From: Bacillota bacterium | GTDB lineage: Bacteria; Bacillota_I; Bacilli_A; RF39; UBA660 | NCBI GenBank assembly: GCA_023430885.1 | Contig: JAEYYH010000006.1 | Coordinates: forward strand, 5,615-69,614 | Direction: 5' to 3' | Length of the DNA stretch: 64,000 nt | Shown here: piece after piece, positions 1 through 64,000 of the stretch | How the letters are laid out: every line of letters starts with the position of its first letter | How positions within the stretch are numbered: position 1 is the first letter of the stretch | The notes under the pieces: model-generated | What the model was told of the DNA's origin: nothing | Seen by the model: the letters and a program-made list of their open reading frames with translations, nothing else | The model's database searches: none | Translations under genes and position numbers: made by a program

Positions 1-70
1 GAACCAACATGTATGATGATTACCATAATAAATGCTATAAATTTTAAATTATCATAATATTTAATTCTTG
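1..70 (-). CDS. Partial hypothetical protein (N-terminus only; the gene runs off the window start)
   Basis: The minus strand has an AGGTGA RBS followed by ATG near position 70. Translation reads MTTRIKYYDNLKFIAFIMVIII... and is still open at position 1. Confidence 0.3.
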
Positions 71-224
71 TTGTCATCATTATCACCTTTTAAAATATAT
101 CATACGAGAAACTGAAAGTAAATAAAAGCCATGTGAACAATATATGAAATTTTGTTTAAAATAAAATACAATGTCAAATAGAATGGCTTGAATCTATCTA
201 GAAAAGAAGTAATTGAACAAAAAA

Positions 225-256
225 AGACATCACTTATTATGATGTCATTTTATTTA
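225..256 (-). terminator. Rho-independent terminator downstream of rpsD
   Basis: The minus strand reads gacatcat-aataa-gtgatgtc followed by a T-run. Confidence 0.5.
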
Positions 257-268
257 AATTATATGCTA

Positions 269-868
269 TTATTTGTTATAGAATTCAACGATTAATGATT
301 CGTTAATATCAGCATTTAATTCACTACGAGATGGAACTCTTACATAAGTACCAGCCATTTTAGCTTCATCAAATGTAATAAACTCAACTCTATTATGTAA
401 TGCTTCTAATGATGCTTTTACTACTGCTAAATCTTTACCATCTTTAATAGCTATTACATCACCAGGTGTACATCTATAAGATGGGATATCAACTTTAGTA
501 CCATTAACAGTAATATGTCCGTGGTTAACTAATTGTCTAGCTCCGTTTCTAGTAGATGCGAATCCAATTCTGTATACTAAATTGTCTAAACGACTTTCTA
601 GTAAACCTAAGAAATCTTCACCATGAACACCCTTCATTTTTCCAGCTGCTTCAAAAGTTTTCTTGAATTGTTTTTCGTTCATTCCATACATAAATCTAAC
701 TTTTTGCTTTTCAGCTAGTTGGATACCGTAGTTAGATTGTTTTTTTCCACGTTTTTGTCCATGTTGTCCAGGGGCAAAAGGTTTTTTAGCTAATTCTTTA
801 CCAGTTTCACTAATTGAAAAACCTAAACGTCTTGCTTTACGAAATGATGGTCCAGTATATCTTGCCAT
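269..868 (-). CDS. rpsD: 30S ribosomal protein S4
   Basis: 199 aa. The N-terminus MARYTGPSFRKARRLG and the S4 RNA-binding domain are unmistakable. Confidence 0.95.
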   Translation of the reverse strand: MARYTGPSFRKARRLGFSISETGKELAKKPFAPGQHGQKRGKKQSNYGIQLAEKQKVRFMYGMNEKQFKKTFEAAGKMKGVHGEDFLGLLESRLDNLVYRIGFASTRNGARQLVNHGHITVNGTKVDIPSYRCTPGDVIAIKDGKDLAVVKASLEALHNRVEFITFDEAKMAGTYVRVPSRSELNADINESLIVEFYNK

Positions 869-1084
869 AATTTTTCTCCTCCTCTAAATATTCATATAAA
901 TTCAGAAGACTAAATAGTCAAATTATAGGGTGTCTTATTTTAATATTTTCGCTTTGCAGCAAAAGTTACGCAATAAACCCTAAAGGTAATAGACACGTTA
1001 CAATTTTCTATTTAGCGCTGCTAATTCATACGCAATATTGATTATATAGATTTTACCTTTAAAAGTCAAGTGTTTAAATGTTTT

Positions 1085-2014
1085 TTACTTGTTAGTTATG
1101 TATTTTTTTCTTTTTTCTTTTAAATATACGAAACTGCTTTTAGTATTATTTATAGAAGCACTTTTAATAGGTTGAGCAATACTAGATCTAAAGTTTATTT
1201 TTTGAATATATTTAATGATGTATTCTTTTAATTTTTTTAAATCTTCTAAAGTTAAATTATCAATATTTATGTTTGCTTGTATTAAGCTATTTACTAAATG
1301 ACTTGGTAAATAGCGAACTTCAGAAAGTAATTTTTTTGTGTTAGGAACAACAATATCATTACTAGTATAATAAAAATCATTGTTTAACTCGGAATATGTA
1401 TTTTTAAATTCGTCTATTTCAGCACTAACGATATTTCCAACTTTATTAGGATTTTCAAATTTTAAAGCCATTCTTACATCCCCAAGATATGAAAGAGAAC
1501 ATAAAGTTTCAAATAACATTTTTTCATCAATAATTTTATCGCTATTCAAAATTAGTGAAGTTATTAGGGCATTTGTTCTATTTTTTTTAATTGCTTGTTT
1601 TATTTCATAATCACCATCAACTACCATTATAGGTTTTTGAGTACGGCCAGCCATATAAAAATTAGACCAGTTTTCTAGGTCATATAGAAAATCAAATTTA
1701 TCAATAACACCGACTTTAAAATAATTGTCGTCATAAGGAATATTACTAACATAACTTATATCCGTACCTAAATGTAAAATAGGTCTAAGCAAATGCATTG
1801 CCAGTCTATTGTATTCGTTAGGGTTTTCTTTTCTGTTTTGTTTATGCCACGTTAATGAATCATCTACAGTAGCTATAATATCTATTTGCTTTTTAGCATC
1901 ATTTTTATAGCCATTTTGCATCTTAACAGCCGAGCCATAACCAATGATATCAATAACAGGTGGTTTTGTTCTCATAAACTCCTTGATAGTTTGGTTAATG
2001 TCTTTTTCTTGCAT
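1085..2014 (-). CDS. Mmp37/Tam41-like nucleotidyltransferase family protein (hypothetical)
   Basis: 309 aa. A DIIGYGSAV...DIIATVDD nucleotidyltransferase-like N-terminus is recalled as similar to the Tam41/Mmp37 family. Confidence 0.45.
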   Translation of the reverse strand: MQEKDINQTIKEFMRTKPPVIDIIGYGSAVKMQNGYKNDAKKQIDIIATVDDSLTWHKQNRKENPNEYNRLAMHLLRPILHLGTDISYVSNIPYDDNYFKVGVIDKFDFLYDLENWSNFYMAGRTQKPIMVVDGDYEIKQAIKKNRTNALITSLILNSDKIIDEKMLFETLCSLSYLGDVRMALKFENPNKVGNIVSAEIDEFKNTYSELNNDFYYTSNDIVVPNTKKLLSEVRYLPSHLVNSLIQANINIDNLTLEDLKKLKEYIIKYIQKINFRSSIAQPIKSASINNTKSSFVYLKEKRKKYITNK

Positions 2015-2152
2015 ACTACACCTCTTAAATAATGATATTCATATTATAGTTTTATATTGTCAATATGTAAAGTATTTTATTGAATAAAATTTGACAAAAA
2101 CTATACAAAAAAGACAAAAAATATGGTATTATTATAATAGCGAGGTGAATAT

Positions 2153-3874
2153 ATGGAAGAAATTACATTATATGGTATTACCCTTACGATAATAACCATG
2201 TTGTTAATTGTTGTGGTTCTATATGCTATTCGAGCTAGTAAGAATAAAGGGTTTAAAAAGAAATTAGAGTATTTGGATATAGAAAAGAACAAGATTTCGG
2301 GTACACCTATAGTGCCTGAACTATCTAAAATAGAGAGTTATACAAGTAACGAAAAATTAAATATTATGTATAATGAGTGGAAAGGTAGATTAGAGGATAT
2401 CAATGAAACTCAAATACCAAAAATAACAGATATGTTATTGGAGGCAGATTATACATTATCTCAAATGGATTATAAATCTACTTTATATAAAATAGCAAAG
2501 TTAGAGATGGAAATTTATAAAGTAAGAACAAATGCAGAATTCTTACTTGATGAAATAAAAGATGTAACTTCTAGTGAAGAACGTAATAGAGCAATAATAA
2601 CAAAACTAAAAACAAGATATAGAGAATTATTTCAAAAGTATAATGATACAAAAGGAGATTATGGCATAATTGCAGAATCTATATCATTACAATTTGAAAA
2701 TATAGCTAAAAGATTTGAAGATTTCGAAAGAATTATGGAAAATAGTCAAATTCAAGAATTAACACAAATAACAACTTCTATTGAAGAAATGTTAGAACAT
2801 ATGACAGTGGTTATTGAAGAAATGCCTACCATTGTTTTAATGGCCCAAGGAGTTATTCCAAAGAAAATAGAAGAATTAAAAAGATATTATGATGCAATGA
2901 GTAGAGCAGGTTTTCCACTTGATTATCTAAATGTTGAATATAATATTGAAGAAGCAAATAAGAAATTAAGCGATATTTTATCTAGAGCTAAAATACTTAA
3001 CATGGAAGATAGTATTTTAGAACTTAAAGTATTAAATGAATATTTTGAAGGTTTATTTAATGATTTTGAAAAAGAAAAAGTTAATCGTAAAATATATGAA
3101 GAAACACTATCTTCTTTTGATCGTAAATTAACAGGTATTAATAAGTTGGTTACTGATATTTTTAAACAACTAAATGATATTAAGAGTGTTTATGATTTAA
3201 ATGATGAAGATATAACTTTATTAAACAAAATAAGAGAAGAATTAAAGAAACTTAATACTGATAATAAAGTATTAGTAGATCATACTGGAAATAGTACTTT
3301 TGCATACTCTAAGTTATGTAAAGAACTTGATGTTTTAGTTGTTAGACTAAGTGCTATTGAAGAAAGTCTTGATTCTACACTTGATACAATTGGCAACATG
3401 AAAGAAGATGAAGTTAGGGCGCATCAACAACTTGAAGAGATAAAAGTTATTCTTAAAAATTCAAAATCGAAAATGCGTGAATATAAACTTCCAGTAGTAC
3501 CAGAATCTTATTATATAGAACTTTCTGAAGCTCAAAGTGCTATTAAAGAAATAATATTAGAACTTGATAAAAAACCAATTTCTATAAGTATATTAAATAC
3601 TAGAGTGGATACAGCTAGGGATTTAGTGCTTAAATTATTTAGCAGAACAAAAGAAATGGTTAAAGTAGCTAAATTTTCAGAGATGGCTATTGTATATGGT
3701 AATAGATATCGTTCTGCTTCTGATGAATTAGATCGTAATCTAGCATACTCAGAGATGATGTTCTTTAGAGGAGAATATCAAAAGTCACTAGAATTATCTA
3801 TTAATTCTTTAAATAGAGTTGAACCAGGAATATATGATAAATTAATTGGTTATTATGGAAATGAAAAGAACTAA
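2153..3874 (+). CDS. ezrA: Septation ring formation regulator EzrA
   Basis: 573 aa with a single N-terminal TM helix followed by long coiled-coil repeats. It sits between rpsD and thiI as in Bacillus. Confidence 0.8.
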   Translation: MEEITLYGITLTIITMLLIVVVLYAIRASKNKGFKKKLEYLDIEKNKISGTPIVPELSKIESYTSNEKLNIMYNEWKGRLEDINETQIPKITDMLLEADYTLSQMDYKSTLYKIAKLEMEIYKVRTNAEFLLDEIKDVTSSEERNRAIITKLKTRYRELFQKYNDTKGDYGIIAESISLQFENIAKRFEDFERIMENSQIQELTQITTSIEEMLEHMTVVIEEMPTIVLMAQGVIPKKIEELKRYYDAMSRAGFPLDYLNVEYNIEEANKKLSDILSRAKILNMEDSILELKVLNEYFEGLFNDFEKEKVNRKIYEETLSSFDRKLTGINKLVTDIFKQLNDIKSVYDLNDEDITLLNKIREELKKLNTDNKVLVDHTGNSTFAYSKLCKELDVLVVRLSAIEESLDSTLDTIGNMKEDEVRAHQQLEEIKVILKNSKSKMREYKLPVVPESYYIELSEAQSAIKEIILELDKKPISISILNTRVDTARDLVLKLFSRTKEMVKVAKFSEMAIVYGNRYRSASDELDRNLAYSEMMFFRGEYQKSLELSINSLNRVEPGIYDKLIGYYGNEKN

Positions 3875-3903
3875 TCTTTTCATTTTTCATTAGAAGGAGA
3901 ATT

Positions 3904-4953
3904 ATGGAATTACTTGATGTAATAAGTGAAAAAGGTAAAGTAATAGATACTAAAGATAGAAAACAAATATATATGGATGGTAATTTACATCGTACTGTCC
4001 ATATTTGGGTTATTAATTCAAACAAAGAATTATTAGTGCAAAAAAGAAGCCCTAAAAAAGATACTTATCCAGATTTATGGGCTATATCTACAGCTGGTCA
4101 TGTAAAAGCAGGTGAGGCTTCTATTGAAACAGCATTACGTGAATTAAAAGAAGAACTTGGTATTAAAGCTACGGATAAGGATTTAGAATATCTATTTTCA
4201 ATTAGAAGAAAAGAAGATATGGGAGATATTCATATTAATACTATTGATGATGTATATTTAATTGAAGTAGATTTAGATGTAGAAAATACAAAGTTACAAT
4301 TTTCAGAACTTACAGATATTAAATATGTGTACTATGAGTATTTAGAACAGATATTTAAAAATAAAGATCCGCATTATGTTCCAATTTGTGAAGAACATGA
4401 TAAATTATTTAAATATTTACATGATAGATTTGATGATCATGATAGTATAGGTGTTTTATATAAGACAGAATTTGAATATACATATTCAGAAGCTGCCAAA
4501 TTAAACAAACTTTATTATAAAAATAATGTAATTTATAATGCCTTAGTACTTATCCCATTAATATTTATGTTAGGTGATTTATTATTAATTATTTTTGGTG
4601 AAGATTATACACGTGTACCAATGGTTATAATTGAATTTTTGATATATATTGGTTTGATTAAAATATTACCACTATATAACGGGAAAGTTTTATTTAATAG
4701 TTATAAAATCTTAAAAGATGTTATAATTAATTATGTTTTTTATGAAGAGTTTTTTAACATTAAGACAAAACAAATTAATATGAAAATACATTACGGAGAT
4801 TTATATAAGGTATATGAAACTGAAGATAACTATTACTTATTTATATCTGATAAAGATAGTTATATAGTTACTAAAAATAATATTGATAGTAGCTTTAATA
4901 GTTTTATTAAAAATAAAGTTACATGTCCATATCATAAGTATGGTCAAAGATAG
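3904..4953 (+). CDS. NUDIX hydrolase domain protein with a C-terminal membrane region
   Basis: The Nudix box GHVKAGEASIETALRELKEELGI lies near the N-terminus. Hydrophobic helices occur around residues 200-260. Confidence 0.75.
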   Translation: MELLDVISEKGKVIDTKDRKQIYMDGNLHRTVHIWVINSNKELLVQKRSPKKDTYPDLWAISTAGHVKAGEASIETALRELKEELGIKATDKDLEYLFSIRRKEDMGDIHINTIDDVYLIEVDLDVENTKLQFSELTDIKYVYYEYLEQIFKNKDPHYVPICEEHDKLFKYLHDRFDDHDSIGVLYKTEFEYTYSEAAKLNKLYYKNNVIYNALVLIPLIFMLGDLLLIIFGEDYTRVPMVIIEFLIYIGLIKILPLYNGKVLFNSYKILKDVIINYVFYEEFFNIKTKQINMKIHYGDLYKVYETEDNYYLFISDKDSYIVTKNNIDSSFNSFIKNKVTCPYHKYGQR

Positions 4954-5015
4954 ACATAATATTATAGATATTATGTTTTTTCTATGATATAATATCACAA
5001 GTTTGGAGGAAGTAT

Positions 5016-6194
5016 ATGGAAAGACTAATATTAATTAAGTATGGTGAATTAACTACTAAAAAAGAAAATAGAAATATGTTTATAAAATGTTTAGTTAAAA
5101 ATATTAAGAATTTACTTAAAGATTATGATATTACTATTAAATATGATAGAGTTCGTATGTATATTGAATGCGATAATACTTATATAGATGAAGTATCAAA
5201 AAAATTAAGCAAAATATTTGGCATTCATGGTATAGTTATCTGTCATAAAGTGGATAATAATACTGACAATATAAAAGATAAAGTATTAGAAGTTTTGAAA
5301 AATGAAAATTTTAAAACTTTTAAAGTTGAAACTAAAAGAGCTGACAAAACATTTGAAATTAAGTCAATGGATTTCGATAATTTAATAGGCGGTCTAGTTT
5401 TAAGAAATTTTGATTGTAAGGTTGATGTGCATAATCCTGAACTTAGAGTCCATATTGAAATAAGACCAGAAGGAACTTTTATTTATACTAATGAAATAAA
5501 AGGTTCTGGTGGATATCCAGTTGGTGTTCAAGGAAAAGGTATGCTTATGCTTAGTGGTGGTATAGATTCACCAGTAGCAGGATATCTTGCTTTAAAACGT
5601 GGAGTTAATGTTGAGTGTTTATACTTTGAGTCGCCTCCACATACTAGTCCAGAAGCAAAAAATAAAGTTATTAAGCTTGCTAACATAATAAATGGTTATT
5701 CAGGTAATGTAAAAGTTCATGTTGTGCCATTTACAAAGGTTCAAGAAGCCATATATCAAAATTGTCCTTCTGAGTATAATATAACCATTATGCGTAGAAT
5801 GATGTATCGTATAGCTGAGAAATATGCAAAAAAATGCAAGTGCGAAATAATTATAAATGGCGAAAGTGTTGGTCAAGTTGCAAGTCAAACAATAACAAGT
5901 ATGTCAGTTATTAATAGTGTAACAAATATGCCTATTATTAGACCAGTAGCGTGCTTGGATAAATTAGAAATAATAGATATAGCAAAAAAAATAGAAACAT
6001 ATGAAACAAGTATTCTTCCTTTTGAAGATTGCTGTACTATATTTTTACCAAGACATCCAGTTATTAATCCAAGGTTAGATAGATGTTTAACATATGAAAA
6101 AACCTTTGATTATAATACTTTAATAGATGAAGCAATTGATGGCATTGAAGTTATAACAAATTTAAATCCAACTACTTATAATGATTTATTATAA
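5016..6194 (+). CDS. thiI: tRNA 4-thiouridine(8) synthase ThiI
   Basis: 392 aa with THUMP-like N-terminus and the PP-loop SGGIDSPVAGY. Confidence 0.9.
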   Translation: MERLILIKYGELTTKKENRNMFIKCLVKNIKNLLKDYDITIKYDRVRMYIECDNTYIDEVSKKLSKIFGIHGIVICHKVDNNTDNIKDKVLEVLKNENFKTFKVETKRADKTFEIKSMDFDNLIGGLVLRNFDCKVDVHNPELRVHIEIRPEGTFIYTNEIKGSGGYPVGVQGKGMLMLSGGIDSPVAGYLALKRGVNVECLYFESPPHTSPEAKNKVIKLANIINGYSGNVKVHVVPFTKVQEAIYQNCPSEYNITIMRRMMYRIAEKYAKKCKCEIIINGESVGQVASQTITSMSVINSVTNMPIIRPVACLDKLEIIDIAKKIETYETSILPFEDCCTIFLPRHPVINPRLDRCLTYEKTFDYNTLIDEAIDGIEVITNLNPTTYNDLL

Positions 6195-6262
6195 AAAAAT
6201 TGTAAATTTATGTATGAAAAAACCAAATGTACACAAGATATAAATGTACAGGAGGTGAAACA

Positions 6263-6478
6263 ATGAATAATAGTAATAAAAAAGGTAGTTTCGTTGTACC
6301 AGGAGCTAAACAAGCAATTGATAAAATGAAATATGAAATAGCTAGCGAATTAGGAGTTACAATGGGTCCTGATGCATCTAGTAGATCAAATGGTTCTGTT
6401 GGTGGAGAAATCACTAAAAGACTTGTTCAAATGGGTGAACAAAATTTAGGTGGTTCTGCTAACTACCAATCAAAATAA
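6263..6478 (+). CDS. Small acid-soluble spore protein, alpha/beta type
   Basis: Carries the [17 protein letters not shown]...[16 protein letters not shown] signature. Start chosen at MNNSNKK, which is preceded by a GGAGGTGA RBS. Confidence 0.85.
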
Positions 6479-6486
6479 TGAAAATG

Positions 6487-6512
6487 GACAGTTATAATCA
6501 CTGTCTTTTTTT
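6487..6512 (+). terminator. Rho-independent terminator
   Basis: gacagt-tataatca-ctgtc followed by T7. Confidence 0.6.
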
Positions 6513-6584
6513 ATAAAAAAACTTACCAATCTTACGTATTGTTTTTTGGTTTATGGAAATAATATTAATAAGGTGGTGAGTTGT

Positions 6585-6764
6585 ATGAATAACAAATTAG
6601 TAACAAGTGGTTCTAAGCAAGTACTTGATAATATGAAGTATGAAATTGCAAGAGAATTAAATGTAAACTTAGGTCCAGACACATCTTCTAGACAAAATGG
6701 TTCAGTTGGTGGGGAAATGACTAAGAGACTAGTTGAACTTGGAAAAAGTCATATGAGCAAATAA
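6585..6764 (+). CDS. Small acid-soluble spore protein, alpha/beta type (second copy)
   Basis: Carries KQVLDNMKYEIARELNV...GSVGGEMTKRLV. Start chosen at MNNKLVT after an AAGGTGG RBS. Confidence 0.85.
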   Translation: MNNKLVTSGSKQVLDNMKYEIARELNVNLGPDTSSRQNGSVGGEMTKRLVELGKSHMSK

Positions 6765-6768
6765 TAAA

Positions 6769-6795
6769 AACAAACTTCGGTTTGTTTTTTTCATA
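6769..6795 (+). terminator. Rho-independent terminator
   Basis: aaacaaac-ttcg-gtttgttt followed by a T-run. Confidence 0.6.
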
Positions 6796-6857
6796 CTTTC
6801 ACATTATTTAAACATATTTTTCGCATAATGTTATTTTATAATTAAATCAGAAAAGAG

Positions 6858-7100
6858 GTGAACCATATAAATATAAAAGTAATTGGCACAGACTGTAGTA
6901 ATGGAATTAAACTGACAAAAATGCTTAAAAGAGCTATTGAAGAAGCAGATGCTAAGTATGAGGTACAAGAATTAAATGATATATCTAGTAAAAAGAAATA
7001 TAACATAAAAAATGTACCAGCATTAGTAATAAATGGCGAGGTGATAAGTCAAGGAAAAGTATTAACTGTTAGAGAAATATATAAAATTTTAGTTAACTAA
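6858..7100 (+). CDS. Small hypothetical protein, possibly thioredoxin-like fold
   Basis: 80-aa ORF with a GTG start that overlaps its RBS. It has a single Cys and no CxxC motif. Both the start and the function are uncertain. Confidence 0.3.
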   Translation: MNHINIKVIGTDCSNGIKLTKMLKRAIEEADAKYEVQELNDISSKKKYNIKNVPALVINGEVISQGKVLTVREIYKILVN

Positions 7101-7295
7101 TTAAATTAATTATGTGGTCATAACCATATTTATAGAAATGGAGAAGTGAGAAGCTAAAGAAGCAAAAAATGCTAGTAATATAAAATCTAATTAATCAATA
7201 AATAAAGGGGTATTAATTGTACCAATATTATAAAATATAATAACTGAATTAATTAAAGATTAAAACTAGCATATTAAAATTTACTTATGATAAAA

Positions 7296-7322
7296 AAGAG
7301 AAATTATGAGTTTCTCTTTTTT
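7296..7322 (-). terminator. Terminator downstream of clpP (palindromic, potentially bidirectional)
   Basis: agagaaa-ttatgag-tttctct flanked by A and T runs. Confidence 0.55.
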
Positions 7323-7323
7323 A

Positions 7324-7890
7324 TTATAATATTTCATCAATAAGACCATATTCTAAAGCTTCTTTAGCGCTTAAAAAATAATCTCTATCGGTATCTCTCT
7401 CTACTATCTTAATGTCTTTTCCAGTATTGTTAGCTAGCATTACATTAATTTTTTCTTTTATCTTAAGTATATGTTCAGCTGCTATTTTTATTTCAGTAGC
7501 TTGACCTTCAGCACCACCAAGTGGCTGATGTATCATTACTTCACTATTAGGCAAACAAAACCTTTTCTTTTTTGTTCCACTAGATAAAAGTAAAGCTGCC
7601 ATAGATGCACACATGCCAACACAAATAGTTTTAACATCGCTTTTAATAAAGTTCATAGTATCATATATAGCCATTCCGGAAGTGACTGATCCACCAGGTG
7701 AATTTATATATATACTAATATCATCGTTACTTAAGGAATCTAGATATAACAATTCGGCTACAATAACATTGGCTCTAACATCATCAATTTCACCACTTAA
7801 TATAATAATTCGATCTTTTAAAAGTCTTGAATATAAATCATACGCTTGTTGCTCATTACTATTTTTTTCTATTACAGTTGGTATAAGCAT
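7324..7890 (-). CDS. clpP: ATP-dependent Clp protease proteolytic subunit
   Basis: 188 aa with the Ser-His-Asp context [11 protein letters not shown]. Strongly conserved. Confidence 0.95.
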
Positions 7891-7979
7891 AAAATCACCT
7901 CTCCTTAATATAATAGTTGTAAACTGTAAATTTATTCACTAAATCGTGTACAAAACATCTATTTTTTGATAAAATTAAT

Positions 7980-9668
7980 ATGAAGAATAAGAGGGATAAC
8001 ATGGAAAAACTTGTAAAAGTAACGTTTAGAGGCAAATCAACAAAAGAATTTCCAGCAGATACAACACTTGCTGAAATAAGCCATTCATTTCAAAAAAATT
8101 ACAATTATCCTATATTAGCAGCTAAAATAGATAATAATGTAGTAAATTTAAATAGAGAAATTGAAAAAAAATGTGATATAGATTTTTTCGACAGATCTAG
8201 TACTGAAGGGAACACAGTTTATACATCAAGTGCTAATTTTATGTTAATAGTAGCAATTCATAGATTATATGGACCTAGTGTTGATGTAAAAATAGAACAT
8301 TCTATTGATAAAGGAGTATACTGTGAACTTAAAAACAAAAAACTTGATAAAATAGTTCTTGCTGAAATAGAAGACGAAATGCACAAACTAGTAGAGGAAA
8401 ATTTATCCTTCACTAGATTATCAGTATCTAGAATAGATGCTATCAAGTATTTCAAAAAAGAAAAAAGAATGGATAAAGTAAATGTTTTAAAATATATAAG
8501 CAATTCTTTTGTAAATTTATACCGTCTAGATGATGTTTATGATTATTTCTTTACTGAAATGGCTAGTAGTACAAAAGATATAGATGATTTTAAATTAACT
8601 TATATTAAGGATAATGGTTTTTCTTTATCATATCCAACAATATATAATCCAGAATGTACACTTGATTATGTTCATCATAAAATGGTTTTTGATAAGTTCT
8701 TGGATTATACTAAATGGGGCGAGAAGATTAATGTTGCTTGCGCAGCTGATTTAAACGATATAGTATCGCGAGGCAAATATGATGAAATAATTCGCTTATC
8801 GGAAGCAAATTTTGAAAATCAATTAGCTAATGTAAGTTATGCTATTAATTCAAATCGTAAAAGAATTAAAGTAGTATTAATGGCTGGTCCATCATCAAGT
8901 GGTAAAACTACAACAGCTAAAAAATTAGCAATCTATTTGCAAACTTATGGTTTAATACCACATAGTATTTCAGTAGATGATTATTTTTTAGATAGAAACG
9001 ATACACCAAGACTTGAAAATGGTGATTATGATTTTGAATCATTGCGATCATTAGATTTAGATTTATTTAATAAACAGCTATCAAAGTTATTGGATGGAGA
9101 TAAAGTTCTTCTTCCACAATACAATTTTGTGCTTGGAAAAAAGGAATTTAAAAATAAATGGTTACAATTGGGAGAAAATGACATAATAATTATAGAAGGT
9201 CTTCATGCACTTAATGATGAACTTACTGTAGCTGTTGAAAGAAAAAATAAATTTAAAATTTATATTAGTCCATTAACTCAACTTAATATTGATGATCATA
9301 ACCGAATTCATACAAGTGATACTAGAAAACTTAGAAGAATTGTTAGAGATAATAAATTTAGAGGGCACATGGCTGCTGATACACTTAATATGTGGAATAA
9401 TATTAGAGCAGGGGAAGAAAAATTTATTTTTCCATTTCAAGATGATGCAGACGCAATAATTAATACAGCACTTGTATATGAATTAGGTATTCTTAAAACA
9501 TATGCTGAACCGTTGTTATTTTCTGTTTCAGAAGATGATCCTGCTTATTCAGAAGCTATAAGATTAATTAATTTTTTAAGAAATTTTTTATCAATACCAA
9601 GTGATGAAATTCCTAGAGATTCAATACTTAGGGAGTTTATTGGTGGAAGTGGATTTAAAGAAGAATAA
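7980..9668 (+). CDS. TGS-domain plus uridine-kinase-family P-loop NTPase
   Basis: The N-terminus is a TGS-like domain. The C-terminus has Walker A GPSSSGKTT and a uridine/PRK kinase-like fold. Confidence 0.6.
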   Translation: MKNKRDNMEKLVKVTFRGKSTKEFPADTTLAEISHSFQKNYNYPILAAKIDNNVVNLNREIEKKCDIDFFDRSSTEGNTVYTSSANFMLIVAIHRLYGPSVDVKIEHSIDKGVYCELKNKKLDKIVLAEIEDEMHKLVEENLSFTRLSVSRIDAIKYFKKEKRMDKVNVLKYISNSFVNLYRLDDVYDYFFTEMASSTKDIDDFKLTYIKDNGFSLSYPTIYNPECTLDYVHHKMVFDKFLDYTKWGEKINVACAADLNDIVSRGKYDEIIRLSEANFENQLANVSYAINSNRKRIKVVLMAGPSSSGKTTTAKKLAIYLQTYGLIPHSISVDDYFLDRNDTPRLENGDYDFESLRSLDLDLFNKQLSKLLDGDKVLLPQYNFVLGKKEFKNKWLQLGENDIIIIEGLHALNDELTVAVERKNKFKIYISPLTQLNIDDHNRIHTSDTRKLRRIVRDNKFRGHMAADTLNMWNNIRAGEEKFIFPFQDDADAIINTALVYELGILKTYAEPLLFSVSEDDPAYSEAIRLINFLRNFLSIPSDEIPRDSILREFIGGSGFKEE

Positions 9669-9728
9669 AAAAACAAATATTAAAAATTAAACAAAGCAAA
9701 TTATTTAAAAGAAAGAGAGTAATTAAAT

Positions 9729-10745
9729 ATGATTAAAGTAGCAATAAATGGTTTTGGTAGAATAGGGAGACTTGCATTTAGACAAATGTTTAAAGCAGAA
9801 GGATATGATATAGTTGCAATTAATGATTTAACTAGTCCTGATATGCTTGCACATTTATTAAAATATGATTCAGCACAAAAGAGATATGAAGGTCATAATG
9901 TTGTAGCAAAAGAGGATTCTATTATTGTAGATGATGAAGAAATTAAAATATATAAAGAATCTGATCCTAATAACTTACCATGGAAAGAGTTAGGCGTTGA
10001 TGTAGTACTTGAATGTACTGGATTCTTCTGCTCTAAAGATAAATCAATGGCTCATATTAATGCCGGAGCTAAATATGTTATTATTTCAGCACCAGCTGGT
10101 GATGATTTACCAACAGTAGTTTATGGGGTTAATGAAGGTATTATTACAGAAAATGATCACGTTATAAGTGCAGCTTCATGTACTACTAACTGTTTAGCAC
10201 CAATGGCTGACGTTTTAAATAAAAATTTTCCTATTGTAAGTGGTATAATGACAACTGTTCATGCTTACACAGGTGATCAAATGGTTCTTGATGGACCACA
10301 CCGTAAAGGTGATTTAAGAAGAGCAAGAGCAGCCGCAGCAAATATCGTTCCAAATTCAACAGGAGCAGCTAAAGCAATAGGTCTTGTTATTCCAGAACTA
10401 AAAGGAAAACTAATCGGTTCTGCACAAAGAGTTCCAGTCATTACAGGTTCAACTACTATTTTAGTAGCGGTTGTAAAAGCTAGTAATTTAACTGTTGATG
10501 TAATTAATGAAACAATGAAAAATGCAGCAACTCCATCATATGGTTATAATGATGAACAAATAGTATCATCAGATGTTATAGGAATAACTGAAGGATCACT
10601 ATTTGATGCTACGCAAACAATGGTAAGTAAAATAAATGATGAAACTTATCACGTTCAAGTAGTAGCTTGGTATGACAATGAAAATAGTTATACAAGTCAA
10701 ATGGTTAGAACTGTTAAATATTTAGGAAATTTAATCAATAAATAA
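9729..10745 (+). CDS. gapA: Glyceraldehyde-3-phosphate dehydrogenase, type I
   Basis: The N-terminus [14 protein letters not shown] and the catalytic SCTTNCLAP motif are present. Confidence 0.95.
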
Positions 10746-10767
10746 GGACTATAAGTCCTTTTTTTGT
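10745..10767 (+). terminator. Rho-independent terminator after gapA
   Basis: ggact-ataa-gtcc followed by T7. Confidence 0.65.
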
Positions 10768-10790
10768 TAATAATAATAAAGGGTGATAAT

Positions 10791-10952
10791 ATGAAAGAAA
10801 ATAAATCAATAAAATGTGATGTTGAAAGTTGTAAATATTGTAATGTTAAGAAAAATTATTGTGTTCGTTCATCAATAAAGGTAAGTAATTGTGATAAAGA
10901 TGAAGACGGTTTTAAAGAATTTACAATGTGTGACAGTTATAAAGAAAGATAG
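10791..10952 (+). CDS. Small Cys-rich protein (DUF1540-like)
   Basis: 53 aa with a CDVESCKYC...C...C...C pattern. Confidence 0.4.
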   Translation: MKENKSIKCDVESCKYCNVKKNYCVRSSIKVSNCDKDEDGFKEFTMCDSYKER

Positions 10953-11017
10953 AATCTTTCTTTTTATTTACTTATTATTTATAATGATCTATAATTGTTT
11001 TAGAGTAGGTGGATATA

Positions 11018-12448
11018 ATGAAAAATAAAAACGGTTTTACCTTAGTAGAAATATTAGGTGTCATTACAATTTTAAGTGTGCTTGCTTTAATAGCAATACC
11101 AACTATAGATAATATTGTAACTAAAAATAGAGAAAAACTATATGATTCACAAATTGAAACAATTGAAGATGGATTAAAAACATGGGCTGATGCTAATGCA
11201 ATGTATCTTCCAGAAGATGGAGATGACGGACTGTTATTATCACTTGGTATATTAAAATTATCAGGATTTGTAGATGAAGATATTAAAAATCCAAATACAA
11301 ATTTATGTTTTTCAAATAATATGATGGTTTCTATAGTGACCGTAAAAGAAGGATATGCATATTATGTTGACGAAGAAAGTGGACTTGATGGCACAGAAGA
11401 AGATTGCTCTACGCCTACAGTATCAGATTTTATATATTTAAAGGGCAGCAGTACTGTTACGTTGAATTTAAATGATACTTATGAGGAACCTGGATATATA
11501 ACTTTTGATTCTAATGGTAATATGGCAGCGGGTACTGTAACAAGTTTGATTAAGGATAGAAACGGAACTGTTGTAAGTTCTATTGATACTACTGAAAGTA
11601 GTAAAACACCATATACAATTACTTATACTTATGGTTCAGCTACAAGCATAAGAACAATTAATGTTTTAATTGCTGATCCTGTTGGGACAATATATGCTTT
11701 CGATTATATTGATCATGTTCAAATAATGACATTAAAAAGAGGAACATATAAACTTGAAGTATGGGGACCTAATGGTAGTGGTGTATATGGAGGAAAAGGT
11801 GGCTATTCTGCAGGAAATTTAACATTAGAAAATGACACTCAATTATATATTTATACTGGAGGAAGTAATGGATATAATGGCGGTGGTAGTCCAAATAATC
11901 CGGTAGGTCCTGCAAACGGTGGCGGCGGCGCTACGGATATTAGAATAGCCACAGACAGTCTTTATGCTAGAGTTATTGTTGCAGGTGGCGGTGGCGGTGG
12001 CGGACAATCCTCTGGAAATGGAGGCGTTGGTGGCGGGTTAACTGGTGCTAATGGTAGCGGTGGCGCAAATGGTGGATCACAAATTTTAGGTGGAAGTTCT
12101 ACATACTGTGGGACAACTGGAAAAGGTGGTTTTGGATCAGGCGGTTCTAGCGTTAGTTGTACTACAGCTGGTGGCGGTTCTGGCGGCGGCGGTTGGTATG
12201 GAGGTTCAACTGATTATTCAAACTATGGCGGTGGCGGCGGATCAGGCTGGATTTATACTGAAACTGCTTTTACTACATGGCAAACAGGAAATGGATCAGA
12301 TTCTGCAAACTGGCTTCTTAATAGTTCATACTATTTAGCTAATGCACAAACCATAGCGGGAAATGGAACAATGCCAACTCATGATGGTACTGGTACTATG
12401 ACAGGTAATAGTGGAAATGGTTATGTTAAAATAACGAAGATTAGTTAA
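11018..12448 (+). CDS. Prepilin-type (class III signal) protein with a glycine-rich C-terminal region
   Basis: The leader is MKNKNG|FTLVEILGV, with Phe at +1 and Glu at +5. The C-terminal half contains Gly-rich tracts (GGGGGGGQSSGNGGVGGG...). It is a paralog of the next gene. Confidence 0.8.
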   Translation: MKNKNGFTLVEILGVITILSVLALIAIPTIDNIVTKNREKLYDSQIETIEDGLKTWADANAMYLPEDGDDGLLLSLGILKLSGFVDEDIKNPNTNLCFSNNMMVSIVTVKEGYAYYVDEESGLDGTEEDCSTPTVSDFIYLKGSSTVTLNLNDTYEEPGYITFDSNGNMAAGTVTSLIKDRNGTVVSSIDTTESSKTPYTITYTYGSATSIRTINVLIADPVGTIYAFDYIDHVQIMTLKRGTYKLEVWGPNGSGVYGGKGGYSAGNLTLENDTQLYIYTGGSNGYNGGGSPNNPVGPANGGGGATDIRIATDSLYARVIVAGGGGGGGQSSGNGGVGGGLTGANGSGGANGGSQILGGSSTYCGTTGKGGFGSGGSSVSCTTAGGGSGGGGWYGGSTDYSNYGGGGGSGWIYTETAFTTWQTGNGSDSANWLLNSSYYLANAQTIAGNGTMPTHDGTGTMTGNSGNGYVKITKIS

Positions 12449-12471
12449 GAGATAGAAATATCTCTTTTTTA
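12448..12471 (+). terminator. Rho-independent terminator
   Basis: agagata-gaaa-tatctct followed by T6. Confidence 0.65.
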
Positions 12472-12510
12472 TTATTCTATTAAATGATATAATTATTATA
12501 GGTGAATAGT

Positions 12511-14004
12511 ATGAAAAATAAAAAAGGTTTTACCTTAGTAGAAATATTAGGTGTTATTACAATTCTGAGTGTACTTGCGTTGATTGCAATACCAACTATA
12601 GATAATATAGTAACCAAGAATAGAGAAAAACTATATGATTCACAAATCAAAACAATTGAAGATGGATTAAAAACATGGGCTGATGCTAATGCAATGTATC
12701 TTCCAGAAGATGGAGATGACGGACTGTTATTATCACTTGGTATATTAAAATTAGCTGGATTTGTAGATGAAGATATAAAAAATCCTAATACAAATTTATG
12801 TTTTTCAAATGATATGATGGTTTCTATTGCAGCAGTAAAAGAGGGCTATACGTATTATATTGATGAAGAAAGTGGACTTGATGGTACAGAAGAAGATTGC
12901 TCTGTACCTACAGCAACCGATTTTATATATTTAAAAGGTAGTAGTACTATTAACTTATCATTGGATAGTTCTTATGAAGAACCAGGTTATTTAGCCTTAA
13001 ATAGTAGTGGAAATATAGTAACATCTCAAGTTACTACTTTAATAAGAGATAAAAATAGTCAAATAGTAAGCTCTATAGATACAAGTGAGGATACGGCATC
13101 ACCTTATACAATAACATATACTATTGGTGAAGTGTCAAAGACTCGTACTATTATAGTCAAAATAGGTGATCCTGTGGGTACTATATATACCTTTGATTAT
13201 ACAGGAACTAAACAAACAATTACTTTAGGGAAAGGCAGTTACAAATTAGAAACTTGGGGTGCTCAGGGGGGAAAAAGCACATATTCTAATACTAATATTT
13301 GGTTAGGGGGATATGGTGGTTATTCAAAAGGAGAATTAACTTTTGGAGTAGATACTGTTTTCAATATATATGTAGGTGGTGCAGGAGCGGATAAACAAAC
13401 ACTATCAACTATATTAGGTGGATTCAATGGTGGTGGAAATAGTGGAACAAGTACATCATCATATCCAAATATAGGTGCAGCTGGTGGTGGTGCCTCAGAT
13501 ATTAGAATGAATGGCGAAGAACTTTCTAACAGAATAATTGTAGCAGGTGGCGGTGGTGGTGCTGGCTATGGTTCAAATGCTGGCACAGTTGCTAGTCCTG
13601 AAATAAATTCTGGTGGTCCAGGTGGTGGAAGTACTGGTTTAAGTGGAATATATTATCCTGGATATCAATTGCGTATGGGAGCACCAGGAACTCAATCAGC
13701 CGGTGGCGCTGGTGGAACTGGAGGCTCATCAACTAATGGAAATCCAGGAATCTTAGGTCAAGGTGGTGCAGGAGCAAATGGTACTGCTGGTGGTGGCGGC
13801 GGTGGCGGCGGTTATTATGGCGGCGGCGGCGGTGCTAATGGTAGCGGTTGCGCAGGTCCGGGTGGCGGTGGTTCTGGATATATTGGAACTTTAACTAATG
13901 CTCAAACCATAGCGGGAAATGGAACAATGCCAACTCATGATGGGACTAGTACTATGACAGGTAATAGTGGCAATGGTTATGTTAAAATAACAAAGATAGC
14001 TTAA
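12511..14004 (+). CDS. Prepilin-type protein with a glycine-rich region (tandem paralog)
   Basis: Leader MKNKKG|FTLVEILGV. The first roughly 130 aa and the last roughly 35 aa are near-identical to the 11018 gene. The middle is a divergent Gly-rich tract. Confidence 0.8.
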   Translation: MKNKKGFTLVEILGVITILSVLALIAIPTIDNIVTKNREKLYDSQIKTIEDGLKTWADANAMYLPEDGDDGLLLSLGILKLAGFVDEDIKNPNTNLCFSNDMMVSIAAVKEGYTYYIDEESGLDGTEEDCSVPTATDFIYLKGSSTINLSLDSSYEEPGYLALNSSGNIVTSQVTTLIRDKNSQIVSSIDTSEDTASPYTITYTIGEVSKTRTIIVKIGDPVGTIYTFDYTGTKQTITLGKGSYKLETWGAQGGKSTYSNTNIWLGGYGGYSKGELTFGVDTVFNIYVGGAGADKQTLSTILGGFNGGGNSGTSTSSYPNIGAAGGGASDIRMNGEELSNRIIVAGGGGGAGYGSNAGTVASPEINSGGPGGGSTGLSGIYYPGYQLRMGAPGTQSAGGAGGTGGSSTNGNPGILGQGGAGANGTAGGGGGGGGYYGGGGGANGSGCAGPGGGGSGYIGTLTNAQTIAGNGTMPTHDGTSTMTGNSGNGYVKITKIA

Positions 14005-14026
14005 GAGATAGAAATATCTCTTTTTA
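14004..14026 (+). terminator. Rho-independent terminator (duplicated with the gene)
   Basis: The same agagata-gaaa-tatctct hairpin is present, followed by T5. Confidence 0.6.
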
Positions 14027-14066
14027 ATTTTACTAATAAATGCTATAATTAATATAGGTGAAGTAT

Positions 14067-14429
14067 ATGAAAAATAAAAAAGGATTTACATTAATAGAAA
14101 TAATAGCAGTTATTGTTTTAATAGCAGTTATATCTTTAATAGTCTTTGTAAGTGTTACTGCTATGATAAAAAACAATAAGGTTAAACAACTAAAAGTATT
14201 TAGTGATAATTTAACTAATGCAGCAGAAGTTTATATGACTGATAAAAAAGATGCTTTTTCTAATTTTGATGAAGTGGGTGATATAACTATTATTAGTTCA
14301 TCTGAAATGATAAATGCCGGTTACATAAATAAAAATATGGATAATCCTACTGGAAAAGACCTAACTGATTTTTATGTAAAAGCAACAATTAAGGAAGATA
14401 AATCTATTTCTTATGAAGTTGTAGGATAA
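14067..14429 (+). CDS. Small prepilin-type pilin/pseudopilin
   Basis: Leader MKNKKG|FTLIEIIAV. At 120 aa it has the size of a minor pilin or ComGC-like protein. Confidence 0.8.
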   Translation: MKNKKGFTLIEIIAVIVLIAVISLIVFVSVTAMIKNNKVKQLKVFSDNLTNAAEVYMTDKKDAFSNFDEVGDITIISSSEMINAGYINKNMDNPTGKDLTDFYVKATIKEDKSISYEVVG

Positions 14430-14513
14430 GTACTATGTCAAATAGTGCTTTTTTCTTGCACCAAACCATTAAAAAATGTATAATGTTTATAGAATACAAT
14501 AAGGAGACAAATA

Positions 14514-15698
14514 ATGAAAAGAACAATTAGAGATTTTGATTTAGATGGAAAAAAGGTAATTATTAGAGTAGATTTTAATGTTCCTATTAAAGATGAGGTC
14601 ATTACTGATGATAATAGGATAAGAGAAAGTTTAGAAACAATTAACTATGCACTTTCTAATAATGCTAAGGTTATACTTTTATCTCATTTAGGTAGAGTAA
14701 AGACAGAAGCAGATAAAGCTATTAATACTTTAGAACCTGTTGCACTTAGACTTAGTGAACTTCTTGACAAAGACGTAGTTTTTGTTACTGAAACAAGAGG
14801 GGACATTCTTGAAGATGAAATAAGTAATATGAAAACTGGTGAAGTCATCTTAGTAGAGAATACTAGATTTGAAGATATAGATGGTAATAAAGAAAGTGGC
14901 AATGACCCAGAACTTGGTAAATACTGGGCATCACTTGGTGACATTTATATTAATGATGCATTTGGTACAGCTCATAGAGCGCATGCTTCTAATGTAGGTA
15001 TTGCTTCTAATTTACCAAATGGTATTGGATTCTTAATTGAAAAAGAATTAGATAATTTAGAAAAAGCTATAACTAATCCAGAAAGACCATTTACTGTAAT
15101 ATTAGGTGGTTCTAAAGTTAGTGATAAAATTGGTGTAATTGAAAATTTAGTTAAGATTGCTGATCATATATTAATAGGTGGTGGAATGGCTTTTACATTT
15201 TTAAAAGCCAGTGGTCTTCCAATAGGAGCTTCATTATTAGATGAAGAAAACTTAGATTTTTGTAAAAAAATGCTTGCTGAACATGAAGATAAATTAATTC
15301 TTCCAATAGATGTTGTTTGCAGTACTAGCATTAATGAAGGTACTCCTTGTAGAGAATGTTTTATAAATGATATCAAAGAAAATGAACTTGGTCTTGATAT
15401 TGGTAGAGGAAGTATAAAAGTATTTAAAGAAATACTACAGTCAAGTAAGACTATTGTATGGAATGGACCGGTAGGAGTATTTGAACAAGAAGCATATGCT
15501 GGCGGAACAAAAGCGCTATGCGAGGTTCTAAGTAATTTAGATGCTACTACTATACTTGGTGGTGGTGATACTGCAAGTGCTGCTATTAATTTTGGATATA
15601 AAGATAAGTTTAGCCACATATCAACTGGTGGTGGAGCTAGTCTTGAACTTTTAGAAGGTAAAGTACTTCCTGGAATTGCTATAATAGATGAGAAATAG
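14514..15698 (+). CDS. pgk: Phosphoglycerate kinase
   Basis: 394 aa. The motifs RVDFNVP, GGGMAFTF and GGGDTA are present. Confidence 0.95.
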   Translation: MKRTIRDFDLDGKKVIIRVDFNVPIKDEVITDDNRIRESLETINYALSNNAKVILLSHLGRVKTEADKAINTLEPVALRLSELLDKDVVFVTETRGDILEDEISNMKTGEVILVENTRFEDIDGNKESGNDPELGKYWASLGDIYINDAFGTAHRAHASNVGIASNLPNGIGFLIEKELDNLEKAITNPERPFTVILGGSKVSDKIGVIENLVKIADHILIGGGMAFTFLKASGLPIGASLLDEENLDFCKKMLAEHEDKLILPIDVVCSTSINEGTPCRECFINDIKENELGLDIGRGSIKVFKEILQSSKTIVWNGPVGVFEQEAYAGGTKALCEVLSNLDATTILGGGDTASAAINFGYKDKFSHISTGGGASLELLEGKVLPGIAIIDEK

Positions 15699-15706
15699 GT
15701 GATATT

Positions 15707-16972
15707 ATGAGAATTGGTATATTTACTGATACTTATCCTCCATATATAAATGGTGTGTCTACAAGTGTAGCTATGCTTGAAACAGCGTTAAAGAAACAAG
15801 GCCATCAAGTATATATAGTTACTGTTAATAATGAAAAAATGCAGTATAAGTATGAAAATGAAGACCATATAATTAGAATACCTGGTGTTCCAATAGGAAT
15901 ATATGACTATCGTTTAACAGGAGTATATCCTTTAAAAGCTGTTAGTAAGATAAGAAAGTGGAATCTTGATGTAATTCATTCTCAAACAGAGTTTGGTGTA
16001 GGTTCTTTTGCAAGAATTATTGCAAAACAATTTAATATTCCACTTGTTCATACATATCATACGATGTACGAAGATTATGTACATTATATAACAAAGGGAT
16101 ATTTTAATGGTCCAAGTAAAAAGATAGTTGAATATTTAACAAATTTTTATTGTGATCAGACAGCCACTGAACTTATAGTGCCTACAAAAAAAACGTATGA
16201 CTTATTTAAAAATAAGTATCATTATACGCGCAATGTTCATATAATACCAACTGGTATTGAAGTTGAAAGATTTTATGAAGAAAATTTTGATAAAAAAGAA
16301 CTTGATGAACTTAGAGCGAGTATAGGGCTTTCTAAAGACCAGTTTACTACATTATTTGTAGGTAGACTTGGTAAAGAAAAAAGTATTGAAATATTAATTG
16401 AGTCTCATAAAGACTTAGTTAAAAAATATAATAATAAACTTATTATAGTGGGTGATGGGCCTGATATGGAACATTATAAAAATATGACTGAGAAATTTGG
16501 TATCAGTGACAGTGTAATATTTACTGGCAAAGTACCTTGGGTAGAAGTTACAAAGTATTATCAATTAGCTGATATATTTGCAACAGCATCACGTTCTGAA
16601 ACACAAGGTCTAACAGTAATAGAGGCTATGGCAGCTTCACTTCCTGTAGTAGCAGTAGATGATGAAAGTTTTAGAAATGTTGTTATAGATGGATTAAATG
16701 GTTATCTATTTGATACAAAAAAAGAGTATAAAGAATATGTTGAATCATTTATTAATGATCCAGTAAAATTAAAACGTTTTAGTAAACAAGCAAGAATTAA
16801 TGCTGATCAATATTCTTCAAAATATTTTGCAGAAAGAGTTCTTGATGTTTATCAAATAGCAATTGATAGTAGTCCACTCCACAAACAAGACAAAACAATT
16901 TATAATGGTTTTGTTGAAACAATAAGGAAAACACTGAAGGGAGTATTTCATGGAAAAGATAGTAGTAGCTAA
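15707..16972 (+). CDS. GT4 glycosyltransferase, glycosyl-diacylglycerol (membrane glycolipid) synthase-like
   Basis: The N-terminus MRIGIFTDTYPPYINGVSTSV resembles alMGS/CpoA-type GT4 enzymes. It has an EX7E-type GT-B C-terminal half. Confidence 0.65.
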   Translation: MRIGIFTDTYPPYINGVSTSVAMLETALKKQGHQVYIVTVNNEKMQYKYENEDHIIRIPGVPIGIYDYRLTGVYPLKAVSKIRKWNLDVIHSQTEFGVGSFARIIAKQFNIPLVHTYHTMYEDYVHYITKGYFNGPSKKIVEYLTNFYCDQTATELIVPTKKTYDLFKNKYHYTRNVHIIPTGIEVERFYEENFDKKELDELRASIGLSKDQFTTLFVGRLGKEKSIEILIESHKDLVKKYNNKLIIVGDGPDMEHYKNMTEKFGISDSVIFTGKVPWVEVTKYYQLADIFATASRSETQGLTVIEAMAASLPVVAVDDESFRNVVIDGLNGYLFDTKKEYKEYVESFINDPVKLKRFSKQARINADQYSSKYFAERVLDVYQIAIDSSPLHKQDKTIYNGFVETIRKTLKGVFHGKDSSS

Positions 16973-17681
16973 TTTAAAGATGAATTTAACAGTTACACAG
17001 ATTAGTAACTATCTTGAAGACATTAAAGAAGTAATGAATTCTAAAAAAGTAGTTATATGTCCAACAAGTATTTACCTACCTTATTTTTTAAAAAATAAGT
17101 ATTCAGTAGGTATTCAAAATATAGCTGCAACTGAAGAAGGAGCGTTTACTGGTGAAGTAAGTGCAAGTCAAGTAAGTAGTATGGGAATTAAGTATGCTAT
17201 TGTAGGGCACAGTGAAAGAAGACAACTATTTAATGAAACAGATACAATAATTAATAAGAAAGTTTTACTTGGTATTAAAAACAACTTAACTATAATATTA
17301 TGTATTGGTGAAACTAAAGAAGAAAAAGACATGCTTAAGACAGACAAAATTTTAAAAAGACAACTTATTAATGATTTAAGAGATATAGATATTATAGATA
17401 TTAAGAATATTATTATTGCTTATGAACCAATTTGGTCGATAGGTACAGGTAATGTTCCAGAAAACAAAGAAATCAGTATAATTACTAAGTATATAAAAGG
17501 CATAGTAAATAATTTATATCATGAAGATATAGATATTCCTGTTTTATATGGTGGTAGTGTTAATGAGAAAAATATTGAAGAATTAAATGAGATAAAAGAG
17601 ATCTCTGGGGTTTTAGTTGGTGGCGCATCACTAAAAGCTGATAAATTACAAAAAATTAAGGAAGTTATTATAAGTGAATAA
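16950..17681 (+). CDS. tpiA: Triosephosphate isomerase
   Basis: The motifs AYEPIWSIGTG, YGGSV and GGASLK are present. The sequence is divergent but clear. Confidence 0.85.
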   Translation: MEKIVVANLKMNLTVTQISNYLEDIKEVMNSKKVVICPTSIYLPYFLKNKYSVGIQNIAATEEGAFTGEVSASQVSSMGIKYAIVGHSERRQLFNETDTIINKKVLLGIKNNLTIILCIGETKEEKDMLKTDKILKRQLINDLRDIDIIDIKNIIIAYEPIWSIGTGNVPENKEISIITKYIKGIVNNLYHEDIDIPVLYGGSVNEKNIEELNEIKEISGVLVGGASLKADKLQKIKEVIISE

Positions 17682-17791
17682 CTTTCTTTTTCTTTTTTCG
17701 ACAAATAACGACAAAACTAGATAAATTTCATACTAGATAAGTAGCAGAATTTTGTATATAATTGAAATGTAAAAAATAAAGGAGAAAATAC

Positions 17792-18559
17792 ATGGAAAAA
17801 ATTAAGGTAGTATTAGTAGATGATAATGTCAATTTAGTAGATATGGTCAAGGAGTATTTCAAAACAAGTGAAGTTATAGAAATAGTTAATTGTGCTTATG
17901 ATGGATGTGACGGGATAGAACTTATTTCTAAAGAAGAAGACAATTTTGATGTATTAGTATTAGATTTAATTATGCCAAAGAAGGATGGTTTATATGTACT
18001 TAATGAAATGAAGAAAAGGGGAATTTATAAAAGTACTATAGTAGCAACTAGTTACAATGCTACCAATGTAATTAGAGAAGTTGCTGAGTTAGGGGTTAAT
18101 TATTTTATTTTAAAACCTTTTGAACTTGATGATTTAGAAAAGAGAATTATAGAATCAACTGGTAATAAAAAACTAGGCAAAAACATAGATTTTTTCCACA
18201 GCAATTTGCAAATTTCCACAACTAAATTACTTCATGAACTTGGTATACCATCACATATAAAGGGATACCAATATATAAGAGAAGGTATAGGTATAGTTTA
18301 TAATAAGCCTGAAATGATAGGCGGAATAACAAAAGAATTATATCCTGAGCTTGCTAGAAAATATTCAACAACAGTGTCTAGAGTAGAAAGAGCAATTAGA
18401 CATGCTATTGAAGTTAGCTGGAACAGAGGCGATTTAAAAGTAATGGAAGAAATATTTGGACACAGTGTAGATGTTGACAGAACCAAACCAACCAATTCAG
18501 AATTTATAGTAACGATAGCCGATAAACTTAAGTTGGAATTTCAAAAAGTGGGTAGTTAA
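17792..18559 (+). CDS. spo0A: Sporulation master regulator Spo0A
   Basis: A receiver domain (VVLVDDN...DLIMP) is followed by a Spo0A-specific C-terminal DNA-binding domain (SRVERAIRHAIEVSWNRG). Confidence 0.85.
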   Translation: MEKIKVVLVDDNVNLVDMVKEYFKTSEVIEIVNCAYDGCDGIELISKEEDNFDVLVLDLIMPKKDGLYVLNEMKKRGIYKSTIVATSYNATNVIREVAELGVNYFILKPFELDDLEKRIIESTGNKKLGKNIDFFHSNLQISTTKLLHELGIPSHIKGYQYIREGIGIVYNKPEMIGGITKELYPELARKYSTTVSRVERAIRHAIEVSWNRGDLKVMEEIFGHSVDVDRTKPTNSEFIVTIADKLKLEFQKVGS

Positions 18560-18643
18560 CTACTTTTTTTAATTTGACTAAATATCATCTTTGTGTTAAT
18601 ATATGCCCTATCAAAACTCTATGACTTTGAAGGGGTGAGTAGT

Positions 18644-19885
18644 ATGGAATTTAGTTATGAAATGGCATTTCTTTTGGACGATAATTTAAACAAATTAAAT
18701 AGACCTCGTAATATATCTATTATGTCGCCTGAATTTTGTGAATTTACTAAATCAGAATTAAGTAGCATTGAATATTTAGAAATAAAGAACATGAACAGCA
18801 TTAATGAATTAATATTTTTACCTAATTTAAGAAGTTTAGCAATTATAAGTGAAGACTATGATAGAATTATAAGTGATGAATCTTTAGATTATAATACTTT
18901 TATTAATCATATAAAAGATTTTTCGGTTATTTCAAAATTAAGAAATCTAGAAAACTTATTTATTCTACACGATATTAATTTAGAAGAACTTGATATTAGT
19001 CCTTTAAAAAAATTAAAGAAGATTAAATTAATTGATAATCCTTCTTTTAAAAGATTAAAAGGTCTAGATAACTTAGAAAAATTAAAAGAAGTAGTTATAT
19101 ATGGAAATAATTTAGAAAGTGGACTAGATATAGACAAGTATATTTCTAATACAATGTCAACATCACCAAATATATTAGATATAAAAATGTATAACAAAAT
19201 AGTTAATGGTAATGTAAACATGGCAAAAATTTTAGGAGATCAATATATACTAGGCTTAACATTTTTAAAGTTTGCTGAGAAAAATGGTTTTGTTGATTTA
19301 ACTATTTTAGATAATCGTAACTTAGCAGAAATGTTTACAAAACTTAATCAATTCTTTGAAAGAAATAAAATGTATGAACGTTCAGAATATGAAAAAGTTT
19401 TATTTGCTTTCTCTTATGTAACACGTAATGTTAGATTTGGTGAAGATGAGTTAAGAAAACGTATGGATAGATATTATGAAATAATTTCTGAAGTAAGAGA
19501 GATCCCAAAATATATGGAAAAGAATTTTGCTTCTTTGCATAGTAGTTATAATGCTTATCATTTTAAATTAGCTAACTGTGAAGGAATAGTTAATTTAATG
19601 GCATTCATGCTAGATATGCTTAAAGTAGAAAATGTAAATGTTCATTGTAGTGATAGAAGAATAGACGGAATGAATGGAACTAATCATTCCATGTTAAGAG
19701 TAAAAGTAGATGGACAGTGGTATTACTGTGATCCGACATATGATACAAAAAAACCAGTGCAATATTTCATGTTAACAAAAGATGAAATCAGCGAAATACA
19801 CCAGTTAAGTTCTTACGAGAATAAAATAGTTGGAGATAAAACAGATGGAAAGACTAATACACAACATTATAAAAGAAGAAAATAG
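18644..19885 (+). CDS. LRR-like N-terminal plus transglutaminase-like cysteine protease domain protein
   Basis: The N-terminal half has LxxLxxL repeats. The C-terminus has a Cys...His...Asp triad context (ANCEGIVNL ... TNHSML ... WYYCDPTYD). Start taken at MEFSYEM after a GGGGTGA RBS. Confidence 0.5.
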   Translation: MEFSYEMAFLLDDNLNKLNRPRNISIMSPEFCEFTKSELSSIEYLEIKNMNSINELIFLPNLRSLAIISEDYDRIISDESLDYNTFINHIKDFSVISKLRNLENLFILHDINLEELDISPLKKLKKIKLIDNPSFKRLKGLDNLEKLKEVVIYGNNLESGLDIDKYISNTMSTSPNILDIKMYNKIVNGNVNMAKILGDQYILGLTFLKFAEKNGFVDLTILDNRNLAEMFTKLNQFFERNKMYERSEYEKVLFAFSYVTRNVRFGEDELRKRMDRYYEIISEVREIPKYMEKNFASLHSSYNAYHFKLANCEGIVNLMAFMLDMLKVENVNVHCSDRRIDGMNGTNHSMLRVKVDGQWYYCDPTYDTKKPVQYFMLTKDEISEIHQLSSYENKIVGDKTDGKTNTQHYKRRK

Positions 19886-21356
19886 TATAGTTGATAATTA
19901 TTTATCAAAAGAAGAAAAAGAAGAGTATTTAAAAATTATAAATGGTATAAAAACTGAACATCTTTATAAAAGTAAAATACATGGTCTTTTTCATAGTGAG
20001 AAAGTTTGCCTTTTTGCGTTTATAATAGCAAAAAGATTAAAGCTAAATGATATTGATATGCAGATTATTATTGATGCTGCTCTTTATCATGATATAGGAA
20101 GACAAAATGATACTAATGATTCAATTCATGGTTATGCATCAGCTTATCGAATTGATAGGGTATTAGATAATGTAATCTATGAAGATGAAGAAAATTTAAA
20201 CATGTTAAAAGCAATTATAGATAGTCACTCAGTTGATGACGAACACAGTAATAATTCTTTCGGTTATTATTTTGATTATGAAGGTGACAAAGGGCTAATA
20301 GATGGGCCTATATACGATCGCTTTATTAGATTAAATAATATTTTAAAAGATGCTGATGGTTTAGATAGAAACAGGTTTGTAGATGGCTATTGTTTTGGTT
20401 TAGATGAAAGATTTTTAAGATTACCTGAATCTAAAAAATTAATTGAGTTATCAAGAGAAATAAATGACTTATATACAGATAATTATGCTAAAGAAGTTGA
20501 CTTAAAAAGAGTAAAAGGTGCATATAACAAATGTGTTCATGGAATAGGTTTTGATTTCTTTAAAATGAGATCTATTCTTGAAAACGGTATATTATCAGCT
20601 TCCACTTTACGTGATAAAAAAATAGAAGGTGTTAAAAACTTTAATGGTGGTAATACGCGTAATTGGATATCAGTTGTTGATGAATCTTTAATTGATAAAG
20701 GATATACTGGGTTTGAAACGTTTATTAAAAATAGTATAAACTTTAAGTGTAGTGAACAGTTCCTAGTTGAACCTATGACATATGGTGAACGTTCTGTTGC
20801 TATGGAAAAAGGTTTGCCTTATAATAAGAGTGATCATAAAGATGAAAGATATGTATATAAGGAAATATTACCAGAAAATATTGACGGTATTGTGCTATTT
20901 AAAGCAGCAGCAAGTAAGAGGATAGATGAGGCTGTATTTCTATTTAATTGTCTAGATTATAGAACTTTCTTATCACGAGTAAGTTATTATGTAGAAATGA
21001 CAAATGCTGAAGAGTTAGGCTATAGCAAAGAAAAATTAGGTACTTGTTTATTAGAATATAAAATAGAGTTAGATAAATATAATGACTGTAAATTTGCTAA
21101 TATCCCATGTGATGGTCAAAAACTAGTTTTAAATTTAACTGCGATACTAAATAAAATAAATACTATAATAATACAGATGATTAAAAAGTATTATTGTAGT
21201 GAAATGAAAACTGATGCTAACGAGCTTACTATAATGGATATAGTTGCATATGAATTAGCAAAAACAGGTAAAGAATATAGCTCAGTTATAACGGAAGAAC
21301 AAATTATATTTATGCCTAGTGAAAAGGTTAAAAGAATATTTAGCAATCTCTCTTGA
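19845..21356 (+). CDS. HD-domain phosphohydrolase-like protein with a large uncharacterised C-terminal region
   Basis: The HD motif LFHSEKV...LYHDIGR is present. The gene overlaps the end of the upstream gene by about 40 nt. Confidence 0.5.
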   Translation: MERLIHNIIKEENSIVDNYLSKEEKEEYLKIINGIKTEHLYKSKIHGLFHSEKVCLFAFIIAKRLKLNDIDMQIIIDAALYHDIGRQNDTNDSIHGYASAYRIDRVLDNVIYEDEENLNMLKAIIDSHSVDDEHSNNSFGYYFDYEGDKGLIDGPIYDRFIRLNNILKDADGLDRNRFVDGYCFGLDERFLRLPESKKLIELSREINDLYTDNYAKEVDLKRVKGAYNKCVHGIGFDFFKMRSILENGILSASTLRDKKIEGVKNFNGGNTRNWISVVDESLIDKGYTGFETFIKNSINFKCSEQFLVEPMTYGERSVAMEKGLPYNKSDHKDERYVYKEILPENIDGIVLFKAAASKRIDEAVFLFNCLDYRTFLSRVSYYVEMTNAEELGYSKEKLGTCLLEYKIELDKYNDCKFANIPCDGQKLVLNLTAILNKINTIIIQMIKKYYCSEMKTDANELTIMDIVAYELAKTGKEYSSVITEEQIIFMPSEKVKRIFSNLS

Positions 21357-21434
21357 CAAGTGCTAAAACAGTGATATAATTATAGGTGAATGTAAATGCA
21401 TTCACTTTTTTAGTAAATAAAAGGAGGGATATTT

Positions 21435-23531
21435 ATGGATTTTGAAAATAAAGATGAAAATGTTTTAGAAAAATATGGTCGCGATATTGTTCAAAGTGTT
21501 AAAGATGGAAAAGTAGATCCAGTAATTGGTAGAGATGATGAAATTGCTAGCATTACAAGAATACTTTCTAGAAAAACAAAGAATAACCCTGTATTAATAG
21601 GTGAGCCTGGAGTAGGTAAGACAGCTATTGTTGAAGGACTTGCTCATCGTATTGTTAAAGGAGATGTTCCTAATAGCTTAAAAGATAAAATTATTTGGGA
21701 ACTTGATTTAGGGGCTTTAATTGCAGGTGCTAAATATCGTGGTGAATTTGAAGAAAGACTAAAAAAAGTATTAAAAGAAGTAAAAAATTCTGATGGTAAA
21801 ATTATTATGTTTATTGATGAAATACACATGATAGTTGGAGCTGGTTCTGATGGAGCAGTAGATGCAGGTAATATGTTAAAACCAATGCTTGCAAGATCAG
21901 AAATACACTGTATTGGTGCCACTACTTTAAATGAATATAGAAAGTATATAGAGAAAGATGGCGCCCTTGAAAGAAGATTTCAAAAAGTATTAGTTGGAGA
22001 ACCAACAGTTATGGATACTATAACAATTCTTAGAGGATTAAAACATCGTTTTGAAGTATATCATGGTGTTAATATTAAAGATAGTGCACTTGTTGCAGCA
22101 GCATCTTTATCAGACAGATATATAACAGATAGATTTTTACCTGATAAAGCAATCGATTTAGTTGATGAAGCATGTGCAACTATACGAGTTCAGATGGATT
22201 CAGTACCAACTTCTTTAGATAAATTAACTAGAGAAATAATGGGTCTAGAAATAGAACATACATCTTTAAAAAAAGAAAAAGATGATATGTCTAAAAAAAG
22301 ACTAGAAGAAATAAATAATAATTTAGTTACTTTAAAAGAAGAAGAGAAAAAATTAAGAAGTGATTGGGAAGAAGAAAAGAGAATAAATGGTCTTATTAAA
22401 GATAAAAAAAGCGAAATAGAAAAAAACAAGTTTAAACTAGAAAATGCTGAAAATAATTATGATCTAGAACTTGCTGCTAAACTTCGTCATGGCATTATAC
22501 CAAAACTTGAAAATGAACTTACTAGTTTACAAGGACAAAACCGTTCAGACATTTTAAGTGATACAATTGATGATGAATCAATTGCAGCTATAATTTCTAG
22601 ATGGACTAATATACCAATTAGTAAGTTAGTAGGTGGCGAAAGAGATAAATTACTTCATTTAGAAGAAAATATGAAAAATAGAGTAAAAGGTCAAGATGAA
22701 GCAATTAAACTTGTAAGTAATGCCATTATAAGAGCAAGAGCAGGTATAAAAGATCCTAATAGACCAATTGGTTCATTTATCTTTTTAGGGCCTACTGGAG
22801 TAGGAAAAACAGAAGTTGCTAAAACATTAGCATATGAGCTATTTGATGATGAAAGACATATGGTAAGAATTGATATGAGTGAATATATGGAAAGTTTTTC
22901 TGTATCAAGATTAGTTGGAGCCCCTCCGGGATATGTTGGATATGATGAAGGTGGACAATTAACTGAAGCAGTAAGAAGAAATCCATACAGCATAGTTTTA
23001 TTTGATGAAATAGAAAAAGCACATAAAGATGTCTTTAATATACTTCTTCAAATACTTGATGATGGACGCATTACTGATAGTCAAGGTAGAACAGTAGATT
23101 TTAAGAATACAATAATAATTATGACTTCTAATTTAGGTAGTCAGTATATTTTAGATGATAAAGAAAATGCTACTGAACTTGTTAATATGGAACTTAAAAA
23201 TACCTTTAAACCAGAATTTTTAAATCGTATTGATGAAATAATAATGTTTAATTCATTATCAAAAGATGTAGTATATTCTATATTAGATAAGATAATTAAG
23301 GAATTGGAATATAGATTATCTGATAAGCAATTAAAAGTAGTGTTAACAGATAAAACAAAGAAATATATTATTGATAATGCATATGATGAACATTATGGTG
23401 CAAGACCAATAAAGAGATTTGTAAGTCAGAATATAGAAACTTTAATTGCAAATAATATTATTAAAGATAATATAAAATTTGGTAGTACAATTACTGTTGA
23501 TATTGATAATGATGAATTTATATTAAGATAA
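21435..23531 (+). CDS. clpB: ClpB-type AAA+ disaggregase lacking the N-terminal domain
   Basis: Two AAA modules (GEPGVGKT and GPTGVGKT Walker A) flank a coiled-coil middle domain, as in ClpB. The protein starts at the NBD1 linker and is about 700 aa. Confidence 0.8.
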
Positions 23532-23637
23532 GCTTTAGCTTATCTTCTTTTTGTAAATACTGTGTAAATTTATTTTATGGTAATTTACTTTATTCTTTTG
23601 TCTATGTTATCATGTAAATGATAGATAGGAGTATAAA

Positions 23638-24741
23638 ATGAAAAAAAGAGGTTTTACATTAATAGAATTACTGGCAGTAATTTTAATCCTTGGTATAATT
23701 GCATTAATTGCAATACCTATAGTAAATAAAATAATAAAAGAAAGTAGAAGAGGTGCATTTGAAACAACTGCAAATAATATAGTAGGTGCGATAGAAGATG
23801 CATGCCAGCTTCAAGTTTTAAAGGGTGAAACGATAACAACAAGTTATAACTTTGCAAATGGTATAGTAACACCAGCCCTAAATGTCAAAGGAAAATTACC
23901 AACAACTGGAAAAGTAACTGTTAATGGTGATTGCGACATAACACTTAATGTAAATAATGGGGTATATTCAGCAACAAAAGAATACGATGAAGAAAATGTT
24001 ACAATAGTAGACGGTGTAGTTCCGCTTTCATATTCAGTATATGCTAATGGAACAGCAGTATATTTTAATCCAGAAACAGGAACAAGATGTACAGCCGGAG
24101 AAGCTGTAAGTACAACAGGAACAAAAACAGGATGTATGAAATGGTATGCATTTAATGATAGTGGTGGAAGTGAAGCCCCTACAATTAATTTAATTTTAGA
24201 TCATAATACAACTGCTGTAGTAGCATGGAATTCTACAGGAAGTAATGTAAGTGGTCCAACAAATGTTATGACGCAACTTGTATCTGATACTAGTTCATGG
24301 GCAGGAGTACCTACAAGATCTGATAATTATAATGTAAGTAATGGAACATCAACTTATACAATAAATTATAGTACATATAAAGCTAGGCTAATGACAGCAG
24401 CAGAGGTGGCTGCAATATCAAGTAATTCTAGTTTTGCAGAAGCAACAACATCATATACAAACTGGTTTTATTTAGATAGTAATAATCAAACACAAACTGC
24501 AACATCAACTGGAGCAAGTAGTTATGATTGGTTATTTGATTATACAAATGGCTGTGCTAGTTACGGATGTAATGTAGCAGATGCAAGTACTTATGGATAC
24601 TGGACATCTACATCTGTTTCAGGTAATAATAGTCGCACTTGGTTTGTTGGTAGAGGCGGCTACTTAGACAATCTTGATGTAGTTTATGGAGATAGATATG
24701 GTATCCGTCCAGTTATAACTGTGTCAAAAAACAAACTATAA
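23638..24741 (+). CDS. Prepilin-type protein with a DUF1566/lectin-like C-terminal domain
   Basis: Leader MKKRG|FTLIELLAV. The C-terminus YWTSTS...TWFVGRGGYLDNLDVVYGDRYGIRPVITV fits the DUF1566 / Fib_succ_major pattern as recalled. Confidence 0.75.
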   Translation: MKKRGFTLIELLAVILILGIIALIAIPIVNKIIKESRRGAFETTANNIVGAIEDACQLQVLKGETITTSYNFANGIVTPALNVKGKLPTTGKVTVNGDCDITLNVNNGVYSATKEYDEENVTIVDGVVPLSYSVYANGTAVYFNPETGTRCTAGEAVSTTGTKTGCMKWYAFNDSGGSEAPTINLILDHNTTAVVAWNSTGSNVSGPTNVMTQLVSDTSSWAGVPTRSDNYNVSNGTSTYTINYSTYKARLMTAAEVAAISSNSSFAEATTSYTNWFYLDSNNQTQTATSTGASSYDWLFDYTNGCASYGCNVADASTYGYWTSTSVSGNNSRTWFVGRGGYLDNLDVVYGDRYGIRPVITVSKNKL

Positions 24742-24759
24742 GAATATAAAGATTAAAAA

Positions 24760-24786
24760 AGCAGTTTATAAAACTGTTTTTTATAT
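24760..24786 (+). terminator. Rho-independent terminator
   Basis: cagttt-ataa-aactg followed by a T-run. Confidence 0.55.
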
Positions 24787-24838
24787 ACCTTAATTTTGAT
24801 ATAATAGGTTTGAAAGAAATTTTATTAATGGGTATTAT

Positions 24839-25582
24839 ATGAATAAAGATGAAATATTAAAAAGAGTTCAAAAAAAAGAAGATAAGATGCTTGTTTCAAA
24901 TATACTAGATAAGTATTTGAAATATGATAAAACAGGAATTAGTACATATACAAATTTTTTAGATATAAGAACACTTGAAATAGCAGAAAATATACTTAAG
25001 TATTTAAAAGTTGATTATAAGGTTTATAAATCAAATGAAGTATGTGAAAAAAGTATAATATATTTTGGAAATTATGAAAACTTTATTACGATATACAAAA
25101 TAGATATAAAAGAAATTAAACATTCAGATGTTTTAGGAACTTTATTTTCTATTGGACTTGATAACGATACAATAGGTGACATTATTATTGAAGATGATTG
25201 CATTTATATAACTAATTTAACAAGGTTAAATGTGTTTTTAGAAAGTAGCCTTTATGTAATTAAAAACAGAAAAGTTAAGTTAAATGAAACTAATGAGATA
25301 AATGCTTCGAGAGAAAAATTTATAACTTTAAAAGTTACTGTACCAAGTTATAGATTGGATGTATTTATTGGTAAATTAGCCCATCTTAGTAGAACTGCTG
25401 CTGCAAAATATATAATTGATAAAATGGTACTTGTTAATTATAGTGAGACTACTAACACTAATAAAGTATTAAAAATTGGTGATATTATTTCTATTAGGAA
25501 AGTTGGTAAGTTTATTCTTTCAGAAGAAATACTTAAATCTAAAAAGGATAATTATGTAGTAGAAGTAAAAAAATATAACTAA
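24839..25582 (+). CDS. ylmH: YlmH-like S4-domain RNA-binding protein
   Basis: 247 aa with an S4-like motif SYRLDVFIGKLAHLSRTAAAKYI at the C-terminus. Confidence 0.6.
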   Translation: MNKDEILKRVQKKEDKMLVSNILDKYLKYDKTGISTYTNFLDIRTLEIAENILKYLKVDYKVYKSNEVCEKSIIYFGNYENFITIYKIDIKEIKHSDVLGTLFSIGLDNDTIGDIIIEDDCIYITNLTRLNVFLESSLYVIKNRKVKLNETNEINASREKFITLKVTVPSYRLDVFIGKLAHLSRTAAAKYIIDKMVLVNYSETTNTNKVLKIGDIISIRKVGKFILSEEILKSKKDNYVVEVKKYN

Positions 25583-25677
25583 TGAAAATTAAAATAATTG
25601 AACATAAGGAAGTAAAACTTCCTTTTTTTAATTGTTTAATAAATAAAATTAATATATAATATTGTATAGGTGATAAT

Positions 25678-27048
25678 ATGATAAATATAAAAGCAGATTC
25701 AAGAAAAGTGAAAAATGGAGACATATTTGTAGCTCTTCGTGGTTTTAATAGTGATGGTCATGAATATATTGAAAAGGCTGTAGCTCTTGGTGCTTCTAAA
25801 CTTATTGTTATGGATGAAGGTAATTATCCTATTCCTTATGAAGTAGTACCAGATACAAGAGTATATTTAACAAATTATCTTAAAGAGAACTATGGTAAAT
25901 ATTTAGAAGAGATGAACATAGTGGGTTTTACCGGAACAAATGGAAAAACAACAAGTGCATATCTTTTATATGACGCATTAAATAAACTTGGTATTAAATG
26001 TGGATATATAGGCACAGTAGGACTTTATTTAAAGCAGGGAAAGGTAAGTGACTTACCTAACACTAGTCCAGATATTTGTGACATGTATGACATGATGATG
26101 GCGGCGTATGATGCTGGATATCGTAATATGGCTATTGAAGTTAGTAGTCAAGGTCTTGTTAGAGGTAGATTAGATACTATACCATTTAAATATGCTATAT
26201 TTACAAACTTAACTCAGGATCACTTAGATGAACATAAAACAATGGAAAATTATGCTAAAGCAAAAAGTTTATTATTTGATATGCTTACTAGTGAAGGTAT
26301 AAGTATAATTAATTATGACGATAAATATAAGGATTATTTTAAATCAAAATACACTGTTTATTATGGATTAAATGGTGGTGATTATAAAGTAACTGATACT
26401 ATTTATCATAATCAAGGAACAACTTTTAATTACATTCATAATGGAGAAGTTACAACTATAAATTCACCTCTTTTAGGGGAATATAACATATATAATCTAT
26501 TGAGTGTCATAGTAGTTTTAGAAAATATGACTATTCCAAAAGATAATATTGTAAAAGTTATTACTAAACTTACTTGTCCTCCAGGAAGAATGGATATAAT
26601 TAAATATAATACAAATAGTATTATTGTTGATTATGCTCATACACCAGACGCTATAGATAAAATTTTATCCACAGTAAAAAAAATAAAACATGATAATATA
26701 TACATAGTATTTGGGTGTACTGGAAGCCGTGATAGAACAAAAAGACCAATCATGATGAAATTAGTTACAGATAACTGTAAATATGCAGTAGTAACTATGG
26801 ATGATCCTCATGAAGAAGATCCTATGCATGTTGTTGAAGATATGCTAGAAGGAAATATTAATAGCAATTATGAAGTTATAATAGACAGAGGGAAAGCAAT
26901 AGAAAAGGGAATATCTTTATTAAATAATAATGATATATTATTAATACTTGGAAAAGGACATGAAGAATTTATTGTAATGAAGGATAATAAGATTCCTTTT
27001 AATGATAAAAATAAAGTAAACGAAGTATTAGATAAAATATCGGTTTAA
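25678..27048 (+). CDS. murE: UDP-MurNAc-tripeptide synthetase MurE paralog 1 (non-DNPR variant)
   Basis: The Mur ligase motifs GFTGTNGKTT and DYAHTPDA are present. The specificity motif is DDPH (TMDDPHEEDP) instead of DNPR. Confidence 0.85.
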   Translation: MINIKADSRKVKNGDIFVALRGFNSDGHEYIEKAVALGASKLIVMDEGNYPIPYEVVPDTRVYLTNYLKENYGKYLEEMNIVGFTGTNGKTTSAYLLYDALNKLGIKCGYIGTVGLYLKQGKVSDLPNTSPDICDMYDMMMAAYDAGYRNMAIEVSSQGLVRGRLDTIPFKYAIFTNLTQDHLDEHKTMENYAKAKSLLFDMLTSEGISIINYDDKYKDYFKSKYTVYYGLNGGDYKVTDTIYHNQGTTFNYIHNGEVTTINSPLLGEYNIYNLLSVIVVLENMTIPKDNIVKVITKLTCPPGRMDIIKYNTNSIIVDYAHTPDAIDKILSTVKKIKHDNIYIVFGCTGSRDRTKRPIMMKLVTDNCKYAVVTMDDPHEEDPMHVVEDMLEGNINSNYEVIIDRGKAIEKGISLLNNNDILLILGKGHEEFIVMKDNKIPFNDKNKVNEVLDKISV

Positions 27049-27090
27049 GCAAAAAATAGACATTCACATATAATATATGGGGGTGTTTTT

Positions 27091-28410
27091 TTGAACATAA
27101 AAATAGATTCGAGAAAGGTAGTAGATGGTGATATTTTCGTAGCTTTAGGCAAAGGTCACGAATATGTAGAAGAAGCTATCAATAATGGTGCTACTAAAGT
27201 AGTTGTAGAACACGGAAAATATTCAGTAGATACTTTGGTTGTTAAAGACACAAAAAAATATTTAATTAAATATTTAAAAGATAATTATTATAAGGAAATA
27301 AGTAATTTAAAATTAATAGGTATAACGGGAACAAATGGTAAAACAACAAGTGCATATTTAATATACCAGGCTCTAAATAAAGTTGGTATTAAATGTGGTT
27401 ATATAGGTACGATTGGTTTTTATTTAGATGGTAAAGTAGAAACTTTAAACAATACTACTCCAGAAATTTTAGATATATATGATATGCTTATAACTTGTCA
27501 AAATCAAGGTTGTAAAGTAGTAGTTATGGAAGTAAGTAGTCATGCTCTTGATATGAAAAGAGTTGATGGCTTGTTATTTGATTATGCAATATTTACTAAT
27601 TTAACAGAAGATCATTTGGATTACCATAAAAGTATAAAAAAATATTTTAAGGCCAAATTAAAACTATTTAAGAAATTAAAACCAACAGGTAAAGCTATTA
27701 TTAATGTTGATGATAAATATGGCAGAAAAATCAAAACTAAAAATTTAATAACTATAAGTTCATATAGTGGAGATTATTTAATTGAAGATTACGTATTTAG
27801 TGATAAAACTAAATTCATAGTAAATAATAATAAGTATGAGATGACGTTACTAGGGATATATAATATTTATAACATGCTTAATGCAATAGTTATATTAGAT
27901 GAATTTAACGTTAAAAATAAATATAAAATTGTAAAAAAATTATCTGCGCCGCCCGGAAGAATGCAAATAATTAATTATAAAAGTAACAAGATTATTGTTG
28001 ATTATGCTCATACTCCGGACGCTGTAGAAAATATATTAAAAAGTGTAAAAGACTTTGCTAAATCAAAAATTTATGTTATTATTGGTTGTGGCGGCAATAG
28101 GGATAGGTTTAAAAGACCTATTATGGCCAGAATTGCCACAAACTTATCAGATTATGTGATATTAACTAGTGATAATCCTAGGGATGAAGATCCAGATATG
28201 ATAATAGATGATATGATAAAAGGAATAGAAAAAGACAATTATCAAATAATTGTAAACCGTAGTGAAGCTATTCAAAATGGAGTGCAATTACTAAAAAATA
28301 ATGATATACTATTATTGCTTGGTAAAGGACATGAAACTTACCAAATAATAGGGAAAGAAAAAATTTATTTTGACGATAAAAACGAAGTAGAGAAATGTAT
28401 TAGGAGATGA
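27091..28410 (+). CDS. murE: UDP-MurNAc-L-Ala-D-Glu:meso-DAP ligase MurE paralog 2 (DNPR type)
   Basis: GITGTNGKTT and DYAHTPDA are present together with the canonical DNPR motif (TSDNPRDEDP). TTG start. Confidence 0.85.
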   Translation: MNIKIDSRKVVDGDIFVALGKGHEYVEEAINNGATKVVVEHGKYSVDTLVVKDTKKYLIKYLKDNYYKEISNLKLIGITGTNGKTTSAYLIYQALNKVGIKCGYIGTIGFYLDGKVETLNNTTPEILDIYDMLITCQNQGCKVVVMEVSSHALDMKRVDGLLFDYAIFTNLTEDHLDYHKSIKKYFKAKLKLFKKLKPTGKAIINVDDKYGRKIKTKNLITISSYSGDYLIEDYVFSDKTKFIVNNNKYEMTLLGIYNIYNMLNAIVILDEFNVKNKYKIVKKLSAPPGRMQIINYKSNKIIVDYAHTPDAVENILKSVKDFAKSKIYVIIGCGGNRDRFKRPIMARIATNLSDYVILTSDNPRDEDPDMIIDDMIKGIEKDNYQIIVNRSEAIQNGVQLLKNNDILLLLGKGHETYQIIGKEKIYFDDKNEVEKCIRR

Positions 28411-28414
28411 TTTT

Positions 28415-29407
28415 GTGTTAATACTAGCCAAAGCGATGCTTGCAATGATGATAGGTTTTATTTCATCAGTCATTTTTGGCCTTATTTTAATTCCTATATT
28501 AAAAAGAATTAAAATAAAACAAAAAGTAAGCATATATTTAGAGAACAAACATAAACAAAAAGACGGTACTCCAACTATGGGAGGCCTTATATTTATAATA
28601 CCAACTATTTTTGCTGTAATAGTATTACTTATTATGGGGAGAATTCATTTTAGTGAAAACTTATTTATTGTATTATTTGTATTTTTAGCATATGGGTTAT
28701 TAGGTTTTGTGGATGACTATTTAAGCATAAAAAGACATAATAATGAAGGTTTAACTGAGATACAAAAATTATTTGGTCAATTAGTTATTGCATTAGTATT
28801 TTTCTATATATTTATGAAAACGGGAAATGAACCATCATTAAATGTTCATACACTTGGATTTAATATTAATATGGGCTGGTTCTACGGCATATTCTTATTA
28901 TTTATATTAGTAGCAAGCTCTAATGCTGTTAATTTAACAGATGGACTTGATGGACTTGCAGGAGGTTTATCTGCTATAGCATTTTTAGCTTTTGGACTTA
29001 TTGCTTGGAATTCAACATATACAGCAGGATATCAAGATTTAGCAATTTTCTGTTTTGTCTTAATGGGATCACTTTTAGGGTTCTTGGTATTTAATACGCA
29101 TCCTGCAAAAATATTTATGGGAGATACAGGATCACTTTCTTTGGGTGGTACCCTTGCTTCAATAGCAATTCTTACTAACCACGAAATAACTCTTATTGTT
29201 GTAGCAGGTGTATTCATTATAGAAACATTAAGTGCTATTATTCAAATGACAGGAATTATGATGTTCCATAAGAAAATTTTTCTAATGGCACCACTTCACC
29301 ATCATTTTGAAAAAAAGGGTTATAGTGAAAGTGATATAGTTAAAGCATTTTGGATAGTTGGTTTATGTTTAGCAACTGCGGCAGTTGGCTTTGGTGTTTG
29401 GATTTAA
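28415..29407 (+). CDS. mraY: Phospho-N-acetylmuramoyl-pentapeptide transferase
   Basis: 330 aa polytopic protein with the conserved NAVNLTDGLDGLA and MGDTGSL motifs. Confidence 0.9.
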   Translation: MLILAKAMLAMMIGFISSVIFGLILIPILKRIKIKQKVSIYLENKHKQKDGTPTMGGLIFIIPTIFAVIVLLIMGRIHFSENLFIVLFVFLAYGLLGFVDDYLSIKRHNNEGLTEIQKLFGQLVIALVFFYIFMKTGNEPSLNVHTLGFNINMGWFYGIFLLFILVASSNAVNLTDGLDGLAGGLSAIAFLAFGLIAWNSTYTAGYQDLAIFCFVLMGSLLGFLVFNTHPAKIFMGDTGSLSLGGTLASIAILTNHEITLIVVAGVFIIETLSAIIQMTGIMMFHKKIFLMAPLHHHFEKKGYSESDIVKAFWIVGLCLATAAVGFGVWI

Positions 29408-29432
29408 AGAAGATTGTATCTTCTTTTTTTTG
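29405..29432 (+). terminator. Rho-independent terminator after mraY
   Basis: aagaagat-tgt-atcttctt followed by T9. Confidence 0.65.
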
Positions 29433-29480
29433 TCGTATCGTGTTATAATTATCATAATAATATACGGAGGTTGCGTAAAT

Positions 29481-31568
29481 ATGAAGAATAAAGGTTTTAC
29501 ATTAATTGAACTACTAGCAGTAGTTATGGTACTGGGGATTATAGCTATTATTGCGGTTCCTTCTATTAACGGTTTACTTGATAAAAGTAAAAAAGACACA
29601 TTGTTTGCAACAGCAAATAATTTAGTAGATACAGCTAAACAGTATTATATGAATAATGTACTTGTGAATGATGGATTAGCTAGCCCTGTATCACTTAGTG
29701 TTACAGATAGTGCTAATATGGATCTACTTGATTATAGTGGCAAATTACCATCAAGTGGCTATATATTAGTGGATACTTCTGGTAATATAGGTATAGCCGT
29801 ATCACAGGGTGATTACTGCGCAACAAAAGAGTTGTGGAATGATGAAGTGGTTGTTTCATCTCGTTCTAACTGTGAAATAACAAGTGTAGAAAAACTGGAA
29901 GAAATCAATAATTCTTGCTTTATATTAAATGATGAGAAAAATACTATAGTTGATTATAAAATAACTGATACTAATTGTCCTAAGGATATAGTTATTCCGG
30001 CTGAAATAGGTGGTCATGAAATTGTCGCTATCGGTGATGGTGCTTTTGCAGGAAATGGTCAACTAGCTGGATTATACGCTAAAGATTTAGACTCAGAACC
30101 TTATTTTGACATAGTTGAAAACGCATCATTTTATAAATATGGCCCTTTTGAAATGTTGGTTATTAATCCTGATATTATAACTACAAAAAGATGCTATTTT
30201 AAATATTCACCAGGTTACGATACTGTTCCATTAGATTATGTGTTAACTTCTAGTGATCCATATTCAGGATGTAATATAAGAGGCGCATTTATGGCGGCAG
30301 TCACTGATGATGCACCTGTAAATATTAATAATAATGTTACTCTAGCTGGAGCAGGAAATGGTCTTAATAACACTATGTCTCTTCTTCCAAACCAAAATAC
30401 AAACAATGACATAGGTATGCAGCAAATAGCTATGATTGAGAATCCAATGGTTCAATCTTATGGTATAACAAGTGTTAATTTTAGTTTAGCAACTAATTTA
30501 ACTTCAATAGGGACAGGAGCATTCTTAAGAAATAATTTAACATCTATTACATTTTCAAGTAATAATGCAAATATTTCTAATATAGGAGCAGGAGCTTTTT
30601 CTAGTAATAGGATAACGGGGACATTAGATTTAAGTGATTTGTCTAGCTTGAAAAATATATTGCCTCAAACTTTTAGTGGAAATATCATAACAAATGTAAT
30701 TTTTCCTTTAGGATTAGAAAATATCGGTGATTTTGCATTTTCTGAAAATAGTATGACATCTTTATCATTACCAACTTCAATAAGAACAATTGGTCTAGTA
30801 GCTTTTGAAGAAAATAATCTAGAGAGTTTAGACTTTTCAACTTTACCAAACTTAACATCCATTAGCGATTATGCATTTGGTGAAAATGCATTAACAACAG
30901 TTAAATTACCTAGTTCACTTACTACAATAGGCGAAGAGACTTTTGGTGATAATTTATCTTTATCAACAATTTCTATTGAAAATGAATATAACGCTATAGC
31001 TGGTGCACCTTGGGGAGCTTCTTCTGCTACAGTTGTTTGGACATTAGCATCAAAATACAGTATATCTTATAGTGGAAGTGAAGCTACAATAGGAAATAGT
31101 TGTTTGAGTGATGGTAATTATTTTGAGCACTGCATTGTCAACTTAAATTCAGTAGATAATAGTAAAACAATTGCTGGTTTTAAATTAAATGGAGCGACAG
31201 TTTATGGAAACACATTTGAAATGCCTGGATATAATGTAACAATCACGGATATTATTTTGACAGATTATGTTATATTGGAAAGTAGTCATCCATATTCCGA
31301 CAGTATGGATCAAACTTATACAGCGACAATACCTGAAGCGACAAAAATAAGGGTTGAATTTAGCGCTGATGTATCGTTAGAAAGTGATTATGATTACATA
31401 TATATTACAGATGCACTAGGAAATCAAGTAGGAGATTCCAGCTATACAGGTACAACATTAGCTAATCAAATATTTACTATAGATGGTAATGTTGTAAATA
31501 TTAGATTAACTACAGACGGCTCGGTTACCGAATATGGTTTCTTAGCTAAAGTAGTTATTGCAGAATAA
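29481..31568 (+). CDS. Large prepilin-type protein with BspA-type LRRs and a C-terminal CUB-like domain
   Basis: Leader MKNKG|FTLIELLAV follows a GGAGG RBS. The middle has repeated ~23-aa (ns)Lt(st)(iv)x(il)Pxs(il)xxIGxxAFxxN units. The last ~190 aa are homologous to the C-terminus of the 55978 gene. Confidence 0.8.
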   Translation: MKNKGFTLIELLAVVMVLGIIAIIAVPSINGLLDKSKKDTLFATANNLVDTAKQYYMNNVLVNDGLASPVSLSVTDSANMDLLDYSGKLPSSGYILVDTSGNIGIAVSQGDYCATKELWNDEVVVSSRSNCEITSVEKLEEINNSCFILNDEKNTIVDYKITDTNCPKDIVIPAEIGGHEIVAIGDGAFAGNGQLAGLYAKDLDSEPYFDIVENASFYKYGPFEMLVINPDIITTKRCYFKYSPGYDTVPLDYVLTSSDPYSGCNIRGAFMAAVTDDAPVNINNNVTLAGAGNGLNNTMSLLPNQNTNNDIGMQQIAMIENPMVQSYGITSVNFSLATNLTSIGTGAFLRNNLTSITFSSNNANISNIGAGAFSSNRITGTLDLSDLSSLKNILPQTFSGNIITNVIFPLGLENIGDFAFSENSMTSLSLPTSIRTIGLVAFEENNLESLDFSTLPNLTSISDYAFGENALTTVKLPSSLTTIGEETFGDNLSLSTISIENEYNAIAGAPWGASSATVVWTLASKYSISYSGSEATIGNSCLSDGNYFEHCIVNLNSVDNSKTIAGFKLNGATVYGNTFEMPGYNVTITDIILTDYVILESSHPYSDSMDQTYTATIPEATKIRVEFSADVSLESDYDYIYITDALGNQVGDSSYTGTTLANQIFTIDGNVVNIRLTTDGSVTEYGFLAKVVIAE

Positions 31569-31619
31569 AATATACTAAAAAAAATATAATATGATATAAT
31601 TTATTTAGGAGGATGATTT

Positions 31620-32381
31620 ATGGAAGGTTATTTAATTATTTTTATAGTTTTAGTAGGGTTGTTGTTACTAGGCTCTATTAAACAAATTAATGAGTATGAG
31701 AGAGGGTTATTATTCTCATTTGGTAAGTTTACTAAAATTCTAAATCCAGGATGGGTTATAGTTATTCCTGTATTCCAATTTTATAAGAAAGTTGATATAA
31801 GAACTAAAGCAGTAGACGTTCCAGAACAGGAAGCGATTACTAAGGACAATGTGTCAATTAAGATTAATGCTGTTATTTATTACAAAGTATTTGATGCATC
31901 AAAAGCTATTTGTGAAGTAGAAGATTTCTATTATGCAGTAGGTCAACTCGCACAAACAACAATGCGTAATGTTGTAGGATCTGTAACACTTGATGAATTA
32001 CTTTCAGAAAGGGAAACTATATCTGCAGAAATCTGTAAAGTTATCGATTTAGCTACTGATCCATGGGGAGTTAAAGTAGAAAATGTTGAACTTAAAGATG
32101 TATCTCTACCAGAAGAAATGAAGAGAGTTATTGCCAAAGTGGCAGAAGCTGAACGTGAAAAAGCAGCAGTTATTACTAAAGCAGCTGGTGAAGTTGAAGC
32201 AGCAGCAAATTTAAGTAAAGCAGCAAACATGATGGGCAGTACTCCAGGTGCATTACATCTAAGAACTTTAGCAACTTTAAATGATTTAAGTTCAGATCAA
32301 TCTAATACAGTTATATTTGCTCTTCCAATCGAGGTATTACGTGCAGTAGATGGATTTGCTCAAAATAAAAAAGAAAAATAA
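31620..32381 (+). CDS. SPFH/band-7 (stomatin/slipin-like) membrane protein
   Basis: An N-terminal TM helix is followed by an SPFH core and a C-terminal Ala/Glu-rich coiled coil. Confidence 0.85.
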   Translation: MEGYLIIFIVLVGLLLLGSIKQINEYERGLLFSFGKFTKILNPGWVIVIPVFQFYKKVDIRTKAVDVPEQEAITKDNVSIKINAVIYYKVFDASKAICEVEDFYYAVGQLAQTTMRNVVGSVTLDELLSERETISAEICKVIDLATDPWGVKVENVELKDVSLPEEMKRVIAKVAEAEREKAAVITKAAGEVEAAANLSKAANMMGSTPGALHLRTLATLNDLSSDQSNTVIFALPIEVLRAVDGFAQNKKEK

Positions 32382-32405
32382 TATAAGTGGTAATATATAG
32401 TGTGT

Positions 32406-32434
32406 ATTGACAAATAAAGTAATTTAACTTATAA
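32406..32434 (+). promoter_or_regulatory. Sigma-A promoter (TTGACA-17-TATAAT) driving the T-box leader
   Basis: TTGACA at 32406-32411, a 17-nt spacer, and TATAAT at 32429-32434. Confidence 0.6.
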
Positions 32435-32439
32435 TTATA

Positions 32440-32668
32440 TGCAACCTGCGACGAACAAGAGGAGTATATAATATATTTATTAAAGAGAGTTAGTATTTGG
32501 TGTAAACTAGCATAAATTATTATAGAAGGTAGCTTGCAAGCATATTATCTAAGTAAATAGGATAGTACGTACGATATGCGTTAAATATATGAGATATACT
32601 GTAATTTTTATAGTATAAGTAAGGTGGTACCACGTAAATCACGTCCTTATATAGGATGTGATTTTTTT
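32440..32668 (+). ncRNA. T-box riboswitch leader upstream of the HD gene and valS
   Basis: Contains AGAGA followed by GUUA, a possible Val GUU specifier. The T-box motif AAGGUGGUACCACG lies at 32621-32634. A terminator hairpin aatcacgtcc/ggatgtgatt plus U7 immediately precedes the RBS. Confidence 0.65.
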
Positions 32669-32687
32669 GTTTATAAGGAGAATGATT

Positions 32688-33405
32688 ATGTTAGAAGCTT
32701 TTGAAGAATATACTAATAATTATGATATGAATGATGTAAATATAAAATTAAAATATGATCATTCTTATAGAGTTATGAATTTATCTAGAAAATATGCTAC
32801 ATTACTAGGATTTAGCAAAGATGACATAGAACTAGCCACTTTAATTGGACTTCTTCATGATATAGGTAGGTTTGAGCAATTACGAGTCTATCATAGTTAT
32901 AATGATAGAAAAACTATCGATCATGCTGATTATAGTGTTACGCAGTTGTTTGATAAAAATGAAATAGAAAGATTTACTAAAAATAAAGAAGATTATGAAA
33001 TAATAAAATTTGCTATACAGAATCATAATAAATATATGTTACCTGAAATAGATGATGAAAGAGCAATTATGCATGCAAAATTAATTAGAGATACTGATAA
33101 GATTGATATTTTATATTTACTTGGTGTGTTAAAGGAACTAAATCAAAAAGCTGATGATACACCATTATCAAAAGAAATTATTGATTGCATAAGAAATTGT
33201 GAAACTGTTAATAGAAAATATGCTGTTAGTAAAAATGATTGTATAGCAATACAGTTTGCATTTGCATTTGATATATATAACGATATATGTCTAGAAGAAA
33301 TAAAAACAAATATTAAATATTTTTATGAACAAATAGGTAAAGAAGAAATATTTAAAGAAATATATGAAATTATAAATAATTATATAGACGAAAGGATTGG
33401 TAATA

Positions 33406-33425
<20 letters not shown>
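32688..33425 (+). CDS. HD-domain phosphohydrolase
   Basis: The HD motif [13 protein letters not shown] is present. Start taken at MLEAFEE after an AAGGAG RBS. It is co-transcribed with valS. Confidence 0.6.
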
Positions 33426-35955
<2,530 letters not shown>

Positions 35956-35959
35956 AAAA

Positions 35960-35992
35960 AAAAGATACAAAATAATAATGTATCTTTTTTGG
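35960..35992 (+). terminator. Rho-independent terminator after valS
   Basis: agataca...tgtatct followed by T6. Confidence 0.6.
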
Positions 35993-36013
35993 TGTAAACT
36001 GAATAGATAAATA

Positions 36014-36042
36014 TTGACTAACTATTTCTAATTTGTTATACT
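36014..36042 (+). promoter_or_regulatory. Sigma-A promoter (TTGACT-17-TATACT) for the small pilin gene
   Basis: TTGACT at 36014-36019, a 17-nt spacer, and TATACT at 36037-36042. A strong AGGAGGAGG RBS follows. Confidence 0.55.
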
Positions 36043-36071
36043 AATATTGTAAGAATAGGAGGAGGAATACA

Positions 36072-36530
36072 ATGAAGAAAAATGGGTTTACATTGATCGA
36101 ATTATTAGCAGTTATCTTAATTTTAGGTATCATCGCATTAATAGCTATACCAACAGTTAATAATATTATTCAACAATCTAGATTAGGTGCTTGGGAAACT
36201 ACAGGAAATAACATGACTGATAGTGCTGAAGCATACTACCAAATGTGTGAAATCAGAGATGGTAAAGAAGCAGATGGAACTACTGATTGTAACTTAACTG
36301 GATTAGCTGCTTTAGATGAAGCTGCATTAAAGAGTAGACTTAACATCAAAGGAGATATCCCATCTGGTGCTGAAATAGCTTATTTCGGATTTACTACTGC
36401 AGGAGATGCTGTATTAAGTTTTAATACTGGAAGTTTCAGTTGTTCTAATGGTACACAAGGTGGAACATCACCAGATTTTACTTACACATTGACTGCTGGC
36501 GATGGCGCAATGGTTTGTACAAAATCTTAA
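36072..36530 (+). CDS. Type IV pilin (candidate major pilin)
   Basis: Leader MKKNG|FTLIELLAV. The size (152 aa), a C-terminal Cys pair (CSNG...MVCTKS, a D-region-like disulfide loop), and a consensus promoter plus strong RBS all fit a major pilin. Confidence 0.8.
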   Translation: MKKNGFTLIELLAVILILGIIALIAIPTVNNIIQQSRLGAWETTGNNMTDSAEAYYQMCEIRDGKEADGTTDCNLTGLAALDEAALKSRLNIKGDIPSGAEIAYFGFTTAGDAVLSFNTGSFSCSNGTQGGTSPDFTYTLTAGDGAMVCTKS

Positions 36531-36561
36531 TAGACTGCTAAAATAAACCAAATTTATTTGT

Positions 36562-36592
36562 ATTGGGACTACCAAAAAGGTAGTCTTTTTTT
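36562..36592 (+). terminator. Rho-independent terminator
   Basis: gactacc-aaaaa-ggtagtc followed by T8. Confidence 0.7.
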
Positions 36593-36650
36593 ATTTTAAA
36601 GAAGTATATTATGGGAAAATATGTAAATAGTAAAAATTAGCAATTAAATA

Positions 36651-36679
36651 TTGACAGTGCTAGAAAATGGCGATATAAT
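36651..36679 (+). promoter_or_regulatory. Sigma-A promoter of the hrcA-grpE-dnaK operon (TTGACA-17-TATAAT)
   Basis: TTGACA at 36651-36656, a 17-nt spacer, and TATAAT at 36674-36679. Confidence 0.75.
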
Positions 36680-36682
36680 TAA

Positions 36683-36709
36683 ATAGCAATCGATAAAAAA
36701 GAGTGCTAA
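36683..36709 (+). promoter_or_regulatory. CIRCE operator (HrcA binding site)
   Basis: ATAGCAATC-N9-GAGTGCTAA compared with the consensus TTAGCACTC-N9-GAGTGCTAA. It lies immediately downstream of the -10. Confidence 0.8.
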
Positions 36710-36733
36710 TGCATATAATAAAGAGGTGATGAT

Positions 36734-37723
36734 ATGCTTAATGAGAGACAATCAGAATTACTAAAGTTAATTGTTGAGGACTACATTAAAACAGCAAGAC
36801 CAGTAAGCTCTAATGCACTTTCAGATATTATGAATTGTTCGAGTGCAACTGTTCGTAACGAAATGATGTTTCTAGAAGAAAACAATCTTATAGAAAAAAC
36901 ACATATTTCATCAGGTAGAGTTCCCAGTGAAAAGGGCTATAGATATTATGTTGATAATATAATGAAGCCTAAGGAATTAACTGGTGATGATATGCTTAAA
37001 CTTCAAACTTTATTTCATAATAAGTCATTAATGCTTGATGATTATATTACAAAGAGTGTTGAAATAGTTTCAGAAATGACTAGTTTAACGGCTATTGTAC
37101 TTGGATCATCATCTAGTGAAAATTTAGTAAGTAGAGTGGAAGTAGTGCCTGTTACTGATCACAGTATGGTAGCTATTATTATTACTGATAAGGGGCATGT
37201 TGAACATAAAAATATTCTACTTGCTGAAAAAGTATCAATAGACGACGTTAAGAAAACTGTTGATATAATTAATAAGTTAATAGTAGGTACCCCAATAGAT
37301 GAAGTTAGTTCAAAACTTGAATATGAAGTTAAGCCAGTAATTAGTAAGTATATTAAACAGTCTGAAGCTTTATATAATGCTTTCTATAGCGCATTTAGTG
37401 ATTTCACCAACCAACCATTTGAGGTTAAAGGTAGAAATAACATTTTGATGCAACCAGAATTTAATGATACTGATAAGATAAGAAGTATTGTAAGTAAATT
37501 TGAAGATAAAGATATAGTTAATAGCATTAAAGAAGAAGATGGCGGTATTAATATATATATTGGCAGCGAGAATGAACTATCAAACGATGTAACGATTGTT
37601 AAAACGAAATATAGTGTAAATGGTGAAGAAGGGACTATTGCTTTAATAGGTCCTAAGCGTATGGAATATGATCGTGTTATTTCACTATTAGATTATATTA
37701 TGAAGAATATAAACTGTAAATAA
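36734..37723 (+). CDS. hrcA: Heat-inducible transcription repressor HrcA
   Basis: 329 aa. The N-terminal winged helix and overall HrcA family architecture are present, and grpE-dnaK follow. Confidence 0.85.
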   Translation: MLNERQSELLKLIVEDYIKTARPVSSNALSDIMNCSSATVRNEMMFLEENNLIEKTHISSGRVPSEKGYRYYVDNIMKPKELTGDDMLKLQTLFHNKSLMLDDYITKSVEIVSEMTSLTAIVLGSSSSENLVSRVEVVPVTDHSMVAIIITDKGHVEHKNILLAEKVSIDDVKKTVDIINKLIVGTPIDEVSSKLEYEVKPVISKYIKQSEALYNAFYSAFSDFTNQPFEVKGRNNILMQPEFNDTDKIRSIVSKFEDKDIVNSIKEEDGGINIYIGSENELSNDVTIVKTKYSVNGEEGTIALIGPKRMEYDRVISLLDYIMKNINCK

Positions 37724-37734
37724 ATGGAGGCAGA

Positions 37735-38358
37735 ATGAAAAATAAAGAAAAAGAATGCGATTGCAAAAAAGAATCTGTAGTTGAAAAACAAGATAGTAAT
37801 AGCACTCTAAATGAAGAATGCATATGTGATGAACATTGTGATTGCGGTGAAGAATGTAACTGCGAAAATGAATGCACATGTGATTGTGAAAATGATGAAA
37901 TGCAAACAAAATTAGATGAGGCTCTTAATAAGGCAGCAACATTAGAAGATGCTCTTTTAAGAAGCCGTGCTGATTTTGTTAATTATCGTAAAAGATTAGA
38001 AGATGAACAAGCTAAAAATCTTAAATATTGTAATGAAGATTTAGTTAAAGAACTTCTTCCAGTTATTGATAATTTTGAAAGAGCAATAAAACTTGATAAT
38101 GCAGATTTGACTGATGAGTTATCAAAATTCTTAGAAGGATTTAAGATGATGTATTGCAATCAAGTTGCAATATTAGAAAATTATGGTGTTAAAGCCATAG
38201 ATGGTAACAACAAACTATTTGATTCTACTTATCATCAAGCTATTATGACAGAGCATAGAGATGGTGTAGAACCAGGAATGGTTTTAGAAGTATTACAAAA
38301 AGGATACTTATTAAAAGATAAAGTTATTAGACACGCTATGGTAAAGGTTAGCGAGTAA
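37735..38358 (+). CDS. grpE: Nucleotide exchange factor GrpE with a Cys-rich N-terminal extension
   Basis: The C-terminal ~150 aa are canonical GrpE. The first ~55 aa carry about 14 Cys in CxC/CxxxC arrays. Confidence 0.85.
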   Translation: MKNKEKECDCKKESVVEKQDSNSTLNEECICDEHCDCGEECNCENECTCDCENDEMQTKLDEALNKAATLEDALLRSRADFVNYRKRLEDEQAKNLKYCNEDLVKELLPVIDNFERAIKLDNADLTDELSKFLEGFKMMYCNQVAILENYGVKAIDGNNKLFDSTYHQAIMTEHRDGVEPGMVLEVLQKGYLLKDKVIRHAMVKVSE

Positions 38359-40191
<1,833 letters not shown>

Positions 40192-40252
40192 AATAGATAG
40201 TAGTATGGGGTTCTAATTTTTAGAACCCTATATTACGATAATGGGAGATAAT

Positions 40253-42049
40253 ATGAAAGAAAAACTACGCAGTGAGATTGACGATAAGTACAAATGGGAT
40301 TTGACAGTAATTTATTCATCTGATGAAGAATGGCAAAAAGATTATGAAGAAGTTAAGTCTTTATTACCATCTATACAAAAATACAAAGGTCATCTTATGG
40401 ATAATGCTAAAACATTATTAGATATGACACAGTGTTATTTTAATATTTCCAGAAAACTTGAAAAGGTATATATGTATGCTCATTTAAATTGCGATGCTGA
40501 AACAAGTAATACTAAGTATCAAACTTATGATGGTATGGTTAAAAATCTTTATAAAGATTTAGGAGTAGTAAGTTCTTATATTGAACCAGAACTTTTAAAA
40601 AGTGAGTATTCTAAGGTAGAGGAATATTATAAAGAAATACCTGCTTTACTTGATTATAAAAATTTCTTTATTGAAATATTTAGATATAAAAATCATGTTT
40701 TAACTGATAAAGAAGAAGAAATATTATCTAAATTATCTAATGTTCTTAGTGTAAGCAGTAATACTTATGAAAAACTTACGGATACCGATATGTCTTTAGG
40801 TGTTATTTTAGATGAAAATAATGAAAAAGTAGAACTTACTGACAATAATTATTCTAAATATATATCTAGTAGTGATAGAAGAGTTAGATATGATGCTTTT
40901 AAAACTATGTTTAAGGCTTATGGTAGTGTGAAAAACACTATTTCAAGTACTTTGTATGGTGAAATAAATAGTAATGTAGTAATAGCGAATTTAAAGAAAT
41001 ATGATAGTGCAATAGATGCATCACTATATGCTGATAATGTAACTCTTGATATTTATAATAATTTAATTGATACAGTTAGTAAAAACTTGGATGTTTTATT
41101 TAAATATTATAATTTAAGAAAAGAAGTTCTTGGTGTTAAAGATCTACACTTGTATGATTTGTATGCTGATTTAATAGATAGTGCTGAAAAGAAATATACT
41201 TTTGATGAAGCTAAAGATATTGTGCTTAAAGCATTAAGCCCACTTGGTGATAAATATATCGAAGATGCGTCTAATGCATTTAAACAAAGATGGATTGACA
41301 TATATCCTAATAAGAGCAAATGTAGTGGAGCATACTCTGGTGGTGGATATGATACATATCCATATATACTTTTGAACTTTAATGATAGACTTAATGATGT
41401 ATCAACTCTAGCTCATGAACTAGGTCATTCAATGCATAGTTATTATTCTAGAAAAAACAATTTATATCAAGATAGTGAATACAAAATATTTGTAGCTGAA
41501 GTAGCAAGTACTGTAAATGAATTGTTCCTTTGCAAGTATCTACTTAAAAATGCTGAAGATAAAGATGTAAAATTATCTATATTAAATAGATTAATGGAAT
41601 TATTCAAAGGTACAATCTATCGTCAAACTATGTTTGCAGAGTTTGAAAAAGATATTTATAATATGGTAGAAAATGATGAAATTCTTACATGGGAAAATAT
41701 TAGTAATCATTATTATGACTTAAATAAAAAATATTTCGGCAATGATGTTGTTATTGACGAAGACATAAAATATGAATGGGCTAGAATACCGCATTTCTAT
41801 TATTATTTTTATGTTTATAAATATGCAACAGGACTATCTGCTGCTTGCTATATAGTAGAAAGTATATTAAACGGCAAAGAGGGAGCAAGAGAATCTTATT
41901 TAGAATTCTTGAAAACTGGTGGCAGATATTATCCTCTTGAAGAATTAAAAATAGCTGATGTAGATATGAACGATCCAATAGTAGTAGAAAGTGCAATTAA
42001 GATGTTTAATGATACTATAAATGAATTTTTAGATATCTATAATAGCTAA
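40253..42049 (+). CDS. pepF: Oligoendopeptidase F (M3B metallopeptidase)
   Basis: The HEXXH motif (HELGHSMH) and PepF-like length are present. The gene is inserted between dnaK and dnaJ. Confidence 0.8.
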
Positions 42050-42062
42050 AAGGTGGTTAAGT

Positions 42063-43172
42063 ATGAATAAAAAAGATTATTATGAGGTTCTTGGCGTAAA
42101 TAAAAGTGCTAGTCAAGATGAAATAAAAAGCGCGTTTAGAAAATTAGCGAAAAAATATCATCCAGATGTTTCTAAAGAACCTAATGCTGCTGAAAAATTC
42201 AAAGAAGCTCAAGAAGCTTATGCAATTTTATCAGATGATCAAAAGAGAAAACAATATGATCAATTTGGTCATGCTGCATTTGAACAAGGCGCTGGTCCTG
42301 GTGGAGCAGGTGGCTATGATTTTAGTGGTTTTGATTTTAATGATATATTTAGTGAATTTTTTGGTGGTGGATTTGGTGGTTTCGGTGGAGCCTCTAACTC
42401 TACTAGAGCAAGAAAAGGTAGAGATTCTATTATGCATATGGATCTTACTTTTGATGAAGCAGTATTCGGATGTACTAAAAAAGTTACAATTGACACTTAT
42501 GAAAAATGTGATGAATGTAGTGGCAAGGGTGGACATGGTGAAAAAACATGTGGCACTTGTCATGGAAGTGGTCAAGTAACATCTGAACAAAGAACCATGT
42601 TTGGAACATATATGACTAAAACAACTTGCCCTAATTGTAAAGGAAAAGGTAAATCATATGAAAGAACATGTTCAAATTGTAAGGGAACAGGTAAAGTAAA
42701 ACAAACAATTACAAAAGAAATAAAAATTCCGGCTGGAGTTAATACAGGTAACCAGCTTCGTATTGCTGGGGCTGGAGAAATGGGATCAAATGGTGGCCCT
42801 AATGGTGATGTGTATATTGAATTCACTGTTAAAGAACATCCATTATATCAAAGAGATGGTGATGATATTTATTTAGAGTTACCACTTACTATTACAGAAG
42901 CAGTACTAGGATGTAAAAAGGAGATACCTACAATTTATGGAAGTGTCAAACTTACTATAGCACCTGGTGCAACTACTGGAGATAGACAAAGATTAAGAGG
43001 AAAAGGTATTAGTGGTGTAAATAGTTTTGGTAAAGGTGATATGTATGTGGTTATTAATGTTGTAATACCAACAAAATTATCAAAAGACCAAAAGAAGCTA
43101 TTTGAACAATTAGCCAAAACTGATTTAGAAGAAGGAAATCAGTTTGATAAATTAAGAAAGTATATAGATTAA
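42063..43172 (+). CDS. dnaJ: Co-chaperone DnaJ
   Basis: The J-domain with HPD, a Gly/Phe-rich linker, and four CxxCxGxG zinc-finger repeats are present. Confidence 0.95.
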
Positions 43173-43253
43173 CTATATACTTTTTTTGACATTATTTGAC
43201 TTTCTTAATTAAAAAAGATATTATATGTATAGTAAGATAAGTATGGTGATAGT

Positions 43254-45110
43254 ATGAAAGAAAGAAACGGTTTCACATTAGTTGAATTGTTAGGAGTATT
43301 AGTATTGCTTGCGGTAATAGGAGTAATTACAATTCCTACAATTAGTAGAATAATATCTAATTCAAAAGCAAAAGCCATCAAAGCCCAAGAACAAACTATA
43401 ATGAATGCAGCAAAGAGTTGGGGAGCTGATAACGTAGAACAACTACCTAAAAAAGGTTTTGTATTAGTTGCAATTCAAGATTTAATCAGCACTAATTATA
43501 TTGCTGACGATACCATCGATGATATAGACGATTCAACATATTCTACAATGTGTGTAAAAATAAGGGCAAACACTAAATATAGTACATATGATTATGATAT
43601 AACAGAATGTACTGATAATATAAATGAAGATTGTTTTTCATATAGTGTTAGTGGTAACAGTGGAGATTTGTATGCCAGTATAACTGGTTATACCTTTGAT
43701 GATACTAATGTTTGTTCAATGGATGTTACTATACCTGCTACATTAGGTGGATATCCTGTAAAATATATTAATAATTCTTCTTTTTATAATACTAGCAATT
43801 CTAACAAAATAACAAGTGTTGATTTTTCAAATGTTCCTGATTTAATTGGTATAGGTTATGATTCTTTTAGAGAACAAAATCTTTCTACACTAGATTTAAG
43901 TATGCTAGATGATTTATCATATATTGGCTCAAATGCCTTTCGCCAGAATTTGCTTACAACAGTTACTTTAAGTAAAAATCTAGTAACAATATATGGTGGA
44001 GCATTTCAGTACAATAACATATCGTCTATTAGTTTTCCTAATTCATTAAAAGTAATACAGGGAGCGGCTTTTTATGGGAATAATATAACAGGGGTTTTAG
44101 ATTTAAGTAATACTAGTTTAACTGATTTAGGTTCATTTACTACAACAGAAGGTCTTTATAATATTGGCCCTTTTCAAGATAATAATATAACAAGTGTAGT
44201 ATTACCAAATACTTTGAAAATGATAGGCGATGGTGTTTTTACTCAAAATTTTCTTACTCAAGTTAATATTCCATCGAATGTTGAAATGATAGGCAGATTT
44301 GCTTTTGCTGGGAATGCAATAACAAATGAACTGGTTTTTCCAAGCACGCTAAAGGAAATAAGATGGAAAGCTTTTTCTACCGCAATAAGTGGCGGGAAAG
44401 TTAATTTTACTAATGCTAGTTCACTTACTGTGATTGAAGACTCGGCATTTTATGGTAATACTTTAAATAATGGTGTATTAGATTTCAGTCTTGCATCTTC
44501 ATTAACGTCAATAGTAAAGAATGCCTTTAGAGAAACTGCTATATCATCAGCTGACTTTTCAGGTTTATCCAGTTTAAAAACTGTTGGATTAGCAGCATTT
44601 TTAAATTGTCACATTCCGGGAGTGTTAAACTTATCTAATTCTTTATTGTTACAGGATATAGGTGAAGTAAGTCCAACTGGAACATATTATGGGCCTTTTC
44701 AAAATAATAACTTTACTTCTATAATTCTTCCAGATGTCGCATATCGACTAAATGATAATGCTTTCTCATATAATTTACTTCAGGATATTAATTTTGGAAC
44801 GAAGATAACAAGAATAGGCAAATACGCTTTATCACATAATAGTTTTACTAGTTTGACAATACCAGGGTCAGTTATAGATATATATGATTATGCTCTTTCT
44901 TATAATAGTTTAACAAATATTGTACTAAGTTTAGGTGTTTCAAATATAAACTATAGAGCATTTTATAAAATGTCGACTTCAAATCCTAATTTAACGGTAA
45001 TTACTAATTCTACAGGCAAATCATATAATTGGTATAACTTAACAAGTGTTGGTTCTACTGCAACTTGTAGTTTTATAAAAGGGACTTGTAGTACGATAAC
45101 AATAAATTAA
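43254..45110 (+). CDS. Large prepilin-type protein with BspA-type leucine-rich repeats
   Basis: Leader MKERNG|FTLVELLGV. It has more than 12 tandem LRR units (e.g. LDLSNTSLTDLGS..., VVLPNTLKMIGDGVF). Confidence 0.8.
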   Translation: MKERNGFTLVELLGVLVLLAVIGVITIPTISRIISNSKAKAIKAQEQTIMNAAKSWGADNVEQLPKKGFVLVAIQDLISTNYIADDTIDDIDDSTYSTMCVKIRANTKYSTYDYDITECTDNINEDCFSYSVSGNSGDLYASITGYTFDDTNVCSMDVTIPATLGGYPVKYINNSSFYNTSNSNKITSVDFSNVPDLIGIGYDSFREQNLSTLDLSMLDDLSYIGSNAFRQNLLTTVTLSKNLVTIYGGAFQYNNISSISFPNSLKVIQGAAFYGNNITGVLDLSNTSLTDLGSFTTTEGLYNIGPFQDNNITSVVLPNTLKMIGDGVFTQNFLTQVNIPSNVEMIGRFAFAGNAITNELVFPSTLKEIRWKAFSTAISGGKVNFTNASSLTVIEDSAFYGNTLNNGVLDFSLASSLTSIVKNAFRETAISSADFSGLSSLKTVGLAAFLNCHIPGVLNLSNSLLLQDIGEVSPTGTYYGPFQNNNFTSIILPDVAYRLNDNAFSYNLLQDINFGTKITRIGKYALSHNSFTSLTIPGSVIDIYDYALSYNSLTNIVLSLGVSNINYRAFYKMSTSNPNLTVITNSTGKSYNWYNLTSVGSTATCSFIKGTCSTITIN

Positions 45111-45179
45111 TTTAAAAGAGAAAACCATCACTAAGTTTTCTGAACTAGTCAACAAAAAGTAGACACATTTAAAAAACAT

Positions 45180-46022
45180 TTAGAACCCCATTTCAGTTTT
45201 GTACTGGATTGGGGTTTTATAGTTTAAAGAATAAGCTAATCTTTCATTATTATAATAATCTATGTATGTTCTTATAAATTCATCAAATGATGAATAACTA
45301 TCAATGTCGAAATCACTTTGAATTTCATCTTTTATCCAACCGTTGATCGATTCCATTTTTGGATTATCTGTTGGAGTTCCAGCTCGCGACATTGAACGAA
45401 TTATGTTATAATCTTTATGTGCGTTTGTAAACGCCATTGAAGAGTAGACTACACCCTGATCACTATGCAAGGTTGAAGGGTAATCTATTCTTTTTATTTT
45501 GTCTAAATACGGAAATAATCCATCATAATATGGTTTTATTGAATTGTGTTTATTTGTATAACCATATGAAATTATTTCATTATTAAATGCATCCAAATAT
45601 AAAGCTGTATCATAAAGTTCTGTACGATATTTAATACATGTCATATCTGTACATACTTTTTCTAATGGTTTAGTTGCTTTCCAATTATTTTTAATAATAT
45701 TTGAATACAAAATATGCTCTTGTCCAGGGTTTTTATATTTGTAACTTCTTACTGCTGATTTAATGTTTAAATACTTACAGCATTTATGGACTAGATTATC
45801 TGAAATGAGCCATCCTATATCTTTTCTTATCTGCCTATTTATGTGTCTATATCCCCATGATTTATGCTTTGTATGATATTCATTAACTAATAAACATAAT
45901 TGTTCTCTGTCTAATTGGTATTGTCTTTTTATGTCTTTGTTATTTAACCATTTATAATAACCACTCCTTGATACTTCCATATATACACATAAAGATTTTA
46001 TATTAAATTCTAATTTTAGCAT
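45180..46022 (-). CDS. IS3-family transposase OrfB (DDE integrase core)
   Basis: 280 aa with an rve-type catalytic region (HSDQGVVYSS ... ESINGWIKDE). Confidence 0.8.
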   Translation of the reverse strand: MLKLEFNIKSLCVYMEVSRSGYYKWLNNKDIKRQYQLDREQLCLLVNEYHTKHKSWGYRHINRQIRKDIGWLISDNLVHKCCKYLNIKSAVRSYKYKNPGQEHILYSNIIKNNWKATKPLEKVCTDMTCIKYRTELYDTALYLDAFNNEIISYGYTNKHNSIKPYYDGLFPYLDKIKRIDYPSTLHSDQGVVYSSMAFTNAHKDYNIIRSMSRAGTPTDNPKMESINGWIKDEIQSDFDIDSYSSFDEFIRTYIDYYNNERLAYSLNYKTPIQYKTEMGF

Positions 46023-46027
46023 ATTAA

Positions 46028-46408
46028 CTATTTCATATTCTTCTTCGATAAATTTATGAATTGTTTTTCTAGACCAACTCCTTTCACCGTGTAACCTTTT
46101 TTTAATCTTTCATTCTCCACTCTTAATTTCATAAGTTCATATTGTAATTCTTCAATATCTGTTCGATTCTTTTTTCTGTTTAGACCGCCATATGGAGAAC
46201 CCGGCTTCTTCTTATTAATTAATCCTTCTTCTCCTTGTTCAATATATTTTTTTATCCATAAATGTGCTTGTCCCGGATTAATTCCTTCTTCTTTTGAAAT
46301 AATGCTTAAGCTATTTTCTTGATTCATGATTCTTTTTACTATTCTTAATTTTTCTTCTTTCGACCAATATTTATTATCTCTAGTTGCTTTACCTTTAGTT
46401 CTTCCCAT
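46028..46408 (-). CDS. IS3-family transposase OrfA (HTH)
   Basis: 126 aa with a helix-turn-helix followed by a leucine-zipper-like region. It ends just upstream of orfB in the -1 frame arrangement. Confidence 0.8.
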   Translation of the reverse strand: MGRTKGKATRDNKYWSKEEKLRIVKRIMNQENSLSIISKEEGINPGQAHLWIKKYIEQGEEGLINKKKPGSPYGGLNRKKNRTDIEELQYELMKLRVENERLKKGYTVKGVGLEKQFINLSKKNMK

Positions 46409-46496
46409 TTAATTCATCTCCTTAATTTAATTATAACAAAATAAAAAGTAGACACGCTTTTTATTTGTGTCTACTTTTACTTTACCACTTCAATCA

Positions 46497-46709
46497 CTAA
46501 GTTTTCTCTTTTTTCATACCTTCAATTATAGTTTCTAAGATGTTGTCTTTATCATTACTATTTTTCCATAATACCTCAAATAATACCCCAAGGCCAGGTA
46601 AAGTTATTTCTTCTTTATCTTCGACAGCCTCAGTAATAGAGCCTTTTAAATCTTCAGCATTAGTATCTTTAAAATTTTGAATAATATTTTTTCTTATATC
46701 TATATTCAT
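46497..46709 (-). CDS. sspI: Small acid-soluble spore protein I
   Basis: 70 aa carrying the SspI hallmark LPGLGVLFEVLWKN. Confidence 0.7.
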   Translation of the reverse strand: MNIDIRKNIIQNFKDTNAEDLKGSITEAVEDKEEITLPGLGVLFEVLWKNSNDKDNILETIIEGMKKEKT

Positions 46710-46825
46710 ATAATCACCTCTTAATATTATAATGTAGAGTTTTATAAAATTAATTCAACATAATTAAAATTATTATTTATAAGTTATGACATTAATTAAA
46801 ACAAATAAAAAAAGACCTAAGTCTT

Positions 46826-47116
46826 TTAAACCATATAAAAATTTGATTCGGAATAAGATGGAGTTGTGCTATTTGAAGACATCATACCTTCTAATCTTGC
46901 AACTCTCTTTTCTAAGTTATTTACTTGAACTGTTAATGAATTATTACTATCACCAGAGCCATAATTAGTATTTTGCATAGGCATCATAGATGTTTGTGTT
47001 GACATTGGCATACCGCCTTGCATAGGCATACCACTTTGCATAGGCATTACAGGTGCAGGTGTTGGCATACCCGGCATCATACCCATATTATTCATATTTC
47101 CATACATTGGATACAT
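46826..47116 (-). CDS. Met/Pro/Gln-rich low-complexity small protein (spore- or coat-associated?)
   Basis: Has (G)MPMQ-like repeats and a C-terminal amphipathic LEKRVARLEGM segment. An AGGAGG RBS sits 7 nt before the internal ATG (MYPMYG), which argues for this start rather than the longer ORF that extends to 47164. Confidence 0.5.
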   Translation of the reverse strand: MYPMYGNMNNMGMMPGMPTPAPVMPMQSGMPMQGGMPMSTQTSMMPMQNTNYGSGDSNNSLTVQVNNLEKRVARLEGMMSSNSTTPSYSESNFYMV

Positions 47117-47241
47117 AGGATAACCTCCTACAGGGCAATTTCTATCCTTTTTCAGTTTAAACACTTCCTTACTTTCTAATAAATTATATGCATGTATTCC
47201 TTTTTTGTGATAAATATGCTAAAATTGGACATGGTGATTTT

Positions 47242-47874
47242 ATGAGACTTAGAAATGTAAGCGGAGCTAAAGAAATAATTGAGGCATCAAAGTATGTCAT
47301 TTTAAATCCGACTGAGTATAAAGGAAAATATAAAGAAATATTTGGAAATAGTAATCCTATAAAAATTGAAATAGGGATGGGCAAAGGCACGTTTATATAT
47401 AATAATGCTTTAAGGTATCCAGAAGTTAATTTTATAGGTATAGAAAAGTTTGATAGTGTAATAGCAAGAGCTATTCAAAAGATAGAAGATACTGATTTAC
47501 CTAATCTTAAACTTATAAGAATGGATGCATTAAATATAGATGAGGTTTTTGATAAGGAAATAGATACGATATTTCTTAATTTCTCTGATCCATGGCCTAA
47601 AAATAGACATGAGATAAGAAGACTAACTAGTCCGATATTTTTAGAAAAATATGATAAAGTTTTTTGTAATGGCAATAAAGTAATTCAAAAAACTGATAAT
47701 AGGAAACTATTTGAATACTCAATTATGTCATTTAATAATTATGGATATAAGATAGAAGAACTATCTTTAGACTTATATAATGATGATATAAAGGAGAACA
47801 TACCAACAGAGTATGAAAAGAAATTTGCTGGTCGTGGTGAAAGAATTTATAGAGTCAAAGCTACTAGACAGTAA
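47242..47874 (+). CDS. trmB: tRNA (guanine46-N7)-methyltransferase
   Basis: MRLRNV... start. The SAM-binding IGIEKF motif and the LNFSDPWPK motif are present. Confidence 0.85.
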   Translation: MRLRNVSGAKEIIEASKYVILNPTEYKGKYKEIFGNSNPIKIEIGMGKGTFIYNNALRYPEVNFIGIEKFDSVIARAIQKIEDTDLPNLKLIRMDALNIDEVFDKEIDTIFLNFSDPWPKNRHEIRRLTSPIFLEKYDKVFCNGNKVIQKTDNRKLFEYSIMSFNNYGYKIEELSLDLYNDDIKENIPTEYEKKFAGRGERIYRVKATRQ

Positions 47875-47948
47875 ATTAACATGTAAAATTAAGAAAAACT
47901 ACTATAAAATAGTTTTTTTTGATATAATAAAATTATAGAAGGTGTAAT

Positions 47949-48569
47949 ATGAAAAAGACAAGTAGAATAATATTTATGTTGCTTTCCGTATTTCTTCTTT
48001 CTGGTTGTACAGTAGTTAGAATTACTACAGATAATATTGATACAATTGTTAGTGTTGTTTTATCAAAAGATAATACATTATATAATACTATTGGCAAAGG
48101 ATATAAATATTATAAACCAAGAGGGGTTTCTTACATAGATACAAGTGAGTATAATGAAAAACTATATTCTAATGGTAATTATTATTACTTGTATGTTGAT
48201 ATAAATAGTTATTTTTATAAAAAAGAATTTACTTATAAGGAAAATAGCGATAGCTATTATTCAAGATATATTGATGAAGATGGCAAGACTGGTTATCTTG
48301 AAATCAATAAACAAGAGAATGGTTATTATTTAGTCGAATTTTTATATAATTATGCGAAAATAGAAGCTCTAGTCCTTGAGGATGATGTTAATGATGTTGT
48401 ACTCAATGCGACATATATTTTATCTACTATAAAGTATAATAGTAATGTTATAAAATTAATGCTTAACGATGATTATTTTACTAATCCAGAAGAGAAGTAT
48501 GATATTTTTACACCTAAAGTAGAAAATAGCAACTTTCTAGAATATACCGAAGAAGATATAGAAGGATAA
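47949..48569 (+). CDS. Putative lipoprotein
   Basis: A signal peptide with the lipobox LLSGC is present. Confidence 0.6.
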   Translation: MKKTSRIIFMLLSVFLLSGCTVVRITTDNIDTIVSVVLSKDNTLYNTIGKGYKYYKPRGVSYIDTSEYNEKLYSNGNYYYLYVDINSYFYKKEFTYKENSDSYYSRYIDEDGKTGYLEINKQENGYYLVEFLYNYAKIEALVLEDDVNDVVLNATYILSTIKYNSNVIKLMLNDDYFTNPEEKYDIFTPKVENSNFLEYTEEDIEG

Positions 48570-48581
48570 AGGGTGAATTAG

Positions 48582-49514
48582 ATGGGATTTTTAGATAAAG
48601 TAAAAAATATGTTCATTGAAGAGTTAGACGATGAAGATGTTATAAAAAAAGAGGTTATACAAGTAAAAATACCTAAACCAGAGGTATCAAAGGAACAAAA
48701 AGTTGAAGTTAAACAACCTGTAAAAGTTGAACCTGCTCAAGTAGCAAAACCGGCTCCAAGAATATATGATGATTATATAGAGGAAGAAGAAGTTATTAAA
48801 CCTGTGGCAGCGCCAAAACCTGCCGAAGTAAAACCATCACTTCCTAAGTATTTTGATGATAGTGATTTTGAAATGATGGACAAGCCTGTTGAACCAACAG
48901 TTGTTAAACAAGAATATAAATATACAAGAACTGAAACAGTAGTAACACCAGTTATATCTGGGTATAACGGCAAAAAAAATGAAGATACTAAAAAAGTATT
49001 CCAACCAACTCCAATTATCTCACCAGTTTATGGAGTATTAGATAAAAATTATCGTAAAGATGAAATTTCTTCTAAAAAAAAGCCTAGAACTGTCTATACT
49101 GATTTTGATAAAATAAGTGTTGATGATATTCGTAAAAAAGCTTATGGTACTTTAGAAGATGAACTTGAAATTAGTTTAAATAGTGAACATGATACATTTA
49201 GAGTAACTGACGATGATTTATTTAATGAAGATATAATAGATAATAATGATGATAATTATGAAGAACAACCAATTGATATATTTGGTGAACTTGAGAAAAA
49301 TGATGCACTTGATGATTTATTAAACCAATATGATTTTAAAGCAAATAATATTTATAAAGACGATGATAGTTCAAGTTCTTTAGTAGAGGATGAATTAAAT
49401 CGTAATTATGATAAATATGAAAATGAATTAAATAAAAGTTATACTAAAGAATTAAATGATTCAGATTTATTTAATTTAATTGATTCAATGTATGATAAAA
49501 AGGATGGCGAATAA
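48582..49514 (+). CDS. Acidic Pro/Lys/Glu-rich hypothetical protein
   Basis: 310 aa of low-complexity PKPE/VKQP repeats with a D/E/N-rich C-terminal half. Confidence 0.5.
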   Translation: MGFLDKVKNMFIEELDDEDVIKKEVIQVKIPKPEVSKEQKVEVKQPVKVEPAQVAKPAPRIYDDYIEEEEVIKPVAAPKPAEVKPSLPKYFDDSDFEMMDKPVEPTVVKQEYKYTRTETVVTPVISGYNGKKNEDTKKVFQPTPIISPVYGVLDKNYRKDEISSKKKPRTVYTDFDKISVDDIRKKAYGTLEDELEISLNSEHDTFRVTDDDLFNEDIIDNNDDNYEEQPIDIFGELEKNDALDDLLNQYDFKANNIYKDDDSSSSLVEDELNRNYDKYENELNKSYTKELNDSDLFNLIDSMYDKKDGE

Positions 49515-49819
49515 TGGAAACTTTAAATGAGATTTTCCCAGTAATATTATATGGCTTATTGATTATACTAGTAGTAGTTTTAATAGTTTTAGTTATTAGA
49601 CTTATTAAGACTCTAAACAAGGTTGATGCTGTTGTTGATGATGTCAATGGTAAAGTAAAAAAATTAGATGGCATATTTAATATTGTTGATACTACAGCTG
49701 ATGCATTAAGCAATTTTGGAGATAAGTTTTCTTACCTTATTTCAAGTGGTATTAGTGCTTTATTTACTAAAAAAAGAAAAGATTCAAAAAAGGAAGAGGA
49801 GGACAAAGACAATGAGTAA
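49514..49819 (+). CDS. DUF948-family small membrane protein
   Basis: An N-terminal TM helix is followed by a coiled coil. It is adjacent to a YtxH-like gene, which is the typical pairing. Confidence 0.55.
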   Translation: METLNEIFPVILYGLLIILVVVLIVLVIRLIKTLNKVDAVVDDVNGKVKKLDGIFNIVDTTADALSNFGDKFSYLISSGISALFTKKRKDSKKEEEDKDNE

Positions 49820-50222
49820 AGATAAGAAAAAAGGCGGATTTTTCAAATTCTTAGCAGGTGTAAGTTTAGGTGCAGCTGCAGGTGTGCTTTTAGCACCAAA
49901 GGCTGGTTCAGAAACACGCAAAGATTTAAAGAAGTATATTGATCAACTTTTAGAAGAATTAAAAAGTGTAGATGTTGATGAAGTAAAACAAGATATTGAA
50001 GCTAAAATATATGAAATAAGAGAATCTTTAGAAAATCTTGATAAAGAAACAGTTGTTAAAGTTGCTAAAAAGAAAGCAGCAGAAATTCAAGATATGGCTG
50101 ATGAACTTGTTGATTATGCTATTGAAAAAGGTACACCAGTACTTGAAGAAACAGCAGCGACAGTAAGAGCAAAGGCAATTGAAGTTACAAAAGAAGTTCT
50201 AAACAAATTAGAAGAGAAATAA
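49812..50222 (+). CDS. YtxH-like (general stress-associated) protein
   Basis: The GGFFKFLAGVSLGAAAGVLLAPKAGSETRKDL motif is present. Start at MSKDKKK after a GGAGGA RBS. Confidence 0.65.
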   Translation: MSKDKKKGGFFKFLAGVSLGAAAGVLLAPKAGSETRKDLKKYIDQLLEELKSVDVDEVKQDIEAKIYEIRESLENLDKETVVKVAKKKAAEIQDMADELVDYAIEKGTPVLEETAATVRAKAIEVTKEVLNKLEEK

Positions 50223-50304
50223 CACATACATTTTAAATGTATGTTTTTTCTATAATTGATATATTTATAGAAATATAGTATAATTATTAATAGAGGTGGA
50301 TTGT

Positions 50305-50760
50305 ATGAAATTTTTTAAGAAACATATGAAAGAATCAGTTTTTTTAACAGTGTTTCTAGTTATTATTTTTACTTGTTTAATAACATTTTTAATAATGTGG
50401 TTTGGTGGAAATGGTGACAAATATGGTACTAGATTAGATGGAATTAAGGATGTACCATTAAGTGATTCTTATTTGAATGAAATAAGTAGTGAAGTAAAAG
50501 ATGAAAAAATAGTTTCAAAAGCTACTATTGATGTAGAAGGAAGATTAGTTAACGTTATTATTACCGTAAACGATAATACAACAATAGATGATGCCAAAAA
50601 GTTATCTGGAATAGTAAAAGATAATTTTACTGAAGATGAACTTGCTTTTTATGATGTTCAAATTTTTATTGTAGATTCTGGGAAGAATAAAGAATCTGCT
50701 TATCCAATTATTGGATACAAACATAAAACAAGTGATGTTTTTGTTTGGTCGAATACTTAG
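50305..50760 (+). CDS. Hypothetical secreted/membrane-anchored protein
   Basis: An N-terminal TM/signal anchor is present. There are no recognisable motifs. Confidence 0.4.
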   Translation: MKFFKKHMKESVFLTVFLVIIFTCLITFLIMWFGGNGDKYGTRLDGIKDVPLSDSYLNEISSEVKDEKIVSKATIDVEGRLVNVIITVNDNTTIDDAKKLSGIVKDNFTEDELAFYDVQIFIVDSGKNKESAYPIIGYKHKTSDVFVWSNT

Positions 50761-50772
50761 TAAGGTGGTAGT

Positions 50773-52821
50773 ATGAAGAAGAAACATGTACTTATTATTT
50801 CTATAATAATAGTTTTATTAGCAATAATTGGGGTTTTATATTTTATATTTACTAATGAAGATAGTGATTCAACACTTACATTAGTAGAAAAGCAATGGAT
50901 TGAAAGCAATAAAAATAACATTATTGACTTTGGATTTGTTAATGATGTTGCAATTTTAAATAATTCAGGTGAGGGAATTGTCTTTAACTTCATTGAAAAA
51001 ATAGAAGAAGATACAGGTATAGATTTTAACAAAGTATCTTATAAATATGGTGAAGATGTTAAAGAAGATTATGCCTTTAAAGTAGTAGATGAAGTTTCAG
51101 ACGATGATATATTAATCTATACTGACAATTATGTTTTAATTGGTAAAAAGGATCTTAAATATAATAATTTAGATGAAATATCTAATGCGACTGTAGGTGT
51201 TCTTAAAAAGCAATTAGATAATGTCGATAATTATTTAGTATGTGATAATTTAACATATAAATCTTTTGATAGTATTGATGTTTTATTATCTACTTTAGAA
51301 ACTGAAGGCAGTGGTCTTGATTATATTGTTTTACCTAAATTAGTATTTTTAAGTAATTATGGAAATTATAATGATTTATATATAAACTATAATATTACTG
51401 AACTAGTGGATAATTATGTAATTTCTTTAGGTGATACTAAGAAATTAAATAATATTTTAACTAAATACTATAAAAAATGGAGTAGTGAAAACTATAATAG
51501 TAACTATGCTACAGAATTTACTAACTTGTATTTTGAATTAAGTGATGCTGAAGAACAAGCTAAAGTTAAATTTAGAAGTAAGAGATATGTTTATGGTTTT
51601 GTTGAAAATGCACCATTTGATATTGAAGTTAATGGCAAACTAGTAGGAATTAATAGTTCTATAATAAAAAACTTTGCTTCTTTAGCAAATGTTGAGGTTA
51701 CTTTTGATTCTTATTCAAGTGTTGATAAATTAAGAGATGCTTTTGCAAGTGGCGATATTGATTTATATTTTGATAAATACAGTGAAAAAGAATATGATTT
51801 GGATGTATATGATACAGTTTCGGCATATGATGAACAAATTGTTGTTGTGTCAAATTACACAAATAATTTAATTGTTAATTCAGTTAAATCTTTAAATGGA
51901 GTTTCAGTTATTACTTTAGGTAATTCTATGATTGAAGATGAATTAACTAAAGCAGGTGCAGATATAAAGACTTATGCTGATATTAGTGATTTATTATCAG
52001 CAGTTAATAATAAAAGTGTCGTTGTGTTAGATAAAGCAACTTATGATTTTTATAAGAATTCAACTTTCGAAAACTTTAAAGTTGACTATCAATATGCTTT
52101 AAATGGTAATTATAGTTATATGATTAGAGATATAAAAAATAATGAAGTATTTGAAAATTTCTTTAATTATTATTTAGCATTTACTAATGAAACTCCTATA
52201 ATTAATAAAGGATATTATAATGCAATAAATGCTACAACTACAAGTGCTCTTTTAAAGAAAGTTGCTACTGGTCTTGGATCTATCTTTATTTTGTTATTGG
52301 CATTCTTACTTGGAAGTAGATTTATGCCTAATAAAACAAAAAAGAGAAAAACAACTATGAGAAAAGAAGATAAATTAAGATATGTAGATATGCTTACTTC
52401 TTTAAAAAATCGTAATTATTTAAATGATAATATTGAAACCTGGGATGCTAGTGAAGTATACCCACAATCTATAATAATACTTGATTTAAATAATATAGCT
52501 TATATTAATGATAACTATGGTCATCAAGAAGGTGATGAAGTTATTAGACAAGCTGCTAATATTTTAATAACTAATCAAATTCCTAACAGTGATATTATAA
52601 GAACAAATGGTAATGAGTTCTTAATTTACATGGTTGAATATGATGAAAAACAAGTATCAGCTTATATTAAAAAATTAAATAAAGAGTTTAAAGAATTAGC
52701 ACATGGTTTTGGTGCAGCTATTGGTTATAGTATGATAACAGATGGTATTAAAACAATTGATGATGCAGTAAATGAAGCAACTCTTGATATGAGGAATAAT
52801 AAAGAGGAATTAAACAATTAA
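50773..52821 (+). CDS. Membrane protein with a large extracytoplasmic domain and a degenerate C-terminal GGDEF domain
   Basis: TM helices occur at the N-terminus and near residue 495. The C-terminal ~170 aa are GGDEF-like, but the signature reads RTNGNEF instead of RxGGDEF. Confidence 0.6.
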   Translation: MKKKHVLIISIIIVLLAIIGVLYFIFTNEDSDSTLTLVEKQWIESNKNNIIDFGFVNDVAILNNSGEGIVFNFIEKIEEDTGIDFNKVSYKYGEDVKEDYAFKVVDEVSDDDILIYTDNYVLIGKKDLKYNNLDEISNATVGVLKKQLDNVDNYLVCDNLTYKSFDSIDVLLSTLETEGSGLDYIVLPKLVFLSNYGNYNDLYINYNITELVDNYVISLGDTKKLNNILTKYYKKWSSENYNSNYATEFTNLYFELSDAEEQAKVKFRSKRYVYGFVENAPFDIEVNGKLVGINSSIIKNFASLANVEVTFDSYSSVDKLRDAFASGDIDLYFDKYSEKEYDLDVYDTVSAYDEQIVVVSNYTNNLIVNSVKSLNGVSVITLGNSMIEDELTKAGADIKTYADISDLLSAVNNKSVVVLDKATYDFYKNSTFENFKVDYQYALNGNYSYMIRDIKNNEVFENFFNYYLAFTNETPIINKGYYNAINATTTSALLKKVATGLGSIFILLLAFLLGSRFMPNKTKKRKTTMRKEDKLRYVDMLTSLKNRNYLNDNIETWDASEVYPQSIIILDLNNIAYINDNYGHQEGDEVIRQAANILITNQIPNSDIIRTNGNEFLIYMVEYDEKQVSAYIKKLNKEFKELAHGFGAAIGYSMITDGIKTIDDAVNEATLDMRNNKEELNN

Positions 52822-52836
52822 TTCTTAGGTGATGTT

Positions 52837-53670
52837 ATGAAAAGACTTAAACATTATATTTCTAGAATGATAAGAATAATAAATAAGAAGGAACTAAGCG
52901 TTTTGCCAGGGCAAATCGCTTATTTCCTTGTACTATCAATGATTCCATTAGTTACCCTAATAGGAATTATTGCTTCGCAATTTTCAATTTCTATGGATAG
53001 TTTAGCAGGAACATTTAAAGATACGCTTCCAATGGCAATAATGGAAATCTTACTTCCTGCACTTACTTCTCCGGGATTTGGTATCGGGGTATCTATGTTA
53101 ATTGGATTTATAGTAGCTTCTAATGGGACATGCTCTATTATAGTGGCTTCTAATATGCTATTTAAAATAGATGGGGCAGGATATATAAGAAAAAGAATAA
53201 AGGCTTTATTTATGCTTGTAGTCCTTATTTCACTATTCTTCTTTGTCATTGTAGTTATGGCTTTTGGTAATAATTTATTAACATTCTTATATGATATGAT
53301 GTTTGATACTTCAATACCAATATTTCTATATAATATATTTCTTGTAATAAAGTGGACAATTGGATTAATGGTTGTATTTGTAATGATTAAACTATTATTT
53401 ACCATGGCTCCAGATGCTTCAATACCTAGTAAGAATATGAATAAAGGTGCCTTATTTACTACGGTAGCATGGATAATAGCAACAAGCGTATATTCTGTAT
53501 ACGCAAATAACTTTGCTAATTATAATGTATTTTATAGTAGTCTAGCTAGTATAGTAGTGCTTATGATTTGGGTCTATATACTTTCATATGCCTTAGTAAT
53601 AGGTATAGCTATTAATAGCGATGATTATTTAAAAGATATGCATGAATTAAAAGAAAAAAATGCCGCATAA
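52837..53670 (+). CDS. YihY/BrkB-family membrane protein
   Basis: A polytopic protein with the family-typical VLPGQIAYFLVLSMIPL N-terminus. Confidence 0.7.
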   Translation: MKRLKHYISRMIRIINKKELSVLPGQIAYFLVLSMIPLVTLIGIIASQFSISMDSLAGTFKDTLPMAIMEILLPALTSPGFGIGVSMLIGFIVASNGTCSIIVASNMLFKIDGAGYIRKRIKALFMLVVLISLFFFVIVVMAFGNNLLTFLYDMMFDTSIPIFLYNIFLVIKWTIGLMVVFVMIKLLFTMAPDASIPSKNMNKGALFTTVAWIIATSVYSVYANNFANYNVFYSSLASIVVLMIWVYILSYALVIGIAINSDDYLKDMHELKEKNAA

Positions 53671-53702
53671 TATAAAAAGCACAAATTGTGCTTACAGACT
53701 AC

Positions 53703-53732
53703 AAAGGGAGTGTAAAACTCTCTTTTTTTTGT
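53703..53732 (+). terminator. Rho-independent terminator
   Basis: gagtg-taaaa-ctctc followed by T8. Confidence 0.55.
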
Positions 53733-53758
53733 TATAATGTTATAAAGTAGGTGTTTTA

Positions 53759-55981
53759 GTGAAAGATAAGTTTATAGCAATTTTAAAAAGTAATTATTTA
53801 AAAGTGTTCTTTTTATCATTATTAGTAGGCTTAATAATGTTATTACCAAATATTATTAAGAATAAAGGTTTGCTTCTTTTATCTGGTGATTTTCAAACAC
53901 AACAAATAGCGTTCAATATAAATGTAAATGATGAGTTTAAAAGCGGTAATACTCTTTATACTTTAAATAACGATTTAGGTTCATCAATTATTGAAGGATA
54001 TAGTTTTTATGATATTGGAAGTCCTTTCTTTTTAATAGGCCTTATTTTTCCAAATAGCTGGTATCCTTATTTAATAAGTATTCTTTTAATTTTAAAATAT
54101 GCTTTTACTGGCTTATTTGCTTATATATACTTTACAGATTTTGTAAAGAGAAAAGAATTAGCAATATTAGGAGCATTGTTATATACATTTTCGGGATTTC
54201 AAATATTCAATATGCTTTTCTTCCACTATCATGAATTAGTAATGTTATTTCCTTTATTTTTATATAGTATCGATAAACTATTTAAGGAAAATAAAAAAGG
54301 ATTATTTGCAATAATTCTTGGATTAACTATTCTTTTCAATTATGTTTTTGCTTTTGCAGAATTGATCTTTTTAATTATATATTTAATAGTTAATGGAATA
54401 TGTAAAAGATTTAAATATAACTGGAAGAATATAAGAATGTTCTTATTTGAATTGATTGTAGGAACAGGTTTAGCAATGTGCATTCTAATTCCATCACTTA
54501 TATCAATATTTAGTAATCCAAGGGTAGGCAATACCATTGATATAAAAGAATATTTTTTATACCCATTTACTCAGTATATAAAAATATTTCAGTCACTATT
54601 ATTACCAACAGACATAATAAATAAAGCCAGCCTAATCAATAACACTAATTGGTCAGCATGTGAAATGTGGATACCATTTTTCGGAATTTTATTAGCCTGT
54701 GTATATATAATTAAAAATAGAAAAGATTACTTATCTGTACTTGTTATTACGTTATTAATATTTATGTTTATTCCATTACTAAATAGTTCTTTTACAATGT
54801 TTAATACTCAGTATTATGCAAGATGGTTTTTTATTCCATCCATATTTATAGCTATAATGACTATTAAAGTTTTAGATGATAGATTAGAATTAAAAAAAGG
54901 AATACTTTTATTCAAGATATTCTGGGAAGTATATATTATATTTGCTATTATATATATTTTATACATAGTCAAGACATTTAAAATAGTAGATTATTACTAT
55001 ATGTTTAGCATTTTTTTATCACTACTAAGTATACTTGTCGCAATATTTTTAATAAAAAAATATTACAAAACTGATAAAATTATGATACTAATTATACCAG
55101 TAATAATATGTATTTTATTAGAAGGATATCATTATATTTATTATCAATCTAAACATGATTTAGAATATAAAGAAAATAAATTATATATAAACGCTATAAA
55201 CAATGATTTGATAAAAGATGATGAATTTTATAGAGTTAAGTATTTAGGATGCATGTATAATATTAACCTATATTTTAATGAATCATCAGTTGATTCATTT
55301 AATAGTTCAGTAGCTCCATCAGTATTTAAACTATATGGTTCGCTAGGTCTTAATAGAAAACAAAATACTTCTCTAGGTTTACAGTATCAAGAATTACTTA
55401 ATTTATTTAGTACAAAATATATAGTTTCATGTAATTCAAGTGATTTAACTAAATATGGATATAAGTATCTATATAAGAAGGGTGACTATACAGTTTATTT
55501 AAACGAACAATATAAAGATATGGGAGTTATCTTTAATAATGTTATTACAAGTGAAGAATTCAATAATTTAGATACTATATTAGAAAAAACTAAAGTGTAT
55601 TCTGATAGTTATATTATTAATGATAAATCAAAAATTATTATTAATAATAGTAAAGTATTAAGTTCATATTCTAAAAAAATAAGTAATGGCTTATATAGTG
55701 AATTAGAAATTAGTGATGATGCTACTGTAGTTTATACAATTCCATATGATAAAGATTTTACTATTAATGTAAACAATATAAAGACAGATTATTTTGAAAT
55801 CAACAATGGTTTAATAGGTGTAAATCTAGCAAAAGGCAACAATAAAGTTAGTATTATATACAATGGAACCGATTTTAAAAAAGGGTTACTTATTGGTGTA
55901 ATAAGCTTTATATTATTAATTTTTTATTGTAAAAAAAAGGGGAATAATGTTATTATTAACATAATAGGTGGTAATAAATGA
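53759..55981 (+). CDS. YfhO-family polytopic membrane protein (glycosyltransferase-associated)
   Basis: 740 aa with more than 12 TM helices and an extracytoplasmic C-terminal domain. The GTG start is inferred. Confidence 0.6.
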   Translation: MKDKFIAILKSNYLKVFFLSLLVGLIMLLPNIIKNKGLLLLSGDFQTQQIAFNINVNDEFKSGNTLYTLNNDLGSSIIEGYSFYDIGSPFFLIGLIFPNSWYPYLISILLILKYAFTGLFAYIYFTDFVKRKELAILGALLYTFSGFQIFNMLFFHYHELVMLFPLFLYSIDKLFKENKKGLFAIILGLTILFNYVFAFAELIFLIIYLIVNGICKRFKYNWKNIRMFLFELIVGTGLAMCILIPSLISIFSNPRVGNTIDIKEYFLYPFTQYIKIFQSLLLPTDIINKASLINNTNWSACEMWIPFFGILLACVYIIKNRKDYLSVLVITLLIFMFIPLLNSSFTMFNTQYYARWFFIPSIFIAIMTIKVLDDRLELKKGILLFKIFWEVYIIFAIIYILYIVKTFKIVDYYYMFSIFLSLLSILVAIFLIKKYYKTDKIMILIIPVIICILLEGYHYIYYQSKHDLEYKENKLYINAINNDLIKDDEFYRVKYLGCMYNINLYFNESSVDSFNSSVAPSVFKLYGSLGLNRKQNTSLGLQYQELLNLFSTKYIVSCNSSDLTKYGYKYLYKKGDYTVYLNEQYKDMGVIFNNVITSEEFNNLDTILEKTKVYSDSYIINDKSKIIINNSKVLSSYSKKISNGLYSELEISDDATVVYTIPYDKDFTINVNNIKTDYFEINNGLIGVNLAKGNNKVSIIYNGTDFKKGLLIGVISFILLIFYCKKKGNNVIINIIGGNK

Positions 55982-58428
55982 AAGAAATTTATAGAGTAGT
56001 AGAAAATAAGAAAACAGGTTTTACTTTAATAGAACTTTTAGCAGTTATCCTTATTTTAGCAATTATTGCTTTAATTGCAATTCCAGCAGTAACTAAGATT
56101 GTTGAGGAAGCTAAAAAGCAATCGTTTAAAGTTACTGCAACCAATGTAGTAGATGCTGCGGATAAGGATTGCAACATATTATTACAGCAAGGTGAAAGTG
56201 TTGCTAAAAGTTACACAATATCTGATTATGAGATAACTAATGGGCAAAATCTTTCTATATCAGGTAAGCTTCCTCTACAAGGGAGTGTTGCCGTTAATAA
56301 TACTTGTGATGTAGCAATAGCTGTTAATAATAAAAAATGGTGTGCAACAAAGAATTATACTGATGATAAAGTAACACTATCTGAATACGTTGATGGCAAC
56401 TGTAATTATAGTGGCGATGGTGGTAATACTGGCGGAGACTTACTTGTTGATAAGATACAAGAACTAAGAGGTTCTGAGCTTACGGCAGGAGTAAATCTTG
56501 GAACTGATGAGTATGATCTTGCAATATCATCAAATGGTTCAACTGTTGGGTATTACACTGATAAATCATTTACTGGTTCTAATCCAAACAATTATATAAC
56601 AGTTGATGGAAAAGAATTTAGAATTTTATCATTAACTAGTCAAGGTATTACAGTAGTTGGTGATGCAGATGGTTATATAACAGATGAAGGATATGGCAGT
56701 ACCAGTATATCTGCAAGATTTTATAATAATTTTAATATATTAGGATTAGTAAGACTTGCAAATTTCTTTACTTCAGTTAGAAGTGGAAGTTCAAATAGTT
56801 TTGATGATAGTGATGGTTTCAAAATTGACTATGGCAAATGGGGTAGCGGAGAAGTTACTGATTCGTACTCAATGTTATCATTCTATGACTATGAACAAGC
56901 AATTAATAGAAATAACTATGCTAGTTGTTTAAAAAATAGTAGTGCAGGTGATGCAAGAACAGCATTTACTGATTGCGCACAACCAAGCTGGCTTGGTAAT
57001 AATGTATATTTAAATATAGGATTTTACTTTTATGGTACAGGAGCCGTGTCACCAGGATACTTAGATAATGGTAAATTTGCAATAGCCGATTCTTACGGAA
57101 ACGGTGATGATGGTGTATGTACGGATTGTACGAAAAAATTTAAAGTACTTGTAAGAAATGATTCATATTATGTATCAGGAACAGGTACGAAGGCAGATCC
57201 TTTTATATATGAATCCGCATACGATCCAGGTAATTTTTCACAAGATAGCTGTTATTTATTAGATGGAACAGGCAGTGTTATTCAAGCATTTGATAATTCT
57301 AATACTGATTGTTCAAAAAATATAACAATACCGGCGAGTATAAATGGCAAACCAATAACTGAAATTGCACCATATGCATTTCAAAATTCAAGTATTTCTT
57401 ATGTGGATTTCAGTAAAGCAACTAATTTAGTAAGCATAGGTGAATCTGCTTTTGCTGGTAATGTAATATCTGAACCAATAACGTTACCACAAAATATTAC
57501 CCAAATAGAGAATGGCGTATTTGCAAATAATGCTATTTCAGGGGAGCTTATTATACCAAGTAAAATAACTAGTATTGGGGTTAATGCCTTTGCTTCCAAT
57601 GAAATAGAAACATTAACTTTTGCAAGTGGAAGTGCACTTACAAATATTGGCTGGCAAGCTTTTTCAGAAAATTATAGTTTAGCAGGCACTGTTGATTTAC
57701 CAGCAACAATTACATCTATGGATGATAGTGTGTTCTGTTGGACAAATATAAGTACATTAAATATACCTAATGGTGTAAGTGGACTTTCGAGTGGAGCACT
57801 TAATTGTACTGATAATTTAAATACAATTAATGTAGACCAATTATACAATGGTTTAGATAATTATCCTTGGGGAAATTCTACTGCTACTATTAACTGGCTT
57901 AGAGCAGTAACTTATAGTTTAACTTATGATAATGGTCAGGTAGCAATGAATAATGCTTGTCTTAAAAGTGGTAATTATATAGGAAATTGTACTGTTACTA
58001 TTAGTTCTAGTCAAGTTGGTTATAAACTCGTTAGTTATAAGTTAAATGGTGTATCAATGACTTCAAATACATTTGTTATGCCAAACGAAAATGCTACTAT
58101 AACTGATATAGTTTTAGCACAGGGATATACTTTGGAGAGTGCTCATCCATATTCAGATAATATGGATCAAACCTATACGGCAACAGTTCCAGGTGCCACT
58201 AAAATACAAGTGACATTTGACGACTCAACTTTTGTTGAAAACGGTTATGATAAAATATATCTGACTGATGGTACAGGAACTCAAGTAGGAACGTCAAGTT
58301 ATTACACAAGTTCTGGTTTAGCAAATAAGGTATTTATAGTAAATGGTAATACTATAAATGTTAGATTGACTTCTGATAGTAGTGCAACCTATTATGGATT
58401 CAAAGCAGAAATAGTAAAATATCAATAA
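55978..58428 (+). CDS. Large prepilin-type protein with BspA-type LRRs and a C-terminal CUB-like domain
   Basis: Leader MKEIYRVVENKKTG|FTLIELLAV. LRR units lie in the middle. The last ~190 aa are homologous to the 29481 gene (HPYSDNMDQTYTAT...YGFKAEIV). Confidence 0.8.
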   Translation: MKEIYRVVENKKTGFTLIELLAVILILAIIALIAIPAVTKIVEEAKKQSFKVTATNVVDAADKDCNILLQQGESVAKSYTISDYEITNGQNLSISGKLPLQGSVAVNNTCDVAIAVNNKKWCATKNYTDDKVTLSEYVDGNCNYSGDGGNTGGDLLVDKIQELRGSELTAGVNLGTDEYDLAISSNGSTVGYYTDKSFTGSNPNNYITVDGKEFRILSLTSQGITVVGDADGYITDEGYGSTSISARFYNNFNILGLVRLANFFTSVRSGSSNSFDDSDGFKIDYGKWGSGEVTDSYSMLSFYDYEQAINRNNYASCLKNSSAGDARTAFTDCAQPSWLGNNVYLNIGFYFYGTGAVSPGYLDNGKFAIADSYGNGDDGVCTDCTKKFKVLVRNDSYYVSGTGTKADPFIYESAYDPGNFSQDSCYLLDGTGSVIQAFDNSNTDCSKNITIPASINGKPITEIAPYAFQNSSISYVDFSKATNLVSIGESAFAGNVISEPITLPQNITQIENGVFANNAISGELIIPSKITSIGVNAFASNEIETLTFASGSALTNIGWQAFSENYSLAGTVDLPATITSMDDSVFCWTNISTLNIPNGVSGLSSGALNCTDNLNTINVDQLYNGLDNYPWGNSTATINWLRAVTYSLTYDNGQVAMNNACLKSGNYIGNCTVTISSSQVGYKLVSYKLNGVSMTSNTFVMPNENATITDIVLAQGYTLESAHPYSDNMDQTYTATVPGATKIQVTFDDSTFVENGYDKIYLTDGTGTQVGTSSYYTSSGLANKVFIVNGNTINVRLTSDSSATYYGFKAEIVKYQ

Positions 58429-58432
58429 TAAG

Positions 58433-58462
58433 AAAGTGTAAAAACTTTCTTTTTTTTCTTTA
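58433..58462 (+). terminator. Rho-independent terminator
   Basis: gaaagt-gtaaaa-actttc followed by T8. Confidence 0.65.
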
Positions 58463-58504
58463 TATGTAAATAAATTATGATATAATTATACTAGGTGATA
58501 ATAG

Positions 58505-59920
58505 ATGAATAAGACAAAAATAATAGCTACTATAGGTCCATCAACTAAAGATAAAGAAGTTATCAAGCATTTGATAAAATCTGGAATGGATGTAGCACGT
58601 ATAAATTTAGATCATTCAGATTATGATTTCTGTACTGATATAGTTAATAAAATCAATGAAGTTAATGAAGAATTAGATACTAATGTAGCAATTATGTTTG
58701 ATACAAGGGGTCCAGAAATACGAACAGGTAAAGTTTCTTGTGGAGCAGCAAAACTTGAAAAAGGTTCAAAGATAAGAATATATACAGAAGACATATTAGG
58801 AGATTATACAAAATTTTCTGTAGATTATCCTAATTTTGTAGATGAAATAAATTATGATAGTATTATTAAAATAAGTGATGGTCATATAGTATTACAAGTA
58901 CTTGATAAGGGTAAAGATTATGCTCTTTGTGAAGTACTTAATGATGGTATTTTAGAAGATCACAAGGGCGTAAATGTACCAGGTGTGCGTTTTAATATGC
59001 CTTTTTTATCTGATCAAGATCGTGATGATATACTTCTTGCTAATACACTTAATATAGACTTTTTAGCTCTTTCTTTTGTGCATAGTCATGAAGATATATT
59101 AGAGGTAAATGATTTATTAATAAATATGGGTAATGATCACATAGGAATTATAGCTAAAGTTGAGAATGAGATGGCTTATGAAGATTTAGATGAAATTATT
59201 AAAGTATCAGAGGGTATAATGGTTGCCCGTGGTGACTTAGGTGTCCAAGTTCCAATGGAAAGAGTTCCAGGAATGCAAAAAGCAATAATCAGTAAATGTC
59301 ATATGGCAGGAAAGGTTAGTATAGTTGCTACTGAAATGATGACTTCTATGGAAAATAATTCTATACCAACTAGAGCTGAAGTATCAGATGTAGCAAACGC
59401 TGTACTTGATGGTACAGATGCTGTTATGCTTTCTAATGAAACTACAATTGGATTATATCCAGTAGAGACATTAGAAACTATGGAAAGAATAATAGAAACT
59501 GCTGAAAAAGATGTTAATTATTTAGAATTCATGGATAGAGCAATTAGGACAGAAACTAGAGATACTACTGGTATGCTAGCGTATGATGTTGCTGAAACTT
59601 CTAATTATTTGAAATGTAAAGCAATATTTGCACCAACCATGAGTGGTTACACGGCTAGAAAAATAAGTCGTTTTAGACCTAGTTGTCCAATTATAGCAGC
59701 AAGCCCAAGCCTTGCTACAGTAAAATCTTTAGCACTTCACTTTGGAGTATTACCTGTACTTATAGGTGAACTTAAAAGTTTTGATAGAATAATTGAAATA
59801 TCAAAGAAAATGACTAAAGATATTGTTGAAATTGAACCAGGTGATAAGATCGTTTTAACAGGAGGATATCCATTTAGAGAAGTAAAACATACTAACTTTA
59901 TGAAAATAGAGGAATTATAA
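58505..59920 (+). CDS. pyk: Pyruvate kinase
   Basis: 471 aa with TIGP, the MVARGDLG motif and overall PK architecture. Confidence 0.93.
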   Translation: MNKTKIIATIGPSTKDKEVIKHLIKSGMDVARINLDHSDYDFCTDIVNKINEVNEELDTNVAIMFDTRGPEIRTGKVSCGAAKLEKGSKIRIYTEDILGDYTKFSVDYPNFVDEINYDSIIKISDGHIVLQVLDKGKDYALCEVLNDGILEDHKGVNVPGVRFNMPFLSDQDRDDILLANTLNIDFLALSFVHSHEDILEVNDLLINMGNDHIGIIAKVENEMAYEDLDEIIKVSEGIMVARGDLGVQVPMERVPGMQKAIISKCHMAGKVSIVATEMMTSMENNSIPTRAEVSDVANAVLDGTDAVMLSNETTIGLYPVETLETMERIIETAEKDVNYLEFMDRAIRTETRDTTGMLAYDVAETSNYLKCKAIFAPTMSGYTARKISRFRPSCPIIAASPSLATVKSLALHFGVLPVLIGELKSFDRIIEISKKMTKDIVEIEPGDKIVLTGGYPFREVKHTNFMKIEEL

Positions 59921-59934
59921 AAGAGGGTGAGATA

Positions 59935-62343
59935 ATGTATAATTTAGGCGATAACTTTAAAATACCAACAGCTGCAAATAGACCTAAAGATGAATGTGTA
60001 TATAAGGGTGATAGATACCGCTTTACTATTTTATCAGAGAGACTTGTAAGATTAGAATATAGCGTTGATGGTATTTTTGAGGATAGACCTACAGAATTTG
60101 CTTGGAATAGAAGTTTCCAAGCACCTAAATTTGTTGTTCGTGAGGATGATAAATATCTTGAAATTAAAACCCCATATTTTGTACTCTCTTATACTAAGAA
60201 TAAACCATTTTATGGTGGAAGATTAAATCCTACTGCTAATTTAAAAGTAGAAATTGTAAACTCTGATAGATATTGGTATTATAAGCATCCAGAAGTCCGA
60301 AATTATGGAGCTCCTGCTGTACTTCTTTCTACTGAAAAGAAAAAAAAGTATATGAAAAGCTTATATTCCATAGATGGATTTGCAAGTTTTGATGATAGTA
60401 ATTCAGCTATTTTTAATGAAATGGGTGAATTAATTCCTAGAGAACATAAGAGTATCGATATATACTTATTTGCATATTTAAAAGACTTTAATTTAGCTTT
60501 AAATGATTATTTTAAGTTAACAGGTTCTCCATCTTTAATTCCTAGATATGCACTTGGTAATTGGTGGAGTAAAAATGAAGCATATACTGATGAGGATATA
60601 AAAGATTTAATTACTGAATTTGATCGTCAAGATATTCCAATGTCGATATTACTACTTGATAAAGATTGGCATAAACGCGTTTATGAAGGTAAAGAACATT
60701 TAAAAACAGGGTTCTCTTTTAATAATGAATTAATTAGAGATCCTGCTGGAATGATAAAATATTTGAATTCAAAAGGCATAAGAATTGGGTTAAATATTAA
60801 TCCAACTGAAGGTATGTATTCAATTGAAAATTATTATGAAAAAGCTAAAGAATATTTACCACCAAACGAAAAAGGTGTAATTCCATTTAATATATACGAT
60901 TCTAAATTTATAGATGTATATTTAAAATTATTTATACATCCTCTAGATGCTTTAGGTGTGGATTTTTACTGGCTTGATTATTTTGACACAAAAAATAATG
61001 AAAATCTATTTAGATTAAAGCATTATCAGTTTTATGACATGATGCGTGATTATAAACGTAGACCTATGGTATTTGGTTATAATTCAAAAATAGCACCTCA
61101 TAGATATCCAATACTTTATTCTGGTAAAATAGAAGTTAGTTGGGATACTTTAAAAGAAATACCAGCACATAACAGCAATGCTGCTAATATGGGGGTTTCT
61201 TGGTGGAGTCATGATATTGGAGGATACTACAAAGGTACTGAAGATAATGAATTATATATAAGATTTGTTGAACTTGGAGTATTTAGTCCAATTCTAAAAT
61301 TTGGTTCTGATTTTGGTAAATATTATAAAAGAGAACCTTGGAAATGGAGTATTAAAACTTATGTAATAGCTAAAGATTATTTAAAGCTTAGACATAGATT
61401 AATACCTTATTTATATTCAGAAGCATATAAATATAGCACATTAGGTATCCCACTTGTACAACCTTTATATTACAAATTTCCAGAAATGTACGATGACCCT
61501 TTTTATAAGAATGAATATTATTTTGGTGGAGAACTTTATGTATCACCAATTATATCTAAAAAAGATTATGTTATGAATCGTACAATTCATAAATTTTATG
61601 TACCAGAAGGTGTTTGGTATGATATAACAACTGGTAAGAAATTCCCTGGTGGTAAAAGTTATGTATCATTCTTTAGAGAACAAGATTATCCAGTATTTGC
61701 AAGAGGTGGAGCGATTATTCCACTTAGTAATAATGAAAATCTAAATGATACGACACCTCCTAAAGATTTAGAGGTAGACATATATCCAGGTAGATCTAAC
61801 ACATATAAGTTATATGAAGATGATGGTTTAAGTGATTTATATAAAAAGGGCTTTTACCTACTTACTAGTATAGACTATAATTACTTACCAAATAATTATA
61901 CAGTTATATTTAGAGCATTAGAAGGTAAAAGTGGTATAGTTCCTGATAAGAGAAATTATACAATTAGATTTAGAAATACTAAAAAAGCTAATGATGTAAT
62001 AGTATATTTTAATAATGAACCAATACCAAATAATTCTTATGTCGATGGCACTGACTTTGTTGTTGAGGTAAAAGATATTCCAACAATAGGTCAGCTTACA
62101 ATTAACTGTAAGGGAAAAGACATAGAATTTGATGCGGTAAGACTTGTTAATGATGAAATATCAAAAATATTAAGTGACTTACCAATTGAAACATTATTAA
62201 AAGAAAAAGTAGATGCGGTTTTATTTAGCGATTTACCAGTTAAGAAAAAACGTATTGAAGTTAGAAAGCTTAGACGTAAAGGATTAGATCATAAATTTGT
62301 CAAACTATTCTTAAAATTACTTGAATATGTTGAGCAAATGTAA
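59935..62343 (+). CDS. Large glycoside-hydrolase-like protein (GH31-like TIM barrel; family assignment tentative)
   Basis: 802 aa with a WLDYFD segment reminiscent of the GH31 WxDMNE nucleophile region. I cannot confirm the family by eye. Confidence 0.4.
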   Translation: MYNLGDNFKIPTAANRPKDECVYKGDRYRFTILSERLVRLEYSVDGIFEDRPTEFAWNRSFQAPKFVVREDDKYLEIKTPYFVLSYTKNKPFYGGRLNPTANLKVEIVNSDRYWYYKHPEVRNYGAPAVLLSTEKKKKYMKSLYSIDGFASFDDSNSAIFNEMGELIPREHKSIDIYLFAYLKDFNLALNDYFKLTGSPSLIPRYALGNWWSKNEAYTDEDIKDLITEFDRQDIPMSILLLDKDWHKRVYEGKEHLKTGFSFNNELIRDPAGMIKYLNSKGIRIGLNINPTEGMYSIENYYEKAKEYLPPNEKGVIPFNIYDSKFIDVYLKLFIHPLDALGVDFYWLDYFDTKNNENLFRLKHYQFYDMMRDYKRRPMVFGYNSKIAPHRYPILYSGKIEVSWDTLKEIPAHNSNAANMGVSWWSHDIGGYYKGTEDNELYIRFVELGVFSPILKFGSDFGKYYKREPWKWSIKTYVIAKDYLKLRHRLIPYLYSEAYKYSTLGIPLVQPLYYKFPEMYDDPFYKNEYYFGGELYVSPIISKKDYVMNRTIHKFYVPEGVWYDITTGKKFPGGKSYVSFFREQDYPVFARGGAIIPLSNNENLNDTTPPKDLEVDIYPGRSNTYKLYEDDGLSDLYKKGFYLLTSIDYNYLPNNYTVIFRALEGKSGIVPDKRNYTIRFRNTKKANDVIVYFNNEPIPNNSYVDGTDFVVEVKDIPTIGQLTINCKGKDIEFDAVRLVNDEISKILSDLPIETLLKEKVDAVLFSDLPVKKKRIEVRKLRRKGLDHKFVKLFLKLLEYVEQM

Positions 62344-62372
62344 GACAAGTATAAAAATATACTTGTTTTTTC
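62344..62372 (+). terminator. Rho-independent terminator
   Basis: acaagtat-aaaaat-atacttgt followed by T6. Confidence 0.65.
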
Positions 62373-62399
62373 ATGCTTTTTGTATTATAATTTATCTAA

Positions 62400-62620
62400 T
62401 GTGTTTGTTAAAGGCAATGAAAAAGAGTAGTAATAAATAATTTATTATTAGAGAAAATGTGGTTGGTGAAAACATTTAATAAAGATTTATGAACTTGCTT
62501 TGGAGCTATATATAGAAATATATACGTTAACTGCGTTAAAGTAAGAGAGCATAAAGTATTATGAAATAAGGTGGTACCGCTGGGAGAATTCCTAGTCCTT
62601 ATATCATAATACTTTTTTAT
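62400..62620 (+). ncRNA. T-box riboswitch leader upstream of a small membrane protein gene and leuS
   Basis: The T-box motif AAGGUGGUACCGCUGGGA lies at about 62568-62586. A terminator agtattatga/tcataatact plus U6 encloses the T-box, the classic terminator/antiterminator arrangement. Confidence 0.75.
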
Positions 62621-62636
62621 ATTATAGGAGGATAAA

Positions 62637-62984
62637 ATGGAAAATGTCTATATTGGTTTAGGAGTAATGGTGTTTATTTATTTACTATATTTCTTAATTA
62701 TTATTAATAATAAAAGAAGATTAAGTAAATATATTAGAACTAGTAAAGAAACAGTTTTAATAGGTTCAAGATATAAGGTTAACTTTGATAAAGTTAATCA
62801 TAAATTAGTAGCAAATTTATTTGCTATAGCTAATGCAGTTATTATGGGATTAACATATATTATTGTTATGATGATAGATAATATAATATTAAAATTGTTA
62901 GTGGCATTTTTAGTATTTGTATTTTTAATAGTTATTTGTTATTTAAATATAGGAAAATATATCAAAAAGAAAGAGGTAAATTAG
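62637..62984 (+). CDS. Small two- or three-TM membrane protein, co-transcribed with leuS
   Basis: 115 aa. A hydrophobic N-terminus and a central hydrophobic segment are present, with a GGAGG RBS. Confidence 0.5.
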   Translation: MENVYIGLGVMVFIYLLYFLIIINNKRRLSKYIRTSKETVLIGSRYKVNFDKVNHKLVANLFAIANAVIMGLTYIIVMMIDNIILKLLVAFLVFVFLIVICYLNIGKYIKKKEVN

Positions 62985-62985
62985 T

Positions 62986-64000
62986 ATGTATGAATTTGAT
63001 AAAATAGAGAAAAAATGGCAAGAGTATTGGGATGAAAATCAAAATTTTAAAAGTGATGATAAGAGTAGTAAGGAAAAATACTATATATTAGTAGAGTTTC
63101 CTTATCCATCTGGACATGGTCTTCATGTAGGACATGTTAGAAGTTATACTGCGCTTGATGCTTATGCAAGAATGAAAAGAATGAATGGATATAATGTATT
63201 ATTTCCAATGGGATGGGATGCTTTTGGAGCACCAGCAGAACAATATGCAATAAAGAATCATATTCATCCTAAAGATGCAGTAAAAGAAAATATAAAAACA
63301 TTTAAAGGGCAAATCAAATCACTTGGTATTTCTTTTGACTGGAGCCGTGAATTTTCAACTACTGATCCAGAATATTATAAATGGACTCAGTGGCAATTCT
63401 TAAAATTTTATGAGCATGGAATGGCTTATAAGGCTAAAAAAGATATTAACTGGTGTCCTGTATGTAAGACTGGTCTTTCTAACGAAGATTCAAGTGGTGG
63501 TGTTTGTGAAAGATGTGGTTCTAAAGTAGTTCAAAAAGAAAAAGAACAATGGATGCTAAAAATGAGTGATTATGCTGAAGATTTATTAACTGGTCTTGAT
63601 GATACTCATTTTGCAGATAGAATCAAATTAGGTCAAGTAAACTGGATAGGTAAAAGTACTGGGGCAGAAGTTGAATTTTCTATAAAAGATAGTAGTGAAA
63701 AACTTACAGTTTATACTACTAGACCAGACACTTTATATGGTGTTACATTTATGGTTGTATCTCCAGAACATCCAATATTAGAAAAGATGCAAGATAAAAT
63801 CCATAATATGGAAGAAGTTAATGAATATAAAGAGTTTGCAAAAAATAAAACAGAATTCGAAAGAACTGAACTTGTTAAAGAAAAAACTGGTGTTAAGGTA
63901 GACGGTTTAAAAGCAATTAATCCTGTAAATAATACTGAAATTGAAATTTGGATTTCAGATTATGTAATGATGAATTATGGAACAGGTGCTATTATGGCTG
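62986..64000 (+). CDS. leuS: Leucyl-tRNA synthetase (5' partial, continues past the window end)
   Basis: The N-terminus MYEFDKIEKKWQEYW and the HIGH region PYPSGHGLHVGHVRSYT are present. The sequence is open to the end of the window. Confidence 0.93.
   Translation, partial: MYEFDKIEKKWQEYWDENQNFKSDDKSSKEKYYILVEFPYPSGHGLHVGHVRSYTALDAYARMKRMNGYNVLFPMGWDAFGAPAEQYAIKNHIHPKDAVKENIKTFKGQIKSLGISFDWSREFSTTDPEYYKWTQWQFLKFYEHGMAYKAKKDINWCPVCKTGLSNEDSSGGVCERCGSKVVQKEKEQWMLKMSDYAEDLLTGLDDTHFADRIKLGQVNWIGKSTGAEVEFSIKDSSEKLTVYTTRPDTLYGVTFMVVSPEHPILEKMQDKIHNMEEVNEYKEFAKNKTEFERTELVKEKTGVKVDGLKAINPVNNTEIEIWISDYVMMNYGTGAIMA

Follow-up and report, generated by a model that had tools for sequence, protein, structure and literature searches.

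Eight dispersed type IV prepilin genes, six of them coding for putative modular pilins, in a 64-kb window from a gut Bacilli lineage

The window, that is the whole 64-kb stretch of DNA that was analysed and to which all coordinates refer, contains eight prepilin open reading frames, all on the + strand and all beginning where the original prediction had placed them. Named A to H in order, they are probably type IV prepilins with a class III signal that act as filament subunits, six of them as bulky displayed modular pilins. On the evidence of their sequence, these genes belong to the modular type IV pilins, a class already described (Raynaud et al. 2021), and dispersed N_methyl expansions are known from the Planctomycetes (PMC8567305); the initial view of an undescribed system is therefore not supported. 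What is unusual in the window is the number of prepilin genes, their scatter among housekeeping genes, their conserved insertion slots and their fast evolution. The eight genes cover 17.6% of the window (11,247 nt), close to the 18% first estimated, at a density of 12.5 prepilin genes per 100 kb. As had been claimed, this density is far above the Gram-positive baseline, for which 38 genomes together gave 217 candidate pilins and only 57 of these lay outside machinery operons (PMC3244431). The DNA is AT-rich (28% GC). The host belongs to an uncultured, spore-forming, small-genome lineage of gut Bacilli, whose MAG records often bear the names Tenericutes or Mollicutes.

The leaders of A to H read MKNKNG, MKNKKG, MKNKKG, MKKRG, MKNKG, MKKNG, MKERNG and MKEIYRVVENKKTG, with cleavage expected after the glycine; FTL(I/V)E and a hydrophobic stretch of about 20 residues come next in every case. 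A six-frame motif scan of the window returned exactly these eight as real matches, against none in 200 first-order Markov simulations of the window, and a looser six-frame scan of the window revealed no further real prepilin. A GLTVIE match inside a glycosyltransferase was discarded in the six-frame scan as a spurious internal occurrence. All eight proteins pass the Pfam N_methyl and TIGR02532 cut-offs, and all keep Glu5, so that none resembles a Glu5-less tip nucleator. Sequence and predicted structure further indicate that A to H possess genuine pilin modules, beyond mere leaders; Cys pairs are found at the end of pilin modules. The predicted structures of modules without domain assignment reached pLDDT values of 33 and 39 only.

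Pilins A (11018-12448, 476 aa), B (12511-14004, 497 aa) and C (14067-14429, 120 aa) occupy the slot between gap and pgk. In A, whose signal is MKNKNG/FTLVE, a pilin module of about residues 1-135 with a Cys97-Cys130 pair is followed by a weak Ig-like region (residues 139-216) and by an ALK/LTK glycine-rich domain (ALK_LTK_GRD, residues 237-474, nt 11726-12439, E 3e-39). B is a tandem paralogue carrying the same type of domain (residues 235-495, nt 13213-13995, E 5e-35): the pilin module (90-98% identity) and the last 35 residues or so are common to both, whereas the glycine-rich domain is divergent, with 25-55% identity in the effector part. The 62-nt A-B spacer (12449-12510, + strand), as read from the sequence, holds the hairpin GAGATAGAAATATCTC with a T run, a TATAAT box and an AGGTG ribosome-binding site. 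A near-exact copy lies between B and C (14005-14066), and the two copies of the segment formed by the last 150 nt of A or B plus the spacer are 83% identical. C has no Cys and lies directly upstream of pgk, a position where most relatives also have a small pilin; it shows 28-34% identity over its full length with the small pilins encoded after PilD in relatives.

Pilins E (29481-31568, 695 aa), G (43254-45110, 618 aa) and H (55978-58428, 816 aa) carry BspA-type LRR_5 repeats, which we take to be IPR026906, with E-values of 2e-25, 2e-53 and 5e-29 respectively. E consists of a pilin module, a region without domain assignment (about residues 131-333), the repeats (best stretch at residues 392-506) and a CUB-like C-terminus (residues 603-689, nt 31287-31547). 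H has a 14-residue leader, a pilin module of the type found in D, E and F, a conserved middle domain of 281 aa without domain assignment (nt 56428-57270), the repeats (best stretch at residues 443-568), an Ig-like spacer and a CUB-like C-terminus (residues 723-811, nt 58144-58410). Its N-terminus matches S. sanguinis PilE1 (8pfb) and its LRR region PDB 4gt6, 4fdw and 6mlx. The CUB-like domain originally proposed does pass the gathering score of 21.4 bits when the C-termini are scanned alone, if marginally (25.1 bits in E, 23.1 in H); over LRR and CUB together, E and H are 39% identical. G combines a pilin module of the A/B/C type with three LRR_5 stretches. Its 3' neighbours are an IS3-family transposase (45180-46408, - strand) and then trmB, not sspI as first stated.

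Pilin D (23638-24741, 367 aa) joins a pilin module (residues 1-130) to a C-terminal module of 237 aa (nt 24028-24738), for which no direct Pfam match exists even at E<=5. This module is widespread, with 1,242 representative clusters at E<=1e-3. When D was aligned with its 88 top homologues (n=89), N_methyl was found in 64, a weak DUF6273 match in 19 and Lcl_C (DUF1566, presumably IPR011460) in three. The DUF1566/lectin-like tail of the original prediction is thus retained only as a weak DUF6273/Lcl_C-like affinity, visible through homologues. An AF2 model of D, of modest confidence, shows an alpha1 helix of 54 residues and, after it, strands.

Pilin F (36072-36530, 152 aa, four Cys), which with C makes up the two small members of the set, lies immediately upstream of hrcA and can be aligned along most of its sequence with the solved major type IV pilins 1oqw (residues 6-111, E 4e-5), 8tum and 3sok. 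Of the eight, it is the foremost candidate for the major, filament-forming subunit. A promoter-like site (TTGACT-17-TATACT) is read upstream of it and terminator hairpins on both sides. More generally, the genes are dispersed between housekeeping genes, mostly as single transcription units, as had been proposed. The further claim that each has its own promoter and terminator holds in part: hairpins with a T run were recognised by eye 5' of A to F and 3' of A, B, C, D, F and H, but on neither side of G, and the start of H overlaps the yfhO stop (ATGA), leaving H without a promoter of its own. A consensus promoter scan of the window (124 sites, 128 expected) is uninformative in such AT-rich DNA.

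Comparison with relatives reveals conserved insertion slots, such as gap-pgk, with a rapid turnover of their content: syntenic pilins are 54-62% identical or are replaced (about 28%), against 82-96% for neighbouring genes. B is 54% identical to the syntenic gene of a near relative (L012/L013), and E 61% identical to its syntenic counterpart downstream of mraY in L013, a relative that has no counterpart of D in its clpB-ylmH slot. In a same-genus relative (L182/L183) the dnaJ-trmB slot holds a different LRR_5 pilin (P0012, 545 aa), about 28% identical to G. H has orthologues in seven clusters (809-828 aa, 60-81% identity); the one in GCA_023391185.1 is 62% identical, against 93% for the neighbouring pyk and 90% for GH31. 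Another 44 large prepilins of relatives carry glycine-rich (9), Laminin_G_3 (6) and Ig-like (6) domains, and also LRR_5, sialidase-N and beta-helix; N_methyl fusions to GH18, GH16 and Glug were found as well. Such a mosaic of carriers and effectors, together with its fast turnover, would fit surface-exposed ligand binders.

As originally noted, assembly genes are missing from the window: TBLASTN with the PilB, PilC and PilD of the lineage, two machinery-linked minor pilins and TadA gave no match there, and PilB, PilC and PilD are also absent from the 10-kb flanks on both sides; none of the three could be located for the window's own species. Relatives share a conserved locus, dnaG-sigA-trmK-PilC-PilD-small pilin (L092-L101, L178-L186 and most of 80 metagenome loci), in which PilC has a T2SSF domain and PilD A24_N_bact and Peptidase_A24 domains. 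The lineage, as these relatives show, has PilC and a prepilin peptidase, the latter having been a possible point of failure of the original prediction. In a sister clade, a convergent PilB/GspE-type ATPase follows in about 27 loci; its copies, 67-82% identical to each other, have Walker A, GEIRD and tetracysteine motifs and are adjoined by two atypical minor pilins. PilB is documented in this clade only, and none was found within 10 kb of PilC-PilD in the relatives closest by PilC type (long N-terminal extension). The machinery cluster can occupy the very slots of the window pilins, directly upstream of pgk in L092, in place of A-B-C, or against hrcA in L101, L178 and L180, in place of F. Modular pilins and machinery share a locus in five relatives (L092, L095, L132, L157 and L180).

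From the genes we infer how the window pilins would be cleaved, polymerised, placed at the tip and used in adhesion. A PilD-family peptidase would cut after the leader Gly and methylate Phe+1, the hydrophobic Glu5-bearing helix would anchor each subunit in the membrane, and a PilB-type ATPase with a PilC platform, encoded outside the window, would polymerise a wall-crossing type IV filament. Its body would be made of small pilins, F resembling solved major pilins and C being conserved beside pgk. A, B, D, E, G and H would each consist of a pilin 'carrier' and an 'effector' module (glycine-rich, LRR, CUB-like or DUF6273-like). Since the modular pilins appear too bulky for the shaft, they are most likely displayed at the tip, or else on short fibres, where they would be alternative adhesins or bind ligands; the tip or cap display first suggested is plausible and corresponds to a model already proposed for bulky modular pilins (PMC8179133). 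Genes may duplicate, their modules diverge, and one gene replace another at a few conserved slots of the chromosome, which would keep the repertoire diverse.

It is possible, if rather unlikely, that no true pili are made and that class III signal plus pilin module are an all-purpose device for export and anchoring, the processed proteins being membrane-anchored or held in short pseudopilus- or bindosome-like assemblies, not minor subunits of long filaments, and presenting lectins, LRR adhesins or glycoside hydrolases at the cell surface. The very many prepilin genes among housekeeping genes, with a varied cargo that includes enzymes (GH18, GH16), would suit such a device, as would the atypical N-terminal extension of the lineage PilC and the fact that no PilM/N/O or PilT was seen; precedents exist in the Bas-assembled sugar-binding proteins of Sulfolobus (PMC3047682) and the 41-100 N_methyl proteins of Planctomycetes (PMC8567305). 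Neither a sortase nor an LPXTG signal turned up in 2.57 Mb of lineage DNA, which is weak evidence because these regions are syntenic and redundant. Against this stand the resemblance of F to a conventional major pilin, the polymerisation ATPase and minor pilins of the sister clade, the thick wall to be crossed (murE and mraY are in the window) and the conservation of Glu5 and full pilin modules, needed for filament packing and not for mere anchoring.

It is improbable that the genes are orphan relics, decaying or repurposed after the species lost its machinery through a rearrangement. Besides the absence of PilB, PilC and PilD noted above, the window has valS upstream of F where relatives have PilC-PilD (in the order PilC-PilD-pilin-hrcA), synteny breaks off precisely between F and the place where pilD would be expected, and an IS3 element is present. 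Yet all eight frames are intact, up to 816 codons, in DNA whose base composition favours stop codons, leaders, Glu5 and ribosome-binding sites are all faultlessly preserved, same-species variants (P0121-P0125) are full length, and every relative examined at sigA-trmK retains PilC-PilD. Finally, that these are ordinary ComG or T2SS-type pseudopilins with extensions created by gene calling (frameshifts, fusions) is effectively refuted: the NCBIfam matches to ComGC/D/E and GspG/H are weak, confined to the N-terminal helix and far under equivalog cut-offs, the best scores of the lineage's ATPase and platform are for GspE/PilB and GspF/PilC, not for ComGA/ComGB, and full-length architectures recur across independent assemblies and species, with length-matched orthologues that show the extensions not to be frameshift artefacts.

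Among known systems, Com pilus pilins (ComGC-GG) and T2SS pseudopilins (GspG-K) share the N-terminal prepilin motif and the dependence on an A24 peptidase, but the window pilins differ in size and C-terminal modules as well as in NCBIfam score, and their genes lie outside any comG- or gsp-type operon. The bindosome of Sulfolobus solfataricus likewise uses class III signals on sugar-binding proteins (PMC3047682); it is archaeal, its cargo consists of ABC-transporter substrate-binding proteins without sequence relationship to the window pilins, and its Bas system has a dedicated ATPase and membrane proteins. The N_methyl–SBP_bac_10 (DUF1559) family of Planctomycetes, with at least 41 members per genome and 100 in T. 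immobilis (PMC8567305), offers a parallel in its dozens of prepilin-leader proteins encoded around the chromosome and not in pilus operons. Its hosts, however, are diderm PVC bacteria with a single dominant cargo domain, and, unlike in the window, nothing points to adhesin-type modules or slot-wise replacement.

The catalogue of modular type IV pilins (more than 1,200 proteins, 264 architectures; Raynaud et al. 2021, PMC8179133) was compared for the pilin-LRR_5, pilin-GRD and pilin-DUF1566 architectures. Its Dataset S1 lists IPR012902–IPR026906 (18+6 proteins), IPR012902–PF12810 (2+1) and IPR012902–IPR011460 (7+2), the same combinations as in E/G/H, in A/B and, loosely, in D, which fails the Lcl_C model directly; these are counts alone, without functional or genomic analysis. 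The closest characterised counterparts are PilB (pilin and vWA) and PilC (pilin and lectin) of S. sanguinis (PMC8179133; Shahin et al. 2023, PMC9934059). They share with the window pilins a class III signal, a small pilin module, a linker and a bulky module that is not pilus-specific, in a monoderm host and with predicted tip display and adhesion, and the same Laminin_G_3/ConA-like lectin module is even present in relatives of the window organism. The two S. sanguinis genes, studied experimentally, are located inside the pil machinery locus, whereas those predicted from the window comprise six modular members in 64 kb, away from machinery, in variable slots between housekeeping genes, with GRD, LRR_5+CUB and DUF6273-like modules and Glu5 in all copies. 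The model proposed here matches these characterised modular pilins.

The eight prepilin genes of the window, designated A to H and all located on the forward strand, are intact from the predicted starts: A (11018-12448, 476 aa), B (12511-14004, 497 aa), C (14067-14429, 120 aa), D (23638-24741, 367 aa), E (29481-31568, 695 aa), F (36072-36530, 152 aa), G (43254-45110, 618 aa) and H (55978-58428, 816 aa). Their sum of 11,247 nt represents 17.6% of the window, in agreement with the original prediction of about 18%. The leaders comprise 5-14 residues, contain K or R and carry Gly at position -1 (8/8), and in all eight proteins this glycine is followed by FTL(I/V)E and about 20 hydrophobic residues. 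Six-frame motif scans of the window, strict and loose, returned exactly these genes once a single further match, an internal GLTVIE in a glycosyltransferase, had been discarded as not belonging to a prepilin. The same glycosyltransferase motif, about 1.2 kb upstream of spo0A, accounts for false positives of the loose expression in many loci of the lineage. The prepilin motif was absent from all 200 sequences simulated from the window (GC content about 28%) with a first-order Markov model. All eight proteins also pass the cut-offs of Pfam PF07963 (N_methyl, 22.2-32.0 bits for a cut-off of 21.2) and TIGR02532 (17.8-33.4 bits for a cut-off of 16.3).

An assignment to a Com pilus or to a type II secretion system was rejected on the basis of the NCBIfam cut-offs. 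The ComGC/D/E/F/G models (NF040999, NF040982, NF041013, NF041002) gave at best 21-31 bits against cut-offs of 49-80, the N-terminal helix alone being covered, and the pseudopilin models GspG/H/I (TIGR01710, TIGR01708, TIGR01707) gave 16-29 bits against cut-offs of 44-89. Two types of pilin module can be distinguished, A/B/C/G versus D/E/F/H. Residues 6-129 of F align with solved pilins, and since this alignment extends over more than 100 residues with the major pilins 1oqw, 8tum and 3sok, F appears to be the best candidate among A-H for a shaft subunit. The AlphaFold2 model of D shows a helix at residues 8-61 followed by strands, with a pLDDT of only 45-80.

When a modular pilin is defined as a protein combining IPR012902/N_methyl with at least one domain not specific to type IV pili, A, B, D, E, G and H are modular, and C and F are non-modular. 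A and B share the same layout, a pilin module followed by a weak Ig-like stretch and by a near full-length glycine-rich domain of the ALK/LTK type (GRD; E-values of 3e-39 and 5e-35). Against a PF12810 cut-off of 24.5 bits, A reaches 136.1 bits (profile positions 3-242 of 243) and B 122.1 bits (positions 1-242). These two neighbors are mosaics, with 90-98% identity in the pilin module (the carrier) and 25-55% in the fused module (the effector, or cargo). BspA-type leucine-rich repeats (PF13306, LRR_5, cut-off 27.7) were found in E, G and H with 89.9, 180.0 and 101.2 bits respectively, and match the solved LRR_5-type proteins 4gt6, 4fdw and 6mlx of the PDB. The CUB-like matches (PF00431, cut-off 21.4) at the C-terminal ends of E and H cover profile positions 19-109 of 110 and are marginal: 21.5 bits for the whole protein and 25.1 for the C-terminus alone in E, 20.9 and 23.1 in H.

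Two modules are uncharacterized, the tail of D (aa 131-367, 237 aa), which had been described as DUF1566/lectin-like, and the 281-aa middle domain of H, which is conserved. The former has no Pfam match even at E<=5, the latter is likewise devoid of Pfam matches, searches of PDB sequences gave only chance-level matches for both, and hhalign detected no relationship between them. The AlphaFold2 models, with a mean pLDDT of 32.7 for the middle domain of H (alignment of 9 sequences) and 38.9 for D (2 sequences), were unusable. An exhaustive HMMER search with the D tail retrieved 1,242 representative clusters at E<=1e-3, mostly pilin-fused, including 283 at E<=1e-30. When D was aligned with 88 top homologs, N_methyl was present in 64 of the 89 sequences, a weak DUF6273 (PF19789) match in 19 (best E-value 2.5e-6) and an Lcl_C/DUF1566 (PF07603) match in 3. 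The module can also lack an N_methyl partner, and in other proteins it is repeated in tandem. A distant affinity of the kind predicted can thus be retained through these homologs, but membership cannot, and the D tail may be at most a distant relative of DUF6273/Lcl_C.

The possibility that the large extensions result from frameshifts or artificial gene fusions, envisaged in the original prediction, is unlikely. Orthologs of H form 7 clusters of 809-828 aa with 60-81% identity, variants within the same species have an identical length, the yfhO-H-pyk context is found again in independent assemblies, and dozens of other proteins combining N_methyl and LRR_5 are present in metagenomes.

The transcriptional autonomy of these genes was only partially supported. 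Hairpins followed by a T-run are visible by eye before A to F and after A, B, C, D, F and H, but G has none on either side; the pattern used in the automated scan misses such GC-poor hairpins. A consensus promoter scan was uninformative (124 sites versus 128 expected) and was discarded as evidence, and H is probably co-transcribed with yfhO (53759-55981), as its start codon overlaps the yfhO stop codon in the sequence ATGA. YfhO itself shows 68% identity with its ortholog of the same genus versus 82-93% for the flanking genes, a divergence nearly as rapid as that of the adjoining pilin H; a functional link between the two, such as glycosylation, would be pure speculation. Other features of the neighborhood include an IS3-family transposase in two ORFs on the reverse strand (45180-46408) directly downstream of G; the element is missing at the corresponding position in a relative of the same genus (L182/L183; L-numbers designate loci of the lineage), which has a 100-aa ORF there. 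Two T-box leaders (Rfam RF00230) lie on the forward strand, one at 32442-32651 (124 bits) upstream of an HD-domain gene and valS, the other at 62408-62603 (118 bits) upstream of a small membrane protein and then leuS, which is located in the flank (L008). On the same strand, a 53-aa ORF with 8 Cys (10791-10952) separates the gap terminator from A and was likewise predicted as a gene on the independent contigs L002-L004, and two murE-like tandem paralogs (25678-27048 and 27091-28410) precede mraY, an arrangement conserved in the relative L013.

The host is a spore-former, given the spo0A gene of the window and the SASP genes of its upstream flank. The relatives identified through Spo0A in the GTDB species genomes are without exception uncultured MAGs, labelled Bacilli, Bacillota, 'Tenericutes', 'Mollicutes', UBA660, UBA5348 or Ca. 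Fimihabitans (Mycoplasmatota incertae sedis at the NCBI), one of them being the complete 1.49-Mb chromosome OW818670.1. The window contains 12.5 prepilin genes per 100 kb versus a mean of 4.1 over 80 Spo0A-centered loci of these relatives, a density that is indeed beyond the normal complement. As a baseline for Gram-positive bacteria, 217 candidate pilins have been reported in 38 genomes, 57 of them outside machinery operons (PMC3244431). The pattern of the window recurs on a 959-kb contig of a relative, where four prepilin genes are grouped within 22 kb and two more are located elsewhere. The insertion sites are recurrent. The gap-pgk slot (10746-14513 in the window; loci L012-L091) harbors 1-3 prepilin genes of 90-562 aa in most relatives, and further slots are found downstream of spo0A and of mraY, upstream of hrcA, and in the dnaJ-trmB and yfhO-pyk intervals.

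A comparison with two MAGs of the same genus, JAEWBI01 from assembly GCA_023391185.1 and JAEWOE01, points to a quick turnover of the cargo. Housekeeping neighbors are 82-96% identical to those of the window and syntenic pilins 54-62%, the G slot contains a different pilin (~28%), D is absent, A/B is represented by a single copy, and an extra pilin gene, found only in the relative, lies downstream of leuS after a metallo-beta-lactamase gene. The large prepilins of relatives carry a varied cargo comprising GRD, Laminin_G_3, Ig-like, LRR_5, sialidase-N, beta-helix, GH18, GH16 and Glug modules.

As predicted, assembly genes are missing from the window: tblastn with lineage sequences detected no PilB (ATPase), PilC (platform), PilD (peptidase), Tad ATPase or machinery-type minor pilin, and the machinery genes are also absent from the 10 kb beyond either end. 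The matches to PilD and PilC that were examined fell in other species, and none of the three proteins was found for the window species. The lineage as a whole nevertheless possesses type IV assembly genes, judging from the sequences of its members. In the Spo0A relative GCA_012837765.1 (L069/L092), the order dnaG-sigA-trmK-yqfQ-PilC-PilD-pilin-pilin is found directly upstream of pgk, the whole cluster following trmK/yqfQ and not gap; in the window, pgk is preceded by A, B and C, with gap on their other side. PilC as a metagenome query yielded 80 loci, to which further look-ups added more, with the order sigA-trmK-PilC-PilD in most of them, and none of the relatives sampled at sigA-trmK lacked PilC or PilD. 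PilD homologs, named 'prepilin peptidase [Bacilli bacterium]', are abundant, and in relatives combine A24_N_bact with Peptidase_A24. Since L101, L178, L180 and L181 display PilD-pilin(126-128 aa)-hrcA-grpE-dnaK-dnaJ and the window valS-F-hrcA-grpE-dnaK, F occupies the position of the pilin that adjoins PilD, and the gene order breaks upstream of F.

A PilB/GspE-type ATPase gene, convergent, follows PilD in a sister clade (about 27 loci). In this clade, two atypical minor-pilin genes (L113:13799-14835; leaders …RGFMLVE and …NGFTTVE, 168 and 186 aa), which have no counterpart in the window, are divergently transcribed from PilB. No PilB was found within 10 kb of PilC in the relatives closest to the window by PilC type. 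In this lineage, PilC itself (T2SSF) measures 650-992 aa versus about 400 (L095:8033-9988, L092:7940-9991; homologous proteins P0259-P0378) because of a hydrophobic, basic/Lys-rich and repeat-like N-terminal extension of 200-550 aa, for which Pfam gave no match; none of these long-form genes has PilB as a neighbor. This atypical platform would merit structural study. In L095 (11169-13978), L096 and L097, the genes immediately after PilC-PilD-pilin encode a membrane protein with DUF2207_C and a DUF87/HerA-like ATPase of 595 aa; this pair was rejected as an alternative motor characteristic of the lineage, as it is limited to one species and absent from the other loci. Some relatives bearing PilC/PilD also encode, a few kb downstream, a TadA/CpaF-type ATPase and a TadB-like platform (L158:14372-17247, L173), so that those genomes have a second type IV filament system.

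The reading that we consider probable is that A-H are type IV pilins, whose prepilins would be processed by PilD and polymerized by a PilB/PilC machine encoded elsewhere. The shaft would be built from F and/or C, and the six modular pilins would be shown at the tip or on short fibers as alternative, rapidly diversifying binders. This model is based on the modular pilins of Streptococcus sanguinis, where the names PilB and PilC designate pilins (PMC8179133, PMC9934059), and both the incorporation into a filament or its tip and the role of the modules in pilus function are proposed by analogy with them. The main competing explanation, display without long pili by a bindosome- or pseudopilus-like assembly, is rather unlikely in our opinion. 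It can draw on the comparison with the bindosome (PMC3047682), on the N_methyl expansions of Planctomycetes (PMC8567305) and on the failure to find sortase or LPXTG proteins: a regular expression screen of 2.57 Mb of lineage DNA (the window and L001-L181) detected neither a sortase (H…TLxTC…R) nor a C-terminal sorting signal of the LPXTG type, a weak result given that these loci are syntenic and redundant. That the eight genes are relics is unlikely.

The model of modular type IV pilins can be extended, as a tentative conjecture, to this lineage of gut Bacilli with genomes of about 1.5 Mb. The pilin module would then be a general vehicle for surface display, with tens of fast-evolving cargo proteins per genome, among them LRR and glycine-rich adhesins, lectins and even glycoside hydrolases, served by one minimal filament machine made of the N-terminally extended PilC and an unlinked ATPase. 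Sortase- or LPXTG-type anchoring would be functionally replaced, and the gap-pgk, spo0A-downstream, mraY-downstream, pilD/hrcA, dnaJ-trmB and yfhO-pyk slots would act as sites of cargo exchange.

These results provide a testable role, as pilus-presented adhesins and ligand binders, for a large block of hypothetical surface proteins in a widespread and uncultured gut lineage that is routinely mislabelled as Tenericutes or Mollicutes. Proteins of this type are candidate determinants of attachment to host, mucus or particles and, given a divergence far more rapid than that of their genomic surroundings, may serve as strain-level markers. A literature search retrieved nothing specific on the pili of this lineage or on pilin-BspA/LRR fusions. 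The claim that the system is not a described one cannot be upheld, as the pilin-LRR_5, pilin-GRD and pilin-DUF1566 architectures have already been tabulated (PMC8179133), and Planctomycetes are known to harbor dispersed N_methyl expansions (PMC8567305). On present evidence, the genome-level features, namely gene density, recurrent slots, cargo turnover and an atypical PilC, are therefore noteworthy, and not mechanistically new. The 'carrier + effector' design of pilins, worked out in one streptococcus, proves scalable to a repertoire of fast turnover in a very small genome.

Follow-up and report, generated by a model that had tools for sequence, protein, structure and literature searches.

Tandem modular pilins with an ALK-like glycine-rich domain and the probable exchange of their cassettes by homologous recombination

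How do two neighbouring genes come to be nearly identical at both ends and yet encode glycine-rich centres of different length and sequence? The question is raised by a tandem pair of pilin-like genes within a 64,000-nucleotide stretch of genomic DNA (the window) from an uncultured and poorly studied lineage of low-GC sporulating Bacilli. A preliminary description of the locus saw a hypervariable (GGN)n core between conserved flanks and envisaged diversification of a surface domain by recombination or by slipped-strand mispairing. The probable answer is that the genes encode modular type IV pilins with an Ig-like spacer and an ALK-like glycine-rich domain (GRD), which are cassette-swapped by homologous recombination and displayed as strain-specific adhesins.

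Modular pilins between gap and pgk

The gene pair is located between gap and pgk and each gene is monocistronic (Table 1). The two are tandem pilin paralogs, as first described: both lie on the plus strand and both begin with a prepilin leader of the form MKNK(N/K)G followed by FTLVE. Class III signal peptides are recognised by a short basic leader ending in Gly, a hydrophobic stretch of about 20 aa and a Glu at position +5 (GFxxxE). The leader MKNKNG followed by FTLVEILGVITILSVLALIAIP combines the basic leader, the Gly, the hydrophobic stretch and the Glu at +5 in both copies. PF07963 scores 30.6 bits in copy 1 and 31.9 bits in copy 2 (cut-off 21.2), and TIGR02532 scores 23.7 and 24.5 bits, respectively (cut-off 16.3). 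The AF2 model of copy 1 (mean pLDDT 86.8) comprises a pilin fold with a helix at aa 9-59 and strands at 72-75, 103-109 and 112-117 (pLDDT about 75-89). The equivalog cut-offs for particular pilins are not reached: the best scores, 27.9-29.2 bits for GspG and 25-27 bits for ComGC, fall short of the respective cut-offs of 88.85 and 75, and these matches are confined to the N-terminal 60 aa or so. The Ig-like region of copy 1 gives a weak, sub-cut-off match to PF16403 and is modelled by AF2 as beta strands between residues 138 and 217. A modular pilin is an N-terminal pilin module joined to an extra domain whose signature is unrelated to T4P biology (Raynaud et al. 2021, PMC8179133), and here PF07963 and PF12810, the signature of the GRD, occur within one polypeptide.

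Table 1 Features of the tandem pilin locus (positions in the window)
Feature	Position	Strand	Description
Promoter-like site, copy 1	10967..10995	+	TTTACT-17-TATAAT, 10 of 12 consensus matches
Shine-Dalgarno, copy 1	11007-11012	+	AGGTGG, direct reading
Copy 1 gene	11018..12448	+	ORF, 476 aa, modular type IV pilin
Copy 1 pilin module, conserved 5' block	11018..11422	+	aa 1-135; class III signal peptide, alpha-1 helix (aa 9-59), small beta-sheet head; TIGR02532, AF2
Copy 1 Ig-like beta-sandwich linker domain	11423..11689	+	aa 136-224; allele-variable
Copy 1 TNF-like + glycine-rich domain (ALK_LTK_GRD)	11690..12445	+	aa 225-476
Copy 1 GRD core	11690-12325	+	putative swapped cassette
Copy 1 conserved 3' block	12326-12445	+	final ~40 codons
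Terminator-like hairpin + U run after copy 1	12447..12472	+	-7.9 kcal/mol, z -2.3
Extended -10-like + Shine-Dalgarno, copy 2	12486..12505	+	TGaTATAAT and AGGTGA; direct reading, upstream comparison
Copy 2 gene	12511..14004	+	ORF, 497 aa, modular type IV pilin
Copy 2 pilin module	12511-12915	+	alignment
Copy 2 Ig-like domain	12916-13182	+	alignment
Copy 2 GRD	13183-14001	+	alignment
Terminator-like hairpin after copy 2	14003..14027	+	exact repeat, fold z -2.8
Small pilin	14067..14429	+	120 aa; PF07963 32 bits; payload-free pilin module
Terminator-like hairpin after small pilin, upstream of pgk	14428..14456	+	-9.0 kcal/mol, z -2.8

The small pilin shares 28% identity with the pilin module of copy 1 (E 5e-9), is kept at every syntenic locus (L082-L090) and is a candidate for the major pilin or a partner pilin. 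Prepilin-type surface proteins are unusually numerous in this lineage: at least eight N_methyl genes are dispersed among the housekeeping genes of the window, each apparently monocistronic, and three of them bear BspA-type LRR modules.

Cleavage by a prepilin peptidase would lead to display on a type IV filament or to anchoring by the alpha-1 helix, and the proteins are likely to act as strain-specific adhesins. Some archaea use class III signal peptides for general surface display, and it could be supposed that the prepilin leader is here an export signal and membrane anchor only, belonging to surface adhesins that never enter a pilus, or even that such signal peptides are the general surface-display route of the lineage. 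This is unlikely. The scattered N_methyl genes and their LRR modules would fit it, as would the lack of pilus machinery genes nearby, the annotated ORFs of the 64-kb window including no GspE/PilB ATPase, PilC platform protein or A24 prepilin peptidase. However, the pilin module amounts to a whole pilin head and not a leader alone, the payload-free small pilin always adjoins, and modular pilins of Streptococcus sanguinis have been shown to enter filaments (PMC8179133). Anchoring alone would alter the mode of display and leave the mechanism of variation unaffected.

A folded glycine-rich domain

PF12810 (ALK_LTK_GRD, cut-off 24.5 bits) matches copy 1 with 136.1 bits over profile positions 3-242 of 243 and copy 2 with 122.1 bits over positions 1-242. 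The GRD is modelled with a pLDDT above 90 in most 10-residue blocks, and the best 21 PDB matches in Foldseek are all ALK/LTK, so that a TNF-like beta-sandwich with a glycine-rich lattice can be assigned with confidence. A helical insert in the GRD of copy 1 is absent from that of copy 2 in the alignment, and the core motif A(T/S)DIR...R(V/I)IVAGGGGG is retained in both proteins, as had been observed at the outset. Inside the domain the glycine columns are the better conserved (mean 0.78 vs 0.56 for non-Gly columns); indels sit between the Gly tracts, and the tracts stay in register across homologs. The notion of a hypervariable (GGN)n core therefore inverts the actual pattern. The tracts are a conserved scaffold, presumably of polyglycine-II helices packed in a lattice, and the segments between them, which differ among alleles, would form the ligand-binding surface by analogy with the phage proteins gp38 and Pam3 gp24 (see below). 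The diversified domain is probably surface-exposed. The AT-rich setting was correctly noted, the window having a GC content of 28.7%; the GC-rich segment reaches 44% because 28-31% of its codons specify glycine, which makes a foreign origin for it needless.

Were the (GGN)n tracts subject to slipped-strand mispairing, their changing length would vary the surface domain. In its favour, GGT/GGC-rich runs do exist where the preliminary description had quoted them (ggtggcggtggcggtggcgg at 11984-12003 and GGC/GGT runs at 13789-13847), and divergent alleles are unequal in length. But such very short repeats would be poor substrates for slippage, the longest perfect ones being (GGTGGC)3.3 with 20 nt (unit 6) and (GGC)4.7 with 14 nt (unit 3), and the glycine codons are a mixture of GGT, GGC and GGA. 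Eight allele clusters comprising 52 sequences at ≥90% identity, which come from independent samples and have 1 to 68 variable columns each, contain no internal indel in their full-length members. The tracts are moreover the most conserved columns and part of a folded domain, with indels falling between them, and the locus has neither the long perfect tract nor the length polymorphism of a simple-sequence-repeat contingency locus. Slippage is largely refuted by the short repeats, the register-aligned tracts and the absence of internal indels, and retains virtually no probability.

Conserved ends and exchanged centres

The first 330 nt of the two copies are identical at 307 positions (93.0%), in agreement with the initial estimate, and the perfect stretch of more than 100 nt is an exact run of 104 nt (11157-11260 = 12650-12753), which is longer than expected when 36 mismatches are spread over 420 nt (permutation p = 0.0008). 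The figure of about 95% for the last 130 nt or so was too high: those 130 nt are 83% identical, and the value rises to 88% when the last 120 nt are taken and to about 92% across the last 114 aligned nt. The terminators are indeed identical, stop codon and hairpin forming an exact 25-nt repeat (12445-12469 = 14001-14025). The Gly-rich halves differ in length and sequence as described (50-60% nucleotide identity with gaps), and the centres of the two copies are unalignable at the DNA level. The pilin modules share 92% nucleotide identity with a dS of 0.32 and the Ig-like domains 65%, and dS is 0.23 in the tail, whereas the Ig and GRD segments reach 1.35. It follows from this contrast that the common ancestry of the ends is far more recent than that of the centre.

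An ancient duplication followed by divergence through point mutation only, with the ends kept alike by strong purifying selection, would account for the finding that dN/dS is lowest in the pilin module (0.06-0.18) and for the genus-wide conservation of the N-terminal module. It does not account for a synonymous divergence that itself differs about 4- to 6-fold between ends and centre, for a terminator that is identical though non-coding, for chimeric alleles, or for relatives in which flanks of 95-99% identity enclose cassettes of saturated dS with sharp breakpoints at orthologous positions. The dS profile rules out purifying selection as the sole cause of the similar ends, and divergence by mutation alone is very hard to credit. 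In the GRD core, dN/dS is 0.3-0.45 with saturated dS, and positive selection is not demonstrated.

The comparison covers seven syntenic loci (the window, L082, L083, L084, L087, L088 and L002) and two further loci from a sister species; L001 and L086 are the window's own sequence and were left out as independent evidence. The seven loci hold ten genes with largely distinct cassette types, one or two copies each, several relatives being single-copy, and L088 bears a non-GRD module. The cassette differs among strains whose flanks are 95-99% identical. Between the window and L082 flank identity is about 95% and falls to 45-70% at sharp boundaries (11429-12280 and 13181-13900). Between L089 and L090, two strains of one sister species, the flanks are 98.5-99.0% identical and the GRD 39-63%, the drop being confined to the GRD. 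At least five classes of allele occur in that species. The chimeric alleles that had been predicted were also found: L091 has a promoter and 5' end of the copy-2 type and a body of the copy-1 type, and in P0128/P0136 the last 65 aa or so are foreign, with the junction at a Gly tract. A scan of genome contigs with copy 1 returned mostly unrelated pilin N termini, with L002 as the sole true syntenic relative. A scan of metagenome contigs with the pilin module gave a single close locus (L094, 100% identical to L082), the rest being generic marine pilin N termini.

Low end dS, mosaic identity profiles with sharp edges and chimeric alleles bear out the recombinational half of the original proposal, and flanks, dS, breakpoints and mosaics together are those of a hypervariable adhesin locus with allelic cassette replacement. 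The evidence shows variation by homologous recombination, with no part played by repeat slippage. The conserved pilin module is the 5' anchor, and the last 40 or so codons with the terminator, promoter and next pilin gene the 3' anchor, between which entire Ig+GRD or GRD cassettes are exchanged among strains. Through the shared homologies the tandem copies can also convert one another and recombine unequally, and this explains the homogenised ends, the chimeras and the arrays of one or two copies.

Two tandem copies with highly similar ends are also what a programmed system like Neisseria pilE/pilS might present, with one copy as a donor that frequently converts the other within a clone. Conversion between the copies is indicated by the exact run of 104 nt and the low dS of the ends, and in L091 a copy-2-type 5' end precedes a copy-1-type body. 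Such a programme is nonetheless highly improbable. Each copy is complete, with a promoter-like box, a Shine-Dalgarno sequence, a start codon and a terminator to itself, and both look from their sequences to be independently expressed. The terminator hairpin has a stem of 8 bp with a U run behind it; such AT-rich hairpins were missed by a consensus terminator scan and were assessed by folding. Nearly the same string as the upstream signals of copy 2 also precedes the small pilin gene when the three upstream regions are compared. The conversion that is detected homogenises the conserved ends and does not shift variable segments, there are only two copies, with no further GRD copies or fragments in the 64-kb window, and several relatives make do with one. 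In addition, the loci from Ga0272380 and Ga0074193, two JGI metagenome sets whose independence is not established, are 100% identical over 10.4 kb. The window contains no expression locus accompanied by promoterless, 5'-truncated silent cassettes, and within these 64 kb nothing points to a programmed system of expressed and silent cassettes.

Phage-type homologs and comparison with known systems

The GRD matches four PHROG families by profile, and GRD-only homologs lack a signal peptide. The closest non-pilin homologs are located in a prophage tail-fibre module, and one GRD-only homolog lies among tail-fibre genes upstream of an endolysin. In a best-hit comparison certain pilin GRDs are 62-66% identical to phage-type GRDs, which equals their identity to the closest pilin GRD. 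A tblastn search with the GRD against 50,697 phage genomes gave no match, for which low-complexity masking of the Gly-rich query is the probable cause. It may tentatively be suggested, as a rather doubtful possibility, that the TNF-like/GRD module is a mobile receptor-binding cassette common to prophage tail fibres and host pilins, that cassettes are exchanged with phage genes, and that phage-style domains are displayed on pili or prepilin-anchored proteins to bind the cell-wall glycopolymers that phages target. The group in which this would take place is one of gut-type sporulating Bacilli. Were it true, the proteins could have a role in inter-bacterial adhesion or as decoys, the conserved Gly motifs and C-terminal strands would be recombination anchors, and the proteins of bacteria and phages would be tractable models for the ancestral ligand binding of the metazoan ALK/LTK domain.

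With cassette exchange between pilin alleles as the probable mechanism, the view of an unstable glycine repeat gives way to that of a folded ALK- or tail-fibre-type domain that is carried on a pilin and swapped as a cassette. The modular-pilin repertoire thereby gains an uncharacterised payload, and the occurrence of one binding scaffold on both sides is suggested for phage-host biology. For annotation, a GC-rich GGN run in an AT-rich genome can prove to be the scaffold of a polyglycine-type domain and not a contingency repeat. Modular pilins and hypervariable adhesin loci are already known, and the advance stays incremental as long as neither a ligand nor phage-pilin exchange is demonstrated.

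Like Neisseria pilE/pilS and the allelic pilins of Pseudomonas and Dichelobacter, the locus combines a conserved N terminus with a variable C-terminal region and homologous recombination. It differs in that silent cassettes without a promoter are absent, that replacement affects whole domains of 700-850 nt and not mini-cassettes, and that the variation is one observed between strains.

The S. sanguinis modular pilins are PilB with a vWA module and PilC with a lectin module (PMC8179133; Shahin et al. 2023, PMC9934059). The present proteins resemble them in the class III signal peptide, small pilin module, linker and bulky non-T4P module, in their size of about 50 kDa and in a predicted role as filament-displayed adhesins. 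They differ in carrying, behind an Ig-like spacer, a TNF-like/glycine-rich payload that is uncharacterised on any pilin, in that the genes are tandem, monocistronic and placed between gap and pgk outside a pil operon, and in that the payload is replaced between strains, for which there is no report in PilB or PilC. A literature search for pilin-GRD proteins found no study of them, and the IPR012902-PF12810 architecture is counted in Dataset S1 of the modular pilin survey with 2+1 proteins (PMC8179133).

The fold is shared with the extracellular TNF-like and glycine-rich domain of ALK/LTK (PF12810; PDB 7lrz, 7nx1, 7mzy), where it binds the ligand, and with the receptor-binding tips of certain phage tail fibres. 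In contrast to ALK/LTK, it occurs here in a bacterial host, fused to a pilin instead of a receptor kinase, comes without an EGF-like domain or a known cytokine ligand and is highly polymorphic.

In phages, Bxb1 gp33 is a receptor-binding tip built on a glycine-rich lattice. Cyanophage Pam3 gp24 has a TNF-like + GRD receptor-binding tip (PMC9608196), and T-even gp38 is a PGII sandwich in which hypervariable segments lie between conserved glycine-rich motifs, the motifs being proposed as recombination hot spots in module shuffling (PMC12032242). gp38 is to be read as an analogue, since its overall fold is different (a beta-helix plus PGII sandwich) and homology is not demonstrated. As in the phage tips, the scaffold consists of conserved Gly motifs with intervening variable segments, which in phage determine specificity; unlike in these, the domain is borne by a bacterial pilin and is chromosomally fixed amid housekeeping genes.

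Domain architecture and genomic setting

Copy 1 and copy 2 belong to the modular type IV pilins as defined by Raynaud et al. 2021 (PMC8179133). The N terminus of each is a canonical class III signal peptide, MKNK(N/K)G followed directly by FTLVE, and both exceed the cut-offs of PF07963 and TIGR02532; the specific pilin equivalog models all score far under their own cut-offs. In the Gly-rich half, Pfam ALK_LTK_GRD (PF12810) is matched over its full length, scoring 136 and 122 bits where 24.5 is the cut-off. As modelled by AlphaFold2 (mean pLDDT 86.8, and >90 in most 10-residue blocks of this TNF-like/glycine-rich domain, GRD), copy 1 consists of an alpha-1 helix (aa 9-59) bearing a small beta-sheet head, followed by an Ig-like sandwich at about aa 138-217 and the C-terminal domain. 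The top 21 Foldseek matches in the PDB are ALK/LTK structures, which supports the Pfam assignment. The IPR012902-PF12810 architecture occurs in three proteins of Dataset S1 of Raynaud et al. 2021, without comment (PMC8179133), and a literature search found no study of a pilin-GRD protein.

Each of the three pilin genes has a TATAAT box and a Shine-Dalgarno sequence of the form AGGTG(G/A) in front of it and a short hairpin with a T run behind it. The gap-pgk-tpiA glycolytic cluster is split by these genes and a GT4 glycosyltransferase gene, an arrangement that is kept throughout a genus-level set of syntenic loci. The overlapping ORFs downstream of spo0A are also kept there; Pfam gives no match at 1e-5 for either, and some relatives of the second show a weak HD-domain match. 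No type IV pilus machinery genes lie in the 64-kb window, and the assembly of the pilins into pili is therefore something that we infer. Five more prepilin N_methyl genes are dispersed among housekeeping genes (mur ligases, a leuS-like tRNA synthetase, hrcA-grpE-dnaK-dnaJ, pyk), bringing the prepilin-type genes to at least eight; three of the five proteins (727, 618 and 816 aa) contain BspA-type LRR_5 modules. GC skew is locally inverted at 44-47 kb.

Coordinates of the pilin genes, their neighbours and related features
Sequence	Feature	Position	Strand	Remarks
Window	gap-pgk-tpiA cluster	9729-17681
Window	gap	9729-10745		small DUF1540 ORF next
Window	copy 1	11018-12448	+	476 aa
Window	copy 2	12511-14004	+	497 aa
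Window	small pilin	14067-14429	+	120 aa
Window	pgk	14514-15698		other border of the three pilin genes
Window	GT4 glycosyltransferase	15707-16972		between pgk and tpiA
Window	overlapping ORFs	18593-19885; 19830-21356		430 aa; 508 aa
Window	N_methyl genes	23638-24741; 29385-31568; 36072-36530; 43254-45110; 55978-58428
Window	IS3-family transposase pair (HTH_Tnp_1, rve)	45180-46408	-	directly downstream of LRR pilin gene 43254-45110
L083	additional prepilin-type gene	7438-8358		306 aa, 3' of small pilin
L002	Na/Ca-exchanger membrane protein	9702-10652		between large and small pilins
L088	P0018	8001-9386		same chromosomal position
L092	prophage-like tail region	10001-17372		two GRD proteins (828 and 813 aa)

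Mosaic copies and replaced centres

The two large genes are alike at their ends and unlike in their centres, largely as the preliminary description had it. Identity is 93.0% across the first 330 nt, including a 104-nt exact run, longer than the density of mismatches would predict (p = 0.0008), and an exact 25-nt repeat spans the stop codon and terminator. The centres can be aligned only at 50-60%, with gaps. The similarity of the 3' ends was also found, although the figure is ~92% for the final 114 aligned nt and 83% for the final 130, not the ~95% over about 130 nt originally given. The pilin module has a synonymous divergence of 0.32 and the last 40 codons one of 0.23, as opposed to 1.35 in both the Ig-like and the GRD segments. 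This contrast, together with the identical non-coding terminator, shows that the alike ends come from a mosaic ancestry and not from uneven purifying selection. In the pilin module and tail the window copies are mutually closest (92% nt), at or above their likeness to the orthologous positions of the related contig L082, which is consistent with homogenisation of the ends by intragenomic conversion.

The common order in syntenic loci is gap, DUF1540, large pilin(s), small pilin, pgk, GT4, tpiA, spo0A. Two large pilin genes are present in L082 (flanks 94-96% identical to the window) and L083 (~89%), and one in L084 (87-90%), L087 (90-94%), L088 (~90%) and L002 (~84%). Between the window and L082, identity falls from ~95% to 45-70% precisely over 11429-12280 (Ig and GRD of copy 1) and again over 13181-13900 (GRD of copy 2), recovering after each. 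L089 and L090, two strains of a sister species, are 98.5-99.0% identical in the flanks and 96-99% in the pilin modules but only 39-63% in the GRD. Their lineage holds at least five GRD allele classes behind an N-terminal 215 aa that is 90-94% identical, and a sixth, more divergent class (P0017, 73-76%). The second copies of L082 and L083 have a common GRD type (84% nt) despite ~11% genome difference, whereas the GRD types of the closest genome pair are completely different. The L088 protein P0018 keeps the pilin and Ig modules, but its C-terminal ~240 aa are wholly different, non-GRD, Cys- and Trp-rich and without a Pfam match; the locus can therefore carry unrelated payloads.

Chimeric alleles, which had been predicted, were found as well. 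In L091, a strain with ~94% identity in gap, the gene at position 1 has a copy-1-type body behind a promoter region and a first ~250 nt of window copy-2 type (27/29 informative sites). The homologues P0128 and P0136 join the body of P0011 to a foreign last ~65 aa at a GGGGGSGWIYT tract. The dS profile, the identity drops in L082 and L089/L090 and the chimeras bear out the proposed recombinational diversification: on these comparisons the variable centre is real and recombinational.

Glycine tracts and the question of programmed switching

Slipped-strand variation, the other mechanism proposed, is not supported. In 20 aligned pilin-GRD proteins the motifs GGxGGYS, GGFNGGG, GGGATDIR, RxIVAGGGGG, GGxGGG, GGTQxxGG, FGxGG, GGGGGWYGG and GGGGSG are in register, conservation averages 0.78 in Gly columns and 0.56 in the rest, and the large insertions are all located between Gly tracts. 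Eight near-identical allele clusters, together comprising 52 sequences from different samples (identity >=90%), have between 1 and 68 variable columns each; none of their full-length members shows an internal indel. The simple repeats are short, (GGTGGC)3.3 and (GGC)4.7 at most, and the raised GC of the Gly-rich region (44% vs 28.7%) is explained by its 28-31% glycine codons. Judged from these alignments, conservation within the GRD lies in the Gly tracts; the conserved structural fold that had been named as the contrary outcome is, for the tracts, what Pfam, AlphaFold2 and Foldseek indicate.

Recombination could also be programmed, with one expressed and one silent cassette in the manner of pilE/pilS, but the window locus offers no evidence of this. 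Both copies are complete and each has its own signals, the window holds no further GRD-coding DNA, and single-copy loci are common among syntenic relatives. Furthermore, L094 and L082 are 100% identical over 10.4 kb, although their JGI metagenome data sets (Ga0074193 and Ga0272380) are not necessarily independent.

Phage-type GRDs and known systems

The best non-pilin GRD matches are proteins of 570-830 aa with one to three GRDs and without a signal peptide. One of them, P0046, is encoded among genes that match tail-fibre and tail PHROGs, just upstream of a GH25-CHAP endolysin, and four PHROG families, all of unknown function, match the GRD. At 62-66% identity, several pilin GRD alleles come as close to such phage-type GRDs as to any other pilin GRD, which suggests, short of proof, that both are drawn from a shared pool. 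The second GRD protein of the L092 tail region matches faintly a radical-SAM-target Cxxx repeat family and is followed by a radical SAM enzyme gene, a hint that this tail-fibre-region protein is post-translationally modified. The homologue P0066 (681 aa) unites a pilin leader (N_methyl), an LRR_5 module of BspA type and a GRD at the C terminus in a single chain, so that payload modules are not only swapped but also combined.

The receptor-recognising tip of the phage Pam3 combines TNF-like and glycine-rich parts in the same arrangement; its Gly stem is conserved and its distal end hypervariable (PMC9608196). T-even gp38 is built along the same lines, with a polyglycine-II core of conserved glycine-rich motifs and binding loops of hypervariable segments (PMC12032242).

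Pilin and adhesin loci that are hypervariable and have conserved recombination anchors are well known. The present one would gain in significance if a ligand or an exchange of cassettes between pilins and phages were demonstrated; it is distinctive in its payload of ALK or phage-RBP type, in the replacement of that payload at strain level and in its fixed site within a glycolytic gene cluster.
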